In this document: piece after piece, positions 1 through 64,000 of the stretch
How positions within the stretch are numbered: position 1 is the first letter of the stretch
How the letters are laid out: each line of letters begins with the position of its first letter
Virus record (IMG/VR): IMGVR_UViG_3300025168_000001
Length of the DNA stretch: 64,000 nucleotides
DNA from: a virus
Strand: one strand, 5' to 3'
Position numbers and translations under genes: made by a program
Notes under the pieces: generated by a model
Told to the model about the DNA's origin: nothing
Databases searched by the model: none
What the model saw: only the letters and a program-made list of their open reading frames with translations

Positions 1-621
1 GACCATAGTAGTCAGTATCAAGACATGATTAGACGTATCTGCATACGGATATGCAATTGTTTAAGAGAAACTAGTCACTAGACGACACAACACCACTCAT
101 ACCATCTTACTTGTTGTTCATTATCCAGCCAAATTCAATCACTCTAACTAGTTATTGCACATTAAATCAAATTTAAGTTCGATTGTGTGCACTTGGTCTC
201 AAAGACCCTATTTACGACATTATGTATCTCTTTCCCTGAGACACTGATTGATATAATATAGCACAATGATTGCAGATTCGAGTCTATGAATTGTCACCTA
301 CTCACCACTTTGATGGATGATTGGACATGAAATACACAGTAATAATCTGACGGATACACCTAAACTTAGGTCACTGTCCATCATTGGTGCTATGTTATGT
401 CATATGTTTTATAACAATAACTCAGTGGTGTTTTGAGCAGTCCACTGGATATAGACAAGCTCCAGATAGTACAGTGTGTGCACGTGTAACACGCTATGCT
501 AGTCTGTAACATAGATTAGGCATCGTAATCCATCCAAATAGGTGGGTGCGTATAAGTCCTTTTCTTTTATCTAGAGTACTATTAACCTTATTTATAAATA
601 AACCAATTAAACAAACCAATC
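1..621 (+). ncRNA. candidate structured non-coding region (5' end may lie outside the window)
   Basis: No ORF >=60 aa on either strand in the supplied track. G+C is higher than in flanking genes (52/120 in 421-540). Helices: 45-49/54-58; 195-199/203-207; long-range 317-327/375-385 with a 1-nt bulge and one G-U; 423-428/442-447; 499-505/513-519 with one G-U. The G-U pairs only work on the + strand. Function and ends unknown. Confidence 0.25.
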
Positions 622-1194
622 ATGGCAAATTTACAAACAGTGGCGACTGACGCAAAATTATTATTAGTTAACATCAGATTATCATCTAAACCAGATGCAA
701 CTCTTGTTGATGACAAAGACGGTATCAATGGTAAGCTAAACCAGACTTCAGACGGTCGAAACTACTACATTGCAACATTCAGAGATCCATCTAATCCATT
801 TGGAGTAGAAAGAACTAGAGTGATTGCACAAACTACTGACTCATCAGATAATCCTGTATGGAAAAGTGGTAACCCTTCAATGATTAAGAACTTCGTAGGT
901 AAACAAATACCTGGAGACATAGTTACTAGACAAGTACCATCTTATATGGTAGGTGATAGAACTGTTGACTCTTGTTCTTTAGTTATACTTAAGAATGAGT
1001 CTATAACTTCTGTATTCAAATCTAATGGTCACGACCTAGATGGACAAGAAGATTTATCAGACTTAGGTAATCTTGACCTAGATACAGGTGAGATTATGGG
1101 TGATGAAGGTGATGTAACAGGTGGAACTACACGTAATGAACAAATGAACGATGTAGAGACTGCTGTGGAAGAGAGTCCTGAGGAATTAGGATAA
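622..1194 (+). CDS. hypothetical early protein with acidic C-terminal tail
   Basis: 190-aa ATG ORF. The last ~55 residues are D/E-rich (DLDGQEDLSDLGNLDLDTGEIMGDEGD...EESPEELG). No catalytic motif recognised. Confidence 0.6.
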   Translation: MANLQTVATDAKLLLVNIRLSSKPDATLVDDKDGINGKLNQTSDGRNYYIATFRDPSNPFGVERTRVIAQTTDSSDNPVWKSGNPSMIKNFVGKQIPGDIVTRQVPSYMVGDRTVDSCSLVILKNESITSVFKSNGHDLDGQEDLSDLGNLDLDTGEIMGDEGDVTGGTTRNEQMNDVETAVEESPEELG

Positions 1195-1203
1195 TAACTT
1201 AAT

Positions 1204-1248
1204 GTGATGATGGGTGTATGTAAAAGTACACTCATCACCACTTTGTTT
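1204..1248 (+). terminator. possible intrinsic terminator (bulged hairpin plus T-rich tail)
   Basis: GTGATGA (1204-1210) pairs with TCATCAC (1232-1238) and GTGTA (1214-1218) with TACAC (1227-1231), with a 3-nt bulge. Followed by CACTTTGTTT. Confidence 0.3.
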
Positions 1249-1285
1249 AACAACTTATATTAACAATTAAAACAATATCACATTT

Positions 1286-1486
1286 ATGTTTAAAACCAAG
1301 GAATTAATCGATTTAACATTCTTCAAAAGGCTAAGACTAGCACTTAATTTAGAATGGACAAAAGGAGCTTTCGGCTTCGGAGTAGTACTAGATGGTACAC
1401 TCAAGAACTTTGCAATACATGTAATTATACTTAAATTTGCAGTTAGCGTACATGCTAAGTGGTTAGAAGACTGTAAAACATGTTAA
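1286..1486 (+). CDS. hypothetical small protein (66 aa)
   Basis: ATG ORF with an A-rich leader (ATTAAAAC). No motif; short, so coding status is uncertain. Confidence 0.35.
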   Translation: MFKTKELIDLTFFKRLRLALNLEWTKGAFGFGVVLDGTLKNFAIHVIILKFAVSVHAKWLEDCKTC

Positions 1487-1586
1487 AATATAGCGAGTAT
1501 CGTGGACCAGCGCTCACAGTAAATGGTATTGACTACCGTTTACTTGGGTATTGCTGTTCTTCTAATAAATATGAATACATTATTAT

Positions 1587-1871
1587 ATGAAAAGAAATAA
1601 GATCTTTATTAAAAGCATCATTAGTCTGATAATGTCTATATTCTTCGGAATTGCAACTGTCATACTATTAGTAATGCTAATATATGCACTAGTTACAGCT
1701 GGTGTATATGATGAAGCCCAAACATTGGGCAGAGTAGCTCTCATGGGTATGGGAGTAGCAATATCATTTATTATATCTGTATCTTTCGTAAGATATAGCG
1801 AGAAATTACAGCGATCATTTGACTATGGGGCGTACAAACGACTCAGAAACAAAGCAACCTGGCAGAAATAA
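1587..1871 (+). CDS. small membrane protein (two predicted TM helices)
   Basis: 94 aa. Hydrophobic stretches IISLIMSIFFGIATVILLVMLIYALV and VALMGMGVAISFIISVSFV, with a basic C-terminus. Confidence 0.55.
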   Translation: MKRNKIFIKSIISLIMSIFFGIATVILLVMLIYALVTAGVYDEAQTLGRVALMGMGVAISFIISVSFVRYSEKLQRSFDYGAYKRLRNKATWQK

Positions 1872-2643
1872 TACAATCAATAAACTCGTCATAGCGAGTA
1901 TAAATAGACTTTAGGCTATGAGCGTCAAGGTGTTACAACCTTGGGTAGTGGGCTTGGCCCGATAAGTACAGCAATGTACCTAATGACAATTACTGCACGC
2001 ATGAACAGTAATTGTTGCCATTATTTATAATGGTCAAACCAAGCAAGCAGGATACTACACGGCACCAATGGACGAATGTCTGAGGGTATGTGTATCTCTT
2101 CTTTTAGTTGGAGGGATGAGCTAGCGATAGCAATAGGAAATAACTGTAGATTTAGTTCTGAGTTAACTGTCAAGTTAATAAAGAGTATAAGTCAGTATGA
2201 TGGGCAATCTTAGGGAATAAGATATAACCTGAAATACTATAACGATGAAAAGTTGTACCTAGGATGTATTGTATTTTGTCTTTCAAAAGAAGACGAAGCA
2301 ATTGTGGACCAACCACATCCTGGAAAGTAAATGCATAACAATAACTAAAAGAACAAGTGTTGGCCTGTTACTCCCGAAAGGTGACTAAATCTCTGCTTGA
2401 CAGAGAGTGGATGATTCCTCAAGATGATTCTGTTTGCGAGTAAAAGACTGATATAGAGTTTAGCGGCTTTATATTACGTTCGAGTAATTCGTGAGTAAGT
2501 AGTAACATTAGAAGTGGTTAGTCTAACTAACCGTCACTGCACATTACTATTGGAGACAATAGTGGATATGTTGTTAACCTTAAGGAGGAACTAAACAACT
2601 AAAGATGTGTGTATAATGGTGTAATCTCAGCCCATTATATTTT
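1872..2643 (+). ncRNA. candidate large structured non-coding RNA (~770 nt)
   Basis: No ORF >=60 aa on either strand. G+C is locally ~50% (31/60 in 1921-1980). Helices: 1889-1895/1915-1921 and 1926-1930/1939-1943. Four-way junction 1952-2044: closing helix 1952-1957/2039-2044 and hairpins 1966-1979, 1986-2015 (perfect 10 bp) and 2018-2033. Helix 2096-2101/2110-2115 needs U-G wobbles, so it is + strand only. GCGA-loop hairpin 2120-2131; 2516-2521/2527-2532; GAGA-loop hairpin 2546-2563. Terminal hairpin 2613-2620/2632-2639 is followed by TTTT. Confidence 0.4.
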
Positions 2644-2648
2644 AAACT

Positions 2649-2768
2649 ATGAATAAAGTTAAACTTATTCGAAGACTTAGATGGGAGCTTGCACAACGTA
2701 AGCGTACAATCCTATTACACAGAGTAGTCATCTGTATTCTTATCTTAATCCTAGTATTCATTTACTAG
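2649..2768 (+). CDS. possible 39-aa tail-anchored membrane peptide
   Basis: ATG 2649 to TAG 2766-2768: MNKVKLIRRLRWELAQRKRTILLHRVVICILILILVFIY (basic N-half, hydrophobic C-half). Below the ORF-track size cut-off. Confidence 0.3.
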   Translation: MNKVKLIRRLRWELAQRKRTILLHRVVICILILILVFIY

Positions 2769-2805
2769 GGTTAAGAGTATTTATTAACTTAATTAAACAA
2801 TTACT

Positions 2806-3342
2806 ATGGGGAAAACCAGGTACAACCATGACGCAAACTCTCTTGGAGAGTCAGTTGGATTCGATAGAGACCAACAAAAAGAGATCATTAAATGTTTTAA
2901 TGACTCGTTAAATGAATTCGATGAAGATGAAGCTGCTAAATCAGCAATATTAGAAAGAACTATTACTTTAGCTATACAACGAGGGTTACTTAAAGATCAT
3001 GAAGACTTTTTCTTTGCTGCATTCTTTTTGTCTGAGTTTATAACAAGAAGACTAGTAGAAAGTGATAATGATGAAGAAGGGCCTAGAGTTGCGAAAACTT
3101 TGAAAGCTATTGCAAGTCAATTTGCTAAGCAGATGAGAAAGAGAGGTATAGAGTTAGATGATTTACCTTTAGATGATATGATAAATGAAGTTAAAGGTGA
3201 CATGGAAGATTTTGATAGTGGAAACACAGCAGATCTACGGGACCCTGATGACCTTTCTAAACTCATGTCAATGGATACTGGTGACATAATAAACAAAAAG
3301 AAACTAGTAGCACATATGGAATCAGATACAAATGACTTTTAA
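2806..3342 (+). CDS. hypothetical acidic early protein
   Basis: 178-aa ATG ORF, D/E-rich, no recognised motif. Confidence 0.6.
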   Translation: MGKTRYNHDANSLGESVGFDRDQQKEIIKCFNDSLNEFDEDEAAKSAILERTITLAIQRGLLKDHEDFFFAAFFLSEFITRRLVESDNDEEGPRVAKTLKAIASQFAKQMRKRGIELDDLPLDDMINEVKGDMEDFDSGNTADLRDPDDLSKLMSMDTGDIINKKKLVAHMESDTNDF

Positions 3343-3402
3343 ATAAGTTTTAACTATATAGTTATACAATTATTTGTATATTTATAACTTTAAATATTAG
3401 AT

Positions 3403-3855
3403 ATGGCAAACAAATCAATCAGTAAGACCCAGGGAATTAGCAAAATACTCAAAAACAGTAACAGTGTTCTAAAAGAATTAGAAACTGCTGATAAGTATAG
3501 CGAACAACTGGACAGTCTTGCACGTCTATCACTTGAACAGGAAGACGTTAAAATAGATGTTCAAATTTATGTTAAGGTAACACCTAAACACACAGAAGAA
3601 AGCAATGTAGCAGGGCCTGGAGACTTACTTAAAGCTTTAAAGAACTCTAAAAACCCTGAAGACTTTGTTGATGCACTTAGTAATATAGATGAATCTATAC
3701 ATGACCACAAAGATGGTCATAGTGATCCAAAATATTATGAAGCTAACCTTGACAATGTAGATAACTCTACCTTTCTATGTGTTGTTGATAAACTACTTCA
3801 ACATTACAAATCACGCAGTACTAATTTATTAACCAAATTAAAATCTTTACTATGA
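3403..3855 (+). CDS. hypothetical early protein
   Basis: 150-aa ATG ORF. Its stop overlaps the next start (ATGA), suggesting translational coupling. Confidence 0.6.
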   Translation: MANKSISKTQGISKILKNSNSVLKELETADKYSEQLDSLARLSLEQEDVKIDVQIYVKVTPKHTEESNVAGPGDLLKALKNSKNPEDFVDALSNIDESIHDHKDGHSDPKYYEANLDNVDNSTFLCVVDKLLQHYKSRSTNLLTKLKSLL

Positions 3856-4217
3856 CACTATTAATTATCCTTGGGAGTTTATGTCTTATTATTTTTCTAA
3901 TGTTTTACATTGGATATTCAAAAGAGAACAATGAGCTACAAGACAACATGAAAAAGCATACAGCAAATCATGACAAACTTGATGAAGTATTATCAAAAGC
4001 GGATGAACTAGCAGCTACATTAGCGGCACATAAAGTTAATCCTACTACTCTGAGCACAAGGGCAGAGAAATGTATTAAAGGTCTACACATAGTTTATGTG
4101 CACGATCTGGAAGCAGTTACAGTACGTAAATTAGAGGCTGTAAAAGGAGTTGGACAAAAAACTATAGATGAAATAGACTTTTGGGCAGCAACAAATTATG
4201 ACATCACAATCAGATAA
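3852..4217 (+). CDS. membrane-anchored protein with helix-hairpin-helix-like C-terminus
   Basis: N-terminal TM helix (LLIILGSLCLIIFLMFYIGY). C-terminal LEAVKGVGQKTIDEI resembles the HhH G-h-G motif. Confidence 0.55.
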   Translation: MTLLIILGSLCLIIFLMFYIGYSKENNELQDNMKKHTANHDKLDEVLSKADELAATLAAHKVNPTTLSTRAEKCIKGLHIVYVHDLEAVTVRKLEAVKGVGQKTIDEIDFWAATNYDITIR

Positions 4218-4263
4218 CAATTCCCTTGGATAGGTTATCTAACGATAACTTGTGTGATTGTTC

Positions 4264-4303
4264 GCTTATGACGGGGCTTCGGCCTTGTTATAAGCTTTTT
4301 TTT
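4264..4303 (+). terminator. intrinsic terminator
   Basis: 14-bp stem 4264-4277/4282-4295 (three G-U pairs, + strand only), UUCG loop 4278-4281, then T8 (4296-4303). It ends 4 nt before the tmRNA 5' end. Confidence 0.75.
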
Positions 4304-4307
4304 ATAC

Positions 4308-4703
4308 GGGGGTGACATGGCTTTGACATTCTGATGGAAGTATAAATGGCAAGCAACGATGCTTTTTAACTGGCGAAAATAGTTATTCTAAAGTCGCTAA
4401 GTTCTTCCCTAGAGGGAATGGATTTATCGCTAGTGCTCTACCACTACAAAGTGTAGAACTTGCAGTAGCTGCTTAGGTAGTTATTTCGAAAGTGTTTTTT
4501 GGTAATTTGTCACTTAATACAAAGATGGCCTAATTAGCTCTAGGAGCTTCAGGTCTGTTTCGCTTGACTAAGCGAAATACCGTAGTAAAGAGAGCACGTA
4601 AGTAATGTGTAACTCTAGAAAAATATAGTCAATTACTTAAAAGCTTGTACATCTATTTATGTGGATACAGTATGGACGTGGGTTCGAAACCCACCACCTC
4701 CAC
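4308..4703 (+). ncRNA. ssrA: tmRNA (transfer-messenger RNA)
   Basis: Acceptor stem GGGGGUG (4308-4314) pairs with CACCUCC (4695-4701), including a G3:U70 wobble. T-arm GUGGG-UUCGAAA-CCCAC (4678-4694); discriminator A4702. The 5' GGCUUUGACA resembles the conserved tmRNA box. P2-like helix 4340-4349/4653-4662. Tag ORF 4372-4473 plus TAG 4474-4476 encodes GENSYSKVAKFFPRGNGFIASALPLQSVELAVAA. Confidence 0.9.
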
Positions 4704-4731
4704 TTTTTATTAACTATTTAAAACTATTATT

Positions 4732-5295
4732 ATGGGATTTGATCTACACGGGGTGGCACCTAAAATTAACCAGCCAGAGCCTAAGATTTTAAAAGACAAT
4801 CATTGGTCTACTGTTACTCCAGATCTTAGAGAAGCTTATACGATTGCTTGGGATGAACATGAAAAAGTTAATCCTGGTATATATTTTAGAAACAATGCAT
4901 GGTGGTGGAGACCACTATGGACATATGTATGTAATATATGTCATGATATATTAACTCAAAAAGATATGGTTAAAGGTACTTGGAATAACTTTGATACTAT
5001 ATCTAAAACTAAAGGTATTAAGATAGCTGCACGTATAATGAAAGAGAATAAGAGTGGTGCTCTTGATAAGTATGCTCAAGGGTATGAAGAAGCTATTGCT
5101 AAACTAGATAAAGAAGATTGTATGCATTGTAACGGCACAGGTAAACGTGATGATGAACATGTAAAAGGAAAATGTAATGGTTGCGAAGGAACAGGTAAAC
5201 GTGAGGCATGGGCTGCATCATATCCTTTTAGTGTGGAAAATGCGTTACAGTTTGCAAAGTTTGCAAAAGAATCGGGTGGATTTCAAATATCTTAA
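4732..5295 (+). CDS. protein with DnaJ-type CxxCxGxG zinc-finger repeats
   Basis: 187 aa. Contains CMHCNGTGKRDDEHVKGKCNGCEGTGKRE, i.e. two CxxCxGxG units as in the DnaJ cysteine-rich domain. No J-domain HPD motif seen. Confidence 0.65.
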   Translation: MGFDLHGVAPKINQPEPKILKDNHWSTVTPDLREAYTIAWDEHEKVNPGIYFRNNAWWWRPLWTYVCNICHDILTQKDMVKGTWNNFDTISKTKGIKIAARIMKENKSGALDKYAQGYEEAIAKLDKEDCMHCNGTGKRDDEHVKGKCNGCEGTGKREAWAASYPFSVENALQFAKFAKESGGFQIS

Positions 5296-5310
5296 TTAAA
5301 ATTGATTATT

Positions 5311-5754
5311 ATGAACAAAATTTATGACGAGACGCAAAGCATTAATAAATTATTTAGAATAGTTACTAATGTATTCGGCATTTCAAAGCAAGAGATGATA
5401 TCTAGAACTAGAAAGAGAGCGTATGTAGAATCTAAAACTATGTTTGCTGTTATTGCTAGAGAAAAATTATTATTAAGTACAGTAGAAGTAGGTGATCTTT
5501 TAAATAGAGATCATAGTTCTATTATACATTATAGCAGGACACACAAAGATCTATATAAAGTAGACAAGACTTATAGAAGAATGTTTGATCTTATAAGTAA
5601 TACCTTTACTGATAAACCATTTATGGCTGATAAATTATTAACTGTAGATGACAAATTAAGTATAGCGCATATTAAAATTGATACTTTACAAGTAGAAAAT
5701 GAACAATTACGTGATGCAATGACTCTTATAAAAGAGGCAGTACTTACGTATTAA
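5311..5754 (+). CDS. stand-alone DnaA domain IV-like helix-turn-helix protein
   Basis: SRTRKRAYVESKTMFAVIAREKLLLSTVEVGDLLNRDHSSIIHYSRTH follows the DnaA C-terminal DNA-binding pattern (R.R..v.aRqiamYl.re....s...IG..f..rDHstV.ha). The track start at 5302 is TTG; the first ATG is 5311. Confidence 0.6.
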   Translation: MNKIYDETQSINKLFRIVTNVFGISKQEMISRTRKRAYVESKTMFAVIAREKLLLSTVEVGDLLNRDHSSIIHYSRTHKDLYKVDKTYRRMFDLISNTFTDKPFMADKLLTVDDKLSIAHIKIDTLQVENEQLRDAMTLIKEAVLTY

Positions 5755-5763
5755 TGTAACTGA

Positions 5764-5838
5764 AAGGACCCCAAAGCAATACCTGTTCATTGACTGAATG
5801 ATCCAGTCTCAATGGCTAACAACGCTAAGCGGGTCCTT
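5764..5838 (+). ncRNA. candidate small structured RNA A (75 nt)
   Basis: Perfect 8-bp closing helix 5764-5771/5831-5838 encloses hairpins 5787-5791/5797-5801 and 5803-5805/5813-5815. No canonical tRNA loops. Confidence 0.2.
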
Positions 5839-5850
5839 AAACTAAAAGAA

Positions 5851-5964
5851 GAGAGATGAGCACACAGTAGTTAAATCCTATGCCAAGGGTTACTACACAT
5901 AGATAACATGCTAAAGAGGGTTTTCCTCGTTATCGGTCTGGTTCGACTCATCTCTCAACTTTTT
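5851..5964 (+). ncRNA. candidate small structured RNA B (four-way junction, ~106 nt, plus T-tract)
   Basis: Perfect 10-bp closing helix 5851-5860/5947-5956. Arm 1: 5867-5871/5892-5896 stacked on 5874-5879/5886-5891. Arm 2: 5902-5907/5929-5934 with inner 5916-5919/5925-5928. Arm 3: 5936-5938/5945-5947 carrying a GGUUCGA T-loop-like sequence. T5 at 5960-5964. Confidence 0.35.
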
Positions 5965-5998
5965 CTTATTAAATTATTTATTAACTAAACTATATAAC

Positions 5999-6520
5999 AT
6001 GGTAACTAACGAGGTGGCTAAGTTTAAACTTAGAGTATTAAAACATGTATCTAACGTAGTAAAGGGTGGAGTAGAATTACCTCCTGTTATGTATGTTAGA
6101 ACAAGTAAAGGCAAATTTAAAATTATGCCTGTAGCTCCACAATTAATGGCAGAAAAAGAACTACGAGATAAATGTAGAGAAATTATGCAACACATGCTAA
6201 CTTTAGCGAAGGCTGATCTTGTGTGTTTTGTATCAGAAGCGTATGTTTCATCTATTCGTAGAGATGAGATGAGCCCAGAAGAACTAAGAAGGGCAGAAGC
6301 AGGGCGCCCAAGTAGAGAAGATTACAAAAAGGCAACTAAGAATCGTACAGAATGTATATTTTTGAGCTTTGAAACTAAGGGATTACCGAGAGAAAATGAG
6401 CTTATGACTTTCAAAGTTGAAAACAAATCATTACAACCTCATCATTTGATGTCAGAAATGGAGAATTCTGGTGTAGTAGGAAACGCACAAGGTAATTTTC
6501 AAAATCTATTTGAACAATGA
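5999..6520 (+). CDS. hypothetical protein
   Basis: 173-aa ATG ORF. Its stop overlaps the polymerase start (ATGA). No motif recognised. Confidence 0.6.
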   Translation: MVTNEVAKFKLRVLKHVSNVVKGGVELPPVMYVRTSKGKFKIMPVAPQLMAEKELRDKCREIMQHMLTLAKADLVCFVSEAYVSSIRRDEMSPEELRRAEAGRPSREDYKKATKNRTECIFLSFETKGLPRENELMTFKVENKSLQPHHLMSEMENSGVVGNAQGNFQNLFEQ

Positions 6521-8367
6521 TAAATTATATAGGACCCGAAAGAAATATTCCTTCGGAACATTATAAAGTAGCAACTATTGAAGATGCGGTTAGCTACTGT
6601 AAAGACAAAAAGTATCTAGGTGTAGATACTGAAACAGAAGGATTAGACTTCCAAACAAAGAGAATGCTAATGCTTCAAATAGGAGACGATAACGAACAAT
6701 TTGTTATTGACACAAGACACGTAAGTATTGAACCTTTACGTGACATTTTAGAATCAAACTCTATAATAAAGATTCTACATAATGTCAAATTTGATTATAA
6801 AGTTATTAAAAGGTGGGGTAATATTACTATGAATGGATGTTGGGATACTATGTTAGTGGACCAAATTATTCATTGTGGTAAATTTACTTTACGATATTCT
6901 TTAAAGGAGCTTTGTAAGCGCTACCTACAGGTAGACTTAAACAAAGACGTTAGAAACCAATTCGTTGGTTTAGAAGGCGAACCCTTTAAAGACGATCAAA
7001 TAGTATATGGTGCTAAAGATGTAGAGTATCTATGTTTTATAAGGAATGCTCAAGAGCAAACACTCATAAAACATAAATTAGAAGACGTTGCAGAGTTAGA
7101 AAACACTGCAAGTTTAGCTTTAGCAGACATAGAATTTAATGGCTTTAAATTGGATACAGAACAATGGAGTAATATAGCGAAGGATTCCAAAGACGAAATG
7201 ATTAAGTATGAAGACACATTAGATCAATTAGTTATGGCAGATCCAAGGTTATCTAGTTTTGTTAATCCAAATGTACAGACACAATTATTTACAGCAACAG
7301 AAGATATTAGAAAAATTATGGTTAAATGGTCTAGTCCTACACAAGTATTAAGAGTATTCAAAATTTTAGTACCTGATTTAGAAAATGTAAATGGAAAAGA
7401 ACTGATAAATTATAGAACTCACGGATTAATAAATAACTATGTAAAGTATAAAGAGAAAGCAAAGCTTGCTACTTCATATGGTATAGAATTCTTAAAGAAT
7501 ATTGGAGCAGATGGTAAGATTCATACTAGATTTAATCAAGTATTAAATACTGGTAGAATTGCTAGTAACTCTCCAAATATGCAGCAGATACCTGCAGACA
7601 ATAAGTTTAGACATTGTTTTATACCTGATGAAAATCAAGTACTAGTATCTGCCGATTATAGTTCTCAGGAATTATGTATTATAGCGACAGGATCTAAGGA
7701 CCCTGTTTGGTTAAAAATTCTAGAAGAAGGCGGTGACTTACACAGTGAGTGCGCAGATCTAGTATTTCAAGACAAATGGAGAGAAGCTGATGAAAAAGGT
7801 AAGAAAAAGTTGCGTACTAACGTAAAAACCATTAACTTTGGCCTCGCTTATGGCATGGGTCCATTTAAATTAGCAAACACTTTACAGATAAGTACAGAAG
7901 AAGCACAGATACTAATAGATAAATATTTTAGTGTATTCCCCTCAATTAAAAAGTTTCTAAATAGTCTAGGAAATTACGGAAAACGATACGGTCACATTAA
8001 AACCTTTGCGCCTTTCAGAAGGATCAGATGGTTTGAAGATTGGTTCCCTGGTATGGGATTCAGTTCAGGAGACATGAAGGTGTTAGGTTCAATTGAACGT
8101 GCATCTAAAAATACTCCTATTCAAGGTACAGGTGCTGACATGACTAAACTTGCATTGGCTTTCTTACGAAAGAGAATACAAGATGACAACTTACCAGTTA
8201 AGTTAGTTATGACAGTACATGATCAAATTGATACAATGTGTCCAACAGATTACTCCACAGAATGGTCAGAAATTTTAAGTTACGAAATGGAAAGAGCTGC
8301 AGAGCTTATTTTAAATAATAAGTTATTGAAAGCTGAACCTAGTATTAATTCAAAATGGGAAAAATGA
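6517..8367 (+). CDS. polA: family A DNA polymerase with 3'-5' exonuclease domain
   Basis: Exonuclease motifs: GVDTETEGL (ExoI), ILHNVKFDY (ExoII), YGAKDVEYL (ExoIII). Polymerase motifs: VSADYSSQELCI (A), RTNVKTINFGLAYGMG (B), MTVHDQID (C). Confidence 0.92.
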   Translation: MINYIGPERNIPSEHYKVATIEDAVSYCKDKKYLGVDTETEGLDFQTKRMLMLQIGDDNEQFVIDTRHVSIEPLRDILESNSIIKILHNVKFDYKVIKRWGNITMNGCWDTMLVDQIIHCGKFTLRYSLKELCKRYLQVDLNKDVRNQFVGLEGEPFKDDQIVYGAKDVEYLCFIRNAQEQTLIKHKLEDVAELENTASLALADIEFNGFKLDTEQWSNIAKDSKDEMIKYEDTLDQLVMADPRLSSFVNPNVQTQLFTATEDIRKIMVKWSSPTQVLRVFKILVPDLENVNGKELINYRTHGLINNYVKYKEKAKLATSYGIEFLKNIGADGKIHTRFNQVLNTGRIASNSPNMQQIPADNKFRHCFIPDENQVLVSADYSSQELCIIATGSKDPVWLKILEEGGDLHSECADLVFQDKWREADEKGKKKLRTNVKTINFGLAYGMGPFKLANTLQISTEEAQILIDKYFSVFPSIKKFLNSLGNYGKRYGHIKTFAPFRRIRWFEDWFPGMGFSSGDMKVLGSIERASKNTPIQGTGADMTKLALAFLRKRIQDDNLPVKLVMTVHDQIDTMCPTDYSTEWSEILSYEMERAAELILNNKLLKAEPSINSKWEK

Positions 8368-9563
8368 TTCAAACAGATTTATTTAACGAACAAAAAGATG
8401 AACTTCAATTAGAACATCTAGATGCTTGGGTCTCGAATGGTTACAAAGGTACTTCTATTGCTGCTACTGGTCTTGGTAAAACTAGGATTGGTATTTTAGC
8501 AATTAAAAATACTTTAGGAAAAGATTCTAACAAGTCGGCATGTGTAATTGTGCCTACTGAGAATCTTAGAGACAATGAATGGGTTAAAGAATTCCATACT
8601 TGGAATTTAGAACATTTATTACCACAAGTAGAATTCATGTGTATACAATCTGCATATAAACTTGCAGGACATCATTGGGATATCGTTGTTGTAGACGAGG
8701 TACACACTACCTTATCTACATCATATAGAAATTTCTATGAAAATAATCTTTGGGAAAGGATGTATTGCTTCACAGCAACGCCTCCTGAAAACGAAGAGTA
8801 TTTTAATTATTTACATGAACACGCCCCTATTATTAAAACAACCAATTTAAATGAGGCGAGAAAACTGGGGATTGTGTCCCCTTATACAGTGTATAATTTA
8901 GGTGTTAGTTTTACACCTGAAGAAGCACTAGAATATAATAGAGTAGATAAGCTTCTTCAAGATTGTACAGATGAACTCGGTGGACCTTTTAATGCATTTA
9001 AAAATGCAAGTAAATTTATGAAATCGAGTAATCATCCTAAGAAGAAGATATCTATTATATATTATAAGATGATGAATAAAAGGAAACAAATGTGTTTTAA
9101 TGCATTTAGTAAATTAGTATTAGTTAAGAAATTAACTGATAAGTTTCCTAATAGGAAAACATTAATCTTTAGCGAAAGCATAGAGTTTGCTGAGCAAATT
9201 CAAACAGTAATTGGATCTGATTGTTCCGTATTTCATAGTAAAATGCATAAGAACGATCGTAAAGATACTCTTGAAAAGTTTGGAGAAGAGAAAGGTGTTA
9301 GAATATTAAGTTCCGTTAAAGCGTTAAATGCAGGTCTTAATGTGCCAGATTGTTCTTTAGGAATATGTGTTGCTGGCAGTTCAAAAGCCCTAGACAGTAT
9401 TCAAAGAACAGGTCGTACATTAAGATTAAAAAATGGCAAGAAAGCAATTTATGTGAACTTATACATCAAAGGAACACAAGAACTAAAATGGGTTAGAAAG
9501 AGAGTAAAAAGTGATTACACAGTGAAATGGATAGATGATATAAGCGAAATTATTAATTTATAA
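8355..9563 (+). CDS. superfamily 2 DEAD/DEAH-box helicase
   Basis: AATGLGKT (Walker A), VVVDEVH (motif II), FTATP (III), QRTGRTLR (VI). Confidence 0.85.
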   Translation: MGKMIQTDLFNEQKDELQLEHLDAWVSNGYKGTSIAATGLGKTRIGILAIKNTLGKDSNKSACVIVPTENLRDNEWVKEFHTWNLEHLLPQVEFMCIQSAYKLAGHHWDIVVVDEVHTTLSTSYRNFYENNLWERMYCFTATPPENEEYFNYLHEHAPIIKTTNLNEARKLGIVSPYTVYNLGVSFTPEEALEYNRVDKLLQDCTDELGGPFNAFKNASKFMKSSNHPKKKISIIYYKMMNKRKQMCFNAFSKLVLVKKLTDKFPNRKTLIFSESIEFAEQIQTVIGSDCSVFHSKMHKNDRKDTLEKFGEEKGVRILSSVKALNAGLNVPDCSLGICVAGSSKALDSIQRTGRTLRLKNGKKAIYVNLYIKGTQELKWVRKRVKSDYTVKWIDDISEIINL

Positions 9564-9576
9564 ATATATTATTTTT

Positions 9577-10218
9577 ATGATTGCAATTGGCAAACCATTT
9601 ATAGATATACTGATAGAAAACCAGCTAACACTGGAAGAGTATACAGTTATCTATTGTGTTGTTTATGATAAAAAAGATTTAATTAAATCTTATAGTCGTA
9701 ACGTTAACACAATTAATTCTGAAGCGGTTAAGAATCTTCAAGACAGAGGATTCATAACTATGACGGAAGGAAAATGGGCAGCTACAGATAAAAGTGATGT
9801 GTTTATACGAGATCTAGTAGATAGTTATTCAAATCAGAAATCAGATAACCCTTTCTTAGGAGATGAAGATTTAGTAGACTTGGCGGATAGTATATATGGT
9901 AAAGAGTTTGATGACTTTTTATCTTCATATCCGACCAAGGCTATTAGGCCTAGTGGGAGGACAGATTATTTAAAAGAAGGTACCAAAGAGATAAAGAAAA
10001 TGTATCTCAGTATTATTCAGGGAAATAGATGTTCACCTCAACGACTACAAAAAGCTGTTGAATTCTATGTCAACAGGCAAAAACGAAATGGTATGAACTA
10101 TATTAAGACACTAAAGAATTGGCTTAAACAAGAAATTTGGAAAGACACTCTTAATATATTAGATACTGAAAGTAATGAACCAAATAAAAATATCAATTAT
10201 GGCGGTAAAATCAGCTAG
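9577..10218 (+). CDS. possible replication organiser / helicase-loader-like protein
   Basis: N-terminal wHTH-like segment (NLQDRGFITMTEG). The C-terminal pattern YPTKAIRPSG...AVEFYVNRQKRNGMNYIKTLKNWLKQEIWKD recalls DnaD/replisome-organiser C-termini. Its position just upstream of the DnaB-like helicase fits this. Confidence 0.35.
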   Translation: MIAIGKPFIDILIENQLTLEEYTVIYCVVYDKKDLIKSYSRNVNTINSEAVKNLQDRGFITMTEGKWAATDKSDVFIRDLVDSYSNQKSDNPFLGDEDLVDLADSIYGKEFDDFLSSYPTKAIRPSGRTDYLKEGTKEIKKMYLSIIQGNRCSPQRLQKAVEFYVNRQKRNGMNYIKTLKNWLKQEIWKDTLNILDTESNEPNKNINYGGKIS

Positions 10219-11197
10219 AAGCTTAAAGTATAAACATATAAAGACGGCCAGTGATGAAATTATACAGTATATCGATGATAGAAGGAAAGGACTCATACGT
10301 TCGCTTAGAACAAGATGGGCTAAATTAAACAATTCAATTACAGGAGGTTTGGAATGGGGAACAATAGTTACTGTGGCAGGTATGTCTGGCTCAGGTAAAT
10401 CCTCAATTGCAAATGAAATGGAAACGAGTTTGTTTGATTTTAACCCTAATGAAAACTTTTCAATATTATCATTTAATTTCGAAATGCTAGCAATGAAGCA
10501 GGTAGGAAGAAAAATTTCTTCTAAATTAAACTTGACTTCGTCTGAACTATATTCAGGTAGCGACTCATTAAAAGATTTAGATTTCGAAAGATCTAGATTT
10601 GTAGTAGAAGATACGATAAAAGATTATGACGTATATTATGTAGATATTCCAGGATCAGTACAGCAAATTTATAGCACTATAAAAAGATTTCACACAAATG
10701 AAAAGAGAAAGAAAGGAGATGATTACGGAACAGTAGTGTTTCTTGATCATACATTATTAACGAGAGGAGGTAAAGGAGCATCAGAGAGGGAGATTTTAGT
10801 TAATTTATATAAGATGTTTATGCTTATAAAAAAAGAATTTAAGATTGTTGTAGTAGTTTTAAGTCAATTGAATCGAGATTTAGAAAGACCTGAAAGACTA
10901 TCAAACCCTATGACACATTATCCTATGAAAAAAGACATATTTGGATCAGATGCAGTTTTTCATGGGTCAGATATAGTTATGATTAGCCATAAACCTTTTA
11001 TGCTTCATCTACAAACTTATGGGCCTAATAATTTACCTGTTACAAATCCTTTGGATAGTGACCAGGCAATGATATATTGGCATATAATAAAAAACCGTGA
11101 GGGAGAATCAGGAGTAGTATTAAGTATGCTTGATAATCTTAAACACAGTAAAGTAGACGAATATGAAAAACCAAGTGAAATAAACTTTAATTTATAG
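10175..11197 (+). CDS. DnaB-like replicative helicase (RecA-fold domain)
   Basis: AGMSGSGKSS (Walker A), VVFLDHTLL (Walker B), VVVLSQLNRDLERPER and IIKNREGESG match DnaB-family motifs. An alternative in-frame ATG at 10199 would shorten the overlap with the upstream gene. Confidence 0.85.
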   Translation: MNQIKISIMAVKSARSLKYKHIKTASDEIIQYIDDRRKGLIRSLRTRWAKLNNSITGGLEWGTIVTVAGMSGSGKSSIANEMETSLFDFNPNENFSILSFNFEMLAMKQVGRKISSKLNLTSSELYSGSDSLKDLDFERSRFVVEDTIKDYDVYYVDIPGSVQQIYSTIKRFHTNEKRKKGDDYGTVVFLDHTLLTRGGKGASEREILVNLYKMFMLIKKEFKIVVVVLSQLNRDLERPERLSNPMTHYPMKKDIFGSDAVFHGSDIVMISHKPFMLHLQTYGPNNLPVTNPLDSDQAMIYWHIIKNREGESGVVLSMLDNLKHSKVDEYEKPSEINFNL

Positions 11198-11199
11198 AT

Positions 11200-11463
11200 A
11201 TGACAGCAAAGATAATAAAAACAGATGGTGCAGAAGAATTGTTTGTTCTGCCCTCAAAAAATCAACTCAAGATTATGCAAAAAGCAGTAGGAGGGTTGAT
11301 TGAAGTAGTACCGTCAACACAAGAGGGACTTAGTGTTGTCTGTAACGAAGAAGGTAAAATACAGGGCTTACCTATTAATTATAAAGCCACTGTTTTACAT
11401 AGATTTTCAGCAGATCCCTTATGCGGGGACGTAATAATTATACAAACCGATAAATTAATTTAA
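11200..11463 (+). CDS. hypothetical small protein (possibly DUF3846-like)
   Basis: 87 aa. The pattern GGLIEVV...VVCNEEGKIQGLPINYKAT...GDVIII recalls DUF3846, but this is from memory only. Confidence 0.3.
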   Translation: MTAKIIKTDGAEELFVLPSKNQLKIMQKAVGGLIEVVPSTQEGLSVVCNEEGKIQGLPINYKATVLHRFSADPLCGDVIIIQTDKLI

Positions 11464-12147
11464 ATGGCACAAGAAATTTTAATCATTGGAGAATCGGGTT
11501 CTGGTAAATCAACTAGTTTTGAGCACTTAGACCCTAAATCAACTTTTATAGTTAATGTTGGTAAAAAACCAATGCCCTTCAGAGGGTGGAAAAAAAACTA
11601 TACAACTCTTTCAAAAGAGAATCCTAGAGGTAATTACTTAGAATCAGATAATCATTCTGTAATTGTATCTACATTAAAGCATATAGATGAACATATGTCA
11701 CACATAAAAACAGTTATTATAGATGACTTTCAATATGTTATGGCAAATGAGTATATGCGTAGAGCAAACGAACGAGGCTTTGATAAGTTCACCGATATAG
11801 GATTACACGCTTGGGAGATAGCAACAGCTGGTAAAGATTTAAGAGAAGATATTACATTTATTATGGTAGGACATGCAGAAACTGCAACTGACCTACAAGG
11901 TAATAGAAAGCTTAAATTTAAAACAGTAGGTAAATTAGTAGATAATATCATTACTATGGAAGGGATGTTTACAATTGTGTTATTCACAGATGTAAGTCCT
12001 GATGCTGAAGGTAACATAAAACATTCATTCTTAACTCAATCTGATGGTACAACTACTGGTAAGAGCCCTAGAGGAATGTTTAATGAAAGTAAAATACCTA
12101 ATGATATTAACACAGTTATTCAAGAAGTTAACAAGTATTATAATTAA
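11464..12147 (+). CDS. Sak4-like / AAA_24-type RecA-fold ATPase
   Basis: N-terminal IIGESGSGKST (Walker A) and TVIIDDFQ (Walker B). Its ~227 aa size and position next to an SSB-like gene are typical of phage Sak4-type recombination ATPases. Confidence 0.6.
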   Translation: MAQEILIIGESGSGKSTSFEHLDPKSTFIVNVGKKPMPFRGWKKNYTTLSKENPRGNYLESDNHSVIVSTLKHIDEHMSHIKTVIIDDFQYVMANEYMRRANERGFDKFTDIGLHAWEIATAGKDLREDITFIMVGHAETATDLQGNRKLKFKTVGKLVDNIITMEGMFTIVLFTDVSPDAEGNIKHSFLTQSDGTTTGKSPRGMFNESKIPNDINTVIQEVNKYYN

Positions 12148-12158
12148 AAACCAATTTT

Positions 12159-12821
12159 ATGAGATTAGTAGGAAAAAGAGTCGAAAGACTAAATCGTTAT
12201 GGCGATGACCTATGTATCGAATTACAAGAATCTGGTAGAATGCGTATAAGCCCTGCTTTGCAGTCTAGGATGAATCTTCGTCCTGACAACAACAAAGTAG
12301 GCTTTGCATATCCAGAAGAAGGTGATACGGAACAGGTCGTTAATATTTATGTAGCACCCGATGGAAATGGGGTTGCAGTAAATAACCAAGGAGTATTAAG
12401 TAATACACCACACAACCGTGATCTAAGATCACATTATGAAGAGTCAAGTTTAGAGAATGTCAAATTATTTGTAGCAGAACAGTCTACAGAAATGGACGGA
12501 TTTCCTGGATATAGATTTTTCAAAATTAAGTCACAAAGTATGTTAAATACAGCAACAGATGATTACTCTAAAGCTGTAAATACATTAGAAGAAGCCCCTG
12601 TAAATATGGAAACTTTTGTATCTTCGCAAACAGATGAAGATATAATTGAACATGCTACAGAAACAGAAAGTTCAAACCCTGCAGTTGAAGAAGAGGTCTT
12701 TGGGACTGATTACGTAACTTCAACAAAAAGTAACATAGAAAAGAACTTTCAAGAAGATGCTATTCAAGACATGCAAAACCAACAAGAAGAAGAATCATTA
12801 GATTCTTTGGACATATTTTAA
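12159..12821 (+). CDS. hypothetical protein with acidic C-terminal tail ending in DIF
   Basis: 220 aa. C-terminus NQQEEESLDSLDIF. No catalytic motif. Confidence 0.6.
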   Translation: MRLVGKRVERLNRYGDDLCIELQESGRMRISPALQSRMNLRPDNNKVGFAYPEEGDTEQVVNIYVAPDGNGVAVNNQGVLSNTPHNRDLRSHYEESSLENVKLFVAEQSTEMDGFPGYRFFKIKSQSMLNTATDDYSKAVNTLEEAPVNMETFVSSQTDEDIIEHATETESSNPAVEEEVFGTDYVTSTKSNIEKNFQEDAIQDMQNQQEEESLDSLDIF

Positions 12822-12856
12822 ATCAATTAAATTAATAATAACAAAAAAAAAGAACT

Positions 12857-13429
12857 ATGTATCAAATTAATCAAGCATTAAATGTAAACGAAGTATCAGG
12901 ATCATCACCAATTCCTGTAGGTGTAAATGACAATTGCCTATTTAGCGGTGTAGAAAAGAAGACAGACAAGAATGGAAAGTCTTACTTAAGTTTCAAATTT
13001 ACAGACTCTGACGCTAATGAATTAACTCACAATGAGTTTGACATTAATCCAGATTATGTAACTCCTAAAGAAGGAGAGTCTAAAGAAGACGCTGTTGCTA
13101 GAAGAATAAATAATATGCTTATTAGAATCAAACATATTTGCACACAATTTATTCCAAAAGACCAATTTAGCGTTAGTGGTAATAATTTTGATGAATTATG
13201 TACTAATCTATGTGCGACTATGTCAGCTGCTAATACTCACACACCAGTGAGATTAAAAGTTGTATACGATTACAAAGATTACTCATCTATTCCTAATTAT
13301 GCACCATTTATTGAAGCGATGACTAAAACTCCTAGTGGGTTAAAGATTACAGCTTATGATAAAACTGAAAAGACTTCTCAAGCAGCAACTACTCAAGTAG
13401 TTGGTACTGAAGAAGATCTTCCATTTTAA
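12857..13429 (+). CDS. probable single-stranded DNA-binding protein
   Basis: 190 aa. The C-terminal tip GTEEDLPF resembles the bacterial SSB tip DDDIPF, and the gene sits in the recombination/replication cluster. OB fold not verified. Confidence 0.45.
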   Translation: MYQINQALNVNEVSGSSPIPVGVNDNCLFSGVEKKTDKNGKSYLSFKFTDSDANELTHNEFDINPDYVTPKEGESKEDAVARRINNMLIRIKHICTQFIPKDQFSVSGNNFDELCTNLCATMSAANTHTPVRLKVVYDYKDYSSIPNYAPFIEAMTKTPSGLKITAYDKTEKTSQAATTQVVGTEEDLPF

Positions 13430-13448
13430 TCAATTAAGATAACTTAAT

Positions 13449-13525
13449 ATAAGAGAGATAGTATGCGAACTCTACCTGTGCTAGACAGTTGTAGATTCTA
13501 TTTATTACTATCTCTCTTATTTTTA
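13449..13525 (+). terminator. long hairpin plus T-tract (terminator or small RNA)
   Basis: Perfect 15-bp stem ATAAGAGAGATAGTA (13449-13463) / TACTATCTCTCTTAT (13506-13520) encloses an inner TCTAC/GTAGA helix. Followed by T5. Confidence 0.5.
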
Positions 13526-13527
13526 TT

Positions 13528-14526
13528 ATGTATGATTTAACAAACATCCAGGAACCAGAAAAGTTATCGAAGCAAGCAATATTAGATAGAATAACTGAAG
13601 AAGATATTATGAGACATTACTTGGGATTTGATTTCCAAGTAGGAAGACCTTATAGTAGCCCTTTTAGAGAGGACAAAAATCCCTCTTTTGCATTGTATTA
13701 TACAAAAGACCGAGGATTAAGATTTAAAGATTTCAATGGATTACAAGGAACATGTTTTGATTTAGTAATGAATTTATATGGGTCAACTTTTTTAGAGACC
13801 CTTAACATTATAAATAATGATTTAGATTTACGTATTGGAAAAATAAAGGCAACTAATGTAACACGAAAGATAATTTCGTCTTACAAACCCGAAGTAATAG
13901 AAAGGAAAAAATTAATCCAAATAAAACCTCAGCATTGGACAAAAGTCGATGCTAAATATTGGACTCAGTTTGGAGTAACATCTAAAACTTTAAAAAAGTT
14001 TAATGTATACTCTGCAAAGTTTGTCTTTTTAGACAAACAATTAATTCTGCAGTATATGGAATATAATCCTATATACGCATATAAATTTAACGGTAGAACT
14101 AAAATTTATAGACCTCTAGCAGATAAAACACAATTTAAATGGATGAGTAATGTACAGCATGAAGATTTACAAGGTTTAGAACAGCTTGAATATAAATCTG
14201 ATACTGTAATTATTACAAAATCTTTAAAAGATGTAATGTGTCTATCTGAATTAGGTTACGAAGCGGTTGCTCCGCAATCTGAAAATACAAGAACACAATT
14301 TGACTTACTAAAAGAACTTATACCTAAATACGAAAAGATAATTATATTATACGACAATGATGAAGCAGGAATGCATGGAGCAAAAACTTTAGAAAAGTTT
14401 CTTGATAACGATAAAGTTAAAAATGTTATTATTAAAGATCCTAAAACTAAAGATATAAGTGATTATATACAAACATATGGAATAAACTGCGGACAATTAT
14501 TAATCAAAATGCTTATAGATGAATAA
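13528..14526 (+). CDS. DnaG-like Toprim primase with degenerate zinc-finger box
   Basis: SPFREDKNPSF aligns to the DnaG CPFHxEKTPSF box but lacks the Cys/His ligands. Toprim motifs: VIITKSLKDV and IILYDNDEAG (DxD). Confidence 0.7.
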   Translation: MYDLTNIQEPEKLSKQAILDRITEEDIMRHYLGFDFQVGRPYSSPFREDKNPSFALYYTKDRGLRFKDFNGLQGTCFDLVMNLYGSTFLETLNIINNDLDLRIGKIKATNVTRKIISSYKPEVIERKKLIQIKPQHWTKVDAKYWTQFGVTSKTLKKFNVYSAKFVFLDKQLILQYMEYNPIYAYKFNGRTKIYRPLADKTQFKWMSNVQHEDLQGLEQLEYKSDTVIITKSLKDVMCLSELGYEAVAPQSENTRTQFDLLKELIPKYEKIIILYDNDEAGMHGAKTLEKFLDNDKVKNVIIKDPKTKDISDYIQTYGINCGQLLIKMLIDE

Positions 14527-15100
14527 AGTATGGAAAATAATTATCCCAAATTATGAGGATAAAGTCCCTGTCAGCCAAAGACGCAGGGCAAAGTATTACA
14601 AAAAAGAAGATCACGATAAAGGAAAACTACCAAAGAAATATCAAACTCAAATACAAAAAGGATTAATGACATTCGATTCTAAAGGCTTTTTAATAGACGT
14701 CTCTAAAAATCGAGTTATATCTAATCCTTTGTCAGCAGGTAAACCTAAATATTGGACAATTAATGGTCAGCGTATTTATGATGGATCTTTGCATTACACT
14801 GCAAGGTCTAAAGTAACGCGTTGGGCTCACAAATATTTAGGAGAATATATCACTCAACTACCACAAATTAAAATACCGCCTGGTAGGCACTTAAGAGTGT
14901 GGATGGATATATATAAACCTGGAGACAGATTAAATTGGGATTGTGATAATCAATGGATTTGGACAAAGTGGTTCTTAGATACACTCGTTGAGTTTGAAAA
15001 AATACCTGATGACAACGTACAGTATGTAAGAAGCTCTGGACAAATAAACTATATCGAATCTGATGAAAGAAAATTAGTGTTTAATATTCAAATAATTTAA
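14519..15100 (+). CDS. RusA-like Holliday junction resolvase (extended N-terminus)
   Basis: LNWDCDNQWIWTKWFLDTLVEFEKIPDDNVQYV parallels E. coli RusA [28 protein letters not shown] (D.DN...K..D.L......DD..V). Confidence 0.55.
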   Translation: MNKVWKIIIPNYEDKVPVSQRRRAKYYKKEDHDKGKLPKKYQTQIQKGLMTFDSKGFLIDVSKNRVISNPLSAGKPKYWTINGQRIYDGSLHYTARSKVTRWAHKYLGEYITQLPQIKIPPGRHLRVWMDIYKPGDRLNWDCDNQWIWTKWFLDTLVEFEKIPDDNVQYVRSSGQINYIESDERKLVFNIQII

Positions 15101-15101
15101 A

Positions 15102-16121
15102 ATGATAGAAGTAAACAACCCTTTACTGGAACACGTAATGAGCGTGTCATCTTTAAATTTATTTGCACAAAGTCCCGCAGCTTATAGAGAACATATCCTT
15201 AGGCCAGTTAGAAAAGAAACTACATACTTTATTAAAGGAAGTGCTGTAGATTGTTTAATAACAGAGCCAGGAGAATTTAATAATAAGTTTGCAGTTATTA
15301 GAACAGGTAGACCTTCAGGTATGATGGGGGATCTATGTAAACTAATGCACGACTATATGCAAGTAAACAATGATGGGCTCCCTGTCGAGACCCTGTTTAA
15401 TGTTGCTTTTAAAAAAGTAGGATTTAAACTAAAAGAAGAGACAGTATGGAAAAAGTACAATGCAGCTGAGATACAGAACTATATGAGATTTTTACAAAAC
15501 TCTGTAGGTAAATCAGTTATTACTGAGTTTGAGTACGAACAAGCTTCAGATGTAGTTAATATGCTCCAAAATAGCGTGCATACTAAATACTATATGAAAG
15601 ATTGTAGTGCTAACACTATGGTAGATGTATATGACCAATTAAGAGTAGATTTTGTTTATAATGATATAAAATGTAAAGGATTTCTAGACCGTGTCGTAGT
15701 TGACCACTATGCAAAGACTATACAACCTATAGATTTAAAAACAACAGGTAAATCTGTTTTAGAATTTAAAAACAGCTTTATGAAATTCGGATATTTTAGA
15801 CAAGGCGCTTTTTACCAAACAGGTATAAAAGCTTGGCAACATCAACAACCAGAACTTGCAGGTTATGAACTAAAGAACTTTATGTTTATAGTTGCAGAAA
15901 TGGAATGTATGCATTTACCTATAGTATATAGAATGACTGATAATGATTTAAAAGTATCTGAGTTTGGAGGATTCACGCAAATAGGCTCGCCTGTTAAAGG
16001 TTTCCAACAACTAATAGAAGAAGTAAAATGGCACCGACAAACAGATGTTTGGGATATGAGAGCCGAAGACTGCACTAGTATGAAGAATACAGGAGCAGTA
16101 GAATTAAATATGTTTAAATAA
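15102..16121 (+). CDS. PD-(D/E)XK family nuclease (RecB/Cas4-like exonuclease)
   Basis: GFLDRVVVD...IQPIDLKTTG gives the D...(D/E)xK signature. It is followed by FRQGAFYQ, a Q...Y motif. Confidence 0.7.
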   Translation: MIEVNNPLLEHVMSVSSLNLFAQSPAAYREHILRPVRKETTYFIKGSAVDCLITEPGEFNNKFAVIRTGRPSGMMGDLCKLMHDYMQVNNDGLPVETLFNVAFKKVGFKLKEETVWKKYNAAEIQNYMRFLQNSVGKSVITEFEYEQASDVVNMLQNSVHTKYYMKDCSANTMVDVYDQLRVDFVYNDIKCKGFLDRVVVDHYAKTIQPIDLKTTGKSVLEFKNSFMKFGYFRQGAFYQTGIKAWQHQQPELAGYELKNFMFIVAEMECMHLPIVYRMTDNDLKVSEFGGFTQIGSPVKGFQQLIEEVKWHRQTDVWDMRAEDCTSMKNTGAVELNMFK

Positions 16122-16138
16122 AAAACCAATTAAAAAAA

Positions 16139-17293
16139 ATGGAATCAAGAAAAATCAAAACTAGATTAGTAGGAAAAACAGAAGTTTTTCAAATGTTGGC
16201 TTTAGGAGAAGCTACAAAATTACCTGTACTTCTTTTAGGAGAACCTGGAGTAGGTAAAACTCAAGCTTTATTAGATTATGCAGCTTCAAAATATAATTAT
16301 AATAGAGATGAAGTACGTGAAAAGACTTTTGTTATCGAGTTAGATGAAGGAACAAAAACATCAGAAATTAAGGGACGTGTTAATATGAAATCTTTGTTAG
16401 AAGACAAAGAATATAAAATTGATGCTCCTATTGCTGATGCAGAGTTTGTTTTAATTAACGAAGTAGATAAAGGTACTTCTGGTGTTCGTAACACTTTACT
16501 TTCTGTTATGAGAGAGAAAGCAATATTTTATGGAAATGAGGTTAAAAAATGTGCGTGGCAAATCTTCGCAGGTTCTTGTAACGTAATTCCTAATGATGAG
16601 TTAGAAAACCCTTTCTGGGATCGTTTTGTTTTAACACAAAAAGTTGTTAGAATTGGGTCAGATAAAATGCAGGAAATATGGGAAGACAAGCATGGTGTGC
16701 AAGAAGTAGAACTTAACGTTCCTACTACGAAAGAGATTAATAATACTTCTATTGAAAAGAAGCATATGAAGAAATTTCTTACAGCAATTTACACATCCGC
16801 TTCTGATCGAACTGTATTTCATGTTCCTTTTATAACTAAAGCAGTTAAGTTAGTTTATAATTTAAGTGATATTGAAGCTATACTTAAAACTTGTGAGCTA
16901 ATAGCTCCTGGTAAACTAGGTGAATTATCGTCTAAGTTAGAGACTAAAAGAGAGAACAATGTTCGTTCTTTAGTTAGCTCTTTAGAAGATATACTTAAAG
17001 GTAATAATGAAGCTTATGCTCAATTATACATGGGGCAGGTTGCCGATGCTATTGTTGAAATGGGATCTGTAGGAAGCTATCATAATAAAGCTAAGGAATT
17101 AGGTGCAGAAGTTGCAACTATATTACGTAAATGCTATGACAGTAGTAGAGATTTAGAGCAAACTAATGCTTTAGCTATAGAATTGACAAGTAGACTTCAT
17201 AAGGCTACTGAAAACTATGACAATGTATTTGAAGAACTTAACGAGATAGACGGGTTAACGTTTGATGCTGTAAATGTGGAAAGTATACAGTAA
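16139..17293 (+). CDS. MoxR/CobS-like AAA+ ATPase
   Basis: LLLGEPGVGKTQ (Walker A) and FVLINEVDK (Walker B). Followed by a vWA partner gene. Confidence 0.75.
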   Translation: MESRKIKTRLVGKTEVFQMLALGEATKLPVLLLGEPGVGKTQALLDYAASKYNYNRDEVREKTFVIELDEGTKTSEIKGRVNMKSLLEDKEYKIDAPIADAEFVLINEVDKGTSGVRNTLLSVMREKAIFYGNEVKKCAWQIFAGSCNVIPNDELENPFWDRFVLTQKVVRIGSDKMQEIWEDKHGVQEVELNVPTTKEINNTSIEKKHMKKFLTAIYTSASDRTVFHVPFITKAVKLVYNLSDIEAILKTCELIAPGKLGELSSKLETKRENNVRSLVSSLEDILKGNNEAYAQLYMGQVADAIVEMGSVGSYHNKAKELGAEVATILRKCYDSSRDLEQTNALAIELTSRLHKATENYDNVFEELNEIDGLTFDAVNVESIQ

Positions 17294-17297
17294 TAAT

Positions 17298-17321
17298 AAA
17301 GGGGGTGTAATGCCCCCTTTT
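17298..17321 (+). terminator. intrinsic terminator
   Basis: AAAGGGGG (17298-17305) / CCCCCTTT (17313-17320), 7-nt loop, then a T run. Confidence 0.65.
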
Positions 17322-17338
17322 AATTTAAAAAATAAAAA

Positions 17339-18679
17339 ATGGAAACAAATTATAGTTTAAGACAAGGTAGAAGTTATTGGAATACCCAATCTTTCTACGA
17401 AAGTAGCAATACTGCTATGAGACCTTCTCAGGCAAGGTCTATTATAAAAAATGAGCCTGATAGTGATATAGCTAGTACAGTATATCAAAGATTATATAAT
17501 AAAAGTACAGCAAAATCTTTTATAAATGGAGAAGGAGCTTCTAGTTTAATGATGGATGCATTTAATCATTGGTATCAGCCTAGTAAAAATTATGATATTC
17601 AACCAGATAAATATTGGTGGCACTCTTTATTACAGAAAGTTGATAACCATCTATTACAATTTGCTACGAATGGTAAGGCAGGCTTTAGTTATGCAGCTGC
17701 TTCTCAAGTTATAGAAATTATTAACAAGTTATATAAAAAACATGGAGATGATTTAACAAATAAAATAGGAGAGTATAACAAATCTTTACAAAACGGAGAG
17801 CCTGCTCCAGACGGAGACTTTGAAAAAGATCTAGACTCTGCTGCTAACTCGGCAAAGAATAAGATTAAAAAAGATTTAGATAATCTGGATAAAACTTCTA
17901 AAACAGCAGGAAAAGGTAATGGTGTTGAAGATATCGAAATGATAGATATGATAACAGATCCTAGACTAGCTAAAATGGTAAGTATTAAAGAATCTCATAT
18001 AAGAAATTTTCTAAAAACAACTATAGATAGAGCTACACAAATGACTAGTGGTAAAGCTACTATTATAGAAGAATCTATATTTGATTCTGAATGTATAGAT
18101 GATCTTATAAATATAGAGAATTTTGCACATGTTGCTTTGTTTGATGATTTAACAACTAGATCTAAAAAGTATAATGTAAGTTTCGATGTTTATATAGATG
18201 ATTCAGGTTCTATGGATTCTCATTTTAACTTAGGAGGCTGGGACGGACCTACTGTTACATACAGAAATATGGCGAGAATGTTAGCTTTTAAATTATTAGA
18301 TATGCAGATATTGAGAGATACGTACTTATTTTCTCATGAAGACACTCTGACTAAAATAAAAAATGAGCATTTATTTTCTGCTCATATTGGTGGAGGAACT
18401 GATATTGCGCAATGTATTTATAATGCACAAAAAGCAGGCAGACCTGCTATTATAGTTACAGACGGTTGGGATAGAATTCCTGATGATTGTTATTATAAAG
18501 ACTGTTTTATATTAATCTTAGATTGCGCGCAAACAGATATATCATTTAAAAAGTTTGCTGAGAATAAACAAATTATATTTTATAATGGAACCTTTTCAGA
18601 AGCTATGATAGGACAAGATGAATATAGAGGTGAATGTATAATGTCTGTTGAGGCGTATAACAGAATGCAGGTAAATTAG
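17339..18679 (+). CDS. von Willebrand factor A (vWA) domain protein
   Basis: C-terminal FDVYIDDSGSM (MIDAS DxSxS) and AIIVTDGWD. Paired with the upstream MoxR-like ATPase. Confidence 0.7.
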   Translation: METNYSLRQGRSYWNTQSFYESSNTAMRPSQARSIIKNEPDSDIASTVYQRLYNKSTAKSFINGEGASSLMMDAFNHWYQPSKNYDIQPDKYWWHSLLQKVDNHLLQFATNGKAGFSYAAASQVIEIINKLYKKHGDDLTNKIGEYNKSLQNGEPAPDGDFEKDLDSAANSAKNKIKKDLDNLDKTSKTAGKGNGVEDIEMIDMITDPRLAKMVSIKESHIRNFLKTTIDRATQMTSGKATIIEESIFDSECIDDLINIENFAHVALFDDLTTRSKKYNVSFDVYIDDSGSMDSHFNLGGWDGPTVTYRNMARMLAFKLLDMQILRDTYLFSHEDTLTKIKNEHLFSAHIGGGTDIAQCIYNAQKAGRPAIIVTDGWDRIPDDCYYKDCFILILDCAQTDISFKKFAENKQIIFYNGTFSEAMIGQDEYRGECIMSVEAYNRMQVN

Positions 18680-18688
18680 TATTAATTA

Positions 18689-18720
18689 GAGGTGGTCAAC
18701 TTATCTGACCACCTCATTTT
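18689..18720 (+). terminator. intrinsic terminator
   Basis: Perfect 10-bp stem GAGGTGGTCA (18689-18698) / TGACCACCTC (18706-18715), 7-nt loop, then ATTTT. Confidence 0.75.
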
Positions 18721-18731
18721 AAATTTTAAAA

Positions 18732-19061
18732 ATGAAAACAGATTATCAAATCAAAGAAATAATGACAAAAGTAACTAATCTTTTATTAGTTAAAAATGCT
18801 AGCTATGGAGACTCAGCTACAAAGCCCTGCAATATATTTGCAAAAGGTTCTGCTATAGAAAATATATGTGCACGAATAGATGATAAACTTGCACGTATTA
18901 AAAATAAGGGTTTAGATGAGTCTACATATGACACAATAGATGATTTAATGGGATATTTATGCTTATTAAAAATTGCTATTGCAGAGGACGCATTAAGTGG
19001 TGCAGAACTAGAGTTAAAAGAGTTAAATGGTCGTATCTTAAAAGAATCTAAAACTAAATAA
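18732..19061 (+). CDS. MazG-like / DUF1599-like all-alpha protein
   Basis: KNASYGDS...RIDDKLARIKN...DTIDDLMGYLCLLKIAI resembles the DUF1599 / MazG-type pattern (YG...DK..R...D...D..nY). From memory only. Confidence 0.35.
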   Translation: MKTDYQIKEIMTKVTNLLLVKNASYGDSATKPCNIFAKGSAIENICARIDDKLARIKNKGLDESTYDTIDDLMGYLCLLKIAIAEDALSGAELELKELNGRILKESKTK

Positions 19062-19063
19062 AT

Positions 19064-19195
19064 ATGGAAGATCTAATTTTTACAATAACTAGTCTTGTAA
19101 TATTTATGTTAGGAGTAGTAACAGGAATTTACTGGTCCTCTCAAATAGAAAAAGACATTAAAAACAGAACGAATAATGATAACAAAAATAACTAG
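19064..19195 (+). CDS. possible 43-aa membrane peptide
   Basis: ATG 19064: MEDLIFTITSLVIFMLGVVTGIYWSSQIEKDIKNRTNNDNKNN. One TM helix. Overlaps the next gene start by 20 nt. Below the track cut-off. Confidence 0.3.
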   Translation: MEDLIFTITSLVIFMLGVVTGIYWSSQIEKDIKNRTNNDNKNN

Positions 19196-20036
19196 AAAGT
19201 CTATGATGATCAGACCTTCGGGAAGATCTACAGATTTTATATCTCCTAGTTTTGGATACGGTTGTTTATACAATTGTTCTTATTGTTACATGAAACGTCA
19301 CCAACCTGAGGGTTTATCTATTGCTGTAAATGAAAACGATATATTAACAGCAGTTAATAATCACGCTTTCTTTACTCCTGTAGATAAACCTAATCAGACT
19401 CATCCCACTTTTACTACTTATGATATTTCATGTAACGAAGATTTTGCATTACATGCGAAACATCATAAGTGGAAAAAGATATTTCAATTTTTTAAAGACC
19501 ACTCTGTTGCTATGGGTAGTTTTGCTACTAAATATGTAAATGCTGACTTACTTACTTTTAATTCTGAAGGAAAGATCCGTATTAGGTTTAGTCTGATGCC
19601 ACAAAAAATGGCAGATATACATGAACCTCATACATCTAAAATTATAGATAGGATAAAAGCTATTAACACATTTATAAAAGCGGGATACGATGTACATGTA
19701 AACTTTAGTCCAGTTATATTATATAAAAACTGGCAAAAAGATTATGAACAATTATTTAAAAGCCTTAATACAATTGTAGAAGAGGAGTACAAACATAAAG
19801 TTTTAGCTGAGGTTATATTTTTAACACATAATCAAGATAAACACTTTAGAAATTTAGAGAAGCATCCGAAAACAGAAAAACATCTCTGGGTACCTGAAAT
19901 ACAAGAAACTAAAACTTCTCAGTATGGTGGTAAAAATGTAAGATACAAAGCTAAATTAAAACAAAAATTTATTAATCAATTTATTGAACTCCATGATAGT
20001 ATAATACCATGGAATACAATCAGATACATATTTTAA
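19176..20036 (+). CDS. radical SAM enzyme, spore-photoproduct-lyase (SplB/COG1533)-like
   Basis: FGYGCLYNCSYCYM carries the CxxxCxxC 4Fe-4S/SAM motif near the N-terminus. Size is 286 aa. Confidence 0.65.
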   Translation: MITKITRKSMMIRPSGRSTDFISPSFGYGCLYNCSYCYMKRHQPEGLSIAVNENDILTAVNNHAFFTPVDKPNQTHPTFTTYDISCNEDFALHAKHHKWKKIFQFFKDHSVAMGSFATKYVNADLLTFNSEGKIRIRFSLMPQKMADIHEPHTSKIIDRIKAINTFIKAGYDVHVNFSPVILYKNWQKDYEQLFKSLNTIVEEEYKHKVLAEVIFLTHNQDKHFRNLEKHPKTEKHLWVPEIQETKTSQYGGKNVRYKAKLKQKFINQFIELHDSIIPWNTIRYIF

Positions 20037-20038
20037 TT

Positions 20039-20227
20039 ATGGAAGGATATAACGAAGAAACAAAAGACTATCATTCATTTGCAATGCAGTTTGGTTGGGG
20101 CATGTCTCCTATAAACAGACTTTCTGCGCGAAAACAATATGCAAAAAAGAAAAGATATTCTTATGTGGACAAGAGAACCAAAAAATACGGTGCTCAACGA
20201 ACTGAATTATTAAAAAAAAATAAATAA
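20039..20227 (+). CDS. small basic hypothetical protein
   Basis: The track ORF starts at 20009, overlapping the upstream gene by 28 nt. The in-frame ATG at 20039 lies 2 nt after the upstream stop and is preferred. K/R-rich C-terminus. Confidence 0.45.
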   Translation: MEGYNEETKDYHSFAMQFGWGMSPINRLSARKQYAKKKRYSYVDKRTKKYGAQRTELLKKNK

Positions 20228-20228
20228 C

Positions 20229-20558
20229 ATGGCATTTCAAGCATTAAAAACAAAGTTGTATATAAAAGTAAAAGATATACTACAGCAATACCCTAAAACT
20301 AGGGAAAATGACACAGCCTTAATGGCAAAACTATGGGAAGAAGATATTACTACAGGAGTAGTACAACCTTCTTCTGCTAAAGGTTTTTTACAAACTTTAG
20401 AAGCAAACGCTTTAACCAATTGGGAAAGCGCTACACGGGTAAGACGTAAAATCATGGAGGTACATCCTGAACTAAGAGGATTATCTTATGTTATGAGAAA
20501 AAGCAAAGCTCAAACTGTAAAAAAGCAGATTAAGGCTTGGCCTAATAACATAAAATGA
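20229..20558 (+). CDS. hypothetical protein
   Basis: 109-aa ATG ORF abutting the previous stop. No motif. Confidence 0.55.
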   Translation: MAFQALKTKLYIKVKDILQQYPKTRENDTALMAKLWEEDITTGVVQPSSAKGFLQTLEANALTNWESATRVRRKIMEVHPELRGLSYVMRKSKAQTVKKQIKAWPNNIK

Positions 20559-20604
20559 TTACATTTGTTACCCCTTTTAATTAACTAATTAATTTATTAA
20601 ACAT

Positions 20605-22458
20605 ATGGATAAGAGTAATCAAATACTTAGTGACATTGTTGTATTCAACAAATACGCAAAGTATTTACCAAAAAAGAAAAGAAGAGAGACTTGGGAAGAA
20701 ATTGTAACCCGTTATACAGATATGATGATAACGAAATACCCTGAGCAAAGAGAACAGATACTAGATTACAAACCATATTTAGTAGATAAAAAAGTTCTTA
20801 TGTCAATGAGAGCTGCACAGTTTGCGGGACCTGCGATTGTAAAGTCGGAATCTCGTGTTTATAACTGTGCTTATTTACCTATTGATGATTATAGAGGATT
20901 TTCAGAGGCAATGTTTTTGTTACTTGGTGGAACTGGAGTAGGTTATTCTGTCCAGAATCATCATGTAGCAAAGCTTCCTGAAATTGTTAAACCTTTAAAA
21001 TCACAAAAGTATTTAGTTGGTGATTCTATTGAAGGATGGGCAGACGCAGTTAGACATTTAATGTCAGCATATTTTGGATTCCGAAAGACTAAACCTGTAT
21101 TTGATTATACAGATATTAGACCTAAAGGATCACGGTTAGTTACTGCTGGGGGAAAAGCTCCAGGTCCTGACCCATTAAAAATATGCCTATTTAATATAGA
21201 ATTATTACTAGAAAAAAAGAAAGAAGGAACTAAGTTAAGCGCTCTTGAAGTTCATGATATAGTTTGTTATATAGCTGATGCTGTACTAGCAGGTGGTATA
21301 CGAAGAGCAGCTCTTATATCATTATTCTCTGCTGGAGATGAGGAAATGATTTCGAGTAAATCAGGTAATTGGTGGGAAACAAATCCACAAAGAGGTCGTG
21401 CTAACAATTCAGCAGTTTTATTAAGACATAAAATTACTAAAAAATTCTTTCTTGGATTATGGAAAAGAATTCAAGCTAGTGGATCAGGTGAGCCAGGCGT
21501 ATATTTTTCTAATGACAAAGATTGGGGAACTAACCCGTGTTGTGAGATCGCGCTGCGCCCTTTTCAGTTTTGTAATTTAACAGAAATAAATGCAGGTGAT
21601 ATAAAAGGACAAGAAGACCTTAATAAACGTGCTGTAGTAGCTGCTTATTTTGGCACATTACAAGCAGGATTCACTAATTTCCATTACTTAAGACGTATTT
21701 GGCAGGAAACTACCGAGAAAGATGCGTTAGTTGGTATAGGAATGACAGGAATATGTAATGGTACAGTTCTTGCACTTAACTTAAGACAGGGAGCAGAGGC
21801 TGCTATTATGTCTAATGCTGATACAGCAGAAAAGATAGGTATTAGAAGAGCTGCACGAGTAACAACAGTTAAACCTTCAGGTACAACTAGTTGTGTAGTA
21901 GGAACTTCTTCAGGTATACATGCATGGCATTCACCTTATTACATAAGACGTATGCAATGTACTAAAGATGAACAGTTATATAAGTATTTAGCTAAAAATC
22001 ACTCTGAATTAGTAGAAGACATGACTTTACTTCCTAATTCTGCAGTAATAGAATTACCTCAACGCGCTCCTAAAACGGGAATTGCTAGGAATTTTGAAAC
22101 TGCAAAACAAATGCTAGATAGAGTACAGAAGTTTAATACAGAATGGGTAAGACCTGGTCACATTAAAGGTAACAATACACATAATGTATCAGCAACTGTA
22201 TCTATAAAGAAAGAAGAATGGGATATGGTAGGAAACTGGATGTGGGAAAACAGAGAAACATTTAATGGATTATCTGTTTTACCTTACAATGGCGGCACTT
22301 ATATACAGGCCCCTTTTGAAGAGATAGATGAGAAAAAGTTTAATACTATGTACAGAAAATTGACAGAAATTGATTTAACTAAAGTAAAAGAAATAGAAGA
22401 TAATACAGATTTACAGGGAGAACTAGCATGTGCAGGAGGAAGTTGTGAGATTACATAA
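20605..22458 (+). CDS. nrdJ: class II (B12-dependent) ribonucleotide reductase
   Basis: GTNPCCEIALRPFQFCNLTEIN matches the class II active-site block (NPCGE...CNL..IN). A C-terminal redox cysteine pair is present in CAGGSCEIT. No beta-subunit gene nearby. Confidence 0.8.
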   Translation: MDKSNQILSDIVVFNKYAKYLPKKKRRETWEEIVTRYTDMMITKYPEQREQILDYKPYLVDKKVLMSMRAAQFAGPAIVKSESRVYNCAYLPIDDYRGFSEAMFLLLGGTGVGYSVQNHHVAKLPEIVKPLKSQKYLVGDSIEGWADAVRHLMSAYFGFRKTKPVFDYTDIRPKGSRLVTAGGKAPGPDPLKICLFNIELLLEKKKEGTKLSALEVHDIVCYIADAVLAGGIRRAALISLFSAGDEEMISSKSGNWWETNPQRGRANNSAVLLRHKITKKFFLGLWKRIQASGSGEPGVYFSNDKDWGTNPCCEIALRPFQFCNLTEINAGDIKGQEDLNKRAVVAAYFGTLQAGFTNFHYLRRIWQETTEKDALVGIGMTGICNGTVLALNLRQGAEAAIMSNADTAEKIGIRRAARVTTVKPSGTTSCVVGTSSGIHAWHSPYYIRRMQCTKDEQLYKYLAKNHSELVEDMTLLPNSAVIELPQRAPKTGIARNFETAKQMLDRVQKFNTEWVRPGHIKGNNTHNVSATVSIKKEEWDMVGNWMWENRETFNGLSVLPYNGGTYIQAPFEEIDEKKFNTMYRKLTEIDLTKVKEIEDNTDLQGELACAGGSCEIT

Positions 22459-22489
22459 TTTTTTATATATTTGCTAAATAAATAAACAA

Positions 22490-22678
22490 ATGGACAAACC
22501 ACTTATATTTAAAGATATGGACCTTTCTCCTAAAAGAGGAGAGAACGAATCCTATGAAGATTACAAGCTTAGACGATACAACAACAATACACTAATTAGA
22601 TCGTATATTAAGCATGGATATCTTGCATGGATGGGTGGAGCAGGTACCTATATTAGATCAAGAGATGGAGACCTTTAA
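22490..22678 (+). CDS. hypothetical small protein
   Basis: 62-aa ATG ORF with no motif. Its 3' end overlaps the next ORF in another frame. Confidence 0.45.
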   Translation: MDKPLIFKDMDLSPKRGENESYEDYKLRRYNNNTLIRSYIKHGYLAWMGGAGTYIRSRDGDL

Positions 22679-23105
22679 AGTTCCTATCAAAAGTATATGG
22701 GGAAACTTTAGAGAGTTGAGGTGGTTTGAAAGACAGATGAAACAAACAGTATCATTTTGTAATGATAAAACTAAAAAGCAGCGAAAAGGTTTAGTATATT
22801 CGTATGATTTTGAAGCTTTAGAAAAAGATTTATTAGACGATACTGTTACAGATCAACCTATTGAAGTTTTAGAAGCACTAAGTGCTTCTGAGATTCCTGA
22901 GGAAGGAGAAGATAAAAATAGATGTTTAGGAAAATATATGAGATATACTAAATATTTTACTGATTACAATTACATAGTTAAAGATGGTAATCATAGATGT
23001 TATATCTTAGAGAAAATTTACGGAGGGGACCATATGATAGAATGTGTTTGGGCAGAAAAACAAGTTAATGATATGGGACTTAAAAATATTAGGGAGTTGC
23101 GATAG
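22665..23105 (+). CDS. ParB/Srx-fold nuclease-like protein
   Basis: IVKDGNHRCYILEKI fits the ParB N-terminal DGxHR box. The track start at 22614 overlaps the upstream ORF by 65 nt; the in-frame ATG at 22665 (METFKV) reduces this to 14 nt. Confidence 0.5.
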   Translation: METFKVPIKSIWGNFRELRWFERQMKQTVSFCNDKTKKQRKGLVYSYDFEALEKDLLDDTVTDQPIEVLEALSASEIPEEGEDKNRCLGKYMRYTKYFTDYNYIVKDGNHRCYILEKIYGGDHMIECVWAEKQVNDMGLKNIRELR

Positions 23106-23161
23106 CTTCGGCCCTAGCTTGGGGTAGTTTTGTGATTGGTTTTACCTATACCCAGCATAAG

Positions 23162-23196
23162 AAAGGCTAGTAATTAATATTACTAGCCTTTTTTTT
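23162..23196. terminator. bidirectional intrinsic terminator between convergent modules
   Basis: Perfect stem GGCTAGTAAT (23165-23174) / ATTACTAGCC (23179-23188), flanked by AAA upstream and T8 downstream. It lies between the last + gene and the last - gene. Confidence 0.75.
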
Positions 23197-23223
23197 ACCT
23201 TATAGACGTAATCTTCTTCTTCG

Positions 23224-26200
23224 TTAATCCCTATAGTGGTAAGTTAAAATATCTTTTACATATTTATGACGATTGATTGCTTTGGACCACGGCACTACAT
23301 CAAACAATGCTTTTTGTATTTTTGTTTCTCCTTTTCTAGACCCTGCTTTATACCTTTCCCATTCTCCTCCCCAAGTATCACTACCAAATTGTTCCATAAG
23401 AGTCCATATACGTTCTATAAAAGTTGTAGTAGTTGCTGGAGACTGTAACAATCTTGCAGCTTCCCATGGATTTATATAGGCCATTAGCTCTGTTTGAAGC
23501 CTAGCCATAAAGAATGCATACATATAATACATATCATCTTCATCGTCTCCTCGTTTTTTCATTCCTTGTGCAGCATACATTAAAGTTACAGCAAGCCCTA
23601 ATTCAAAAACTGTTTTTCTAATACCAGCCTTTTCATGTGCAGACATGTTTCCCCATTCTTCTTTTGACATAGATAAAATACCTTTCTTTACTTTATAAGT
23701 ATCATCATGTAATCTAGCAAACTTTTGTCCTAGCTTTTTAAACCCGTGGTATGCAGAAAAAGCAAAATATTTTAAAGCTGTTACATATTTACCTTCTTTA
23801 AGTGTATTTAAAATAGGATCATATATACGAGTTGCATTTTTTGAAAAGTCCTTAGAATCTTTAAAGAAAGATGCATTACCCCTAGTTCTAGCAAACTCTC
23901 CAAAATTAGTAAACAATTGAAATAAGGCGCTTCCTATACCCTGAAGTCTCTGCTTGATACCTACAGGATAAAACTTTCTCATTGTTTCTAGTCCCTGCCC
24001 TACAGCTTGTCTTCTCATAGGAGGAGCATTTCTTAATGAGTATGCCCCATGTTCCATTTCATTTATCTTTTGTATTATATGAGTTAATCTACTTATTGTT
24101 TGCATATTCTCTTCCTCTTGCTGTGTACGTAAACTCATATCAAGATTCATATTACCATGTAACGGAGCTTTATAATAACTTTCGCCAACTCTATATTCTA
24201 CCTGCGCAACTTTTTTATCTAAATTTACATCAAAAGCTCTGATACCATCTTTAATTTTTTTTCTAGAATAAGCTTTTGCAAGATCCATGGCCTCTTCTCG
24301 TTTTTTTGTAATACCTTTACCACTTTTATGTATATAATCCCCCTCCTTGTTTAGAACTTTTGTTTCGGCTAAAACCGTTAACATAACTTCATGGTGCATA
24401 TTATGCTCTGCCAGATTATTAAGCCCATGTAAAGTATTACTATTTAAAAGAGCTTTCATTTTATTATTATAGGCGTATACATGGTTATGCATACTAAAAT
24501 CATTCATAGGATCAAATAGTAGTCCTAATAAATTTGTTTTAGATCTTGGAAAAGCTCTTCCTATATCTGCAATTATGTTAGCTTCATCCATATGATAATA
24601 TACAGCTCCTTTAGCCATTGATTTAGGACTAAAGAATTCATTACCTATAGATTCAGAAAGATGTAAAGTTCCACCTAGTAATCTATTACTTATTGTTGAC
24701 ATCCAGTTTGCTGATAGTAAAACAGTACTTGTAGCACTTAACCATAAATTCCATAGCTGTCTAATAGAAATAGGGCCCACTGTTATTCCAGCTTCTTCTA
24801 CAGTTTCATTAAACATCCTTTGAGCAACTAAATCCATAGCATTATTATAAGTATTGTTAGCTTCTTGAGACTCTTCTTTTTGAAGAACTTTTCCTATGCT
24901 CTCACTTGCAGCACTAGACATTTGTTTAAATACTCTTTGCCAACCTTTAGTCTTAATTAATTTTCTACTATGTACCAAATTTAATAACATCTCTATATAT
25001 GGAAGTATCTTATTCTTCTCATTATAATTTATAGAAACATAGTTACCAACTAATATGTTTTGATGTATATGCATTTGCTGATCTGCAAGTTCTATAGTCT
25101 TTGTAAAAAATATAGGAATATGTGTTAATTTAGAATCTACAACGTCCCCTGTAGCCTTCAATTGTTGCCCACTTTCAATATCTTTACCTCTCTGGTACGT
25201 AAAAATTTCTTTTATGTAATTCTTTGTCCAGTTATTCCACATTTCTCCGATACTATTAGGGCCTGTCATTACATCATCAAATCTTTCCCACATTAATTTT
25301 CTAATAGCATCATACTTATATCTAGTTTTAAACTCTTCAGGACGTGCAGAATCTCTCATTTTCATTCCTTTCAGTACAAACTTTTTGTAATACTGATAGA
25401 TAGGATTATTAGGATCTGTTGCTTTTAATTTATTAAGCTCTTCATATTGTTGAGACTTATAACTTTCTACAGGATGTAAATTAAACTCTATGTTTACACT
25501 GTTTAGAAGTCTTTTTAAATTAGCCCTATCCGACTTTATTCTATTCATATTTGGAACATGGTATAGATCTTCAAAATTAAATAGTTCGTCTCTTAGAGTG
25601 TTCTCTAAAGACACTGCATCAGATATCATAGATGCTCTTGTTTCCATTAATTCATATACCTGCTGTTCTAATTTATTTATTGTATTTATTTGTTTAGGTG
25701 TAGCAGATTTAAGATCCTGAAGACTTTTTATTACAGCAGATTTCTTTAAAATAGCTTTTTCTAAATCTCTAACCCTTTCATATGCTACAGATATCCTATC
25801 TTTTTGACCTTTAATTCCTGCGTCCTGATCATAAGATTTATTGGAGTGATATAATTTCCTTAGAGCTGTATAAACTCTGTTTATTTTTCTATTATTTGCA
25901 CTTGCAGCTTTATCTATTTGGCCTAAAGCATTTACTGTTGCTTTCTTTTTTAAAGCATACATTGCTTTCTTTATAGTTTCGAGATCTTTATGCCAATTAC
26001 TATGCCATCTATGTGTTATCCAGCCGCTACCATTTTTACTAAGATTCCCTTTGTCATCATAGGATCTTTCACCAATAAGAGAAAAGAAATCCGATAAATT
26101 ATTCTCATTCTTACCTAAAGAATTCATATACTTCTTATACTCTTGGAAAAGTATATTACCTTCATGTGCAAATTTAGTCCATCTTAATCTTCCTGTGTCT

Positions 26201-27291
26201 TCAGCTTTAAGTATATAATAGTTTAAAGCTCTAAGTATAGGAGAGGTTGTATTACTGGCATTTAAAGCCCATCTTTCTAACCAGGAAATGTCTATACCTG
26301 CCGATAATAATCTTACTACATGCTGCTTAGCGTCTGCTTCTATAATAGAAGAACTTGCCTGCATTTTTAAAACCACATGATCTTGAACTCTTTGTTGATA
26401 ATCTGTGTTTGTTTCACCTTTCTTCCTTTTTCCTTCTTCTGTTTCTGCAAAAGATCTTCTATAAAATTCTTTAGCATTTGCTTCATATTCTCCTGTTACA
26501 ATATTGTCGGCTACTTGCTCTAAAGATCTATTTTTATATTCGTTTTCTATAAGATCTAAAGTTTCTTGTAAATTTTTAAGATTCCTTATCACAGCTTCAG
26601 GTAAAAAGTAAGATTTACCTAAATTTAGACTAGAGCTGTTTTCTAACTCTTGTGCGTCTTTAATTACTTTAGATACATCTTTATACGCCTGTATAATACT
26701 GTACATGTTTTTCATTTGCTGGCCACTTAATTTCTTACCAGTTTTTTCACTCTCTTCAATTTGTTCTACTATTGTTTCTACATCTCTAATAGCATTTTTT
26801 GTATAATTAACAAATCCTCTCATCTCATTTGCTTCACCAATTTGCCTTAACAAATCTCCTATTTGTACCCTTAATTTTTGTTGTTGATGAAAAGTTCCCT
26901 CCATCCTTCTTAAGTTTTCTAAACGAGTACTTAAAGTGTCTACAATTTTTTGTAATCTTGACAACCCTGGAGTTGCAACATTATTAAACTCATTGTAATT
27001 ATGTCCTTTTTTAGCTATTCTCCAATTAGCAAAATATTTAACAACATCTGTAGCCAAAGGTTCTCCATATTTATCTAATCTAGGTATTCCTTTATCAGTC
27101 TTTAAAGTATATAAATTAGGATTTTTATGAAAATTTCCAAATTGAGATTTAAATTTAGGACCGTCAATGACAGATCTATACGCTTCTTCCGCTTCAGATT
27201 CTGAATTGTAATGATCTACTAAGTCTTTATATAAAAGACTATCAACATCTTGTCCTGTTTTAGGATCCTTAACTATAAATGTACATGCCAT
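23224..27291 (-). CDS. giant virion-associated protein (1355 aa), function unknown
   Basis: Uninterrupted 4.07-kb ORF in AT-rich DNA. Largely helical/coiled-coil-like composition, with a hydrophobic segment (FELGLAVTLMYAAQGM) near the C-terminus. Last gene of the giant-ORF block. Confidence 0.85.
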   Translation of the reverse strand: MACTFIVKDPKTGQDVDSLLYKDLVDHYNSESEAEEAYRSVIDGPKFKSQFGNFHKNPNLYTLKTDKGIPRLDKYGEPLATDVVKYFANWRIAKKGHNYNEFNNVATPGLSRLQKIVDTLSTRLENLRRMEGTFHQQQKLRVQIGDLLRQIGEANEMRGFVNYTKNAIRDVETIVEQIEESEKTGKKLSGQQMKNMYSIIQAYKDVSKVIKDAQELENSSSLNLGKSYFLPEAVIRNLKNLQETLDLIENEYKNRSLEQVADNIVTGEYEANAKEFYRRSFAETEEGKRKKGETNTDYQQRVQDHVVLKMQASSSIIEADAKQHVVRLLSAGIDISWLERWALNASNTTSPILRALNYYILKAEDTGRLRWTKFAHEGNILFQEYKKYMNSLGKNENNLSDFFSLIGERSYDDKGNLSKNGSGWITHRWHSNWHKDLETIKKAMYALKKKATVNALGQIDKAASANNRKINRVYTALRKLYHSNKSYDQDAGIKGQKDRISVAYERVRDLEKAILKKSAVIKSLQDLKSATPKQINTINKLEQQVYELMETRASMISDAVSLENTLRDELFNFEDLYHVPNMNRIKSDRANLKRLLNSVNIEFNLHPVESYKSQQYEELNKLKATDPNNPIYQYYKKFVLKGMKMRDSARPEEFKTRYKYDAIRKLMWERFDDVMTGPNSIGEMWNNWTKNYIKEIFTYQRGKDIESGQQLKATGDVVDSKLTHIPIFFTKTIELADQQMHIHQNILVGNYVSINYNEKNKILPYIEMLLNLVHSRKLIKTKGWQRVFKQMSSAASESIGKVLQKEESQEANNTYNNAMDLVAQRMFNETVEEAGITVGPISIRQLWNLWLSATSTVLLSANWMSTISNRLLGGTLHLSESIGNEFFSPKSMAKGAVYYHMDEANIIADIGRAFPRSKTNLLGLLFDPMNDFSMHNHVYAYNNKMKALLNSNTLHGLNNLAEHNMHHEVMLTVLAETKVLNKEGDYIHKSGKGITKKREEAMDLAKAYSRKKIKDGIRAFDVNLDKKVAQVEYRVGESYYKAPLHGNMNLDMSLRTQQEEENMQTISRLTHIIQKINEMEHGAYSLRNAPPMRRQAVGQGLETMRKFYPVGIKQRLQGIGSALFQLFTNFGEFARTRGNASFFKDSKDFSKNATRIYDPILNTLKEGKYVTALKYFAFSAYHGFKKLGQKFARLHDDTYKVKKGILSMSKEEWGNMSAHEKAGIRKTVFELGLAVTLMYAAQGMKKRGDDEDDMYYMYAFFMARLQTELMAYINPWEAARLLQSPATTTTFIERIWTLMEQFGSDTWGGEWERYKAGSRKGETKIQKALFDVVPWSKAINRHKYVKDILTYHYRD

Positions 27292-27294
27292 AAT

Positions 27295-30200
27295 TTAACA
27301 TTTTTTCTTTGCTCTGGTTTTTACTTCTTTACTAAGTCGATTATAAAATTTGAGATTTTCATTAGAAGGTAAAGCAAAGTTTCCAATCTCTTTATAAATA
27401 TCTTCTATACTCTTATCCAAAGATACGCCATTTTTAATGAAATCCGTGAAAGTAATCTCTAATAATTCTTTAGCGTTAGTCCCTATCACTTTATCCATTA
27501 AACTTGTAAATAAATCTATGATAGATTTTATAAGATTAGATAACATTGTTCCTTCAAATAAAGGGCCTTCTTCTTGTATTTGTATATTCTCTAATTGTTT
27601 CATAACCTTTTTAAAAGTTAATCCATAAGCTAAGAACTCATCAAATACGTTATTCATTTCTTCTGCATATGCTCCGTAATTAAAGTACTTTTTCTCTCCT
27701 GAAAGAAGGTTTTCATTAATCTTTATATATTTTTCTACAGCAGTTTGCAATTGTTCAGGCATATCTTTAAGCTTAGTTTTTTCAATATATAAATCTAATA
27801 ACTTTTGTACCCTAACTTGGAACATTTTTTCTGTCGTTGTTTTACTATTCCAAGGTTTGTGTAAAGATTGCGCAGTCATATTATGAATAGTTTCATGTAA
27901 TAAAACCATTGCTTCTGTCTCTGTTTTTGAATATCCTTTTATTGTGTTTATTTTAAGAGGCATAAACACTCTATTTGCATTTAGATCATAAAATGCTACT
28001 GAACTCTCAGCTCTAGATTTCTTTATAACATCCGCACTTGTATAAACAATTTCAGTGTGTGTATCTCTAGTTAATTCCTGCATCATATTAATTATAGGAC
28101 TATAAGCCGACTTAACTGGTAATTGACGTTCAAACTGTTGTAAAAGTACTGTTAAAGGTCTAGAATCAAGGAAGTAATCCATCTGGTTTATTTTTTGCTG
28201 TTCAAAAAATATCTGTTGACCCTCACCTCTCGCTGCTAAACCTATGAATTTATTCCATGCTGCTGCATATCCAATATAATTACCTACTTCTTTATCATAA
28301 GAAACAGACTCTTCTGAAATTCCTGCTATATACTCCTGCAGCTCCAAGTTATACTTAAGAGCAGCTTTAATTGCTACTTCTGGTTCTATACCTTCATTTA
28401 TAGCCTCAGCTATAGTTTTAAATATTCCTACAATTCTAGGACCTTTACTTGTTTGAATTACAACAGGGAAAGATTCTTCTAATTTATAATTAGGAGTAAG
28501 TATAGTATGTAAATCTTGTTCTTCAGATATAGTACTAGTAAAATCTTCTTCGTTATTTAGAGTATTACTAAATTCTGATTGAGAATCATAGTCTAATTGT
28601 GCAGCATCTAGAGGAATGAATTTTCCACCTTTGTTAAGTTTTGCTGCTATTGATGCTAAAGCTACTAGTTTATTATTTTGCCTTAGAACACCTAACCAAT
28701 TATTTATAACTTTATCATTAAATACATTTACTATCTGGTTTTCTTTAAGCTCAGTTCTGTTTTCTGCATTTTCAAAGATTTTTCTACCTTTCTTATAAGT
28801 ACCTGTTCTTTCAGTTAATTGATAAATAGCATCTCCTTTTTCATTATAACCTATGTGCTCCATTAAAACAACTTGTTTACCTTTAACATTTACTTCTATG
28901 AATGGTACAAAATGTTTAAATCCTTCTTTTGGTTCTCTGGTTATAAATTTACGTGCACTGTTAGAAGGTAATACTATATTATAAACATAACTTATTTTAG
29001 ACCCTGGAATCTTAATGACTTTTGGAGACTTAGCAAAATATTCTGGAACTAATTCCGTATTACTAGTTTGAGTTTTAAGGAATTTTTTTAGTTCTGTCTC
29101 ATCAAATATTATATTACCATGAGTTTTAATGTCTAGTACTTGTTGACCAAATTGGTCATATACACCATTGTCTAGTTCATACTGTAAAGGCGCTAATTCG
29201 TGGAAAGAAAACAAAGTATTACTAAATCCTGATGATAATATAGAGAATTTATATAAGTCCTCAGCAAATTTTCTTACAGCAGCATCCTCACTAGAGAGCA
29301 AAGCATTCCACCCTTCAGTTAATGAGTCTTTATCTACACCTTCTTTTTTCTCACTCGCAGATGTTATTATATAATCATGTCCCCTTTTAGTATTAGAGAA
29401 CTCTGGTGATAAATATTGTACAAAAGGATTATCTTTTATAGGGCTATTATCTTCATTCTTATATCTCCATAATCTATTTACAACATTGTTTTTAGAGTAT
29501 AAAATATCAGTTACGTCTATACCTTTGTAAAAAGGCGTTTTAGAAAATAAGTATGAAATAAAGCCTGCATAAACTTTTCTATATAAGTCTTCATTTTGTA
29601 ATACTTTTTCATTACCTACTAACTCAGAAAGGTCTTTCATAATACCTTTAAAATTAGCGTTTCCAGCTAGGAATGTATTGCCAAATAAAGACAGCATCAT
29701 ATTAGGACCATTTTCTTGATACTTACCTAGCATAGTTCCATCAAACCTTTCAGAAAACCCTCCTATTACATCTGTTTCCAATACAGCTTCTATATTATTT
29801 TGGCCTATAATAGCCCCTACAACACCTCCTGCAGCACCTTGAGTATCTGCTTTAGAAGCTGTAACTGCTTTATTCAATTCACTAGCGGTACCTTTAAGAT
29901 TTAGGAACAGGTTTAATAATAATAACTCATCATAAGTTCTATTTGCCGTTGGAGTCTGTGAAGAGTCCAGTAGAGATTCTAATCTTTCTGTAGTTATAAT
30001 GTCACTAATTCTTATAGGACTTTTAGCATTAAGTGCTACAGCATCTTCTAAAGGTATATTATTACGTCTAGAATACATTCTTATACGGCTATCTTCTTTA
30101 AGTAAATTAACTATTTTAATATCTGCTATAGGAGTGCCTGTTAATGCGGAGTACTTAGTTAGTAAACGATTTCTTAAAACTTGTTCTGCTTTAAATACAC

Positions 30201-33200
30201 GCTTGCCATTAATATTTACCCCAGGGCTACCTGGAGAATTAATGAAATCCTGAGTTTTTACATAATCTGATAAAACTCTAAGACCCATAAATCTGTTAGT
30301 CCATCTAGGATCTACACCTGCTCTATCTAGTAAAGCAACGGTATTAGCAGTTGTTTTATTATTATTTAAATAAAATATATAAGGATCTTTAGCTATATCT
30401 ACATATGCATCTAGTCGTGCAGACATAGTGTTAGATATAAGGCCTCCTGCTGTATCAGTTATACTAGAAAGATCTGTAACCATAGTTTGTGGAGTTAGTC
30501 TACCTAGACCTATATCTTTACCTTTTAAAAATAAAGAAGATTCTACATTTTCTAGTGCCCACTGTGAAATAGCATGATCTACTAGATGCCTAGCTTCTTG
30601 ACCTACACCAAACTTACCTCCTAAGAATGTTTCTTTGGTTCTCATTTGGTACACAGGAGAGAAAAACTCTAAATCATTTCTAGAAGCTAGCACAGAACTT
30701 ACAGTAGAATAGAAATCTTCAGTTTCTCTGGCTGCTTCAATCTCTTCAATTTGAGATGGTAATAAAGTAGATTTAACTTTTAAATATCTAACTAGAGCAG
30801 CATCTTCTTTAGTGGCCATACTATCTAAAGGATTTATTAGCTGATCAAATGTATTATTACTCGTTAGTATAGATTGGTATAACTCTAGTTTTCTATTTCG
30901 TAAAGATTTTTTAAATAGCTCTACTCTGTTTCCTCTAGTTTGTCTGTTTTCTTCAATTGTTTTTGTGCCGTCATAATTTACGTAATACAAACCTTTTTTA
31001 GACTCTGCATAAGAAGGTAGCATTATATACAATTTATCTATATCAAAATCAGCCCCAGTCTTAGCCGTAAACTCATCGTAAACTATAACAGTATCTCCGA
31101 CAGATTTTGGAAGGAATCCTACTATATCAAAAGAGTCTATAGAACTCATAGCCTGATTAGGTATACGATAACCTACTGCAGTTAATAATCGTTTATCTTT
31201 TATATATTTTGCTATTTCTTTATTAGACATTTGCTCATGTCCTGGAACGTGCTTTTCTTTAAACCAGCTAGGTAAAAATATTTGAGCTCTTACTGTACCA
31301 TCTTTACTGTTATATACAGCACCTAATCCTCTTTCATTTATTTGTTTGTTTAACTCTATTTTAACTTTTTGAGGCAGATCAGAAAATTTCTTCATTCTCT
31401 GCATACCAAAATTACTTTGCTGTATAAAAGACCCACCTGGCATCTTAAGCTTAACAAGTCTATCTGTTATCATTGCCCCTAACATACTTTCAATATCTCT
31501 CATAAAAGGATGCGAGCTAATATCAATAGCAAATCCAGTTCCAGACTCATTTAATGCTAGAGATTCTAGTAGTTTTTTAGGAGTATTTTTCTTAGCTTTA
31601 AAAGCATTGTATAATATACTATGTAGTTTTGTATAGTCTTCTATATGATATTTAACTTGACCAGTTAGCATATCAACAGTTTCTGTACTAACTCCCCATT
31701 CATTTACCATTGCATCTTTTTCAAGATCGCTTAATGATCTGTCTATAGCATGTAACTCTTTAACTAGTTCATACCCTGAAATCTCTTTATATTGTTGTTC
31801 ACCATTAGCAATCCTAGTAGGAACTTTATACATAGCTTCTAAGTCAATATTACCTATTATATTTTTCTTAACCTGAGATCCTTCTAAAGATTCTGACTCC
31901 AAATGTGGCTTTAAGTCTTGCTGTAATTTCCAAAATTCATTCTTTAATATAAATGGATTTAAAACTATATTATTAGAAAGTTCCCCAGTCTCCTGGTTTT
32001 GCATTATATTAGAAGGACTCAAAGCCCCTACTTTTATACCTGATTCAAATACAACTTCATCTACATGTTGCGTATTCATAGCTTCAAGCAATTTAGAAAG
32101 CTCTGTTCCTTTTACAACACTAGGTATAAGAACAGCTTGAGAGTATTTTAAATATGTTGGTATATGTAAAGTTGTTTTCCCATTATCAGCTGTTTTTCCT
32201 TTTCTAGTTTCAAAATGCATACCTTTTAATGGCTGCGCCAGTATCATGTCAAAATTAGTGTCATCAACAATTTCTCCATTTAATACTCTAAAGTAAGTAG
32301 CATCATATTTTTTATCCCATTTCCCTAACATCCTCATAAGAGACCTCCATCTAGGAAGAGTTATATAAGCTTGTGCATCAGTAACATTTATATTTAAATA
32401 TGGTTTTAATATTTTTTTAGCTTCGTCTCTACTTAACCCTTTCTTTTCAATTAAGAATTTAAGATAATTATCATAGTACTTCGCTTTAGGAAGAATCTGA
32501 TCTTCTATAATAGCCGCTGTGTAAGTTTCATGGCCTTTTATTATTTTAAGGTCTTGACCAGGCGCTATTAATTCAGGAAAACGTTTAGATAAATCATCTA
32601 AATTTTTATAAAAAGCAGGATCTTGAGAGTATAACTTTGTTGTCTCTATATTAGATATTAAGTTATTAATTGAATAGTTAGCTATAGCTAATCCTATACC
32701 ATAATGTTCTTTAAATTTACCTCCTTTTTGACCATACTTCTCTTTATGTGCTTTTAATATTTTAGTAGATATACTATTATTTTTATAAATTATAGTATCT
32801 TCTGTAGGTTTTGTTCTAATTATTACACCATTTTCTAAAGCAAATGAAATTTCATCTTGTATTCGATTCATTAAAATAGGCTTTACAAATTTTGTAAGCT
32901 TATCTAATACTAAATCTGAATTCCAGTTATCTAAAAATAAACCATCTTCTGACATTATCCCTGCTTCTTTAAGAAATTTACTAGTTAAAGATGGGAATAA
33001 TATAAATTTAAGTCCATTTGCAGAGTCTCTATTACGTGTATTATCTTCATTATTACCATTATAGTGATAATAATTTGTAAGCTCCGTGTCATTTAATTTA
33101 TTTTTACCAAATAATTCTTCGGTAACTGCTTGTACTCTAGAAATCTCAGACGCTGCGTATAATGCTATTTTTCTAGATATATTGTCACCTAATCTTATAG

Positions 33201-36200
33201 TGCCGTCTGGTTTTAATTCAAATCCTGTATCAGAATTTTCAAATACGTCATATACAGACATTCCTTCTATAAGATTCCAAATAGATTTATCAGCCATAGT
33301 AGGAGGCGATAAAAGACCTTTTTGCCTAGCTATACCATCTAGTGTAGAATTTATTCTAAATGCATGCTCTTGTGATGGAGTTAATTCAGTATTTGAAGTA
33401 CCCTCATCTTTAGAGTTAGATAATTTTAAGTTATTAAAAGTTCTTACTTTAATGGCGTTACCTGCTAATATAGATTTTAACCATGAGGAACTTTTAGACC
33501 ATCTATCATTTAATAACTGTTCTCCTTCATATGTAGAAGCATTAAGTTTATTAGAAAACTTAGATAAATAGTTATTTAAAGAATACAACCAGTAAGATTT
33601 ACCTTTAGGCCCTAATATGTTACTTTGCCCCATACTGTTATTAACTAAAGCCTCAGCTTCAGCTAACATATTAATAGCAGAGTTGGCCCAAGAGAATGGA
33701 TTGTTTTCACTGAAGTTTAAATCCATAGGAGCATTTACATTTTCAGATCTCACTTTTATACTGCTAAAGTCATAAGGATTTCTACCTGTTTTTTTACTTT
33801 TAGTTGTACGCACGTAAACATCTTGTAATCCGAAATTACGTTCTTTACCTAAAAATAAAGTCTTTAATGACTCTGCTTCAGTAGCTTCTGCTTTTAATAA
33901 TACATCTAGTCCCATTGTAGATAATGAAATACCAGAAACTTTTAAATTAGAGATTAGTTCAGATTTATATTCTTCTGATACTTTCAAATCCATATCTCTA
34001 TTCATACGTTTAAGTTCAGACATATATCCCTTCTTCATGATATCCCAAGATTTCAATATAGTTTCTAATACGGGCGTATTAACATCTAAATTTTCTTCCT
34101 CTTCTTTTAATATAAAGAACTTCTTATTTTTTAATCCTTCTAACCACTCTTTTCTAATAGCAAATTTTCTACCCTGAACTGCAGGATCAATAAATCTAGT
34201 ATTTGATTGTTCTATATTCATTAACTCTCCGCCTTCTTCCTGTAATTGATAAGACCACTTATCTGTGATTCCTGTTACAAAATTCATAGAAGCTTTAGAA
34301 AACGCATTGAAAAATCTAATTTGATCATTCTCCTCTAAGTTTTTTATTTTAGAAGATAGCCCCGTAAAAGTAGGGACTAATTCAGATAATCTTTCTAAGG
34401 ATTTCATCATTAAATCATAAGCGTTGTATACCACTAGCTCATTTTGTGAATTATACTCTGCATAGCTAGTAATATCTGCTAAAGATTTTTCTATTGTATT
34501 CCATACTGTTGAAAACCTTTCTATCTCTGTCAAACCTGTACGAGCATCAACTATTTCCTCCCCCCTCTTGTTACGTTTGGCTAAAAACGACAGCAATATT
34601 TTAGTATTTGTACTAGCATTGTCTTTACCACTGTATTCAAAATGTGAGGACATAGCCTGTGACACATCTTTATTTCCTTTAGTATCTTCGTCAGTCTCTA
34701 ACTTGATTTTATATTGAGAAAGTATATCAGGAACTAATCCTTTATTAGTTTCAGCATCAAAGAAATACTTTATATTATCTTTTATTATTTCTAAGTTATT
34801 TGCAACACTCTGATTACCTGCTTCTTTTCTTATCTTTTGTATATAATTTAAATAACCTTTAAGTATATTATCAGTTATTTTAATATCTGTTAAATTCTTA
34901 ATATTTTTAAGGCCCTTGTTAGTTACTAAAGCGTATATTAAAGATGTAGCAATTGCATTTCTATCACTTATAGAAAAACCTGCCTCTTCTAAAGCAGTCT
35001 CTTCTATTGACTGTGAAAGATTGTTTATAGATAATGAAAGTATTTTATTAGAGTTTTTTCTATAATGTCCTCTTGAAATCCTACTATATATTTTAGCGGC
35101 TGTAGTAGTAGAAAACATAGGTACTAAATAATCAATAAGTTCATTAAACCATCTTTTTAATTTAGCTCCTAAATTTTTAAATGTAATCCTATCATCTTGA
35201 ATAGCGGTTTCATACATTCTGTATTCTTCTGCACGTATTTCACTAAGAGCTATGCTTTCAGCAGTGTTTTTAGTTAACTCCCAAGTAGGATATTTCTTTT
35301 GTATTTCTGATATAGTAGCATCTGTAGGTTTTCCATGCTTTAATCTAGTCTCAGCATTTAATGCTGCAATTTCACTACTAGTTAAGTAAGAAGTTTCTAC
35401 AGCATGATAAGCTTCATGATATTCAGCTCCTTTCGGTGCCATTTTAGATAACTCTATAACACCTTTAGTAAATGCAGCATACACTTCCATGCCATTGCTT
35501 CCAAGTTTTACTAATTTGTCTTTAACTCTAACAGGAACTGCGGTCCCCAGTACTTTATCTAAATATGCTCTTGCTTCTTTTGGATTTAAAAGCTCAGTTG
35601 GAGAAGGCTCTAAAATTATCTCCATAGGTTGATCAAACATATCAGGATTAAATTCCTCATCATTAACAGGAGTAGTATCTACGCCTTTAAGGTCTTCAGG
35701 TAATTCGTTTATTTTATCTTCATTTTTAAGAACTGAAGGTTTACCTGTAAACTCGTAAATGTCTATAACTAATCTTCTATCTTTTTGTATTCTACCATTA
35801 GATAATACTTCTAAATCAGTAGTTAAAACTCTGTCAGCTTCTACAAAATCTGAGTTATAATTATCATTAACACCTTTCTTATATACTTTTCCTAAGAAAG
35901 TGAATTCAGTAACTCCTGTTGATGCTATAAAAGGAATATCAAATATACTACTATTGATACCTGCAGCATGTGCATGTCTCTTTTTGAATTTACTTACATG
36001 ATTCATAAAAGCTGTCCGTGCTTTAGATCTTTCTTGATCTAGCATATTTTTATTTATAGTAAGATTACCAAATTGGAAATGAGCAGATCTCGTTGACGTA
36101 GAAGGATTAAATCCAAAAGTAGTTGCGGAAGCTGCATTTAAATCAAATTGGTCATCTGCTAAATCTGTATTATCATTTACAAACGTTAATAAATTCATAT

Positions 36201-39200
36201 ATTGAGACACAGTTAGTCCTGTATCTTTATATAAAGATGTAAATGTAAAAGGGTCCTGTGTTGTAGAGTTTAAAAATTTCTCTACAATTTCAAATAGCTC
36301 ATTTGTTTCTTCTTTCGTTAAGTTTCTATTATTTAACTTAACAGGAATAGTAGTATTATCTACAGGATCTGTAAATATAGCATATAATCTACCTCTACCT
36401 ACACCATCTTCAGTTACAGTAAAATATGGATTTATACCATCAGTTATACCTTTACCATCATTGATTGCTAGGTGGGGCTTGTTATTACCAAATAACTTTG
36501 ATATTTTACCTTGTTGTCCTGGTATATTATTAAATTTTCCAAAATCTACATATGATACAGATCCATATAAAGGTCCGTTATTTAAAATTCTAGCATTTAA
36601 TATATTTTTAAAAGTAGTAACAATATTATCAGACTCTTCTATCTCACTGGTAGACACTATGTTATAAAGATATGTCTCAACAGATTGATTCGTTTTAGGG
36701 TCTATAAGTTTAATTTTGACTTTAACATTTCTACCAAATTGACTTTTAGCATTAGCTGTTCTTAAATCTACATTCTCATCTATAGGTTCTTTTCTGGATA
36801 TTAATTCATTTATATTTGAAGGGGCGCCCTCAGTATTTATATCAATAATTTGTACAATAAGATTTTTCAAGTCTTCTCTACTCCTACTGTTTACAAATTT
36901 ATTTACAGCGTCATCTTCTTTACCCGCTTGAATATTTGGATGATGCTTATATGAAAAATCTTCATTCTGCGCAGAAAATGAAACAGGAGTAGAAAGATCT
37001 TGATCACTTCTCTGTTTTAAAACTAATTTATCTTCTTTAAGTTGTTTTTTAGTATCATCTTGTGTATTTGAAGCATCTACAACAGGTTGTGTGTCTTGAC
37101 TGTCTTTATTTTTTTCAACTTTAGTAGAAGTTCTTTGTTTATTAGAATTAGAAACAATATCTTTAACTTTATCTTTATCTAGAATTCTTCGCTCCATGCT
37201 TGCAAAGTCCTCTGCATCTAAAGGGTGAAACCCATCTTTATTTTCAATCCCATTAATTCCAAATTTTCTAACATATTTACCTTTTAAATTTCCTGATCTA
37301 GCCCATACTATATCTCCTTCATTTATATTTTGATCTTTAGCCTTAGTACTATTTAAGTAATCATTAATTTCTTTAGTTTTTCTTTTATTATATGCATCAG
37401 TAGCTTTTTTCCACGCCTTCATATCCATGTAAAAAGGATTCTTCTTAATCTTAAATGCTTTATTAGCATCTTGCATATCCATCAATTGTGGTGCAATAAT
37501 AGCAGCTCCCATAAGTCCCCCATTTTTACGAACTAGAGCATCAGTATAAGTTTTATTTTCTGATATTTCAGGAATAGTTTTAACACCTAACTCTTTCATT
37601 TTAGCTTTTAATTCTGCCTCAGCTTCTTTTAATAGTTTATTATTAGCTTTTATAAAAGAAGAGTTTACAAATTTAGTGTATGCTGCGGAACCATATTTTT
37701 CTTTACCTGGTTTAACTTTTTTATGAGACGCTCCAATAGCTTTTAATGACATTACATTCATAGCTAATTGCCATAAATTAAATTGCTCATCACTCGGAAA
37801 AGATTTTCTAGCTTTTTTTGCTATTCTACTAGCTTCTTTCTCGGCTATTGCTGCTTCTGATATATTAGTTTCAGATACATGTCTCATATGAGAAAACGCC
37901 TTTAATGCATCTACTTTATCTTCTTTAGTAAGATTTTTATATTTATCCCCTTGTAAAAGATCATAGTAAGACTTTAAATCTGCTACTTCTTTATTTACCT
38001 TACCGTATTCAACCATGTCTGATTTGTCAGTAAGTCCTTCCTGTTGTGTATATTCTTCGTGAGATCTTAAAGCTCGTGTTAGTCTTTTACCACCGTCCTT
38101 TTCAAACACATTATATAATATGTCTGCTCTATCTGACCTCTGCTGACTATCATAATATTTATCTAAATTATCATTTATTAAATTATACTCTTCTTGGTAT
38201 TTAGCTTTTACTGTTTTATTCTCTGCAAAGTCTAAAGCATTTTGTGCAAGACTTATACCACCTCCCATAAATAATCCTAAAAGCCCTCCTGCTCTAACAG
38301 CATTTCTAAATTCTTTAGAGTCAGTTCTATTGTTATCTCTATGCTCTGTAAACCCAAATAATCCTCTTACAGGATTGCCTACTAATGTGTTATATACTCC
38401 TGGTACAGATCCTACTGTTGCATCAAAAGATGGTGGAAGATTTTCAAAAAATCCTGGATCGTATTCGTCATACTTTCCTTGTTTATAATCATCTGCAAGT
38501 GTGTATTGATAACCTTCCTCAAATCCCTCCCAAAATCCATTAGCCCCCATAATAGGAACAGCTCTTCCCATTGTTCTAAGTCTATTAGCATTTCTAGGAT
38601 TCCAAGCCCATTTAGGCAGCTTATTCATACCTGTAGATAGTTTAGATCCTGCTGCCGCCACTCCTGGTATTTTAGATCCTGCCGCTACAAAAGGACTCAT
38701 AACTTTTCCCCACGGAACAAACATCATAGATACTTGTGCGAAATCACCTGCTAACAGATTCATATTCTGTTGATGCATAGATTTCATACCTTTTATAGCT
38801 TCTCCTTGTATAGATTCTTTTTGTTTAGCAGTAGGTGGTTGGCCTGTAGTAAGTAAATGCCTAGCTTCAAGATCTTTTACACGTTGCTCATAAGCACCGT
38901 AAGCTTCAGCATCCGATTCATGCTGTCTCATTTTATAAGCAAATCCTCCACCCGCTAGCATACCTCCTAAAGTTACTACAGGTGGAATTACTTTACCCCA
39001 GGCGCCAGGAAGTCTTTTTGCATACTTAGCCAGTTTATTACTACCATAACCTGTAGCAAGTGCCATACTTAACATTTTAAAATCAGACATAGCTCCTCCT
39101 ATATCTTCTCCCATTTCTCCTGACATCCAATAGTCAGTGAAATCAGAACTTTCCTCGTCCATTAATCTTCTACCCTCAGCAGAAAACATTGCGTCTACAG

Positions 39201-39828
39201 GTCTTTCTGCTATACCTTTTTCAGTTTCTTGAAGTTCAAGTTTATTCTTTTTAATTTCACTTTGTAACTCAGCAGCTTGTTTCTCTATTTCAGATAATCT
39301 TTTAGCATCTTGCTGATCTTTTTCAAAGCCCTTTATTAAATTCTCCTGCTTCTGTAATTCACTTTTTTCTTTTAATATATCCTTTAACTCTAGTTCGTCA
39401 GTAAGAATATTATATTTTATAGCATCACCATGAATCCTATCTGCAGAATTCCATATTTGATTCCAAGTATTTCTTGGGTCAGATTGCTGTTCAAAAAGAT
39501 TTGCATATCCTGGAGTTCCCTTAGGGGCTATGTATGTAGGAGTGTTATCTGCTATATAAGGAGACGTTAATATGGCATCAAGATTTTCATCGTTTTGCCT
39601 ATTTCGTAATATTTTTATAGTCTCATCGTCAGCAGTGTCGTAAATATTTTTTATATCTTTAAGACCTTTATTATCTATTTTATAAAGATTATCCATTCTA
39701 TCATCATAATCATTTTGAATTATAGGATTATCTTGTAAAAATTCACGATTAGTTTCGCTCTGGTTAACTTCCATGTTTTCCATAGCCTCATCGTATTTAT
39801 CGATAGGTCTGTACTGTTTTTTAGACAT
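27295..39828 (-). CDS. giant polyvalent protein (4177 aa) with beta-prime-like DPBB RNA polymerase loop and two HExxH motifs
   Basis: 12.5-kb ORF. YRIPNQAMSSIDSFDIVGFLPKSVGDTVIVYDEFTAKTGADFDIDKLYIMLP (DFDID at 31036-31050, residues 2927-2931) parallels the RNAP beta-prime block NRAPTLHRLGIQAF...[28 protein letters not shown]. HEAYH at 35404-35418 (res 1471-1475); HETIH at 27883-27897 (res 3978-3982). Gly-rich hydrophobic N-terminal segments. Confidence 0.85.
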   Translation of the reverse strand: MSKKQYRPIDKYDEAMENMEVNQSETNREFLQDNPIIQNDYDDRMDNLYKIDNKGLKDIKNIYDTADDETIKILRNRQNDENLDAILTSPYIADNTPTYIAPKGTPGYANLFEQQSDPRNTWNQIWNSADRIHGDAIKYNILTDELELKDILKEKSELQKQENLIKGFEKDQQDAKRLSEIEKQAAELQSEIKKNKLELQETEKGIAERPVDAMFSAEGRRLMDEESSDFTDYWMSGEMGEDIGGAMSDFKMLSMALATGYGSNKLAKYAKRLPGAWGKVIPPVVTLGGMLAGGGFAYKMRQHESDAEAYGAYEQRVKDLEARHLLTTGQPPTAKQKESIQGEAIKGMKSMHQQNMNLLAGDFAQVSMMFVPWGKVMSPFVAAGSKIPGVAAAGSKLSTGMNKLPKWAWNPRNANRLRTMGRAVPIMGANGFWEGFEEGYQYTLADDYKQGKYDEYDPGFFENLPPSFDATVGSVPGVYNTLVGNPVRGLFGFTEHRDNNRTDSKEFRNAVRAGGLLGLFMGGGISLAQNALDFAENKTVKAKYQEEYNLINDNLDKYYDSQQRSDRADILYNVFEKDGGKRLTRALRSHEEYTQQEGLTDKSDMVEYGKVNKEVADLKSYYDLLQGDKYKNLTKEDKVDALKAFSHMRHVSETNISEAAIAEKEASRIAKKARKSFPSDEQFNLWQLAMNVMSLKAIGASHKKVKPGKEKYGSAAYTKFVNSSFIKANNKLLKEAEAELKAKMKELGVKTIPEISENKTYTDALVRKNGGLMGAAIIAPQLMDMQDANKAFKIKKNPFYMDMKAWKKATDAYNKRKTKEINDYLNSTKAKDQNINEGDIVWARSGNLKGKYVRKFGINGIENKDGFHPLDAEDFASMERRILDKDKVKDIVSNSNKQRTSTKVEKNKDSQDTQPVVDASNTQDDTKKQLKEDKLVLKQRSDQDLSTPVSFSAQNEDFSYKHHPNIQAGKEDDAVNKFVNSRSREDLKNLIVQIIDINTEGAPSNINELISRKEPIDENVDLRTANAKSQFGRNVKVKIKLIDPKTNQSVETYLYNIVSTSEIEESDNIVTTFKNILNARILNNGPLYGSVSYVDFGKFNNIPGQQGKISKLFGNNKPHLAINDGKGITDGINPYFTVTEDGVGRGRLYAIFTDPVDNTTIPVKLNNRNLTKEETNELFEIVEKFLNSTTQDPFTFTSLYKDTGLTVSQYMNLLTFVNDNTDLADDQFDLNAASATTFGFNPSTSTRSAHFQFGNLTINKNMLDQERSKARTAFMNHVSKFKKRHAHAAGINSSIFDIPFIASTGVTEFTFLGKVYKKGVNDNYNSDFVEADRVLTTDLEVLSNGRIQKDRRLVIDIYEFTGKPSVLKNEDKINELPEDLKGVDTTPVNDEEFNPDMFDQPMEIILEPSPTELLNPKEARAYLDKVLGTAVPVRVKDKLVKLGSNGMEVYAAFTKGVIELSKMAPKGAEYHEAYHAVETSYLTSSEIAALNAETRLKHGKPTDATISEIQKKYPTWELTKNTAESIALSEIRAEEYRMYETAIQDDRITFKNLGAKLKRWFNELIDYLVPMFSTTTAAKIYSRISRGHYRKNSNKILSLSINNLSQSIEETALEEAGFSISDRNAIATSLIYALVTNKGLKNIKNLTDIKITDNILKGYLNYIQKIRKEAGNQSVANNLEIIKDNIKYFFDAETNKGLVPDILSQYKIKLETDEDTKGNKDVSQAMSSHFEYSGKDNASTNTKILLSFLAKRNKRGEEIVDARTGLTEIERFSTVWNTIEKSLADITSYAEYNSQNELVVYNAYDLMMKSLERLSELVPTFTGLSSKIKNLEENDQIRFFNAFSKASMNFVTGITDKWSYQLQEEGGELMNIEQSNTRFIDPAVQGRKFAIRKEWLEGLKNKKFFILKEEEENLDVNTPVLETILKSWDIMKKGYMSELKRMNRDMDLKVSEEYKSELISNLKVSGISLSTMGLDVLLKAEATEAESLKTLFLGKERNFGLQDVYVRTTKSKKTGRNPYDFSSIKVRSENVNAPMDLNFSENNPFSWANSAINMLAEAEALVNNSMGQSNILGPKGKSYWLYSLNNYLSKFSNKLNASTYEGEQLLNDRWSKSSSWLKSILAGNAIKVRTFNNLKLSNSKDEGTSNTELTPSQEHAFRINSTLDGIARQKGLLSPPTMADKSIWNLIEGMSVYDVFENSDTGFELKPDGTIRLGDNISRKIALYAASEISRVQAVTEELFGKNKLNDTELTNYYHYNGNNEDNTRNRDSANGLKFILFPSLTSKFLKEAGIMSEDGLFLDNWNSDLVLDKLTKFVKPILMNRIQDEISFALENGVIIRTKPTEDTIIYKNNSISTKILKAHKEKYGQKGGKFKEHYGIGLAIANYSINNLISNIETTKLYSQDPAFYKNLDDLSKRFPELIAPGQDLKIIKGHETYTAAIIEDQILPKAKYYDNYLKFLIEKKGLSRDEAKKILKPYLNINVTDAQAYITLPRWRSLMRMLGKWDKKYDATYFRVLNGEIVDDTNFDMILAQPLKGMHFETRKGKTADNGKTTLHIPTYLKYSQAVLIPSVVKGTELSKLLEAMNTQHVDEVVFESGIKVGALSPSNIMQNQETGELSNNIVLNPFILKNEFWKLQQDLKPHLESESLEGSQVKKNIIGNIDLEAMYKVPTRIANGEQQYKEISGYELVKELHAIDRSLSDLEKDAMVNEWGVSTETVDMLTGQVKYHIEDYTKLHSILYNAFKAKKNTPKKLLESLALNESGTGFAIDISSHPFMRDIESMLGAMITDRLVKLKMPGGSFIQQSNFGMQRMKKFSDLPQKVKIELNKQINERGLGAVYNSKDGTVRAQIFLPSWFKEKHVPGHEQMSNKEIAKYIKDKRLLTAVGYRIPNQAMSSIDSFDIVGFLPKSVGDTVIVYDEFTAKTGADFDIDKLYIMLPSYAESKKGLYYVNYDGTKTIEENRQTRGNRVELFKKSLRNRKLELYQSILTSNNTFDQLINPLDSMATKEDAALVRYLKVKSTLLPSQIEEIEAARETEDFYSTVSSVLASRNDLEFFSPVYQMRTKETFLGGKFGVGQEARHLVDHAISQWALENVESSLFLKGKDIGLGRLTPQTMVTDLSSITDTAGGLISNTMSARLDAYVDIAKDPYIFYLNNNKTTANTVALLDRAGVDPRWTNRFMGLRVLSDYVKTQDFINSPGSPGVNINGKRVFKAEQVLRNRLLTKYSALTGTPIADIKIVNLLKEDSRIRMYSRRNNIPLEDAVALNAKSPIRISDIITTERLESLLDSSQTPTANRTYDELLLLNLFLNLKGTASELNKAVTASKADTQGAAGGVVGAIIGQNNIEAVLETDVIGGFSERFDGTMLGKYQENGPNMMLSLFGNTFLAGNANFKGIMKDLSELVGNEKVLQNEDLYRKVYAGFISYLFSKTPFYKGIDVTDILYSKNNVVNRLWRYKNEDNSPIKDNPFVQYLSPEFSNTKRGHDYIITSASEKKEGVDKDSLTEGWNALLSSEDAAVRKFAEDLYKFSILSSGFSNTLFSFHELAPLQYELDNGVYDQFGQQVLDIKTHGNIIFDETELKKFLKTQTSNTELVPEYFAKSPKVIKIPGSKISYVYNIVLPSNSARKFITREPKEGFKHFVPFIEVNVKGKQVVLMEHIGYNEKGDAIYQLTERTGTYKKGRKIFENAENRTELKENQIVNVFNDKVINNWLGVLRQNNKLVALASIAAKLNKGGKFIPLDAAQLDYDSQSEFSNTLNNEEDFTSTISEEQDLHTILTPNYKLEESFPVVIQTSKGPRIVGIFKTIAEAINEGIEPEVAIKAALKYNLELQEYIAGISEESVSYDKEVGNYIGYAAAWNKFIGLAARGEGQQIFFEQQKINQMDYFLDSRPLTVLLQQFERQLPVKSAYSPIINMMQELTRDTHTEIVYTSADVIKKSRAESSVAFYDLNANRVFMPLKINTIKGYSKTETEAMVLLHETIHNMTAQSLHKPWNSKTTTEKMFQVRVQKLLDLYIEKTKLKDMPEQLQTAVEKYIKINENLLSGEKKYFNYGAYAEEMNNVFDEFLAYGLTFKKVMKQLENIQIQEEGPLFEGTMLSNLIKSIIDLFTSLMDKVIGTNAKELLEITFTDFIKNGVSLDKSIEDIYKEIGNFALPSNENLKFYNRLSKEVKTRAKKKC

Positions 39829-39830
39829 AT

Positions 39831-42800
39831 TTATTCGCCTTTAGATTGTGTACTATTTTTTAAAATAACATGATAATGATCCCCGTGTAGTTGTATAGAT
39901 CTTATCGCTCCTCTAACTGTAGGATCTTGACTATCAAATGCTTGTTTAATTTGTCTACCTGAGCTTAAATCAAGATCAAGCGCATTACCGTCTAGATGAG
40001 GACTATCCTGATGCCCTTTTACTATTTTATTATAAGCGGGTAGTCTAAACATACTAGTCACTGTTATATTCATGTTGTTTGCAGAAGCAAAAGTATTTAA
40101 AGAATTTAAAGATCCTTGTGCCCCTGGGTTAAGGTATGCACCATTTACTCCATTATTACCGTCTTTTAACGTTATATTTGAATACTCTGTATCATTAATA
40201 GGAGTGTAGCCCTCAATAGTTGCTTGTCTATCAGTAGCAGTTCTTAATAAATCAAAATCTGTTACCCGACCATTTTCAATACCTATATTATTATTACTAT
40301 TTGAAGCATCTAAACTATTATCTAACCTAGTAAAATCACTTACTATAACTCTAGAAGATTCTCTTAATTCAGAGTCTGTATAATCCTTAACTAAAGCATT
40401 ATGCATTTGTGGATTAATCAATGAATTCATTCTTATAACTCTCCCAGCTTTTTGATTAAGATCAGCTCTTAATTTAATTAAATCTTTACCGCCATACTCT
40501 TTATTCATAAAGGCCGTAAGAGCACCTGCATTACCATTTGTCTCGTTTAATCTTGTTAACCATTCTATCTCATCAGAAATATAATTTGATAATTCTCCAT
40601 GTAAAGCAGGATCAATATCTTTAAGCCTATCTAACTGAGACACAATACCTGTATTCTCATTGGCAATAACATTGTCAAACAATAACTGTCGACTGTTTAC
40701 CATATCAGGAGTATTGAAAGCACCGCTTACTTCTGCTCCAGGTATATTGTTTCCTACATATCCTTCTATCATATATCTATTAGAAGTATTTCTACCCTTC
40801 CTTCCTCTTTCAAGCTCATTAGTTGAGGATATTATATTTAAACTCTTATTTAAATTTTGATCCCATTGATCACCATATTGAGCCGATTTATCTGTTCCCA
40901 TTTTCATAATACCATCATCATATCTCGCACGAGCTTGTCCTCCTACTGGGTTACGTAAAACCATAGATATACCATATACAGGTACCTGAGTTGCTTTACC
41001 ATTAGGATCTGTAGATTTAACACTGTGAGTTGTTTTTTGAATTATATTCTTTTCTGTCAATTGTTCGATCCAAAGATTACTTCCGTCAAAATCCCAGAAT
41101 CTATCATCCTCTTCTATAGTTTCAAAAGTTCTATCTTCTTCAGGTATAGTATTTATAATATTATCTAACTCTTGTTCTGTAAAATAAGCAGTTCCATATG
41201 TGAGCATTTGGTTTGTTCCTTCTTCTCCATTAAGACCTGGGACATATTCTAAGAAAGTATTATTACCACTTAATGGGACAAACTCATAATCTGCTCCTTT
41301 AAATCCAGGGGCTTCAAGAACTTTTGTAAAGTTTTCGTATGCTATTCTGTCCTCATCACTTAAGTCGTTTAAATATTTTTCATTTGCTTTATAGATATTA
41401 CGAGCTTCAGTACCAAATGGATCATATATACCACTATTTTGTAATTGTATTAATTGCTTACTTTGTTGAGCACTTAGCCCTTCTCCTGTCAAATAAGGTC
41501 CCATAAGTTCAGTACTTGATGAGATATTCTGATTCAACTTACTTAACATTTTTTGTTTTAAATCTTCAGTTAATAGTATAGGTTTAGCATTTTGCACAGC
41601 AGACTTATCTAATCCTCCTTTACTGTTTTTCAATTTAGCCAACTCTTCTGCAGGTAAAAGTTCCATTAAGTTTTGATCAAGGTATAAGGCAGGCTCTATA
41701 TATTCTCCTGGCTGTATAGCTACAACTCTGTTTTTTACACTTGTAAGATCAGATATACTTTGTATTTCTTCACCCATATTATCAAAACTTACATTTGCAC
41801 CTTCGTAAAACTCTTTAAGAAGTTGATATTGATGTGATTGAATCTGTCTGTCTATTGCAGAACCTTCCTCATCAGTATTTACCCATTCTCCTTTATTATC
41901 AGATGTCCACATAGAAGCGTCTGGAGAAACAAAATAAGGAAGATTTCCTTGGAAGCTAGGAGAAACATATAATCTATTATCATCAGGAGCTACTCCCGTA
42001 CCATTAACAGCTGTTGAATTAGGTACAAGTGTACCTTCATTACCTGTTAAGGTTATTAATTCTGATGAACTTAAATCAGTTCCATCAGGAGTACTAGCCC
42101 TATTAATAACTTTGTTATAATAACTACTTGGTGTAGTTACATCTGTATTATTGCCGTTGTTATTCTTTCCATTATTCTTTCCATTATTAAACTCTACACC
42201 AAATCTTTCCATACCTGTGTTATACAACATATCATAAGATTTCTCTTGCATCCTCTTCATAGCGGCTGGATCTCCATTAGCTGCTTTTATAAAATCATCT
42301 TTAATATTCTTTTCACCATAATGATAAATTAAACTAGAATATTGCTCTTGCCAAGATTCAGAACCAAACGCTGCTTTATTTGCAATTCCTTGTTGTGTTC
42401 TTTGATGATCAGGCATATTGTTAAAGAAAGATTCTTCGAAAGCTTTAGCTTTACTTCTGTCCCCTCCTTCAGCATAGTCAAACTCTCTATTAGTTCCTTG
42501 AACTGTAAGATTTCCGTCTGCATCGAATTGATCAAGAGTAGGACCCACATTACCTATATTAGGATCATTTGCAGGATTATACTGGTTATTTTTCTTGAGC
42601 TCCATTATATTTTGTTGCTCAGCTACCCATCTATCATAATTGAATTGTACATCTTGAATGTCTTTAGAAGGTATAGCACCTTGTATATCTCTTTTTATAA
42701 GGCCTTCAGCGTTACTTAAATCAGGCATTTGAGAATATTTAGTATAAATATCTTGTATATTACTTTTCCAACCATTTACAGTTCCTTCATCGTCAGGCTT

Positions 42801-42962
42801 ATAATTCATCTGCATCATTTCATCGTAAGAAGTTTGTAAAGTTTCTAATGATTTATCATGTCGCTTATCTTTATACTCTTTAGCTCTGAATAACTCATCA
42901 AATGGTAATTCAAAGCCGTAATCTACTGTAGGAGTTGCTGTTGTTTTATAATATCTTGACAT
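39831..42962 (-). CDS. large virion protein (1043 aa) with C-terminal M15/LAS-type peptidoglycan peptidase
   Basis: The C-terminus has SPHLDGNALD (H-x6-D, 39975-39998) and GDHYH (HxH, 39870-39878), the zinc ligand pattern of VanY/M15 DD- or LD-peptidases. An N-rich linker NGKNNGKNNNGNN is present. Confidence 0.8.
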   Translation of the reverse strand: MSRYYKTTATPTVDYGFELPFDELFRAKEYKDKRHDKSLETLQTSYDEMMQMNYKPDDEGTVNGWKSNIQDIYTKYSQMPDLSNAEGLIKRDIQGAIPSKDIQDVQFNYDRWVAEQQNIMELKKNNQYNPANDPNIGNVGPTLDQFDADGNLTVQGTNREFDYAEGGDRSKAKAFEESFFNNMPDHQRTQQGIANKAAFGSESWQEQYSSLIYHYGEKNIKDDFIKAANGDPAAMKRMQEKSYDMLYNTGMERFGVEFNNGKNNGKNNNGNNTDVTTPSSYYNKVINRASTPDGTDLSSSELITLTGNEGTLVPNSTAVNGTGVAPDDNRLYVSPSFQGNLPYFVSPDASMWTSDNKGEWVNTDEEGSAIDRQIQSHQYQLLKEFYEGANVSFDNMGEEIQSISDLTSVKNRVVAIQPGEYIEPALYLDQNLMELLPAEELAKLKNSKGGLDKSAVQNAKPILLTEDLKQKMLSKLNQNISSSTELMGPYLTGEGLSAQQSKQLIQLQNSGIYDPFGTEARNIYKANEKYLNDLSDEDRIAYENFTKVLEAPGFKGADYEFVPLSGNNTFLEYVPGLNGEEGTNQMLTYGTAYFTEQELDNIINTIPEEDRTFETIEEDDRFWDFDGSNLWIEQLTEKNIIQKTTHSVKSTDPNGKATQVPVYGISMVLRNPVGGQARARYDDGIMKMGTDKSAQYGDQWDQNLNKSLNIISSTNELERGRKGRNTSNRYMIEGYVGNNIPGAEVSGAFNTPDMVNSRQLLFDNVIANENTGIVSQLDRLKDIDPALHGELSNYISDEIEWLTRLNETNGNAGALTAFMNKEYGGKDLIKLRADLNQKAGRVIRMNSLINPQMHNALVKDYTDSELRESSRVIVSDFTRLDNSLDASNSNNNIGIENGRVTDFDLLRTATDRQATIEGYTPINDTEYSNITLKDGNNGVNGAYLNPGAQGSLNSLNTFASANNMNITVTSMFRLPAYNKIVKGHQDSPHLDGNALDLDLSSGRQIKQAFDSQDPTVRGAIRSIQLHGDHYHVILKNSTQSKGE

Positions 42963-42964
42963 AT

Positions 42965-45900
42965 CTATTTTCTATTTTTCATAAAAGTTTGGAACTCAGA
43001 AATTCTTTGATCCGCTAAATTACGATTATTCTTTCTATTTCTGTCCTTTTCGCTCATAAAATAGTTAACTAATCCTCCATGTTTTTCTACTGGTGTAGGC
43101 GTTGCGTACTCAATGGCTTTCTCTACATTTCCAGTTTTACTAGCTTCATCATAGTTAGATGCTAAAGGAACTTTATTAAACATAGCTCCTTGTCCACCTT
43201 TATTGTTATGCGTAGTTTTAGAACCTGCAGAATTAAATAAAGTTGTAAAAGGTTCCATAAAACTCATTGAATACTCTTCTCCGTTTCCTTGATTTTCTGT
43301 ATAATTATCCATCATAAAGTCCTTCATCATATTAGTTTTTTTACTAGAGTTAGGTATAAATGCCTCCGATGATTCAGTGTTTTCTGGTGCCATTTCAAAA
43401 TTAGGCTGCATAAATATAGTATCGCTAACACTAGGATTTAGTGTATTTAGCATATTATTTATCTGCCTTTTTTTCATACCTGCCCCATTTTTACCATACA
43501 TATCGTGATAATCTTGTCTTACGTTATCTGAAATAGGTTCTTGATGTGGATGAACATGATCTCCCTCATCATATCTCTTAACTTTAGTTCCATATCTATA
43601 TGGATTCTTTTTAACTTTAGTTCCATACATCATCTTAGCAATAGGTCCCCCATACTTTTGTACTTCTGGGTTATACATAGATATAGCATCTTCTATTGTC
43701 ATTCCTTCATTAGCAGCTAACCATGCATCTTTTTGAGTTTTATTCCATGTTGAAGGATCTAAGTCTTCACCTCCTTGAAAAGTAGTAGTACTTTCCATTG
43801 TTTTAGAGTCAGGATTTAAAGGTATTTGATAAGTACCAGATCCTTTTCCTGTTAATAATCCACTAGTATATCCGTCTTCACCATCTGCGGCTGACGGATT
43901 ATATTGTCCAGTAGATATTAAATGTCTTAAATAATCTTCTCCATACCAATCTGCAGTAGTCTTAACGTTCTTACCTACAGCATTATCCCTACCAGGAAAC
44001 TGCATTTGCCAATCAGCTCCAGCATCTTCTGGTCTTGCATTTACACCTATGTCATCAGAGTAAGTATTTGTGTTACCTTGTTTCCCTCCTTGCGTCAATC
44101 TACTTAATTTTTTACCAGTTGGATCTTTATGTATGTTTAACCACTCTTGATAGTAACCAGTATTTAAACTTCCATCGTCATTAATAGGAGAATAATCTCC
44201 ACTAAATTCTTTTAACCCTCCTACTTTGTTTTCTGTTTTAAAGTATCCTGAAGGTTGGTATTCAGTATTAGTTACTACATCACTTTTATTTTCCCCAGGA
44301 TCTCCATCTGTATTAGTAATTACTTCTGTATTATCAGTAGGAACCTCTGTATTATCAGCAGGAACTGTATTGTCTATTATTTCTCCTTCAGGGATTTCTC
44401 CTTCAGGGACTCCTTTTGATCCATCACCACACTTTCCTCCAGGACATAGTTCCCACTCTCCTGTTGGGGTTTGATGATAATTATTAGTAACATTATTAGT
44501 AGTTGAATTGTTATTAGGAACTAATTGTCCATTAGGTCCAAATTGGAATCCTCCTGAACTATTAAGAGCGTTACCTTGTAGCAAACTTGCAAAGCCTTTG
44601 TTTTTGTTTTTAGCAAGCTCCATCATATTCTTAGCAATGTTTTGTTTATCGGCTCCTAGCTGAGTGTAGTACCCACTTAAATCATTTTGGTCATTGCCTC
44701 TAACTGTCCAATCTCCTTTAGCTTCTAATTTATCGCTTTCAAATTCAGCATCGGCTAAATCACCCTGCTTATCAAGATTCATCATACCGTATTTAATATC
44801 AGAATCTATAGAGTTCTCTGCATATGTATTAAATGCATTTTGATCTCTCGCATTTAAATTACCAAAAGAAGAAGCAGTATTTCTATTACCTCTTAATTGT
44901 GTATTTAAATCCTGACGTAAATCACGTTTAGTATTCTTTTTAGATGCATCTATAATGTCCAAGTTATTATTTAATCTATCTTCACGTCTTTTTCCAACTC
45001 CTTCTGAGAAATTTTCATTTGGAAGACTTTGATACTCGTCCCAAAATTTCTTAGTATTTCCTATACCTGCTTGGGCTCCATAAATTAATCCAGCATCTCC
45101 TAACCAGTCATAAGGACTTTTTCCAAATCCTTGCGCGTAAAAAGATTGAAAACCAGGACTTGTTACACTTTGATGATTCCATCCCTGACTACCTCCAGGT
45201 ATCTCTCCATCAACTACTTGATTATTAACATTGTTTACAACTTTGTCTTTGTTTTCATCTACTACTGTAACAGTCTCATCATCACCTGTTACAGTAGCAT
45301 TCGTAATCATCTCATCAGTAACTTCTACATCATCACCTTTACTATTAGAAGTTTCTGTATTATCATTTTTGGAAGGAGCATTGTTTTTATTTTTATTATA
45401 TTTAAAACCGTCACCTTTATTAAATAGATCTGTAGCATTAGAAGGTACTACATTATTTATATCTTTAGCACTAACATCTGTAACATCTGCTGATTCTATA
45501 GGCTGATCTGAGTTTAAAGGATCTCCTCCTGCGTCTACAGGAGCAGTTAAAGCATTGTTTCTATTATTTATTATTTCATTATTTCTTGTCTCAGCATCAA
45601 TCTCTGCTACTTCAGGTGCATCATCATTCCATCCATCACCATTCCAAGTATCTCCATTACTTTTACTTTTAGTTCCTTTTTCAGGCACTAAGTCTCCTGC
45701 ATCGTTATATATTAAAGAGTCTTCAGGAACGTCATACCGCTGTGCCGCAGCTTTCTTATTATCAGCTATTTGCGCAGCTCTGTTATCCATACTAACTTGT
45801 AAATCTTCAGGTATTTTAGACCCTTGAATATCTACAGCCTCCTCATCTACTGGTATACTTTCAACAGACTTAGGAGGTATACTTACAGGTGTTTCTGGTT

Positions 45901-48631
45901 CTACCGCTGCAGGAGTAGCATCAGGCTTTTTAAATCCTGTAAGTATTCCTTCAGCATTATACTGAGGAACTAAATCTTCTTGGGGTGGTAATTCAGAATT
46001 TTCAATATTATCTGACTCTGAAGAAGGAGGTATATTATTTTCTACTTGAGTTTTTGTAAGATTTATATTTCCACTCTGATAAGGAACAGTTGCAAAGTTT
46101 TCAGGATCTGCTTCAAAATCTGAAATTGCTTTATCATATTCGCTAGCTGAAACTTTTCTACCATTTACTGTGTACTCATACTTTCCATCTTTTTCTTCTA
46201 CATTAAATTGACTCTCTGTAGATTTTTCTAAACCTGTTTCTATACTATTATTTGTAGCTGCAGCGGGAGTGTATAAATCAGAAGTTTCAGCATTGTTACC
46301 TGAGTTATCAGTATTTGTATTAGTTTTTTTATTTTGAGAAGCTTCGTATGAACTCATATCTGTTTCATATGTTTTCATTGCTTTTTTATAGTCACGCATT
46401 TTTTTCTGAAAACTCATATCAGTTGGATTCCCAAATGGCCTAACAGGTTTCTTAGGTTTTTTAACCTCAGTACCTTCTTCGTATTTAACTTCAGTTCCCA
46501 TTCTCATAATAGAATTATTATAAATACTTTCTTGGAATGCTGTTAACTTTTTACGTTTACCTTTCTTAACATAGCTACCATTTTTAGCTATAGCTGTATT
46601 ACCTATTAAAAGATTATCAAGATCTATTCTTTCTTTTAATTCTTTCTTTCTTTTAATATTACCTTGAAGATCTTTATCAGCATTTTCTTCTACTTCTAAT
46701 AACATTAACTGTCTCATTAAAGTATTCTTTCTATACTCATCTGTAGTAGTACTACTACTTAGAGTCTCTAACTCAGTTTCAATAGTAGATGCTTTCTTAT
46801 CTCTATTCATTTTTCTTTTAGCAAATGTAAGATTAGTCCCAGGAACTTTATTCTTACTCCAGATGTAAGTTTCATTATTTTCTACATCCGCTACTTCTCC
46901 TTTTTCAGCTTCTATAACAGTATTACCTTCGCCTTCCGCAGGTACATCCATAAATGTACCACCGTTCTCATGTGTATTACCCTCTGTAATTTCAAAAGTT
47001 GTATTAGCATCAGGAGCTACGTTATACTGATTCCCGTCCCAACTTACTCCTGAAGGTAATGTGGATTCTGTTTCATAATCCATTTCTGAATTCTTCATCA
47101 TTGAACCATCTGGCATTTTATGAGAACCACTGGTTTCAACATCTGCTCCGTACCCATACTTTCTAACATTGGCACCATCATAATATAACTTTGTTTTCAT
47201 ATCTTTATTTTTTATATGTCCTCCATGCTCTACAGATCCAGGAGCATTCATTCCAAAATATTTCCCTAAATTCTTCATATCAAATCCACCACCGCCTCCT
47301 CCTAGCATAGAAGAAAAGTCCATTCCTCCTGCACCTCCACCTCCAGTAAGACTACTAATATCAAAACCTCCTCCATTTCCCATTAAAGAAGATGGGTCGA
47401 AACCTCCAGCACTTGATCCTCCCATTCCAGAAAAGAAAGAATTACTACCTCCTCCTCCAGAAAACATAGCACTGCCGTCTCCTCCTGGAGCGCCTCCTCC
47501 TCCAACATAATTAGAAGCAAGGCTACCAAGTTTAGCTATTGTATTTCCTGCTCTATTCCAATTGTCGTTACCTACTGCAGTTCTAGAATTAGCCCAATCA
47601 GTATAAGCATTATTAGCATCGTTACCATAACTTACAACATTAGAATTTCCTGATCCAGGATCATTAGAGTACATTCTCATGCCAGACTCACCTTCTGAAT
47701 TAGCAAAATTATTTGCAACATCTTTTTCTTTATCGAAAGCTGCTAAAGCATTTACTTGATTAGGAGTTTTATCTGTCCAAGTACTAATTAAACCACCATC
47801 CATTCCAGACCAATTTCTATCTAGGCCTTTACTCATAGTATCTCCGTCTATTCTATTAGGATTTACTTTACCAGAAGCTTTACCATAAGTTCCCATAATA
47901 CCTTGTAACTTGTCTCCACCTCCTAGTGACCCTGTTAAATTAGACATAAGCTCTCCAGTACTGTTTCCATTCACTGCTGCATCTGTAGAGTTACCTCCAG
48001 TTAACATACTCATAAAACCATCAGTACCTGCATTACCTGTATTACCTCCTAAAAGGCCAGCTAGTTTACTCATATCAAATCCTCCTCCAGGCGTTCCCCC
48101 GTCATTAAACCTTCTAGAATTACCTGCAAGTCTACCCCCTATACTACCTCTAGTTTTATATTCTCTATTACCTATTTTATAACTTACATCACCTCCATGT
48201 TTAGTAACTTGTCCTTCCCCTGGTCTGTAAGATAGTTTATTGTTAGGATCTACTTTATTCAGTGAACTAGATACAGCTTTCTTTCCCATAGTATAGAAAG
48301 GGCCTCCAAAATAAGTACCCACTATGTCAGTTGCAGCAGATGAAATACCTGAAGTCACTGCGTCAGCTTTGTCCCATCCCGAATAATTAAATTCAGGTTC
48401 ATAGATTTCTCTACCTGCAATAGTTTCTAAAGGAGTTACAGCTGTATTTAATGCCCACTTACCAGCATCCATTAAGAATGTACCAGTAGTATGATTAACT
48501 TTCTTTTCGACCTTTTGTTGGTCCATCATACCACGGGTATTCATCATACCTGCGCCTCCACCAGCACCCCCTCCTTCTGCAAATATTGGGTAAGGTCTGC
48601 TAAGTCTATTATTATAGTTAGATGTCTTCAT
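42965..48631 (-). CDS. giant Gly/Asn-rich low-complexity virion protein (1888 aa)
   Basis: 5.67-kb ORF. Poly-Gly tracts (GGGAGGGAG; GGGGAPGGDG). Repeated GGFD(M/I/P)S(S/K)(L/M) units. Short tandem coding repeats (PEGEIPEGEI; PADNTEVPTDNTEV). Confidence 0.85.
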   Translation of the reverse strand: MKTSNYNNRLSRPYPIFAEGGGAGGGAGMMNTRGMMDQQKVEKKVNHTTGTFLMDAGKWALNTAVTPLETIAGREIYEPEFNYSGWDKADAVTSGISSAATDIVGTYFGGPFYTMGKKAVSSSLNKVDPNNKLSYRPGEGQVTKHGGDVSYKIGNREYKTRGSIGGRLAGNSRRFNDGGTPGGGFDMSKLAGLLGGNTGNAGTDGFMSMLTGGNSTDAAVNGNSTGELMSNLTGSLGGGDKLQGIMGTYGKASGKVNPNRIDGDTMSKGLDRNWSGMDGGLISTWTDKTPNQVNALAAFDKEKDVANNFANSEGESGMRMYSNDPGSGNSNVVSYGNDANNAYTDWANSRTAVGNDNWNRAGNTIAKLGSLASNYVGGGGAPGGDGSAMFSGGGGSNSFFSGMGGSSAGGFDPSSLMGNGGGFDISSLTGGGGAGGMDFSSMLGGGGGGFDMKNLGKYFGMNAPGSVEHGGHIKNKDMKTKLYYDGANVRKYGYGADVETSGSHKMPDGSMMKNSEMDYETESTLPSGVSWDGNQYNVAPDANTTFEITEGNTHENGGTFMDVPAEGEGNTVIEAEKGEVADVENNETYIWSKNKVPGTNLTFAKRKMNRDKKASTIETELETLSSSTTTDEYRKNTLMRQLMLLEVEENADKDLQGNIKRKKELKERIDLDNLLIGNTAIAKNGSYVKKGKRKKLTAFQESIYNNSIMRMGTEVKYEEGTEVKKPKKPVRPFGNPTDMSFQKKMRDYKKAMKTYETDMSSYEASQNKKTNTNTDNSGNNAETSDLYTPAAATNNSIETGLEKSTESQFNVEEKDGKYEYTVNGRKVSASEYDKAISDFEADPENFATVPYQSGNINLTKTQVENNIPPSSESDNIENSELPPQEDLVPQYNAEGILTGFKKPDATPAAVEPETPVSIPPKSVESIPVDEEAVDIQGSKIPEDLQVSMDNRAAQIADNKKAAAQRYDVPEDSLIYNDAGDLVPEKGTKSKSNGDTWNGDGWNDDAPEVAEIDAETRNNEIINNRNNALTAPVDAGGDPLNSDQPIESADVTDVSAKDINNVVPSNATDLFNKGDGFKYNKNKNNAPSKNDNTETSNSKGDDVEVTDEMITNATVTGDDETVTVVDENKDKVVNNVNNQVVDGEIPGGSQGWNHQSVTSPGFQSFYAQGFGKSPYDWLGDAGLIYGAQAGIGNTKKFWDEYQSLPNENFSEGVGKRREDRLNNNLDIIDASKKNTKRDLRQDLNTQLRGNRNTASSFGNLNARDQNAFNTYAENSIDSDIKYGMMNLDKQGDLADAEFESDKLEAKGDWTVRGNDQNDLSGYYTQLGADKQNIAKNMMELAKNKNKGFASLLQGNALNSSGGFQFGPNGQLVPNNNSTTNNVTNNYHQTPTGEWELCPGGKCGDGSKGVPEGEIPEGEIIDNTVPADNTEVPTDNTEVITNTDGDPGENKSDVVTNTEYQPSGYFKTENKVGGLKEFSGDYSPINDDGSLNTGYYQEWLNIHKDPTGKKLSRLTQGGKQGNTNTYSDDIGVNARPEDAGADWQMQFPGRDNAVGKNVKTTADWYGEDYLRHLISTGQYNPSAADGEDGYTSGLLTGKGSGTYQIPLNPDSKTMESTTTFQGGEDLDPSTWNKTQKDAWLAANEGMTIEDAISMYNPEVQKYGGPIAKMMYGTKVKKNPYRYGTKVKRYDEGDHVHPHQEPISDNVRQDYHDMYGKNGAGMKKRQINNMLNTLNPSVSDTIFMQPNFEMAPENTESSEAFIPNSSKKTNMMKDFMMDNYTENQGNGEEYSMSFMEPFTTLFNSAGSKTTHNNKGGQGAMFNKVPLASNYDEASKTGNVEKAIEYATPTPVEKHGGLVNYFMSEKDRNRKNNRNLADQRISEFQTFMKNRK

Positions 48632-48632
48632 A

Positions 48633-51600
48633 TTATCTTATATTTTGTTGTGCGGATCCGTACAAATAATTCATAACTAGCTTATGTTTTCCTTGACCCG
48701 CTAAATTACTAAAAAATAAGCGAATACCCAAGTATTTATCACTCAAATACTGGCGCTCATACCATGCTTTAGTGTTGGAAACCGCTAAAGGATTAACAAC
48801 TTTATCTAACCAATGTGTAGTTGTAACAGATGACCAAGCTGAGGTAAACAAAGGAGTCCCCGTTCCCCTAGCTATAGCCATATCTCTAAACCCATTAAAG
48901 CCCCAAGTTCTTTCTTTCCTTTCGAGTAGTAATTGATTAGCTACTTCATTTACAGAAGTGCTCATCATTGTGTTTACACTAGTGTCTTTAATAGCAAAAT
49001 TTAGATTACCTGTTAGTTGATAATCATTATACAGAAGTACAGAATCAAATGTTATATATCTGTCATCTACATATGAGTCTGTTGTACTATTATAATATGA
49101 TGCATCTGTAACAAAATGAAAATTATCATAAGTATTAACATTTAATGGACTGTCGTTATTTATTATATCTACAACAAATGGTTGCACACATCCATAATAA
49201 GTTTGATAATTATTTTTAGTAAGAGGAACTAATCCATGTCTATATATTTCTACACCTTTCTGTACATTCCAAGAACCTACATTTAACCCACTGTAAAAAT
49301 GATTTCTCATTCCTACATAATAATGAGGCATATAACTATGGAAAGATACCCATTGGTTTAGACCTACATTAAAACTAGAGGTCCAAGATTTACATTCAAA
49401 TATATCATCTAAGCTGTTTATTATAGCAACTGTATTATCGTTTAAAGTTATATTTATATTACCAGCAGTTTCATTTGCACCACATGTAGAACAAATATCA
49501 CTTCCAGTATCCATTAAATTTTCCCAGTTACACGGAGTTACTTGCATAAAGTCATTAGTTACACTAACTGTAGTAGTTACAGTTTGTGCACTTACAAACT
49601 CACTTATATCAAGACCTAGATTAGCACCAAAGTCACTATCATCTCTTCTATCCCATCTACCTCCCCATCCATAATCAGTCATAGGAGGTTGATTTCTATA
49701 AGGATTATTAGCACCTGTTCCTGTGTAAGCCATAGATAAATTTACAAATCCTGCCCCAGTACCAGAAACTCCTACTTGACAAGACTTTCCTACACCGTCA
49801 TCAGGATTAGCATTAGTAGCACATGATGGTAAATTGTCTATATTATTACCATGCATAGCAGAAAACGCGTGTAAAACAAAAGCAGCTTTCCAGGCATCAT
49901 TAGCTACAGAATATATAAGAGAACTAGCCTCTTTACCACCGCCTGTATGGGCATTCCATGCATTTCTATAACTAGTATAATCAGTATCCCAAGCATTTGT
50001 ACGTTGTGCTCCGTAGTTAGCAATATCACCAAAACCATGATACCTGTTCATAGACTCATCTAGTAAACAAATACAAAAGACATTTTCTCCAGTTGCCATA
50101 GCATCTATCGGCCATACTACCCATTCTTCAGGTTGACCTTTTGTTACGTGATGTACTTGACCAGACCAGTTTGCTAACAGTCCTCCTGGCACATTTTCAT
50201 TGGATATCCAATTATTTATAGAAGCTTTAGCAGCAGCTTGTGCGCCAGCTCCCATAGAAGTTGTATCATAAAATGCCCATATATGAGTATCCGATGGTAA
50301 CGATTGTGTATAAGTATTAGTTACTGTTTGTGTCCAAGTATGTTCACATTCTTGTTCACCAGTTAAAGCATTAGTTATTTCAGTAACTACGTAGTTATCA
50401 AAGTCTTCCCATAAAGGATTATTTTGACAATCACAAGTGGCAGCTGCTCCTCCACTTATTACCCAGTTGCCTGAGTACTCGTCTGCTTCTATAACGTGAT
50501 AATAAGGAGATGCAGGGTCAGTAGTATCCCAAGGAGCTCTTAACTCATAATCTCTTTTTGTTACTATAAATCTATTATGTCTAACATCATACACAGCGTT
50601 GTATCCCGCCCCCGCAGGGTTAGCAGGATTATCTATAAAAGGAAACTTCTTTTTATATATAAGCTCGTATTGATCATATATCTCAATATTCATATTATTT
50701 TCAAACCAGGCCTTCATCCCTACATTAGTAAGATCCTTAGGATTCTCTTGCTGTAGGAACATATGCCCTTGCCTTTCATCTGGCCAGAATGTTCCAGTTT
50801 CAGTTTGCATAGTAGCCCACTGAGATTGACATCCTAGATATCCTTGATCAGATTGTAATATTTCTTGTATATCATTGCTAAAGAAATCACCAGTTCCTAT
50901 GTAAACACTACGCTCTCCAGCTGCAGGAGAAACTACATTTCTTGAAGGATCTATCCTCCACATAGATTCAGCTGTATGTATATATACAGAATTATTTAAA
51001 GTAAACATATTCCATATTTCACCTCTATGTGCTGGTATATCTTTGTAATTATTTGCTAAGAAAGATTTATATCTATCTCTTTGTTCTTCTTGGAAAGTTT
51101 GTTCAGAATATGTTATTCTAAATGGATGCCTTTCTTGGCAGTCTGCACAGAAATCAAATTGTAAAGGTAACGGAGAATATATATTCTCTTCGTTAATTTT
51201 ACTATAGTCTTGATTATAGTCATAATAATTTGCAGTCTGGTGATCTCCACCATCTTGAGTTGAGAATGCTTTAGCTCTATCATGTACTCTAGCATCATCT
51301 ACAAAACTTATAGCTCCATAAGAACCTCCTCCTCCTACACCTTCAAAATGATAAGGGTAAATTCGTTCGCCTGTTACGTCATTACCATTTCTTAATTCTG
51401 TATTCATATAAGACTCTGTCCAGTACCATACAATATTATTATATACTGCATGTCTAGATTCATTGTTTCCAGACTCTCTTTCCCTTACATTCCATCCTCC
51501 CGCATAGGCAGGAGTTTGAGTACCCTCTGCACCTGATGCGAACTCTGCTACACAATCATCGGTTCTAGCTCCTTTAACTGCATTAGCACATCTCTTGTTT

Positions 51601-54600
51601 TCATTTCCTTGTTTAAATGCGAACCTAGATACAAAACTATCTCCACCAAATAAAGGACCTGAATCCATAACCATACTTGGCATAACTGGATCTGTATAAA
51701 CTAAACAATTATGTGTAGGATGATAAAGTAAAGATCCTATAGCTCCATATGCATCATAAGCTTTTTTCTTAAGGGACACATAATATGCAGTACCTACTCC
51801 TTCATTACTTCCATTACCTCCCTCTAAATATTTACACATTCTTCTAGACCACGCCTGATCTTGTGGGCAATTTGTTGCCTCAGGGTTATTACCAAGCCAA
51901 GGAAACGCATAAGGATACCTAGTTCCAGGAGATCCTTTTGTATAGCCTATCATTAGCATACATTCTTGTTGCTCATTATCATTACTAAAAGGAGCCCACC
52001 CCATAGTAGGTATAAAATGATTTCCAGAATTATGTTCTATTTGTACGTAATCTTCTAATCTAACGTTAGTTAACCCAAAATTATATAAAGCATCTCTATC
52101 CCAAATCCATTCACATGTACCACTATCACCTGTAGAATGGCACTTAGGACTAGAACTATATTGACTATTCATTCCTGTATCAACTCTAGAGTAAGGCACT
52201 ACTGATTGTTGATAAGACATTCTTTGATATATATAAGTAGTACCACCGTTACCACCATTACCGTCATCTCTACCATCAGAAGACATACCTATACCTGATA
52301 AAGAATTACCAGACCATGAACTATGTGTCCATGTAGTATGAGTACTTTGATCAGTAGCTATATCATTTACACAACAGGCATTATTACATAATATTAAATA
52401 ATTATATCCTAGCAGAACTCTTTCTACTTTTATGTACTGTGCACCAGACACAGTTCCAAACTTAGCTAAAGGTCCATGATAAGCTTGTGTAGCACATGGA
52501 TAAACTATTTGCTTTGTCCAGTATCCTTGGTTAACTCCAGCGCTTGTGCTAAAATCTGATTCATCTGGTGTTTGCCATCCCCAAAATCCTAAAGGATATC
52601 CGTTACCTCTATTAATAGCATCACTTACATTATCATCCCCGTCAGCTCCGTCATAGTAATCAAACTCACCGTGTATCATTGCTAAAGGCATCATATGATA
52701 ATACTTATCTTCATCTTCATTATCAGGACATTGTATACAATCTGTACTTCTTGCTCCATAAGGAACAAATCCATTAAAGTGATTTCCTGTTTCATCAAAA
52801 TTTAACAGGTAATAATTATCAGCTACAACAGTAGTCGTACCATCATCTCCAAATCCTAAAAAGGTTGCAAACGCTGTTGCATAATCTCCACTATTTAAAT
52901 TACTAGTCCCACCCGCAGACATGTGAACACAAGCAAAACTATATATATGTTTATTAAAATTACCTGCTTGAAATTGAAAACCACATGAACTTGGTGGTGG
53001 AGTTGGTTCTGTCTGCCTTCCCATCCAAGATACCGCTGCAGAAAAAGTAAAAAACATAACTCCTTTATCTAACACACTTCTATCTGTTTCTTCTGTTCTC
53101 GCTCTAACAATTTTCCATCCTTGAATATGCTTCGCCATATCCGCAGGTATTTTTACATTTTTAGCTTCTATACCTAGAGTTACAGTTCTTGGGATATCCA
53201 TACTATTTCCAAAAGGATTATCTCCTCTATCTCCAATATTAGAATTTTGAACAGTTCTTGCCCCATAAAAATGAGGTTCTAATGTTGTGTCAGGCATTTG
53301 GTGATGTCTAACAAAATGCATTGCATATTCTCCATTTCCTAGATCTTCATGTGGATAAATAGGAATTCCTTTACAATCTCTCGTATCTGGATATATATAA
53401 TTACGGGCTTCGTAATATGACATCTGACCTTTAGTAATATACTCTGCATCTTGATATTGCTCTACCTCTCTAACAGCAGTATTATATATTTCCCACCTGT
53501 GTACATGTGCGGTACCTCTATTATAAGGAGTAATTAATCCAGGATTTACATCATTATCTTGAGGATCATAATGCATAGCATTCATATTATTAGTAGTAGC
53601 CCAGTTTGCCTCTGTAACTATAACATCACTATCCCATCCTCCACTTCCTACTGGGGGTCTATTGTGCTGCCCCATAGTATAATTTAAAGCTCCTGGAACA
53701 TTATAATCTCCGTCTGTTATAAGTCCTGATCCTGCTCCTCCATAAGTCCAATCATCAGTAGCCGAAGAGTAAGACCACTTTTGACTATTGGCTGCAGACC
53801 TATTCATTTCTCTTCCTGGTATATGATATGTAGGACTATTAGTACCATCTTTATAATAAAATACAATACCAAAAGCATATACTTCATCTCTCATATAAGG
53901 TCTATAATCAAAATAATACTTTCCTGATACACTAGATACATCTTCAGAATCCTCTGCATTTAAAGTTTGTGTAGTATATGTTATCTCTATGTTTTGTGCG
54001 GCTCTTTGAAGTGCTATATGATCTATAGTTAATTCTTCTGTCCCTCCTAATATAAGTCTATTAGAATGTTGTGCTATAGTTTTAGCTTTATTAAATACTT
54101 TCCTATCTACTGTAAGCTCATCTCTACTTAAGTATATAGTTGAGGTAGGATTATACTCTCCAAAAGCAAATGTTTCTACAGTGTCAGTAATAGGAATTTC
54201 AGCTACAAGCCTACCTCCCTCAACATTTTGACCTAAACCTCCTGTAGAAGGCCATGCTGCAACTCTTAAAAATTGGAAAGATGTATCAAGATTTGTAAAT
54301 TTTAATACAATAGCTTTACTTGTTTTATTTCCGTCTACACTAAAACCACTTGCTGTACCCCCGTCTGCCTGTACAGTTCCAGACGTAGTTCCTTTGATCC
54401 CTAAATCACCTGCAGTTATAGGATCAGCATATACAGGAACAGGCTGTGTTAAATCTGTCCAGTTTGTAGGATTAAAATCTTGATCTAGATATTGAACTGC
54501 AAATTGATAAGTACCTGCCGCCAATCCTCCACTATCATTAATTTCTACTAGCTCTATACAAGGGTAATCAAAATCTGGGAATAGCTTCATGTTTTCACAA

Positions 54601-55196
54601 TCCCACAAAGATGATCCATCATGGTGATCGTACGGACTTAGTCTGTAATCGTTAGGGTCTCCTTCAGGATGGTCAGATAAATATTGAGCTTTACCATAAA
54701 TAACATAGTCCTCTAAAGAGTCTAGATTCAAATGTCGTATATCATTAAAGTTGTCTGTAAAATATATATTTAGTTCACAACCATTTCTAACTCTTATTAT
54801 AGCCTGTATTTGATGATGTATTTTAAAATTTAAACAGTTTGCCGTTATTAAAACTTGTACAGTACAGTCTTTTTTAATACGTACAATACGACCCCAATTA
54901 TAATAAGGACTTGCAAAAGAAGAATCCTTAGGCGCTAAAAAAGCAATAGCCTCATCATCTTCTACGTATACGTGTCCAATTATAGCCCAATCATTACCAA
55001 TTTCACCACATTCATAATTACCAAACTCGTTTGTAAGGAACCCTAAATCTCCATCAACACTTTCATTCATAGCGTTTAGAGCCCATCTGTACGTTCCTTC
55101 TGGTTGCGTTTGAGGAGAAGTGTCGTTGTTTAACCCTTTAGCAAGGGAATTAACAAACTTATTACTTCCACCTGTACTTTGTCCTTGATCTGCCAT
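48633..55196 (-). CDS. giant virion protein (2187 aa), W/Y/G/N/C-rich, function unknown
   Basis: 6.56-kb ORF with beta-rich composition. Contains a module (about 50101-50286) paralogous to the N-terminal part of ORF 59961-61898. Confidence 0.85.
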   Translation of the reverse strand: MADQGQSTGGSNKFVNSLAKGLNNDTSPQTQPEGTYRWALNAMNESVDGDLGFLTNEFGNYECGEIGNDWAIIGHVYVEDDEAIAFLAPKDSSFASPYYNWGRIVRIKKDCTVQVLITANCLNFKIHHQIQAIIRVRNGCELNIYFTDNFNDIRHLNLDSLEDYVIYGKAQYLSDHPEGDPNDYRLSPYDHHDGSSLWDCENMKLFPDFDYPCIELVEINDSGGLAAGTYQFAVQYLDQDFNPTNWTDLTQPVPVYADPITAGDLGIKGTTSGTVQADGGTASGFSVDGNKTSKAIVLKFTNLDTSFQFLRVAAWPSTGGLGQNVEGGRLVAEIPITDTVETFAFGEYNPTSTIYLSRDELTVDRKVFNKAKTIAQHSNRLILGGTEELTIDHIALQRAAQNIEITYTTQTLNAEDSEDVSSVSGKYYFDYRPYMRDEVYAFGIVFYYKDGTNSPTYHIPGREMNRSAANSQKWSYSSATDDWTYGGAGSGLITDGDYNVPGALNYTMGQHNRPPVGSGGWDSDVIVTEANWATTNNMNAMHYDPQDNDVNPGLITPYNRGTAHVHRWEIYNTAVREVEQYQDAEYITKGQMSYYEARNYIYPDTRDCKGIPIYPHEDLGNGEYAMHFVRHHQMPDTTLEPHFYGARTVQNSNIGDRGDNPFGNSMDIPRTVTLGIEAKNVKIPADMAKHIQGWKIVRARTEETDRSVLDKGVMFFTFSAAVSWMGRQTEPTPPPSSCGFQFQAGNFNKHIYSFACVHMSAGGTSNLNSGDYATAFATFLGFGDDGTTTVVADNYYLLNFDETGNHFNGFVPYGARSTDCIQCPDNEDEDKYYHMMPLAMIHGEFDYYDGADGDDNVSDAINRGNGYPLGFWGWQTPDESDFSTSAGVNQGYWTKQIVYPCATQAYHGPLAKFGTVSGAQYIKVERVLLGYNYLILCNNACCVNDIATDQSTHTTWTHSSWSGNSLSGIGMSSDGRDDGNGGNGGTTYIYQRMSYQQSVVPYSRVDTGMNSQYSSSPKCHSTGDSGTCEWIWDRDALYNFGLTNVRLEDYVQIEHNSGNHFIPTMGWAPFSNDNEQQECMLMIGYTKGSPGTRYPYAFPWLGNNPEATNCPQDQAWSRRMCKYLEGGNGSNEGVGTAYYVSLKKKAYDAYGAIGSLLYHPTHNCLVYTDPVMPSMVMDSGPLFGGDSFVSRFAFKQGNENKRCANAVKGARTDDCVAEFASGAEGTQTPAYAGGWNVRERESGNNESRHAVYNNIVWYWTESYMNTELRNGNDVTGERIYPYHFEGVGGGGSYGAISFVDDARVHDRAKAFSTQDGGDHQTANYYDYNQDYSKINEENIYSPLPLQFDFCADCQERHPFRITYSEQTFQEEQRDRYKSFLANNYKDIPAHRGEIWNMFTLNNSVYIHTAESMWRIDPSRNVVSPAAGERSVYIGTGDFFSNDIQEILQSDQGYLGCQSQWATMQTETGTFWPDERQGHMFLQQENPKDLTNVGMKAWFENNMNIEIYDQYELIYKKKFPFIDNPANPAGAGYNAVYDVRHNRFIVTKRDYELRAPWDTTDPASPYYHVIEADEYSGNWVISGGAAATCDCQNNPLWEDFDNYVVTEITNALTGEQECEHTWTQTVTNTYTQSLPSDTHIWAFYDTTSMGAGAQAAAKASINNWISNENVPGGLLANWSGQVHHVTKGQPEEWVVWPIDAMATGENVFCICLLDESMNRYHGFGDIANYGAQRTNAWDTDYTSYRNAWNAHTGGGKEASSLIYSVANDAWKAAFVLHAFSAMHGNNIDNLPSCATNANPDDGVGKSCQVGVSGTGAGFVNLSMAYTGTGANNPYRNQPPMTDYGWGGRWDRRDDSDFGANLGLDISEFVSAQTVTTTVSVTNDFMQVTPCNWENLMDTGSDICSTCGANETAGNINITLNDNTVAIINSLDDIFECKSWTSSFNVGLNQWVSFHSYMPHYYVGMRNHFYSGLNVGSWNVQKGVEIYRHGLVPLTKNNYQTYYGCVQPFVVDIINNDSPLNVNTYDNFHFVTDASYYNSTTDSYVDDRYITFDSVLLYNDYQLTGNLNFAIKDTSVNTMMSTSVNEVANQLLLERKERTWGFNGFRDMAIARGTGTPLFTSAWSSVTTTHWLDKVVNPLAVSNTKAWYERQYLSDKYLGIRLFFSNLAGQGKHKLVMNYLYGSAQQNIR

Positions 55197-55200
55197 TTAA

Positions 55201-56121
55201 TTAATTCTTTAAATCTAACCGTTCTCTTGAACTTAAATTACCAAAAAACCCATCATATCTTTTAGTTTTAGGAAGCAGCCTAATATGCTGGTTCTTTAAG
55301 TTTTCTAATGTGTCTATATCTTTAGGCATGTTTGCTTTGTTACGGGCTTGTTGGCAATACCAGTGCCAGTCATCTTCTAGTTTAGTAAATATATTAGCAG
55401 GAAGATGCCCTTGTAAAAACTCTGCATATTTTACTTTATATGTTATGTATCTTTTAATAGCTTCTATGTAAGAAACTTCATCAGGTATTAAAGGCCATCC
55501 TCTATCATCTAAAGGCTGACTTAAATATGCTATACATATAAATCCAGTTTTAAAACTAGTTCTAATATAAGGCCAATCTAATGAATATTCAGGTATACAC
55601 CCTGGAGAAATATCTGTACAAGTAGTACAATCTGCAGTAGATGCTTTTGAAAAAGGGCCTGTAGATTTAGCTAAAGGTCTATAGTGGTCATAGTAAGAAT
55701 TAGTAGCCCTAAAAGAATTTGGTTTGTAATACTGTAAAAACAATTCTGCATTAGCAACTAGTTGTGCACTGGTTGCACACACGCTCGCACAACTAGAACA
55801 AGCTGCTGGTGAACACGGGTCATCACATGTAATACATTTATCTGCAGTAGTGAGCATAGCAGTTGTTGTTGTAGGACTTCCTTGCGTATGTTTATATGCT
55901 ATTTGTACAACACTTTTTAATCCTGATGGTACTAATACCCTATAGTCTCCTATTGTAAGGTTAGTAACTTTTTCTACTAACTGTGTATACGCTCCTATAA
56001 ATTCTAAAGCCTCTCCTGCCCATTCTATCATATCATTCTCATTCAATTCTATGATTGGCTTAAGATCTCTATACAGTCCCGCTAAGACTCTTTCTATACT
56101 TACTAATTGTATCTGGCTCAT
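55201..56121 (-). CDS. hypothetical late protein with Cys-rich patch
   Basis: 306 aa. Patch KCITCDDPCSPAACSSCASVCATS. No motif recognised. Confidence 0.65.
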   Translation of the reverse strand: MSQIQLVSIERVLAGLYRDLKPIIELNENDMIEWAGEALEFIGAYTQLVEKVTNLTIGDYRVLVPSGLKSVVQIAYKHTQGSPTTTTAMLTTADKCITCDDPCSPAACSSCASVCATSAQLVANAELFLQYYKPNSFRATNSYYDHYRPLAKSTGPFSKASTADCTTCTDISPGCIPEYSLDWPYIRTSFKTGFICIAYLSQPLDDRGWPLIPDEVSYIEAIKRYITYKVKYAEFLQGHLPANIFTKLEDDWHWYCQQARNKANMPKDIDTLENLKNQHIRLLPKTKRYDGFFGNLSSRERLDLKN

Positions 56122-56129
56122 AATATTAT

Positions 56130-56567
56130 TTATTCAAAAAATTCTACACTGTTACTTTTTAATAAAGACGCTAACGTTCTTTTATTTTTTCTAGTAGGGG
56201 AAAACGAATATGCTGACTTATTAGTAAAGACAGCTTTCTTTTTATGCCAGAACCATTTATAATAGTAACCATCTGTGTGGAAATTTAAATGGTATATTTT
56301 AGTATCGTGCTCTCTTGTAGCTTTCCAATCTACTCTTCTCTTTTGGTTACTTATAATCTTTTTTATTCTTATAGCCCCTAATCCTGAAGGAATTTTAAAT
56401 TCCATTGCATCAGTAATAATAGCTTCTGATAACATCTCATTAAATTTTATACAAACTTCTCTATAAGTAGATTTATCAATATCTTCCATTACTTTCTCAT
56501 CTTTGAATTCTTCTTTGAAGTCTTCGTATGCGTCTACTAATGTTTTATTTCTTTTTTTTCGTCTCAT
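56130..56567 (-). CDS. basic protein, possibly HU/IHF-like DNA-binding
   Basis: 145 aa, K/R-rich. The segment FKIPSGLGAIRIKKI...RRVDWKATRE loosely resembles the HU/IHF beta-arm region. Weak. Confidence 0.3.
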   Translation of the reverse strand: MRRKKRNKTLVDAYEDFKEEFKDEKVMEDIDKSTYREVCIKFNEMLSEAIITDAMEFKIPSGLGAIRIKKIISNQKRRVDWKATREHDTKIYHLNFHTDGYYYKWFWHKKKAVFTNKSAYSFSPTRKNKRTLASLLKSNSVEFFE

Positions 56568-56571
56568 TGTT

Positions 56572-57279
56572 TTATTGTTGTGGTTGTGATGGAGCTAAGG
56601 AAGGACCTGCGGCAGAGTCTTCTATAGCATTATTAGCTGCATCTTCTGGCATAGATTTAAACATACTGATAAGCTCTTGAGCTACAGCACCAACTATAGC
56701 ATCAGTTAGATGTTCATCTAAAGGAAACTCTTGTTCCATAGGATCTATACAAGTTTCTGCGCAAGAGTCTAAATAAACAATAGATAAAGGATCTTCAAAT
56801 ACTCCCGATACACTTACATATTTAAGCAAACTGTTTACTGTTAAAAATAAATAATCATCTTTTATAAAATAATCGGGCTCACCTGAAGTGAACTTGTTAC
56901 CTGACTTGTACTTCTTTTTAACCCAGTTTGTTTTAGAAAACATAACGGTACCATCCATATTAGTAACAGCTTCAAGCTCAGGACCAAACATAGATTGAAT
57001 CGGTTTTGGTATCTTATGCTTAGACCGTAATATGTCACACCCAGGAGCGGGTAAACATGGGCATTCGTTTGGATGTGTTTCTACTAACTCCATGCACTTA
57101 ATAGTTTGTACTATCCAATCAGAAACTTGTCTTTTTTTATCTACTTCTCTTTTTACCATTAAAGATCTACTCGACTTTAATTTAGCATATATCAATCTAT
57201 TTGATAATCTACTATCATCCGTAGCACCTCCTTTATTATAAAGAGCTTTAATCCTTGATATTATGTGTTTAATTTGCAT
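56572..57279 (-). CDS. hypothetical late protein
   Basis: 235-aa ATG ORF overlapping the upstream gene end by 11 nt. No motif. Confidence 0.65.
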   Translation of the reverse strand: MQIKHIISRIKALYNKGGATDDSRLSNRLIYAKLKSSRSLMVKREVDKKRQVSDWIVQTIKCMELVETHPNECPCLPAPGCDILRSKHKIPKPIQSMFGPELEAVTNMDGTVMFSKTNWVKKKYKSGNKFTSGEPDYFIKDDYLFLTVNSLLKYVSVSGVFEDPLSIVYLDSCAETCIDPMEQEFPLDEHLTDAIVGAVAQELISMFKSMPEDAANNAIEDSAAGPSLAPSQPQQ

Positions 57280-58000
57280 AGGTCATTATTTTATCTAATA
57301 GGGGTATTATATTATGAAAAACTTCAACTCCTGTAGCTGCTTTACTTCTTAATTCTGGTTGAGTTAACTCTGCAGGATTCTCTCCCTCACCTGCTCGTAA
57401 TCTAGGAGAAAAAGGCCCTGTAGTAAAAGAACAACAAGATGTATGCTGAACCCACATTACAGTAGTAAACTCAGGATCTTGCCAATAACTCTGAATACTA
57501 GACACATTAATTTGTTTAGTCACATAGTTAGGAGGAAGCATGTACATCTTTAACCTAGGCTTATTATGGCGTTTTTGAGGATTAGATTGAAAATCTTTTA
57601 AATTTCTAGATAGTGTTCTTGTCTTCATTAGACTCTCATCATACTTTCTTTCTTCTTCTCCCAAGTATGTAATATGCATTTCAGTAGTCGAAGTTATAAT
57701 AGGCTTTCCATGCCATAAATTAGTTTCACACTCTGTAACAGGATCATATTCAACAAATTGAAGAATCACGTTTGCCCCAATTAAACCAGTTAGAACTGCA
57801 CTACCAAATACCCACCTATAGTCACTTCCTGCTTCAGTGTTTGATGCAGACAATACGTCATAATCATCTATTGTTAAACCGCCTGTAAAAGTAAGTTCTA
57901 CTTTAATAGGCTCTAGTTTTAAATAGAGTAATCCACCTGGAGCAGTGTCAACACCTGTTAATGCTCTTTTCCCAACACCATATTCCTCCCCGTTAGCCAT
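57269..58000 (-). CDS. hypothetical late protein
   Basis: 243-aa ATG ORF. No motif. Confidence 0.65.
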   Translation of the reverse strand: MANGEEYGVGKRALTGVDTAPGGLLYLKLEPIKVELTFTGGLTIDDYDVLSASNTEAGSDYRWVFGSAVLTGLIGANVILQFVEYDPVTECETNLWHGKPIITSTTEMHITYLGEEERKYDESLMKTRTLSRNLKDFQSNPQKRHNKPRLKMYMLPPNYVTKQINVSSIQSYWQDPEFTTVMWVQHTSCCSFTTGPFSPRLRAGEGENPAELTQPELRSKAATGVEVFHNIIPLLDKIMTYAN

Positions 58001-58253
58001 CGTCTTCTTGGTTTAATTCAGTTGTGAAACTCTTTTTCACAAATTCAGCCATAACCTCTTTTTGAACTTCTGGGTTATAATCTTCAGCTCTTTCTTCTCT
58101 AGCTTCTAATGCTCCTAATTTAGTTGTTGGTTTTCCTTGATAAGATAGACCTACTTCACCTGCATGAATACCACCAAATTGTGAATCATGCATTTCTTTT
58201 CGACATCTAGGACATTGATCAGAGGGTTCATATTTATGTATACACTTAGCCAT
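57993..58253 (-). CDS. small hypothetical protein
   Basis: 86 aa. N-terminal C...CPRC could form a partial zinc knuckle. Overlaps both neighbours by 8 nt. Confidence 0.5.
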   Translation of the reverse strand: MAKCIHKYEPSDQCPRCRKEMHDSQFGGIHAGEVGLSYQGKPTTKLGALEAREERAEDYNPEVQKEVMAEFVKKSFTTELNQEDDG

Positions 58254-59523
58254 TGTTTAATTCATTTACGTTAACTTGAAAATGACCCTTATAGCCATTC
58301 TCTTTACTCCATACATAAGCCTGAGCAGCTCGTGTATTTCCTACATATCCTTTTTCATGGTGCCAAGCATCTGTCCCTGATAGTGAAGGTAATATCCTTA
58401 CTACAGTTCCAAATCTTTCATCAATATCAACCCAGTTCATAGACTTCTGCTTATGTAAATGACCTATATGCCATTCAGTGTGTTTAGCTTTAGCCCATAG
58501 CTCAGGTCTTTCTGATGCCATGATCAACGGTAGATCAGCTTGTTTTTCTGCAGATCCGTGTGTAAGTCCTATTAAGTTAACTCCATAAGTTACATACTTT
58601 CTTGGAGAAGGATCATTATTTACATCCACTTCTTTACAGTTATGATACCATGAATATATAGCATCACCTATATAAAACATTCTCTCATAATCATGATTTC
58701 CAGGTACGACTATAACTTCTACAGGAGCTACTTGTCTTAGCCTATCAATCACTTGAACTAGCATTTCTCTACACAATGTAAAAGAACGTTGCCAACGTAC
58801 ATCGTCATGCTGAGGAGTACCTTTAGTAGTAGTCATGTTTAATCCGTCAGAATTAAGAAGATCATTACCTATTGGAAAAATAATCTTATCTACATGAAAA
58901 TTGTTAGAATACTCTAACAACTTATCTACTGCTTCTGCGAAGATGTCTTTTGCTATGTTTACATCATAACTATGTCCAACTTCTTTTCCCCATCCTAATT
59001 TACCTAAGTGTAAGTCAGGTAAATTAACTTCGTACGCAACTCTTGTTTTGTTTCCAGCTTTAGGGTATTTGACGGCTTTGTATTTAGGAGCGTGTATCTT
59101 AGACGCTTCTATAAACTCTTCTCGTACTTGATCTCTGGCTCCCTTACTTTGATCAAAAGTAGCTCTTACAGCATACTTTGTATCTCCGTTAAAGTCTTGC
59201 CAGGTTGATGCCCTAAAACCTTTAACATCCCAGAAGTCTAAGTTAACACCTACTGCGTTAACTAAGTCTTCCAAAGTAGTTATCTCTGTACTAGAATAGT
59301 CAATAAATTGTTTACCGTTTTCATTGACTACCTTAGGTAACTCCTTTTCAGAACCTGGCTCTCGACTTACTTTAAGTCTCCTCCAAATTCCTCTTACTCT
59401 TTCTCCTGAAATAACACCACCTTTGTCTGTTACTCCAAACTCTTGAGCTAACTCATTGTAGCTCTTGTTTCTACCATTTACTAGTAGATGTTTTTTAAGT
59501 CTTTCGACTGCGTTCTGTTTCAT
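58246..59523 (-). CDS. calcineurin-like metallophosphoesterase with N-terminal HTH-like region
   Basis: All five metallophosphatase blocks are present: LPDLHLG, PIGNDLLNSD, VPGNHDYE, GLTHGS, HIGHLH. N-terminal SYNELAQEFGVTDKG is HTH-like. Confidence 0.75.
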   Translation of the reverse strand: MKQNAVERLKKHLLVNGRNKSYNELAQEFGVTDKGGVISGERVRGIWRRLKVSREPGSEKELPKVVNENGKQFIDYSSTEITTLEDLVNAVGVNLDFWDVKGFRASTWQDFNGDTKYAVRATFDQSKGARDQVREEFIEASKIHAPKYKAVKYPKAGNKTRVAYEVNLPDLHLGKLGWGKEVGHSYDVNIAKDIFAEAVDKLLEYSNNFHVDKIIFPIGNDLLNSDGLNMTTTKGTPQHDDVRWQRSFTLCREMLVQVIDRLRQVAPVEVIVVPGNHDYERMFYIGDAIYSWYHNCKEVDVNNDPSPRKYVTYGVNLIGLTHGSAEKQADLPLIMASERPELWAKAKHTEWHIGHLHKQKSMNWVDIDERFGTVVRILPSLSGTDAWHHEKGYVGNTRAAQAYVWSKENGYKGHFQVNVNELNNG

Positions 59524-59569
59524 TCGTTTGTTGTTTTATTGGTTAAACAACAAAGGTACAGCTTTTTTC

Positions 59570-59959
59570 TTAATCAGTGCCAAATGCATCCTCCGATATT
59601 GCAGTCTGATAATATTTATCTCTTTCTTGTCCCTTTGTAAGAGTTTTTTTATTACCAAAATTTGTATGATTCAATATATTTCCTCCTTCCTCATATAAAT
59701 ATCTAGTATCATGTGATACACTTCCTGCTACATGTATCACACCATTAAGTAATGCCTTTTTTAACTTTTTAATATCTCTAGCAGGAACATTACGCTTTTG
59801 AGCTAAAGATAATAAACTTATATGTCCTAACTTTTTTAATTGTTTTCTACCCCGCATTCCCGCTCTAAGGTTCTTTTGTACTACAAGATCCCCTTTATTA
59901 ATATTAGTATTACTTCCATTTCTAGTATACTTTTTTGCTGTACTTAAGTTTATCTTCAT
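59570..59959 (-). CDS. basic hypothetical protein
   Basis: 129-aa ATG ORF, K/R-rich. No motif. Confidence 0.55.
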   Translation of the reverse strand: MKINLSTAKKYTRNGSNTNINKGDLVVQKNLRAGMRGRKQLKKLGHISLLSLAQKRNVPARDIKKLKKALLNGVIHVAGSVSHDTRYLYEEGGNILNHTNFGNKKTLTKGQERDKYYQTAISEDAFGTD

Positions 59960-59960
59960 A

Positions 59961-61898
59961 TTATAAGTTTAAATACGCTTGTATGTCCACACTAAACTGA
60001 GTAGATGTACAAGGTAAGTCAACAATATTATAACCAAAACCTGCTCCCCACGCTTTCATGTTATTAAAACCTGATACATCGTAAGGACCACTTGTTGTCG
60101 CTGCTGCAAGATTACAACTAGCTCCTAATGGAGCAGCTCCTAAAGGTCCATTTTCCATAGCTCCTATCACATGTAAAGGAAATATAACTTGAGTAGTTAC
60201 TCTAGAATTAGCTACTGGTGGAACAGCATATAAGAAATATCTAATATTACCTAAATGAGAATTAATTACTTTTTTAGCTACACAGTAATCATGTTGAAAT
60301 AAAACAGTAGGAGTACCATCATTAGTAGCAGGAACTCCTTGTTGAGTTTGTCTGTATTTCAGCATAGTACCTGTTGTAGAAGTTGCAGTAGACTTAAATG
60401 TATATTTGTATTCATTTGCATTAGTTGCTTTATTAGGCACACAACCATCTGTATTTGCTTGAGTTGATGTACACTCGCACATTATCATTGACAATGCTAC
60501 AGACGCGCATGACCCTCCTTGTTGCCCTGCATTTGCAAGTCCGTTGCAAAGTGATGAGTTGTTTACTGCTACCATCATAGCTGATAGAGTCATACCTGCA
60601 GAAAAATTATTACCTGCGGTATTAGCATTTAGCCAAGTTATACCTTGACTTACTGTAGTAAAAGAAGGACTAAGGGCTGCTCCTCCATTTGCATTTATTT
60701 GCCAAGCTGTGATCTTATTATAACAATTTCCATTATCACAACAGCAAGTAGGGTGGTTGATACATTCTTGCGTTCCATTATTGTTTACAAACATAAAATT
60801 ACCAATAGTAACATTTGGATTATTTGCTGACATCCAGCTCCAATGACTTTGAGGATCATGTGTATTTCCAGTATCTGTTTGAGTAGAACAAGTGTTTGTT
60901 TGAACTACACCCCCTATTCCATAGTTACCCCAGAAACTTACATCATATGTATGATTAGCTGTATCTCCAGAATGATCTGTATATAAAGCTACATTTTGAG
61001 GGTTATGTACTAATGACATTGCCCCTCCTAATTGTGCCATTGTTGCCACTTGCACAGTATGGCTAGCAGCAACATCTTGCCAAGTAGTTAGATAACTTCC
61101 ATCAGTAGCTACTGTTTGTATTGGTGCCAAACTATCATAGTATCCTCCTAGATTCCAATTTCCATTTGGTCCATACTCTTCTGCTGCATAATTTGCAATT
61201 TCTGCCCATTTATTAGGCGTAGCATGTGCCTCATCTTCAAATCCAATAACTAACAATTCTTCAGTATTACTAAATACAGGAGGCATCGTAGGACTAGTTT
61301 GATTATCCCCATAATATACTGTTGTTTCATTAGCGTCTCCAGATCCATCAAAGGTTACTCCACCATTTTGTGTACCAGTTATAGTTCCTCCTCCATCTGC
61401 ACTAATCCAATTAAGTAACTCATCTAAAGCATCTATAGCTTGTCCAGTAGTTCCTGTACTATTTACGTGGTCTTCAATACCCCTAGTATGTACATTTCTA
61501 TCTAAAACCCACGCTGGCCAAGATACCCATCTTTCTCCATACGCCCCTACATGATACACATCTCCAAAGAAACCGAACTGCGCTTTCATTTCGTTAAAGA
61601 ATTTATTAGAAGATATAAAAGCATCTCCTAATTCACCTGCGCCCATAGAAGTTAGATCATAAAATAAAACTACTTTTGTATGAGATGCTAATCCTGTTGG
61701 ACAGCATTCGTGCAGACTAGTCTGTCCAGTCTGTATAGATTTTGCCATAGATCGCATACCTCTTGCACTTGATCTACTAGTACCACTATTTAAACAAGAC
61801 AAAGCTTCAAGTATATGTTTAACGCTTCCTCGTTTCCTTTGCCCTCCAGGCTTTTGTAGTCTAGCACCACAATTCCTCATAAAATTTTTAAGTCCCAT
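59961..61898 (-). CDS. hypothetical late protein (645 aa), Cys/Asn/Thr-rich, paralogous module to the 2187-aa protein
   Basis: VVLFYDLTSMGAGELGDAF...ERWVSWPAWVL (about 61503-61680) parallels IWAFYDTTSMGAGAQAAAK...EEWVVWPIDAM in ORF 48633-55196. The DNA also matches: cccatagaagttagatcataaaa versus cccatagaagttgtatcataaaa. Confidence 0.75.
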   Translation of the reverse strand: MGLKNFMRNCGARLQKPGGQRKRGSVKHILEALSCLNSGTSRSSARGMRSMAKSIQTGQTSLHECCPTGLASHTKVVLFYDLTSMGAGELGDAFISSNKFFNEMKAQFGFFGDVYHVGAYGERWVSWPAWVLDRNVHTRGIEDHVNSTGTTGQAIDALDELLNWISADGGGTITGTQNGGVTFDGSGDANETTVYYGDNQTSPTMPPVFSNTEELLVIGFEDEAHATPNKWAEIANYAAEEYGPNGNWNLGGYYDSLAPIQTVATDGSYLTTWQDVAASHTVQVATMAQLGGAMSLVHNPQNVALYTDHSGDTANHTYDVSFWGNYGIGGVVQTNTCSTQTDTGNTHDPQSHWSWMSANNPNVTIGNFMFVNNNGTQECINHPTCCCDNGNCYNKITAWQINANGGAALSPSFTTVSQGITWLNANTAGNNFSAGMTLSAMMVAVNNSSLCNGLANAGQQGGSCASVALSMIMCECTSTQANTDGCVPNKATNANEYKYTFKSTATSTTGTMLKYRQTQQGVPATNDGTPTVLFQHDYCVAKKVINSHLGNIRYFLYAVPPVANSRVTTQVIFPLHVIGAMENGPLGAAPLGASCNLAAATTSGPYDVSGFNNMKAWGAGFGYNIVDLPCTSTQFSVDIQAYLNL

Positions 61899-61928
61899 TT
61901 TTCTATTTTTTATATATTATTATTTATT

Positions 61929-62531
61929 TTATGCACAACTGCATAACTTTCTTTCTAAATCAAGTCTAGCTTTAATACTAATAGTATTAGTAGGACCTGC
62001 AGAGGTCATTCTAATAAATATGTATAATAGACTATTTTTAGGAATAGCTTTATCATTAAACGTTGTCAAATTTTCAGAGCTTAATTTCCAATTATCTTCA
62101 AATACTACAGTTTGTGTTCCTAAACTTACCATTAAATTATTAGCAGCTGTTACAGGTGTTCCAGGTGTATATGGAATATATCCTATAAATAACTCACAAG
62201 TTCTATCCCCAGGTCCCCCTCCTTGTTGAGTTCCTATAATCTGGGCGTTTTTAATTGTACAAGCTTCTGGTACAAGTGTATCTCCAATTGTAGTAAAACT
62301 CTTAGCTCCTGAACTTGTAAAATCAAGTAGTAAAGGTTCTGCGGTTGTTAGCCCAGTAGTCTGAAGGTTAGAATTAGCTTCATCTTGTTGCTTATAGTAC
62401 CACGCATTTTGAGTTACCTCTCCCATAGACGCAGTCCACTCTACAGTATTTATTTTATACTGCACACTTTGTGTGGCTTTTTCTAGCGCAATCTGGGACG
62501 GTGTCCTTGCGTGCGATGTTTTTAAATCCAT
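61929..62531 (-). CDS. hypothetical late protein
   Basis: 200-aa ATG ORF. No motif. Confidence 0.6.
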   Translation of the reverse strand: MDLKTSHARTPSQIALEKATQSVQYKINTVEWTASMGEVTQNAWYYKQQDEANSNLQTTGLTTAEPLLLDFTSSGAKSFTTIGDTLVPEACTIKNAQIIGTQQGGGPGDRTCELFIGYIPYTPGTPVTAANNLMVSLGTQTVVFEDNWKLSSENLTTFNDKAIPKNSLLYIFIRMTSAGPTNTISIKARLDLERKLCSCA

Positions 62532-62549
62532 AGTTTTATATTTTATAAT

Positions 62550-63275
62550 TTAAGTAAGTTCAGGATAATTCATTAACCTATATCTTACTAGTATCTTTAT
62601 TTTTGTTTGGCCTCCAAGTGCATTTTCAAGTATTGTAGAAGTAGCATCTTTTGATACACATATTTTCATATGAGTATCTAAATTTTCGCCACTATTTAGT
62701 TTTCTATGATTAAGATGATCTGAAGTTCTTCGATGATCTTCATGTTCTCCATTACTTCCTCCCTGATATATAGGTCCAGCACTAGGGCCTACATTTTTGT
62801 TACAGACTCTAGCAACAGGACCACCATATTGACTATTAACAAAAACTGCCCCACTTGCAGTTATCTCTGCAGAATTTCTAGTAAGCTGAATTAAATGCGT
62901 ATTATTAGCAACGTTATAGCTAGGACTCATTCCTGCAACCTCAGGATTGTATATTATTATTTGAAAATCTACAACTTTTACCATTTGACTTTGTGGTATT
63001 TCTATTGGAAATTGGAATGTAGACAGTGCTGCGGAATAAAAGAACCGATGAAATGTGTCTGTAAACGTTTGACTATATATTTTATCATTCTCTAACGCTG
63101 TAATTTTATTACTAGCAGTTGCTACTGTATCAGCCATAGAACCAGCTCTAGAATCATCTGAAGTTTCATTAGATTTTAATGTATTTATTTGTGTTTGTAA
63201 ATTTATTTTGTTTTTAGTTCTAGATGCTCTAGAATCTTTAAACATTCGTTTTATACCTGAATTATAAAAGGCCAT
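62550..63275 (-). CDS. hypothetical late protein
   Basis: 241-aa ATG ORF. No motif. Confidence 0.6.
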   Translation of the reverse strand: MAFYNSGIKRMFKDSRASRTKNKINLQTQINTLKSNETSDDSRAGSMADTVATASNKITALENDKIYSQTFTDTFHRFFYSAALSTFQFPIEIPQSQMVKVVDFQIIIYNPEVAGMSPSYNVANNTHLIQLTRNSAEITASGAVFVNSQYGGPVARVCNKNVGPSAGPIYQGGSNGEHEDHRRTSDHLNHRKLNSGENLDTHMKICVSKDATSTILENALGGQTKIKILVRYRLMNYPELT

Positions 63276-63294
63276 GGCTATTAATTTTAAATTA

Positions 63295-63687
63295 TTATTT
63301 TTTTGTTTTTTCTAGTGATCTACCGCCAAAATAGGCACCGATCACAGTTATTAATACTAGTTGTAATAAGTCAGTCCATTTAGGCTCTACTACAAAATTA
63401 ATTGTACCTGCATCTATAAATATCATCAATACAGTAGATATTACTAAGAATACTAGTACTAATGGTCTAACATTTTTACTTAACCAAGAATCGCTTGCCA
63501 TGTCAGCTGCCCACCTAGAAGAAATTTCTTTCTCCATTTTAGTTTCATAACTGGCTATAAGTTCTTTGATTTTTAATTCAGCCTCTAGTTTCTCTTCTTT
63601 AGAAGTATGTAGGTTATCTATTACACCTCCCACACTCTTAACAAGTTCTCCAGCCCCTGCTGAAAATATTTTACCTAATATACTCAT
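63295..63687 (-). CDS. holin-like membrane protein
   Basis: 130 aa. Soluble charged N-half, then two hydrophobic helices (VRPLVLVFLVISTVLMIFI; LLQLVLITVIGAYFGG) and a basic tail KTKK. Its start overlaps the upstream stop (ATGA). Confidence 0.4.
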   Translation of the reverse strand: MSILGKIFSAGAGELVKSVGGVIDNLHTSKEEKLEAELKIKELIASYETKMEKEISSRWAADMASDSWLSKNVRPLVLVFLVISTVLMIFIDAGTINFVVEPKWTDLLQLVLITVIGAYFGGRSLEKTKK

Positions 63688-64000
63688 TGTTTAATTATTC
63701 TATAGTTAAAACTTTTACCTCTTATTTTTATAACTGCATTATACATACCATTATTATAAGGAGTTAGATCTATCCTACTAACATTTTCTTTAGAAAATAG
63801 TTTATCACCTAGTATGCTATATAGCTCTATATCTACAAATATACTAAAATTAACACTACCTTCAGTAGGGTTTGGGTATATAGTTAAATATTTATTGATA
63901 TCTTCTATCGCGGTAGGCCATCCTGATTCACAATAATTATATAAAGTTTGGCAACTATTGTCCCAAGTAGTATTACAACAATAATTATCTACATCAATTA
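63684..64000 (-). CDS. 5'-truncated ORF ending in a T9SS (Por) C-terminal sorting domain
   Basis: My own translation of the - strand: ...IDVDNYCCNTTWDNSCQTLYNYCESGWPTAIEDINKYLTIYPNPTEGSVNFSIFVDIELYSILGDKLFSKENVSRIDLTPYNNGMYNAVIKIRGKSFNYRIIKQ*. The YPNP...(G)xY...K..K pattern over ~65 aa is the hallmark of the Bacteroidota T9SS CTD. The ORF runs off the window. Confidence 0.7.
   Translation of the reverse strand, partial: IDVDNYCCNTTWDNSCQTLYNYCESGWPTAIEDINKYLTIYPNPTEGSVNFSIFVDIELYSILGDKLFSKENVSRIDLTPYNNGMYNAVIKIRGKSFNYRIIKQ

Follow-up and report, generated by a model that had tools for sequence, protein, structure and literature searches.

GOLLD RNAs self-assemble into 14-mer cages, and ribosome binding is mentioned for GOLLD pull-downs (PMC12286853). 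In described loci the RNA lies next to tRNA genes: the published env-38 GOLLD is downstream of tRNA-Met (PMC12286853), and the 635-kb phage LR745206 carries tRNA-Met, GOLLD and tRNA-Pro in this order. Pistol, a self-cleaving ribozyme, is cut at a GU junction between P3 and P2 (PMC4604425). We analysed a 64,000-nucleotide stretch of DNA, hereafter the window, from the ~93-kb genome of an uncultured, marine, distantly crAss-like phage. Here, the slot before GOLLD is filled by a Pistol ribozyme, in contrast to the tRNA of canonical GOLLD loci. Taken whole, the first 6 kb of the window are best explained, with a probability of roughly 0.75, as a mosaic in which small genes, early or replication-associated, are interspersed with independent genes for non-coding RNAs.

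The coding fraction in a greedy gene set is 57% for positions 1-6000 versus 98% for 6001-64000, and the remaining 58 kb contain only two gaps of at least 120 nt (155 and 313 nt). An earlier, sequence-only reading of the window had delimited four blocks lacking any ORF of at least 60 aa on both strands, numbered here 1 to 4 (1-621, 1872-2643, 4218-4731 and 5755-5998). These blocks are real; the longest ORFs inside them are 41-50 aa, and a 73-aa minus-strand ORF (5974-6195) extends just 25 nt into the last block. They are GC-richer than adjacent coding DNA as had been stated, but the excess is small (0.364-0.375 versus 0.339; whole window, 0.332); other spacers have a GC content of 0.265-0.284, about 9-10 points below the blocks. 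Thermodynamics did not bear out their description as helix-dense: MFE z-scores of -0.2 to -4.3, compared with a mean of -2.3 in ten coding control windows, fail to set the blocks apart from coding sequence. Support for structure comes instead from homology and covariation in relatives (L-numbered loci), which were fetched via the DNA polymerase adjacent to the island. An Rfam search of the region confirmed the tmRNA called in the sequence-only reading and identified the main components, Pistol and GOLLD, which had gone unrecognised; all three score above their Rfam gathering thresholds in the window and recur in relatives. The proposal that structured non-coding RNA genes are interleaved with small genes is thus borne out by Rfam matches and covariation. 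Rfam and ARAGORN also agreed with it that the window is free of tRNAs, and none were found in a further 9.4 kb upstream on the source contig.

Table 1. Features located in the first 6 kb of the window.
Feature	Position	Strand	Evidence
Repeated promoter-/operator-like motif, ~35 nt, GCCAAATTCAATCACTCTAACTAGTTATTGCACA	128..165	+	Repeat copies in contig and relatives
Conserved patch with extended -10 box TGaTATAAT (249-257)	216..268	+	Sequence read directly
Candidate structured leader or small RNA: long irregular hairpin 274-350 and hairpin 353-381	274..382	+	Two-lineage consensus fold
Terminator-like hairpin after 190-aa gene	1208..1237	+	Terminator scan
Pistol self-cleaving ribozyme, predicted cleavage G1945/U1946	1884..1950	+	Rfam RF02679
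GOLLD 5' domain	1950..2258	+	nhmmer homology, alifold
GOLLD conserved 3' domain	2259..2633	+	Rfam RF02032
Conserved 39-aa membrane-type small ORF	2649..2768	+	Protein conservation in relatives
Terminator-like hairpin closing the Pistol-GOLLD-small ORF unit	2743..2776	+	Terminator scan; conserved in L003, L008, L075
TTATTAAC motif	2781..2788; also 3826, 4707, 5978	+	Motif search
Strong terminator hairpin: 14 bp, UUCG loop, U8	4264..4295	+	Terminator scan and sequence
One-piece tmRNA without encoded 3' CCA	4308..4702	+	Rfam RF00023
Element 4a, rod-like hairpin closed by AGGACCC/GGGUCCU	5764..5838	+	Two-lineage fold
Element 4b, ~110-nt three-way-junction RNA	5848..5963	+	Model R1, covariation

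Block 4 contains two structured elements. Element 4b is a previously undescribed small RNA fold; it has zero matches in Rfam at E<=5, and model R1 identified 27 copies, 18 of them distinct, in phage or metagenome contigs; 185,579 cellular genomes contained none. The same set of copies was recovered by two independent pattern scans. The fold consists of P1 (5851-5860/5947-5956), P2 (~5867-5896), P3 (5902-5934), a conserved J3/1 (5935-5946) and a U-run (5960-5964), the last present after P1 in every copy inspected. Its 33 pairs are formed in 99.3% of cells, 7 with compensatory changes (matched in 0/500 shuffles), while slid registers reach 39-57%. Pairwise identity is 80-100%, and 72 of 117 columns, loops and junctions included, are invariant in phages whose DNA polymerases are only ~50% identical. 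G.U pairs occupy about 11% of the paired cells, one U.G being invariant, and make the fold specific to the coding strand. All copies lie on that strand, 2-68 nt past a stop codon or 7 nt past a tmRNA, and the upstream genes are of four unrelated kinds. Element 4a begins just past the stop codon of a DnaA_C-like gene and has a positional counterpart in L003 with 49% identity and the same fold; 7 of its 19 pairs are compensatory, a number reached in 4/300 shuffles, and its energy is -14.1 versus -1.5 +/- 1.6 in shuffles, from two lineages only. The tRNA-shaped four-way junctions of the sequence-only reading were not found, 4b being a three-way junction by covariation and 4a a rod.

Elements 4a and 4b are two structured modules located where the 4732-5754 operon ends. 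In 4b, P1 and the U-run behind it most probably act as a transcription terminator, a putative one of branched structure; a stable, terminator-capped small RNA would remain, whose conserved loops could bind a partner. Alternatively, 4b could be a conditional terminator or antitermination element rather than a free-standing small RNA, its loops binding a ligand, a phage protein or RNA polymerase to control read-through from early to replication genes. The element always sits between co-directional genes with the U-run directly 3' of P1, many copies have the next start codon 14-50 nt away, and the window copy just precedes a 173-aa ORF and the DNA polymerase, helicase and primase block. Against this, the downstream genes vary by lineage, 15 loci carry further non-coding modules over the 100-380 nt behind 4b, and no alternative, anti-terminator pairing was identified for it. 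We regard conditional termination as rather doubtful.

Block 2 comprises Pistol and a complete two-domain GOLLD RNA (1950-2633). The GOLLD 3' domain reached 211.7 bits (gathering score, 150) over all model positions (1-416/416), and the family is also present in L003, L008, L018, L027, L073, L075, L079, L125 and L132. Homology to the 5' domain was detected in 10 related loci and always starts at ~1950, with or without Pistol; a consensus fold of 11 sequences has 55 pairs, 26 of which show compensatory changes. The first GOLLD helices are built from the conserved start GGGCUUGG, so that GGGCYUGG is base-paired. In several sister phages an A/T-rich, -10-like box lies 6-8 nt before the same GGGC, which suggests that GOLLD is transcribed from a separate promoter there. 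The Pistol match (67.6 bits; gathering score, 34.5) covers the full model with all upper-case consensus positions matched and includes two non-canonical pairs, G.G in P2 and G.A in P3. Its 7-bp pseudoknot UCAUAGC/GCUAUGA covaries with UCUGAGC/GCUUAGA in L003. The Rfam alignment places the cleavage dinucleotide at 1945/1946, 4 nt ahead of the first paired nucleotides of GOLLD. This direct junction is seen in the window only; a 45-nt spacer intervenes in the sister lineage L002/L003/L126. In L027, Pistol is located between two protein ORFs, ~890 nt upstream of GOLLD, so that Pistol would serve these phages as a general means of cutting transcripts and not one specific to GOLLD.

These features suggest a unit from 1286 to 2776 with two or three small ORFs, Pistol, full-length GOLLD, a 39-aa membrane-protein ORF and a terminator. 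Predicted Pistol cleavage would free GOLLD, the largest RNA of the island, from the upstream mRNA and leave a defined 5'-OH end, with no part for RNase P/Z, by which the sequence-only reading had proposed that the RNAs of the island are processed. An upstream tRNA together with these RNases could play the part of Pistol in canonical GOLLD loci. In the window, GOLLD has neither a terminator nor a processing signal at its 3' end, and the RNA may run on into the message of the 39-aa ORF, which starts directly past block 2, 16 nt beyond the point where the Rfam match to GOLLD stops. The 39-aa protein is retained in L003, L008 and L075, with substitutions that preserve the reading frame and a hydrophobic tail. 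This proximity, the ORF being kept in all four phages of the lineage and sharing its terminator with GOLLD, together with the unmarked GOLLD 3' end and the Pistol between ORFs in L027, fits another explanation, in which Pistol is an mRNA decay or expression switch uncoupling the ORFs at 1286-1871 and GOLLD is a giant 5' leader of the 39-aa ORF. We consider this explanation unlikely. Other relatives carry a hairpin (L073/L079) or a T-arm-like element (L027) after GOLLD, so GOLLD is not tied to the 39-aa ORF; the cleavage site is at most 4 nt from the conserved, base-paired GOLLD 5' end; and GOLLD RNAs form their cages unaided (PMC12286853). Roles of Pistol in GOLLD maturation and as an expression switch are mutually compatible.

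The window edge truncates block 1, whose true start lies ~154 nt earlier on the source contig. Much of the block, previously taken as RNA, consists of promoter-like repeats instead. The GCCAAATTCAATCACTCTAACTAGTTATTGCACA motif, a putative promoter, occurs once in the window; a second copy is present on the contig ~200 nt further upstream, and a third, diverged one precedes a 130-aa gene; L002/L126 have three copies, one ~35 nt before the ATG of a 93-aa ORF. The patch at 216-268 is 100% identical to L002/L003 within a region of ~76% identity, and its extended -10 box is absent from the consensus scan list because it lacks a good -35 element. For 274-382, a consensus fold of the window and L003 comprises 31 pairs; both sides have changed in 7 of them, compared with a mean of 1.13 +/- 1.04 and no case of 7 in 300 column shuffles; the consensus energy is -22.2 versus -7.4 +/- 2.7 kcal/mol. 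The reverse strand gave 6 compensatory pairs and a weaker energy (-13.6). Based on two lineages, this segment is probably a structured leader. Block 1 would then be an early regulatory region, with repeated promoter-like motifs, an extended -10 promoter and the leader preceding the 190-aa gene.

Such features also raise the question of whether promoters, operators, terminators or an origin next to the replication genes, rather than RNA genes, make up blocks 1 and 4 together with the leader portions of blocks 2 and 3, their hairpins working at the DNA level or as mere terminators. The repeated motifs and -10 box in block 1 agree with this, as do the stem and U-run closing 4b, always at gene 3' ends inside replication modules, the two lineages that are the sole basis for 4a and 274-382, and the nearly equal number of compensatory pairs on the reverse strand of the latter. 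However, the invariance of 4b is far beyond what a terminator needs, its G.U cells would be mismatched on the opposite strand, it travels as a unit among unrelated gene contexts, and the Rfam matches settle blocks 2 and 3. Ordinary regulatory DNA is therefore an improbable account of these blocks.

Block 3 consists of a terminator hairpin and, 12 nt beyond it, the tmRNA, for which a promoter consensus scan found no recognisable promoter. tmRNA acts in translation and is matured by RNase P and 3' trimming, and such processing is hence plausible in this region for tmRNA only. The gene scored 75.5 bits (gathering score, 47), and its G3.U70 pair and T-arm GUGGGUUCGAAACCCAC can be read from the sequence. 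The tag frame (4372-4476), GENSYSKVAKFFPRGNGFIASALPLQSVELAVAA followed by a stop, has 34 codons ending in ELAVAA and stays open in four phages, even across a 3-nt indel; the resume region is conserved. ARAGORN did not call the window tmRNA and did call its homologs in L008 and L075; the Rfam alignment is poor over the pseudoknot region. Relatives also have 83-nt matches to the tRNA-like domain alone and T-arm-like hairpins beside GOLLD. An alanine-type one-piece tmRNA with a long tag would presumably keep up ribosome recycling during infection, and would depend on the host for processing at both ends and for the addition of CCA.

A single precursor of all four blocks, from which RNase P and RNase Z release tRNA-like RNAs for translation takeover or as decoys for tRNA-targeting defences, is highly improbable: the tmRNA itself, its domain-like matches and T-arm-like hairpins in relatives, the tRNAs flanking GOLLD elsewhere (LR745206; PMC12286853) and the L075 copy of 4b, which begins 7 nt past the tmRNA 3' end so that its own 5' end would arise there from 3' processing of the tmRNA, speak for it, but the window searches returned zero tRNAs or tRNA-like matches, three canonical terminator-like hairpins (1208-1237, 2743-2776 and 4264-4295), P1 and the U-run of 4b, and protein genes part the blocks, a ribozyme in place of a tRNA is at the GOLLD 5' end, and 4b has neither a T-arm nor an anticodon arm. 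The TTATTAAC motif, a putative promoter or leader signal, lies 13-18 nt before the start codons at 2806, 3852, 4732 and 5999.

The four ORF-free blocks that the sequence-only reading had described in the first 6 kb are present, and the coding fraction there is 57%, compared with 98% in the other 58 kb. Outside the first 6 kb just two gaps of at least 120 nt occur (GC 0.27–0.28), and the blocks are therefore not a chance feature. The GC enrichment claimed for them is clear against ordinary spacers (0.364–0.375 versus 0.27–0.28) but only slight against nearby coding DNA (0.339). The suggested search of Rfam 15 (4227 covariance models, E≤5) returned Pistol, GOLLD and tmRNA but nothing overlapping block 1 or block 4, so neither structured module of block 4 (elements 4a and 4b) has a match. 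Most of the island is made up of these known families, in an arrangement that we have not found described. Of three further folds in the island, one (4b) is new and well supported, and the other two (4a and a hairpin segment of block 1) are weaker. The earlier proposal of an RNA-gene cluster is correct, but contents and wiring differ from it. Predicted terminators divide the island into separate units where a single co-transcribed unit had been envisaged, and ribozyme self-cleavage, rather than RNase P/Z processing, is the best-supported maturation step. All functions and transcript ends in the island are ones that we infer.

Neither ARAGORN nor Rfam (RF00005) found a tRNA in the window, as had been reported for it, or in 9.4 kb further upstream on the source contig, and tRNA or tRNA-like genes were rejected as an explanation of the blocks on these results. 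MFE z-scores were dropped as evidence for RNA: coding control windows (250 nt, window 6600-16600, dinucleotide-preserving swap shuffle) averaged -2.3, indicating either that coding DNA is unusually foldable or that mixing by the swap shuffle was incomplete. Because folding energy does not discriminate, the case for RNA rests on family matches and covariation.

Features of the window
Feature	Coordinates	Strand	Description
Block 1	1-621		ORF-free
Block 1 motif	128-165		~35 nt
Block 1 patch	216-268		53 nt, 100% conserved, carries TGaTATAAT
Block 1 hairpin segment	274-382		two hairpins
Block 1 lineage-specific segment	446-590		~145 nt, further hairpins
Block 2	1872-2643		ORF-free
Pistol ribozyme	1884-1950		RF02679, 67.6 bits (gathering score 34.5), model positions 1-68 of 68
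GOLLD 5' domain	1950-2258		homologous in ten related loci (nhmmer)
GOLLD 3' domain	2259-2633		RF02032, 211.7 bits (gathering score 150), model positions 1-416 of 416
39-aa membrane-type ORF	2649-2768	+	with a hydrophobic tail (MNKVKLIRRLRWELAQRKRTILLHRVVICILILILVFIY)
Block 3	4218-4731		ORF-free
Terminator hairpin	4264-4295		14 bp, U8 tail
tmRNA, one-piece	4308-4702		RF00023, 75.5 bits (gathering score 47)
tmRNA tag frame	4372-4476		GENSYS...ALPLQSVELAVAA, then stop
Block 4	5755-5998		ORF-free
Element 4a	5764-5838		rod-like fold
Element 4b	5848-5963		three-way junction
4b closing stem	5851-5860/5947-5956		most copies GAGAGGUGAG/CUCACCUCUC
Octamer TTATTAAC (usually TTTATTAAC)	2781, 3826, 4707, 5978		13-18 nt upstream of starts 2806, 3852, 4732, 5999
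Genes between RNA blocks	622-1194, 3852-4217, 4732-5295, 5302-5754		several with weak or partial domain matches
Five consecutive giant ORFs	23224-55196	-	1355, 4177, 1043, 1888, 2187 aa

The window ribozyme spans the whole Pistol model. Stems P1, P2 and P3 all align, although P2 contains a single G.G and P3 a single G.A, and every upper-case (strongly conserved) position of the RF02679 consensus is matched. The pseudoknot between the P1 loop and an internal segment (UCAUAGC/GCUAUGA, 7 bp) retains its pairing through compensatory changes in the sister phage L003 (L numbers denote fetched viral or metagenome loci). Pistol ribozymes cleave at a two-nucleotide GU junction between P3 and P2 (PMC4604425), which in the Rfam alignment corresponds to G1945/U1946, the predicted cleavage site. 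The reaction of this ribozyme class depends on Mg2+ and leaves a 2',3'-cyclic phosphate and a 5'-OH end. The window example therefore shares with described Pistol ribozymes (RF02679; PMC4604425) the three stems, the pseudoknot, the conserved nucleotides, the GU junction and an association with phages. It differs from them in its predicted 3' product: this is a large non-coding RNA that folds independently, and its first helix lies 4 nt past the cut.

That predicted product is GOLLD, ~684 nt in the window. In all ten loci homologous over the 5' domain, homology starts at window ~1950, and in the consensus fold of this domain (11 sequences) 26 of the 55 pairs show compensatory changes; the conserved start GGGCYUGGCCCGAUAA takes part in the first helices of the fold. 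Given the cleavage site and this GOLLD start, the predicted cut therefore falls 4 nt before the first structured GOLLD nucleotides. GOLLD RNAs typically, though not by strict definition, belong to phages or prophages and are often found beside tRNAs; in the window GOLLD lies among phage genes, without neighbouring tRNAs and with the tmRNA 1.7 kb downstream. LR745206, an unrelated 635-kb phage, has tRNA-Met before GOLLD and tRNA-Pro after it, and the published context of env-38 GOLLD, shown by cryo-EM to self-assemble into a 14-mer nanocage, matches it with tRNA-Met upstream (PMC12286853). The window locus resembles known GOLLD loci of phages and prophages (RF02032; env-38; LR745206) in its 3' domain above the Rfam threshold and its structured 5' domain, as well as in being phage-encoded, sharing the strand of the adjacent genes and having further small RNA genes around it. 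In contrast to these loci it has no flanking tRNAs, and Pistol fills the upstream slot held by tRNA-Met in env-38 and LR745206; its GOLLD is also shorter than the over-800-nt members in PMC12286853 and is followed by a conserved 39-aa ORF. Several sister phages carry an A/T-rich, -10-like box 6–8 nt ahead of the same GGGC start, which suggests that GOLLD has its own promoter there.

We propose tentatively, with a probability of roughly 0.4 for the whole, that in this phage lineage Pistol was recruited as the dedicated 5'-end maturase of the GOLLD nanocage RNA, replacing the tRNA/RNase P punctuation of other GOLLD loci, and, separately, that 4b and the interchangeable modules of stem plus U-run found with it in sister phages make up a new phage-only RNA class, mobile between gene contexts, with invariant loops that contact a conserved factor of host or phage. 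If true, such a recruitment would give a Pistol ribozyme a concrete natural job and define the exact mature 5' end of GOLLD. We infer that Pistol takes over in the window a task that elsewhere falls to a promoter or to an upstream tRNA together with RNase P/Z: it would set the 5' end of GOLLD and detach GOLLD from the upstream message (ORFs 1286-1871).

By analogy, the closest precedent is the theta (HDV-like) ribozyme found next to phage tRNAs, for which a role as substitute for protein enzymes in RNA end formation has been proposed (PMC10879173). Both arrangements place the cleavage site of a small self-cleaving ribozyme beside a phage non-coding RNA; in the window, however, the ribozyme is Pistol instead of HDV-like, the end concerned is an RNA 5' end instead of a tRNA 3' end, and the cargo is GOLLD instead of a tRNA. 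In the literature searched, a single paper names both Pistol and GOLLD, and it does not connect the two. The window arrangement offers a directly testable biological role for Pistol, in parallel to the theta ribozymes beside phage tRNAs. A general partnership of Pistol with GOLLD was rejected, the pairing being unseen outside the window and the L002/L003/L126 lineage; in that lineage Pistol is followed by a 45-nt spacer. A second Pistol of this phage group (L027:2768-2837, 52 bits) has a protein-coding ORF on either side instead of an adjacent RNA gene and lies ~890 nt upstream of GOLLD, and Pistol is therefore not GOLLD-specific in the group. An alignment of L018 to Pistol was spurious.

Downstream, the 39-aa ORF begins 16 nt past GOLLD; its protein is conserved in four phages (window, L003, L008 and L075), and the ORF ends inside a terminator hairpin. 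With this ORF and hairpin downstream, the GOLLD RNA may be physically linked to the ORF message, and the two may be co-expressed. GOLLD is among the largest and most elaborate bacterial or phage RNAs and forms 14-mer cages, and a 5' end set to the nucleotide by a ribozyme, together with a bounding terminator, would yield a defined native transcript for structural and infection studies.

Other small elements flank GOLLD in related loci. L079:576-658, L132:1188-1270 and L073 carry 83-nt matches to the tmRNA model (~52 bits) upstream of GOLLD that comprise only the tRNA-like domain; the entire tag and pseudoknot region is absent, and ARAGORN calls them neither tRNA nor tmRNA. In L027, T-arm-like hairpins GCAGGUUCGAUUCCUGC (3573-3589) and UAUAGGUUCGAUUCCUAUA (~4530-4550) lie on the two sides of GOLLD; neither is called a tRNA, and they may be tRNA-like processing signals.

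The tmRNA that the sequence-only reading had recognised lies in block 3 and scores above threshold (table), and its homologs in L003, L008 and L075 score 66.6–75.2 bits. The terminator hairpin ends 12 nt upstream of it, and no tmRNA promoter was recognised. Its 7-bp acceptor stem (GGGGGUG with CACCUCC) includes G4310.U4699 (G3.U70), the pair that marks alanine identity; the T-arm is canonical (GUGGG-UUCGAAA-CCCAC), the discriminator is A4702, and from the 3' end ...CCUCCA-CUU it follows that CCA is not encoded. From the conserved GGC the window tag reads GENSYSKVAKFFPRGNGFIASALPLQSVELAVAA (34 codons). In the alignment of the four phage tmRNAs CUGGCGAAAAUAGUUAUUCU is invariant. Despite a 3-nt indel, all four keep an open frame that runs to ...ALPLQSVELA(V/L)AA-stop, with the hydrophobic ...AA degron expected of a tag. 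Its GENSY start resembles what we take to be Bacteroidota tags (GENNYALAA type), which would fit a crAss-like phage, and the tag is a clue to the host, possibly Bacteroidota, of this uncultured phage group. ARAGORN missed the tmRNA in the window and called it in L008 and L075 with the tag start placed further downstream and tags ending ...SVELA[LV]AA. Across 4480-4640, where pseudoknots of the set PK1-PK4 around the tag would be expected, the Rfam alignment contains many non-canonical pairs at low posterior probability. Compared with bacterial and phage one-piece tmRNAs (RF00023), the window RNA shares the tRNA-like domain with G3.U70, the T-arm, a tag ORF ending ...AVAA plus stop and the conserved resume region, but has a long tag, no encoded CCA and no recognisable promoter, and has diverged past ARAGORN detection.

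Element 4b, read from sequence as part of a tRNA-shaped four-way junction, folds instead as a three-way junction according to covariation. The covariance model R1 aligns 27 copies, 18 of them distinct, in a fold of four helices and 33 pairs. Besides the window copy, a second one lies 7 nt past the tmRNA of L075 and shows three compensatory pairs; two independent pattern scans of IMG/VR recovered the same eight distinct copies, and a metagenome scan added 19 more. Covariation, which the sequence-only reading had asked to be tested, was seen in comparison with shuffles: 99.3% of cells in the pairs are paired, with seven pairs compensatory, a result reached by 0 of 500 shuffles, and slid registers are only 39–57% paired. 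Some 11% of paired cells are G.U, and the fold therefore belongs to the coding strand. Rfam found nothing in six 4b-bearing viral loci (E≤0.1) and nothing at gathering scores in nine 4b-bearing metagenomic loci; no copy was found in 185,579 cellular species genomes, and R1 detected no divergent copies in 1.29 Mb of related loci. When another conserved block was used to look for variants, the true copies were the ones already known, and the remaining sequences were unrelated chance matches.

The copies are 80–100% identical (mean 90%), with 72 of 117 columns invariant, while the polymerases of the phages that bear them are only ~50% identical. 4b often begins 2–8 nt past a stop codon and has at least five upstream contexts: a 130-aa gene, polymerase, a 225-aa acidic-tailed protein, tmRNA and, in the window, element 4a. 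In the inspected copies its 10–11-bp P1 stem has a U-rich run within 0–3 nt and closes a branched 86-nt insert that falls outside the terminator-scan model. We read 4b as an autonomous terminator-capped RNA module whose invariant loops would bind a partner; a conditional terminator is a live alternative. A tie to one gene family was rejected, the neighbours falling into at least five unrelated contexts and Pfam being uninformative. 4b resembles orphan structured-RNA motifs from comparative genomics (e.g. PMC5737381) in being small, covariation-supported and derived from phage or metagenome contigs; it differs from them in its unusual invariance and its restriction to phage contigs. A compact, extremely conserved, phage-only RNA of this kind may well take part in a new interaction, RNA-protein or RNA-RNA, in its marine phages, the marine setting following from one copy on a Tara Oceans scaffold.

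The closing stem of 4b resembles a Shine-Dalgarno/anti-Shine-Dalgarno duplex (GAGGUGA/UCACCUC), and in other phages strands similar to CACCUCCU form the ends of several modules next to 4b; the likeness is possibly coincidence. Between zero and four interchangeable non-coding modules follow 4b in L085:6350-6670 (-), L108, L110, L111, L113, L114, L116, L117 and L119, in which a purine-rich strand UAGGUUGRG... closes with a pyrimidine-rich strand and U-run (...CUCUUCCUUUUUUAUUAAC); their number varies between near-identical marine phages. A variable hairpin of the GOLLD 5' domain (2095-2114) is complementary at 18 of 20 positions to 5835-5854 (spacer and first 4b bases), probably by chance; the L075 counterparts, by eye, match only partly.

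Element 4a has a positional counterpart in L003 that is 49% identical and adopts the same fold. Seven compensatory pairs between the two, matched in 4 of 300 shuffles, and an energy far below all shuffles are suggestive of a structured RNA in two lineages. No similarity linked 4a to the modules that follow 4b in other phages.

Block 1 forms part of a 775-nt non-coding stretch that starts on the source contig 154 nt ahead of the window, and its homologs are confined to the L002/L003/L126 lineage. Its ~35-nt motif recurs ~200 nt upstream and, in a third and diverged copy, in front of the preceding gene, and L126 has one copy ~35 nt before an ORF start; by copies and placement the motif therefore behaves like a repeated promoter/operator. 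A dispersed genome-wide promoter was rejected: the 64-kb window contains a single copy, and the other two lie a short way upstream of it. The two hairpins of 274-382 show seven compensatory pairs between two lineages, reached by 0 of 300 column shuffles, and this segment is probably a structured leader or small RNA. A coding role for the block was rejected on small ORFs not conserved in L003 and indels that are not multiples of three, and the 130-aa gene upstream of it has no similarity to the 130-aa gene upstream of 4b elsewhere. L002/L003 lack the lineage-specific segment, which reflects an insertion or a deletion, and none of the fetched loci has a homolog of it. On the source contig, L149:8066-8832 (739–1500 nt upstream of window position 1) is a 767-nt ORF-free region between divergent genes that carries a diverged copy of the motif and gave no Rfam or tRNA match.

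The window covers 64 kb of a contig 92.6 kb long (ENA ERZ27249078 k141_751846), whose genes in the window include a family A DNA polymerase, helicases, primase and ribonucleotide reductase on the + strand. Through the polymerase gene 80 related viral contigs were retrieved; by DNA polymerase the closest named phages are crAss-like, at an amino-acid identity of only 27–29%. Cultured-phage records have nothing in common with window 1-6000 except a 58-nt match to the GOLLD core. The layout of the giant ORFs resembles crAss-like phages; the 1355-aa ORF, the sole one searched, had no PHROG match.

Pfam matches a domain like the RNA polymerase alpha C terminus in one of the intervening small genes (E=1.2e-8) and a DnaA C-terminal helix-turn-helix in another (E=1e-11); a third carries a DnaJ-type CXXCXGXG zinc finger that falls below the Pfam cut-off. 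The acidic tail of a 190-aa protein gives the impression of phage single-strand DNA-binding proteins. The octamer ahead of start codons recurs in related phages (L003, L085 and others) after RNA modules and before start codons, and may be an early-gene promoter or leader signal.

Follow-up and report, generated by a model that had tools for sequence, protein, structure and literature searches.

A GOLLD RNA directly behind a predicted pistol ribozyme in an uncultured low-G+C phage

GOLLD RNAs (Rfam RF02032), reportedly described as a family by Weinberg et al. in 2009, and pistol self-cleaving ribozymes (RF02679), for which Weinberg in 2015 is said to be the original discovery paper, are the described systems closest to the locus analyzed here. 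ROOL (RF03087) resembles GOLLD as a large, phage-associated, cage-forming RNA near tRNA genes, and in tRNA-flanked GOLLD and ROOL loci the cuts made by RNase P and RNase Z at the neighbouring tRNAs can define the ends of the large RNA. GOLLD RNAs have a separate, less conserved 5′ domain beside their 3′ domain, and they form cages made of RNA only, a 12-mer in the case of the 700-nt RNA from S. agalactiae and a 14-mer in that of the 833-nt env-38 RNA (PMC12286853; PMC12990946). They occur in phages or prophages, as a rule beside tRNA genes. In pistol ribozymes, cleavage takes place within a dinucleotide between P3 and P2 that is fixed in length but varies in identity (Harris et al. 2015, PMC4604425). 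Theta ribozymes, which are minimal HDV-like ribozymes, adjoin phage tRNAs and cut at their own 5′ end, thereby freeing the tRNA upstream at its 3′ end (PMC10879173).

An Rfam scan of the window, by which we mean the whole 64-kb stretch of DNA analyzed here, gave three matches at the gathering threshold, all on the + strand and belonging to GOLLD, pistol, and tmRNA. The pistol match extends over positions 1884-1950 (67.6 bits, gathering 34.5, E = 3.6e-10 window-wide) and is complete (model 1-68 of 68). The conserved 3′ domain of GOLLD is matched at 2259-2633 (211.7 bits, gathering 150, E = 1.9e-58), end to end and untruncated (model 1-416 of 416), and about 60 bits over the gathering score. The third match is a tmRNA gene at 4308-4705 (RF00023, 75.5 bits, gathering 47, model 1-374 of 374), which lies 1.7 kb downstream of the GOLLD RNA and outside it. 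As far as sequence can tell, the interval is a tandem of two known RNA elements on the + strand, a pistol ribozyme at 1884-1950 and a GOLLD RNA at approximately 1946-2640, and we regard their joint identity as close to certain. A first-pass annotation, made from the letters of this DNA, had proposed a large, ornate, phage-borne noncoding RNA of the GOLLD or ROOL class on the + strand. This was right in both respects: the GOLLD model, which it named for checking, matched over its full length with the score given above, and the flanking ORFs, like the two RNA elements, are all on the + strand. The proposed ~770-nt RNA includes a GOLLD RNA of ~695 nt, but the first 67 nt were overlooked as a separate element; because 1884-1950 is a pistol, the interval is a ribozyme followed by a ~695-nt RNA.

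Both elements are located in the largest ORF gap of the window (1872-2805, 934 nt, counting ORFs of 60 aa or more on either strand; the runners-up are 1-621 and 4218-4731), in keeping with the earlier claim of a longest ORF-free stretch. The G+C content is 37.4% in 1872-2643 compared to 33.2% window-wide, and the earlier remark on ~50% G+C in places was fair, because the maximum within 1872-2643 is 56% in a 50-nt piece at 1914. Folding of the entire element (1884-2643) gave a z-score of -4.29. The neighbouring genes, assigned with PHROGs, belong to a phage replication module including DNA polymerase, helicases, primase, and RNR. Directly upstream, a 94-aa ORF on the + strand (1587-1871 in the ORF list) stops 12 nt before the ribozyme, and this ORF presumably belongs to the mRNA that is transcribed together with the GOLLD RNA and from which the latter would be cut. 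No promoter-like site was found between the two. A scan for terminators identified sites at 1208-1237, 2743-2776, and 4264-4295, the first of which is the terminator-like hairpin nearest upstream of the ribozyme. The tRNA-type gene that had been anticipated nearby is present in the form of the tmRNA but not as a tRNA, of which ARAGORN found none in the 64-kb window. In a blastn search of 1872-2643 against 50,697 phage records, only a 58-nt piece from one uncultured 635-kb phage was returned. The source of the locus is an uncultured low-G+C phage.

The pistol ribozyme contains all 10 highly conserved nucleotides of the family, every upper-case consensus position being matched. P1 (1884-1887/1896-1899, ACUC/GAGU) is paired at four of four positions and the pseudoknot, which joins the P1 loop to the P2-P3 junction (1890-1895 with 1915-1920, CAUAGC/GCUAUG), at six of six, P3 (1925-1944) comprises 7 bp, and P2 (1907-1910/1947-1950, GACU/AGUG) has three Watson-Crick pairs out of four plus a G.G mismatch, all on the + strand. 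P3 and P2 are separated by a 2-nt junction, GU, at G1945-U1946. Given this junction and the published cleavage rule (PMC4604425), the scissile bond is predicted to lie between G1945 and U1946. The element is thus like known pistols in its P1, P2, P3, 6-bp pseudoknot, conserved nucleotides, 2-nt GU junction, and phage setting. It differs in its minimal P2 and in that its 3′ product would be a defined giant noncoding RNA and not an mRNA, from which a job for the ribozyme can be deduced.

The Rfam model of GOLLD spans only the universally conserved 3′ domain. From the limits of the two models and the 5′ domain known from the literature, the interval therefore divides into the pistol, a GOLLD 5′ domain, the GOLLD 3′ domain, and a terminal hairpin with a U tract. 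The 3′ domain contains a short linker (2330-2370), the strands of the pseudoknot, a GAGA-capped hairpin (2545-2564), and the terminal hairpin. All three signature blocks of the family are present in the Rfam model alignment (GAAAGGUGACUAA, GUGGUUAGUCUAACUAACCGUCACUG, and GGUGUAAUCUCAGCC), and the second of them was also found there in its pattern form, GUGGUU..CUAAC.AACCGUCACUG. The 10-bp long-range pseudoknot pairs at all but two positions of the RF02032 alignment. The GAGA-capped stem noted in the first-pass annotation is present, with the loop at 2553-2556 closing an 8-bp stem (UACUAUUG/CAAUAGUG).

In its complete 3′ domain, pseudoknot, signature blocks, and terminal hairpin, the RNA of the window is like other GOLLD RNAs, as it is in its phage genome, the tmRNA close by, and the separate, less conserved 5′ domain. 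A tmRNA near GOLLD was also observed in L041, L020, L019, L109, L110, L538, and L473. The length of ~695 nt compares with a known range of about 700-833 nt. The locus differs from known GOLLD loci by the short linker that holds no tRNA, by the lack of tRNAs in the 64 kb, and by the self-cleaving ribozyme fused to the 5′ end. As an RNA family member, it is an ordinary further GOLLD with a trimmed 5′ domain.

This 5′ domain is a shortened variant of ~313 nt (1946-2258, + strand), recognized by homology to other loci and by covariation. It contains a four-way junction, several hairpins, and a GCGA-capped hairpin (2121-2130). A profile search of the fetched viral and metagenomic loci identified at least 14 distinct homologous sequences (nhmmer E values from 1e-100 to 1e-39), and in these clade members, at least 14 of them distinct, the homology starts at GGGGCUU (~1949-1952), with unrelated sequence further upstream. 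The predicted cut at G1945/U1946 is located 3-6 nt ahead of this start. Among the at least 120 matches listed from genome contigs, none is a member of the clade, giving no clue to the host.

The position of the cut, 3-6 nt before the start of homology, is what leads us to propose release of the GOLLD RNA from the upstream mRNA. The best overall explanation of the locus, and quite a probable one on present sequence data, is that the GOLLD RNA is placed directly behind a pistol that frees it from the upstream message; that the pistol matures the 5′ end of the GOLLD RNA is likewise likely. Transcription of an operon starting past the terminator-like hairpin at 1208-1237 would run across the small ORFs and on into the ribozyme, which would fold and cut itself between G1945 and U1946. 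The upstream mRNA would keep a 2′,3′-cyclic phosphate, and a GOLLD RNA of ~695 nt would be freed with a 5′-OH and only 3-6 extra nt before its first helix. A 5′-OH may shield an RNA from decay that depends on a 5′-monophosphate. Because P2 has just 3 bp to hold the product, dissociation would be easy. The RNA would end with its terminal hairpin and the U tract behind it (2613-2643) or just past them, or else at the terminator-like site 2743-2776. By analogy to the env-38 14-mer and the S. agalactiae 12-mer (PMC12286853; PMC12990946), the released RNA would then assemble into a closed homo-oligomeric cage with the 3′ domains as the ring and the 5′ domains as the caps.

Among the matches listed, a pistol directly precedes the same 5′ domain in three lineages besides the window, represented by L538, the L035 group, and L125. 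In L538 (pistol 69.1 bits, GOLLD 224.5 bits) the junction, GGGUAGUGGGCUUGG, is identical to that of the window. L125 (pistol 74.7 bits) has the same 6-nt spacing, and its locus stops inside the 5′ domain. In the lineage of L035, L335, L350, and L473 (pistol 69.4 bits, GOLLD 197.9-215.9 bits) a spacer of ~55 nt follows the cut, which would leave a long leader, and the scissile dinucleotide is AU, not GU; both points, like the minimal P2 of the window, count against a role of the pistol in 5′-end maturation. The helices of the four pistol lineages vary in a compensatory manner, P1 being ACUC/GAGU or AGUC/GACU and the pseudoknot CAUAGC/GCUAUG, CAGAGC/GCUCUG, or CUGAGC/GCUCAG, and there are four different P3 stems. 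An ORF homologous to the 94-aa ORF (1587-1871) is found before the pistol in L035 and L538, and L538 and L473 both have pistol, GOLLD, and tmRNA in this order. Synteny, with flanks that are 72-82% identical, is shared by the window, L538, and the L035 group, and as judged from these sequences they represent one phage lineage and not independent inventions. Because of this synteny, the linkage may have arisen once, and the lineage counts overstate independence.

Other members of the clade have different upstream flanks. Counting distinct lineages among the matches listed, the pistol occupies this place in four, a structured element without Rfam match in six, and a third kind of leader in one, while three have none. 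In L312 and L520 there is no module, and an AT-rich promoter-like tract adjoins GGGGCUU, preceded by a terminator hairpin in L312; in L042, also lacking a module, the 5′ boundary of GOLLD directly adjoins an ORF. Outside the clade, no Rfam ribozyme of any class was detected in 20 of 20 scanned and confirmed GOLLD loci, in which tmRNAs were observed along with tRNAs, the latter in some cases within the RNA. GOLLD thus has no general need for a ribozyme, as these 20 loci and L042 have none. Conversely, among the pistol-bearing loci of the 17 scanned, only L035 and L125 contain GOLLD sequence. Tandem pistols ~500 nt apart were observed between ORFs, four in L162, three in L167, and two together with a twister in L193. 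Because most pistol loci are without GOLLD and some are tandem, pistols appear to be general cutters of phage transcripts and not GOLLD-specific. In these surveys, about two-thirds of the hits from scanning viral contigs with a 14-nt GOLLD 3′ motif were chance matches, ~41 of the 120 loci listed being GOLLD by profile search, and the pistol-core pattern scan was mostly chance, leaving ~27 true pistols among the matches listed after a stricter regular expression.

These surveys bear on an alternative in which the pistol serves the upstream mRNA (ORFs 1286-1871) by setting the 3′ end or the half-life of the message, its adjacency to GOLLD being incidental. The GOLLD-free pistols between ORFs of other viral contigs, often in tandem, are consistent with such a role, and so are the ribozyme-free GOLLD loci beyond the clade (20 scanned); processing of polycistronic transcripts is also the leading idea for self-cleaving ribozymes of bacteria and phages (PMC6765202). 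Incidental adjacency, however, does not account well for a cut 3-6 nt from the conserved 5′ boundary of GOLLD in three of the four lineages, nor for the sister loci that fill the same spot with a promoter-like tract or with another structured module, and we consider this alternative unlikely. The two roles are compatible, as a single cut makes both ends.

Returning to maturation of the GOLLD RNA by the pistol, a broader version can be put forward tentatively. In this clade, exchangeable modules that make RNA ends might dock at the 5′ edge of GOLLD, a precise, unextended 5′ end being required for cage assembly; we would call this possible rather than likely. If true, the pistol class would gain its first concrete natural job, the maturation of a cage-forming RNA. 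Little has been settled about what self-cleaving ribozymes do in bacteria and phages (PMC6765202), and here both the substrate of a pistol and its likely purpose can be read from the locus. GOLLD cages also serve as a model system in structural work, their subunit number (12 vs. 14) being determined by the 5′ domain, and a putative self-trimming ~695-nt variant with another 5′ domain offers a construct for studying end definition and cap architecture in assembly.

The tRNA-flanked GOLLD and ROOL loci are similar to the present locus in having a built-in processing signal next to a large RNA; in L041, L046, L109, and L110, for example, a tRNA-Met is found 12-20 nt past the 3′ end of GOLLD. The signal in the window differs in that it would be autocatalytic, on the 5′ side, and without need for a host enzyme. 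Theta ribozymes are a precedent for a small phage ribozyme that trims a neighbouring structured RNA (PMC10879173), relevant also to the HDV-like motif described below for sister loci. The pistol, in contrast to Theta, would cut near its own 3′ end and thus free the 5′ end of the RNA downstream. In the searchable literature, which did not include the original pistol paper, we found no published link between pistol and GOLLD, and an earlier description of one is possible. The one paper naming both treats each separately, and the structural papers on GOLLD from 2025-2026 mention tRNAs and not ribozymes or processing. GOLLD and pistol being each already known, the fresh point is a single unreported architectural detail, a pistol placed exactly at the start of GOLLD.

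The four-way junction (1952-2044, + strand) is the first multi-helix junction of the GOLLD 5′ domain and a conserved RNA structure, not a tRNA. It was recovered exactly as the minimum-energy fold, with a 6-bp closing helix (1952-1957/2039-2044) and hairpins of 5, 11, and 7 bp (1966-1979, 1985-2016, and 2017-2034), so that the earlier description stands except for the long hairpin, which has 11 bp and not 10. Its energy of -28.5 kcal/mol compares with -15.8 ± 3.0 for dinucleotide shuffles (z = -4.25), only one of 200 shuffles being as good. The 5′ domain as a whole gave a z-score of -3.92 in single-sequence folding. Homologues with compensatory changes, to which the first-pass annotation had looked for a check on the structure, were found: in a consensus of eight aligned sequences obtained with RNAalifold, 26 of the 70 pairs are changed on both sides. 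Among the helices that covary in these eight sequences are the one closing the four-way junction, its hairpins 1 and 2, and the hairpin capped by GYGA. Within the junction, for example, GCUUGG/CCAAGC is GCCUGG/CCAGGC in relatives, and in the closing helix AU is replaced by GC at two positions. The GCGA-capped stem also exists, with its loop at 2124-2127, but the stem has merely 4 bp (GCUA/UAGC).

In outline the junction resembles a cloverleaf, and tRNAs are held inside the RNA at other GOLLD loci, ~320 nt from the 3′ end (PMC12990946), which might suggest that a tRNA or something tRNA-like is embedded here, as happens in some GOLLD RNAs. This is very improbable. ARAGORN called no tRNA anywhere in the window, and RF00005, the tRNA model of Rfam, gave no match at E ≤ 1, so the earlier "cloverleaf-like core" is not tRNA-like; the 6-bp closing helix, the arms of 5, 11, and 7 bp, and the 4-nt loops do not fit a tRNA; embedded GOLLD tRNAs occupy the linker and not the 5′ end; and the junction is partly alignable to the 5′ end of env-38 (AUAAGUAC-GNRA hairpin).

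For comparison with env-38, its 5′ 460 nt were used, taken from the supplement of PMC12286853. The alignment of the two 5′ domains is limited to colinear islands, namely an AUAA(G/A)UAC-GNRA hairpin, a GNRA-capped hairpin with GCAAUARGAAUAACU behind it, UAAGAUAAGAUA, and CGAUGAA immediately before the 3′ domain. The 5′ domain of the window is ~313 nt compared to 420 nt in env-38, and it opens with a four-way junction where env-38 has a three-way junction. The total of ~695 nt is close to the length of the 12-meric S. agalactiae GOLLD. By these comparisons, the cap domain of this GOLLD is a trimmed variant, and the RNA remains inside the known range of the family. The lack of an Rfam model for the 5′ domain and the sharing of only short colinear islands with env-38 could be taken to indicate a new giant structured RNA family unrelated to known ones, which the first-pass annotation had also entertained. 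This reading has practically no probability left and is, on the comparisons made here, refuted: the 3′ domain matches Rfam GOLLD over its full length (211.7 bits) 60 bits over the gathering score, a variable 5′ domain is already a property of GOLLD (PMC12286853; PMC12990946), and ~695 nt agrees with the 700-nt RNA of S. agalactiae. Among the other models named in that annotation, ROOL, HEARO, OLE, raiA, and the group I and II introns had no match at E ≤ 1 in 1500-3000 and none at gathering level across the window; GOLLD and pistol were the only Rfam families matched in 1500-3000 at E ≤ 1. Intron and ROOL readings of the region were accordingly dropped, ROOL being unrelated to the window RNA in both sequence and fold. 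That the stretch codes for small proteins and holds no RNA gene can be dismissed as next to impossible, because the ORFs of 31-50 aa in the ORF list (e.g., 2021-2173, 2076-2213, and 2170-2316) lie in a region covered by two covariance-model matches where relatives differ by compensatory changes in helices and not at third codon positions.

The 3′ end region of the RNA is probably at 2613-2643 (+ strand), where sequence and fold indicate an extended terminal hairpin followed by AUUUU. The hairpin (2613-2638) is the conserved helix with which the GOLLD model ends and has a 7-bp stem, AUAAUGG/CCAUUAU, with the conserved loop GUAAUCUCAG; a comparable 3′ hairpin with a U-rich tail was observed in L035. 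The structure had been taken for a terminator at 2613-2639, and while hairpin and short U tract are real, the terminator scan made no call at 2613-2638, its nearest sites being 2743-2776 and 4264-4295. The terminal GOLLD hairpin with its U tract is at best a weak terminator.

In six of the sister loci (L082, L114, L328, L078, L015, and L468) an element of ~190 nt occupies the place of the pistol. The copy tested (L082) matched no Rfam family, even with E ≤ 10 allowed. The last 57 nt of this element (2612-2668 in L082) consist of a 7-bp P1, a 5-nt P2 strand, AA, and a GCC/GGC P3 with the loop UUGACGU, followed by the P1 return, CU, UUAAA, CUAAUU, and the P2 return, a strand order that is the nested double-pseudoknot layout of the HDV and CPEB3 ribozymes. 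In L3 and J4/2 the motif is almost identical to the CPEB3 ribozyme, which has UUCACGU and CGAAUU there. The motif differs from HDV-like ribozymes in having no P4 and in that P1 is closed by C-G, not by G.U at the cleavage site. Among the matches listed, there are 10 distinct copies of the motif, with P1 paired at seven of seven and P2 at five of five positions, and these include six P1 and four P2 sequences. A mere sigma-70 promoter (TTGACA-N18/19-YAYAAT) was rejected as the sole explanation of the element because the helix across the "spacer" has four different pair types. The motif could be a new self-cleaving variant, as its sequence and layout suggest, and if so, two ribozyme classes would alternate at one GOLLD boundary. 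Copies that do not adjoin GOLLD were observed in L417, L383/L451, and L443, and in L445 a ROOL RNA follows ~300 nt after a copy of the motif.

In sister GOLLD loci, which belong to the same clade as the giant RNA of the window, the position of the pistol ribozyme is held by a 57-nt motif (L082:2612-2668, + strand) that has no counterpart in Rfam 15 and shares the nested double-pseudoknot strand order of the HDV/CPEB3 ribozymes. We identified copies of this HDV-like motif directly 5' of GOLLD in L082, L114, L328, L078, L015, and L468/L475, and away from GOLLD in L417 (4382-4440), L383, L451, L443, and L445. The motif consists of a P1 of 7 bp, a P2 of 5 bp, a GCC/GGC P3, an L3 of UUGACGU, and a J4/2 of C-N-A-A-U-U. 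It differs from HDV/CPEB3 ribozymes by having no P4 and by a P1 closed by C-G instead of G.U. Covariation was observed in both P1 and P2 among 10 distinct copies. The motif is a candidate minimal self-cleaving ribozyme.

The copy in L445 (8535-8608, - strand) lies ~300 nt upstream of, and on the same strand as, a ROOL RNA (7648-8229, 192.3 bits), another large phage-associated RNA, which is located within a tRNA array. In this copy, a mini P4 (GC-GUAA-GC) is present and J4/2 reads CAAAUU; a promoter-like TTGCAA-N17-TAAAAT is found between the copy and ROOL.

In L082, the HDV-like motif is directly preceded by a structured, conserved leader of ~110 nt (2497-2611, + strand), with equivalents in L114, L328, L078, and L015. 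The leader is closed by a 7-bp helix (AGACUCU/AGAGUCU) and encloses a hairpin whose loop, AAACUUUGAUUU, is conserved; this inner hairpin covaries with the L298 group. Neither ARAGORN nor Rfam calls a tRNA in it. The leader ends 4 nt 5' of the predicted HDV-like cut, and may represent a small RNA with a 3' end that the candidate ribozyme releases.

Pistol ribozymes also occur as same-strand tandem arrays in the viral contigs L162 (520-599, 1064-1133, 1558-1635, and 1975-2051), L167 (4856-4915, 5333-5408, and 6457-6535), and L193 (3047-3118 and 7195-7269, plus a twister-P5 at 3520-3596). Members of the arrays lie ~500 nt from one another, an arrangement that suggests cutting of operon transcripts into single-gene pieces.

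On the 3' side of GOLLD in the window, a 39-aa ORF (2649-2768, + strand) starts 6 nt past the U tract and ends inside a terminator-like hairpin (2743-2776); over the first ~130 nt of this flank, the clade member L312 is 81% identical to the window. Further downstream, Rfam, unlike ARAGORN, calls a tmRNA (4308-4705, + strand, 75.5 bits). A candidate in-frame tag (4372-4476), GENSYSKVAKFFPRGNGFIASALPLQSVELAVAA followed by a stop, is of unusual length yet terminates in the canonical ...AVAA. At least seven further loci (L041, L020, L019, L109, L110, L538, and L473) likewise pair GOLLD with a tmRNA no more than a few kb away.

The second-longest ORF-free stretch of the window (1-621, + strand) is without an Rfam match and has a fold z of -3.44. 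Identity to the syntenic L035 lineage is 76% over positions 25-405, which include a near-invariant block (~185-270) with a GGUCU-CAA-AGACC hairpin and the extended -10-like TGATATAAT, and the 35-nt motif CCAAATTCAATCACTCTAACTAGTTATTGCACATTAA (129-165) occurs twice in L035. The stretch probably serves as a promoter or regulatory region, although it could instead be a further RNA. On the minus strand, five very large ORFs (1355, 4177, 1043, 1888, and 2187 aa) form a run at 23224-55196, the 4177-aa product having no PHROG match at E<=1e-5.

What the first reader, a model, noticed from the sequence alone, without database searches (positions are those of the whole stretch)
23224..55196. 32-kb block of five contiguous giant ORFs (10,650 codons) on one strand
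ORFs of 2187, 1888, 1043, 4177 and 1355 aa are separated by only 1-4 nt and end at the convergent terminator. Only fragments are interpretable: an RNAP-like loop, HExxH motifs and an M15 peptidase. More than 90% of the block has no recognisable motif. The architecture resembles the ejected 'cargo'/RNAP block of crAss-like phages. However, the partitioning, with a single 4177-aa RNAP-bearing polypeptide, and the low-complexity 1888-aa protein may be distinctive.
Basis: partly seen in the sequence, partly recalled or inferred. Interest (0 to 1): 0.7.

Follow-up and report, generated by a model that had tools for sequence, protein, structure and literature searches.

The report
CrAss-like phage muzzle, cargo, RNA polymerase block
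The five giant genes are the standard tail-tip "muzzle", ejected cargo proteins and virion RNA polymerase of a marine crAss-like phage, so the block is ordinary for that group, but its cargo proteins have almost no cysteines except one at each chain end where two genes meet, a family-wide rule that suggests the proteins are tied head to tail.

Summary
There are five back-to-back ORFs on the minus strand (2187, 1888, 1043, 4177 and 1355 aa), separated by 1-3 nt and ending at a bidirectional terminator.

The block is the crAss-like virion module:
- The 2187-aa protein is the tail muzzle (Pfam crAss_MUZ), not cargo. Ring 1 and Ring 2 lie just upstream.
- The 1888- and 1043-aa proteins sit where cargo proteins C1 and C2 sit. 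The 1043-aa protein carries a C-terminal M15 peptidase.
- The 4177-aa protein fuses a gp47-like part, the two-barrel virion RNA polymerase (E=1e-107 to phi14:2 gp66, DFDID motif) and a zincin domain.
- The 1355-aa protein is the gp49/gp076 homologue.

The partitioning is not distinctive. Flavobacterium phage Fpv1 has a 4401-aa equivalent, and about a third of relatives carry such fusions. C1-position proteins reach 1821 aa elsewhere.

One thing is new as far as my literature checks reach. The four cargo proteins hold 4 Cys in 8463 aa, against about 129 expected. The 4177-aa protein has a single Cys, its last residue. The 1355-aa protein has a single Cys, residue 3. Across dozens of divergent lineages every gene break in the polymerase module is flanked by such a Cys pair, and fused versions lack it. 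I infer a disulfide tether, which is untested.

The parts
56572..57279 (-). Tail ring protein 2 (context, upstream of the block)
   Evidence: Pfam CrAss_Ring_2, E=6e-42; 2.6% Cys
55201..56121 (-). Tail ring protein 1 (context, 4 nt upstream of the muzzle gene)
   Evidence: Pfam CrAss_Ring_1, E=1e-53; 3.6% Cys
48633..55196 (-). Muzzle protein (2187 aa), the tail-tip gatekeeper; a structural protein, not cargo
   Evidence: Pfam crAss_MUZ, E=1e-52 (aa 15-411), and crAss_MUZ_C (aa 1995-2104); PHROG 15100, E=1e-157; 29-38% identity in blocks to Fpv1 gp30; 39% identity over the full length to the L084 muzzle; 38 Cys, 1.74%
42965..48631 (-). 1888-aa Gly/Asn-rich cargo protein in the C1 (crAss001 gp45) position
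   Evidence: Sits immediately after the muzzle, as in all relatives. Two domains are shared with the C1-position proteins of Fpv1 and L084-L089. Only 2 Cys. No hit to Pfam crAss_CARG1. Only a weak hhalign link to gp45 (E=0.0023).
46637..47014 (-). Conserved domain D1 of the 1888-aa protein (aa 540-665); the likely counterpart of the portal-binding domain of C1
   Evidence: jackhmmer hits in 6 relatives. The motif EG.[ST]HE..G...[IV][FW]S is shared by eye with gp45 aa 444-493 and phi14:2 gp081. hhalign E=0.0023 over 30 columns.
44477..45139 (-). Conserved domain D2 of the 1888-aa protein (aa 1165-1385)
   Evidence: jackhmmer E=1e-57 to 1e-77 against C1-position proteins of 6 relatives; BLAST hits to Fpv1 gp31 and L084
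44429..44446 (-). CPGGKC: the only two cysteines of the 1888-aa protein
   Evidence: C1-position proteins have either 0 or exactly 2 closely spaced Cys (gp45 390/398, phi14:2 gp080 369/378, L084 118/123, L088 732/740).
42968..44314 (-). C-terminal extension of the 1888-aa protein (aa 1440-1888); lineage-specific, function unknown
   Evidence: No match in the local relatives. The only outside homologue is a Tara Oceans protein at 48% identity.
39831..42962 (-). 1043-aa cargo protein in the C2 (gp46) position, fused to a C-terminal peptidoglycan peptidase; no Cys
   Evidence: Position. The N-terminal 190 aa are homologous to the C2-position proteins of L084 (1e-19) and L005. The N-terminal motif M.R[YF]...T is shared with phi14:2 gp079 and Fpv1 gp32. 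No hit to Pfam crAss_CARGO2.
39855..40148 (-). M15 zinc peptidase domain (aa 939-1036)
   Evidence: Pfam Peptidase_M15_3, 26.8 bits against a cutoff of 23.2. Intact S.H..G.A.D and H.H motifs, shared with L005 and L084. The AF2 model was unusable.
27295..39828 (-). 4177-aa fusion protein: gp47-like part, virion RNA polymerase and zincin domain; one Cys only
   Evidence: the identical protein is in public collections
34879..39828 (-). N-terminal part (aa 1-1650), equivalent to crAss001 gp47 / phi14:2 gp078 (protein A)
   Evidence: aa 1390-1615 match gp47 aa 2077-2323 (4e-7). aa 1-763 and 1035-1298 match the giant ORF of L084 (2e-23). There is a weak hit to gp078 (0.016).
34984..35661 (-). Zincin-like domain 1 (aa 1390-1615; HEAYH at 35404-35418)
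   Evidence: The HEA[YF]H motif is conserved in crAss001 gp47 and in 6 IMG/VR relatives.
28942..34650 (-). Two-barrel virion RNA polymerase module (aa 1727-3629)
   Evidence: phmmer against PDB 6VR4 (phi14:2 gp66), E=1.1e-107 over its residues 236-2059. tblastn finds 143 phage records, almost all from crAss-like phages. 3446 homologues in the exhaustive search.
31036..31050 (-). DFDID catalytic metal-binding motif (aa 2927-2931)
   Evidence: The only D.D.D motif in the block. It aligns with DFDID 1361-1365 of gp66, and D548/D550/D552 are invariant in alignment A1.
27298..28941 (-). C-terminal part (aa 3630-4177) with zincin-like domain 2 (HETIH at 27883-27897)
   Evidence: The domain group is homologous to the phi14:2 gp076 HEIMH domain (hhalign 93%, E=2.5e-7). 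Fpv1 gp33 has the same arrangement.
27298..27300 (-). Cys4177, the last residue and the only cysteine of the 4177-aa protein
23224..27291 (-). 1355-aa protein, homologue of crAss001 gp49 / phi14:2 gp076 (protein C)
   Evidence: aa 707-1351 match gp076 (7e-42). aa 611-1351 match gp49 (5e-22).
27283..27285 (-). Cys3, the only cysteine of the 1355-aa protein
26638..27291 (-). N-terminal 'cap' domain (aa 1-218, MAC...FGNF)
   Evidence: Homologous to the N-terminus of the phi14:2 RNAP gp077 (2e-7). The same module heads either the RNAP or the downstream protein in different relatives.
23158..23198 (.). Bidirectional intrinsic terminator between the block and the convergent replication genes
   Evidence: Hairpin GGCTAGTAAT-TAAT-ATTACTAGCC, flanked by an A-run and T8

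Best explanation
The block is the virion 'delivery' module of a marine crAss-like phage with a genome of about 92.6 kb. The phage probably infects Flavobacteriia.

One late operon encodes the following, in order:
- The tail muzzle (2187 aa), which caps the tail barrel built by Ring 1 and Ring 2.
- Two cargo proteins in the C1 and C2 positions (1888 and 1043 aa). These are presumed to leave first and open the cell envelope. The second carries an M15 peptidase to cut peptidoglycan.
- The three-part virion RNA polymerase module A-B-C. Here A (gp47-like, with a zincin domain) and B (the two-barrel RNAP with DFDID) are fused with a second zincin domain into one 4177-aa chain. C is the separate 1355-aa protein.

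The polymerase is packaged in the capsid, ejected ahead of or with the DNA, and transcribes the early genes.

Shown here: homology, synteny, intact motifs, integrity of the ORFs, and extreme cysteine depletion that is restricted to the four cargo proteins.

Inferred from work on phi14:2 and crAss001: packaging, ejection and function.

My own added inference: the single Cys at the C-terminus of the 4177-aa protein and the single Cys at residue 3 of the 1355-aa protein form an inter-chain link, most simply a disulfide. This would make the module behave as one continuous thread during packaging and ejection.
For: - Pfam: crAss Ring 1, Ring 2 and muzzle at E=1e-42 to 1e-53.
- RNAP module against PDB 6VR4: E=1e-107, with DFDID conserved.
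- Gene order: muzzle, C1, C2, A, B, C, converging on a replication block with RNR, is identical in phi14:2 and Fpv1. In phi14:2 all of these proteins were detected in virions by MS. The crAss001 proteins match, and Bayfield et al. found them in virions.
- M15 domain scores above the Pfam cutoff and has intact metal ligands.
- Cys content: 4 in 8463 aa of cargo, against 1.52% in the other window ORFs and 1.7-3.6% in muzzle and ring proteins (P=6e-50). Cys depletion is a published hallmark of ejected proteins in N4-like phages.
- Cys rule: in 63 IMG/VR loci, 64 of 88 junctions between large ORFs have Cys on both sides, 22 on neither side and 2 are discordant (Fisher p=9e-19). The pattern holds in 46 clusters below 50% identity and in 150 gene-caller-predicted homologues. 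Among those, 75 of 96 split RNAPs have Cys at both ends, 44 of 52 A+B fusions have only the C-terminal Cys, and the fully fused proteins of about 4700-5300 aa have none.
- The break between B and C lies downstream of zincin domain 2 here and in Fpv1, but upstream of it in phi14:2. It is flanked by a Cys pair in both cases.
- In crAss001 the A gene lies on the opposite strand from B and C, yet the Cys pattern persists.
Against: - There are no virion proteomics or activity data for this phage.
- The 1888- and 1043-aa proteins do not hit the Pfam C1 and C2 families, so their assignment rests on position, composition, partial motifs and homology to the same-position proteins of closer relatives.
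- No strongly hydrophobic segment was found in the 1888-aa protein, whereas a transmembrane helix is predicted in gp45.
- Capsid, portal and terminase genes lie outside the window, so placement in the order Crassvirales is not shown by phylogeny. Fipvunavirus, the closest cultured group by muzzle, is not assigned to Crassvirales in its GenBank record.
- For the tether: there is no direct evidence of a disulfide. Virions assemble in a reducing cytoplasm. A few homologues lack the N-terminal Cys, possibly because their starts were mis-called.
Confidence: 0.9

Rival explanations
1. The giant ORFs are artefactual fusions created by sequencing or assembly errors, or hide frameshifts or introns, so the real proteins are smaller.
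For: Some crAss-like genomes do have interrupted RNAP genes. L018 carries a 940-nt insertion with a LAGLIDADG-like ORF inside the DFDxD motif. Others use alternative genetic codes.
Against: Identical ORFs occur in four independently assembled public contigs. A relative at 78% identity keeps the giant ORF open. 52 of the 150 best homologues are fusions of 3300-5800 aa. A cultured phage, Fpv1, has a 4401-aa equivalent. There are no internal stops.
Confidence: 0.02
2. The proteins are made and packaged but are not ejected. They would be internal scaffold or core proteins, or tail fibre or host-recognition proteins, and the polymerase would act only late inside the infected cell.
For: Ejection has not been shown for this phage. 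Most of the 1888-aa protein, and aa 1-1390 of the 4177-aa protein, have no assigned function.
Against: Drobysheva et al. report that phi14:2 gp66 is a virion RNAP, and Yutin et al. cite that work for its translocation into the host and its transcription of early genes. Cys is purged from exactly these four proteins and not from muzzle or ring proteins, the same signature seen in N4 ejection proteins. In crAss001, C1 sits partly in the tail barrel, poised to exit.
Confidence: 0.06
3. The terminal cysteines do not form a disulfide. They might bridge the chain ends through a shared metal ion, serve as a packaging or processing signal, or be inherited relics without present function.
For: Each chain end contributes only one Cys, and no structure shows the link. 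Virions assemble in a reducing cytoplasm, and many relatives live in the anaerobic gut. Two zincin domains lie close to the breaks.
Against: A relic would not survive divergence below 30% identity while every other Cys is removed (0.016-0.035% internal Cys). A signal would not be missing from the first N-terminus and the last C-terminus, and would not vanish on fusion. Break positions differ between lineages, yet each break is flanked by a pair. Inter-subunit disulfides exist in crAss001 virions. The Lys-rich flanks of the C-terminal Cys would be expected to make the thiol more reactive; this last point is my own inference from general chemistry.
Confidence: 0.3
4. The block is an N4-like (Schitoviridae) ejection operon with a giant T7-like virion RNA polymerase.
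For: The logic is similar: a giant, Cys-free virion RNAP preceded by smaller ejection proteins.
Against: The polymerase matches the two-barrel gp66 enzyme, and no N4 vRNAP chain appears even at E<=1 in the PDB search. The tail proteins are crAss ring and muzzle families.
Confidence: 0.01

Closest known systems
Cellulophaga phage phi14:2 genes gp082-gp076 (GenBank numbering; gp077 is the 'gp66' virion RNAP of PDB 6VR4)
   Same: Same order: ring 2, ring 1, muzzle, small cargo proteins, A, RNAP, C, then convergent replication genes with RNR. The RNAP is 28% identical over about 1280 aa with the same DFDID motif. The C protein is homologous (7e-42). The terminal-Cys pattern is the same: gp078 Cys is the last residue, gp077 has Cys3 and Cys2179, gp076 has Cys3.
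   Different: In phi14:2, A (1797 aa) and B (2180 aa) are separate proteins, and the C1 equivalent is split into gp081 and gp080. Zincin domain 2 lies at the N-terminus of C, not at the C-terminus of B. The C2-position protein has no M15 domain. The muzzle is 1340 aa, against 2187 here.
Flavobacterium psychrophilum phages Fpv1/FpV4 (Fipvunavirus), genes gp30-gp34
   Same: Closest cultured relatives by muzzle protein (about 32% identity). Identical partitioning: muzzle, C1-like, C2-like, a 4401-aa A+B+zincin fusion with a single penultimate Cys, then a C protein that starts MAC.
   Different: The C1- and C2-position proteins are much shorter (628 and 732 aa) and have no M15 domain. Identity is only about 25% in the RNAP core.
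Bacteroides phage crAss001 gp44 (muzzle), gp45 (C1), gp46 (C2) and gp47/gp50/gp49 (RNAP-associated cargo)
   Same: The same set of functional parts. gp47's C-terminal HEAFH domain, the gp50 RNAP core and gp49 are all homologous to parts of the 4177- and 1355-aa proteins. Cargo is Cys-poor with terminal Cys.
   Different: In crAss001, gp50 and gp49 lie on the opposite strand and A, B and C are three separate proteins. The window's C1- and C2-position proteins do not match Pfam crAss_CARG1 or crAss_CARGO2, whereas gp45 and gp46 do.
Schitoviridae (N4, DEV) ejection operon with giant vRNAP
   Same: A giant virion-packaged RNA polymerase with accessory ejection proteins, and near-total absence of cysteine, interpreted in the literature as an adaptation to passage through the periplasm.
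   Different: The polymerase fold is unrelated (T7-like single-subunit against two-barrel). The tail proteins are different. N4 vRNAP is one chain, and no terminal-Cys pairs are reported.

Membership tests
crAss-like (Crassvirales-type) virion module | Paralogous tail ring proteins and a muzzle protein with the crass fold | tested here: met
   Pfam CrAss_Ring_1 1e-53, CrAss_Ring_2 6e-42, crAss_MUZ 1e-52 and crAss_MUZ_C
crAss-like (Crassvirales-type) virion module | Large virion protein with a DFDxD motif, homologous to the phi14:2 gp66 two-barrel RNAP | tested here: met
   E=1.1e-107 to 6VR4 over about 1900 aa; DFDID at aa 2927
crAss-like (Crassvirales-type) virion module | Gene order muzzle, cargo, RNAP-associated proteins, convergent with the replication block (primase, DnaB and SNF2 helicases, ATPase) | tested here: met
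crAss-like (Crassvirales-type) virion module | Placement in the order by capsid, portal and terminase phylogeny | not tested
   These genes lie outside the 64-kb window. The GenBank taxonomy of the closest cultured group (Fipvunavirus) does not list Crassvirales, whereas phi14:2 is in Steigviridae.
crAss-like (Crassvirales-type) virion module | Proteins present in virions and ejected into the host | not testable with these tools
   Inferred from MS on phi14:2 and crAss001, and from cargo-specific Cys depletion
Crassvirus cargo protein 1 (Pfam PF25725 crAss_CARG1) | Match to the portal-binding domain profile | tested here: not met
   No hit for the 1888-aa protein at E<=0.1. gp45 (2e-66) and phi14:2 gp081 (3e-10) do hit. 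hhalign of the D1 alignment against gp45/gp081 gives only E=0.0023 and 13% probability. Equivalence is positional and at motif level only.
Crassvirus cargo protein 2 (Pfam PF25712 crAss_CARGO2) | Match to the profile | tested here: not met
   No hit for the 1043-aa protein, nor for phi14:2 gp079, Fpv1 gp32 or the L084/L088/L089 counterparts. Equivalence is positional, plus a shared N-terminal motif.
Peptidase M15 (zinc D-Ala-D-Ala or L-Ala-D-Glu peptidase fold) | Profile match above the curated cutoff, with H-x6-D and H-x-H metal ligands | tested here: met
   PF08291 at 26.8 bits against a cutoff of 23.2. SPHLDGNALD and HGDHYH are present and conserved in L005 and L084.
Peptidase M15 (zinc D-Ala-D-Ala or L-Ala-D-Glu peptidase fold) | Predicted fold | tested here: inconclusive
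   The single-sequence AF2 model had mean pLDDT 39.5, and only the last 45 or so residues exceeded 60. No fold search was run.
Zincin-like metallopeptidase domains of crAss RNAP-associated proteins | HExxH motif in a domain homologous to those of crAss001 gp47 and phi14:2 gp076 ('gp65') | tested here: met
   HEAYH domain against gp47: 4e-7. HETIH domain group against the gp076 group: hhalign 93%, E=2.5e-7. Catalytic activity is untested.
Schitoviridae (N4-like) vRNAP | T7-like single-subunit RNAP core | tested here: not met
   No N4 vRNAP chain among the PDB matches at E<=1

The most novel reading that the evidence does not exclude
In crAss-like phages the separately encoded parts of the virion RNA polymerase module (A, B and C) are re-joined after translation into one linear chain. 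The joins are disulfides between a Cys in the last few residues of one protein and a Cys at position 2-7 of the next. Every other cysteine has been purged so that no wrong pair can form. The chain would secure 1:1:1 packaging and ordered N-to-C threading through the tail, and would fall apart in the reducing host cytoplasm. In the window this would link Cys4177 of the giant protein to Cys3 of the 1355-aa protein. I did not find the rule in the literature I could search.
Probability: 0.45. Interest if true: 0.8.

Novelty: new member of a known kind. Interest (0 to 1): 0.55.

Why it matters
The block itself adds a divergent marine member to a well-described module. It shows that the C2-position cargo protein can carry its own cell-wall peptidase, and that C1-position proteins can grow to nearly 1900 aa.

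The cysteine rule matters more. How crAss-like phages pack and eject about 5 MDa of cargo, and how three polymerase-associated proteins stay stoichiometric and ordered, is still open, and the cargo was not resolved in the crAss001 cryo-EM reconstruction. A covalent head-to-tail tether would explain why split and fused gene layouts interchange so freely.

The rule also gives annotators a simple test. It separates true protein ends from breaks caused by introns, frameshifts or recoding. It can be checked directly with non-reducing gels, or by re-searching existing non-reduced virion MS data.

Tried and rejected
- Megablast of the giant gene against 50,697 phage records: no match.
- The search for homologous proteins with the whole 4177-aa protein timed out. 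With aa 1-1720 it found nothing at 1e-5. The exhaustive search later showed the identical protein is present in the representative library built from the same public protein collection, so this negative may reflect the word prefilter rather than true absence of relatives.
- The search for related loci with the single protein: no pattern match. An alignment of four RNAP cores was needed.
- PDB sequence searches with the muzzle, 1888-, 1043- and 1355-aa proteins: nothing meaningful.
- Weak hits rejected as chance: BPTF bromodomain (E=0.025, aa 554-656), Glycos_trans_3N and Phage_tail_C_2, DtxR SH3.
- Internal repeats between the five proteins: none.
- Tandem DNA repeats in the 1888-aa gene: only trivial two-copy units. 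The low complexity is compositional and not repeat-driven.
- Kyte-Doolittle scan for transmembrane segments: none above threshold in any of the five proteins.
- Profile comparison of the 1888-aa protein's domains with gp45/gp080/gp081: D1 weak, D2 none.
- jackhmmer of aa 3630-4177 against the local set: only the close relative L004. The link to phi14:2 gp076 needed group-against-group hhalign.
- Single-sequence AlphaFold model of the M15 region: pLDDT 39.5, not used.
- Explanations for the terminal Cys that I considered and rejected:
  - Split inteins: there is no intein-sized domain, because the Cys are at the very ends.
  - A nucleotide-level signal for translational coupling: the Cys positions vary, the equally tight C2|A junctions lack Cys, and crAss001 keeps the pattern with A on the other strand.
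  - Protease-site remnants: fused forms have no Cys at the junction.

Full report
**1. Observation**

The five ORFs exist exactly as described. They lie on the minus strand at 48633-55196 (2187 aa), 42965-48631 (1888), 39831-42962 (1043), 27295-39828 (4177) and 23224-27291 (1355). The gaps between them are 1-3 nt and none has an internal stop. Strand composition flips at about 23.2 kb.

The 118-nt gap to the convergent + strand genes holds a 10-bp hairpin flanked by an A-run and T8. This is a bidirectional terminator.

The same proteins are found, residue for residue, on contigs assembled independently in four public sources. The longest is about 92.6 kb. The giant ORFs are therefore not assembly artefacts.

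**2. What the block is**

*Tail proteins.* Pfam recognises the two genes just upstream as crAss tail Ring 2 and Ring 1. It recognises the 2187-aa protein as the crassvirus muzzle protein. The first ORF of the block is thus a tail-tip structural protein, not cargo.

*The polymerase.* Residues 1727-3629 of the 4177-aa protein match the solved virion RNA polymerase of Cellulophaga phage phi14:2 (PDB 6VR4) at E=1e-107. The only D.D.D motif in the whole block, DFDID at aa 2927, aligns with the catalytic DFDID of that enzyme. tblastn of the core finds 143 phage records, almost all from crAss-like phages. An exhaustive phmmer search finds 3446 homologues.

*The parts around the polymerase.*
- Upstream of it, aa 1390-1615 (HEAYH) match the C-terminal HEAFH domain of crAss001 gp47.
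- Downstream of it, the HETIH domain at aa 3978 belongs with the zincin domain of phi14:2 gp076, the 'gp65' of Drobysheva et al..
- The 1355-aa protein is homologous to phi14:2 gp076 (7e-42) and crAss001 gp49 (5e-22).

*The 1043-aa protein.* It has a C-terminal Peptidase_M15_3 domain that scores above the Pfam cutoff and has intact metal ligands.

*Synteny.* Gene order is the same as in phi14:2 and in Flavobacterium phage Fpv1. In phi14:2 every protein of the block was detected in virions by MS/MS. In both phages the block converges on replication genes. The window's + strand carries PolA, SNF2- and DnaB-type helicases, primase, an ATPase, Sak4 and RNR.

**3. Are the partitioning and the 1888-aa protein distinctive? 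No.**

*The giant fusion.*
- Fpv1 gp33 is a 4401-aa 'virion structural protein' with the same content.
- Among 33 IMG/VR relatives, about 12 have RNAP ORFs of 3500-5300 aa. The rest have the split form of 1400-1950 plus 2100-2760 aa.
- Among the 150 best homologues from 1.84 billion representatives, 52 are A+B fusions.
- Fusion into a polyprotein was already noted in the phi14:2 paper.

*The 1888-aa protein.*
- It shares two domains (aa 540-665 and 1165-1385) with the proteins that follow the muzzle gene in Fpv1 and six IMG/VR relatives.
- Those proteins range from 640 to 1821 aa.
- Its extra length comes from a longer Gly-rich N-terminal region, a 510-aa acidic spacer (about 180 aa in relatives), and a 450-aa C-terminal extension. 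The only outside homologue of that extension is a Tara Oceans protein.
- It does not match Pfam crAss_CARG1, and the 1043-aa protein does not match crAss_CARGO2. Calling them C1 and C2 is a positional and compositional assignment with only motif-level support.

*The M15 fusion.* The M15 domain on the C2-position protein is shared with two relatives, L005 and L084. The motif scan did not find it in Fpv1, phi14:2 or crAss001.

**4. The cysteine pattern**

*In the window.*
- The 4177-aa protein has exactly one cysteine, its last residue.
- The 1355-aa protein has exactly one, residue 3.
- The 1043-aa protein has none.
- The 1888-aa protein has two, in CPGGKC.
- By contrast the muzzle has 38 and Ring 1 has 11. 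The other ORFs in the window average 1.52% Cys.
- Four Cys in 8463 cargo residues, against about 129 expected, gives P=6e-50.

Cysteine depletion of ejected proteins is already known for N4-like phages. There it is attributed to passage through the periplasm. Here it supports the view that exactly these four proteins are ejected.

*The placement of the remaining cysteines is the new part.*
- In phi14:2, gp078 has one Cys (the last residue), the RNAP gp077 has Cys3 and Cys2179 of 2180, and gp076 has Cys3.
- In Fpv1, gp33 has Cys4400 of 4401 and gp34 has Cys3.
- In crAss001, gp47 has Cys2339 of 2341, gp50 has Cys5, Cys2404 and one internal Cys, and gp49 has Cys5.

*In IMG/VR relatives.* I examined 88 junctions between consecutive ORFs of at least 500 aa in 63 loci.
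- 64 have a Cys in the last 10 residues upstream and in the first 8 residues downstream.
- 22 have neither. Where I could classify these, they are junctions between the C2-position protein and A, junctions outside the module, or fragments from genomes with an alternative genetic code.
- 2 are discordant.
- Fisher's exact test gives p=9e-19. Internal Cys is 0.035%.
- The pattern holds in 46 clusters below 50% identity: [A: -...C][B: C...C][C: C...-]. A+B fusions keep only the C-terminal Cys. A four-piece version (L005) has pairs at both extra breaks. A fully fused 5005-aa protein (L021) has none.

*In independent gene calls.* The 150 representative-library homologues give the same result. Internal Cys is 0.016%. 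75 of 96 split RNAPs have Cys at both ends. 44 of 52 A+B fusions have only the C-terminal Cys. Five fully fused proteins of about 4700-5300 aa have none.

*Sequence context.* The C-terminal Cys lies 0-2 residues from the end in 105 of 133 cases and has Lys-rich flanks. The N-terminal Cys is at position 3 in 57 of 83 cases.

*Three further observations argue for a protein-level function tied to chain ends.*
- The B|C break lies downstream of zincin domain 2 in the window, L004, Fpv1 and L057, but upstream of it in phi14:2, L016 and L019. It is flanked by a Cys pair in every case.
- crAss001 keeps the pattern although gp47 is encoded on the opposite strand from gp50 and gp49.
- An intron-type interruption of the RNAP gene in L018 (a LAGLIDADG-like ORF inside DFDxD) has no Cys at the pseudo-break.

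**5. Mechanism**

*Established by homology and by published work on relatives.*
- Ring proteins build the tail barrel and the muzzle gates its tip.
- C2-type cargo and the three RNAP-associated proteins sit in the capsid cargo zone.
- All of them must pass partly unfolded through the tail.
- The RNAP then transcribes early genes.

*Inferred for this phage.* The M15 domain on the C2-position protein cuts peptidoglycan during penetration. The zincin domains may process the 4177-aa chain or activate the polymerase.

*My own inference.* Each Cys pair forms an inter-chain bond once virions are outside the cell, most simply a disulfide. A, B and C then behave as a single thread. The tether would give 1:1:1 packaging and ordered N-to-C ejection, and the reducing cytoplasm would release it. 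All other Cys have been purged to prevent wrong pairs or cross-links. crAss001 virions are known to contain inter-subunit disulfides in the tail.

*Alternatives.* These are a metal clasp, another role for the thiols, or no link at all. I rate the disulfide reading at about 0.45.

**6. Literature check**

I found no mention of cargo cysteines in:
- the phi14:2 preprint;
- Bayfield et al. 2023, which discusses tail, hub and gp57 disulfides only;
- Yutin et al. 2021;
- the 2026 N4 paper, which states that crassvirus ejection proteins remain structurally unresolved;
- two full-text searches.

The final Nature version of the phi14:2 paper was not available, and I did not consult Yutin et al. 2018. 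I therefore cannot exclude prior mention there.

**7. Verdict**

The finding is real and is correctly read as a crAss-like delivery block. Its claimed distinctive features are ordinary within the group, so it is a new member of a known kind. The terminal-cysteine rule, visible in the window and general across the family, is what deserves follow-up.

Noticed in passing
L018:11548-12491 (IMG/VR relative): The RNAP gene is interrupted exactly inside the catalytic motif (...TKTGSD | FDVDKMY...) by about 940 nt that carry a 214-aa LAGLIDADG-like ORF. This looks like a group I intron of the kind Yutin et al. 2021 described. No Cys flanks this pseudo-break, unlike true gene breaks.
   Followed up: partly
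window 26638-27291 (aa 1-218 of the 1355-aa protein) and loci L006, L008, L010-L013, L018, L019, L057: An N-terminal module of about 55-200 aa (M-x-C ... S.L[YF]..L ... [FY]GD[WY]) heads the RNAP in phi14:2 and several relatives, but heads the downstream protein in the window, L004, L006, L010 and L057. A second N-terminal type (M..CPN.....W..L) also occurs. These Cys-bearing caps seem to move between proteins.
   Followed up: partly
window 44429-44446 and C1-position proteins of L084, L088, phi14:2 gp080, crAss001 gp45: C1-position proteins have either no cysteine or exactly two, 4-8 residues apart (CPGGKC here). This may be a small loop or a metal site. In gp45 it lies just N-terminal of the portal-bound domain.
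   Followed up: partly
window 1-23105, + strand: A complete crAss-type replication block converges on the virion block: PolA (6517-8367), SNF2-like helicase (8355-9563), DnaB-like helicase (10175-11197), Sak4-like annealing protein (11464-12147), primase (13528-14526), exonuclease VIII-like (15102-16121), ATPase (16139-17293) and a ribonucleotide reductase (20605-22458).
   Followed up: partly
window 59961-61898, - strand: A 645-aa ORF upstream of the exonuclease and ring genes has 18 cysteines (2.8%) and no Pfam or PHROG match. Its position and Cys content suggest a possible tail hub or fibre component.
   Followed up: no
window 58246-59523, - strand: An Mre11/SbcD-like DNA repair exonuclease (PHROG 704, E=1e-74) sits among the virion genes just upstream of Ring 2. 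Fpv1 (gp25) and phi14:2 (gp086 metallophosphoesterase) have the same arrangement.
   Followed up: no
window 42965-48631, and the NCBI 41,536-bp contig holding proteins P0169 and P0170: In the NCBI copy of this genome the 1888-aa gene is represented only by 255-aa and 121-aa products. The most likely reason is that the contig ends inside this low-complexity gene, so public annotation of the protein is incomplete.
   Followed up: no
window 33086-33571, + strand: A 161-aa GTG-initiated ORF lies antisense inside the giant gene. It is almost certainly a chance ORF in AT-rich sequence.
   Followed up: no
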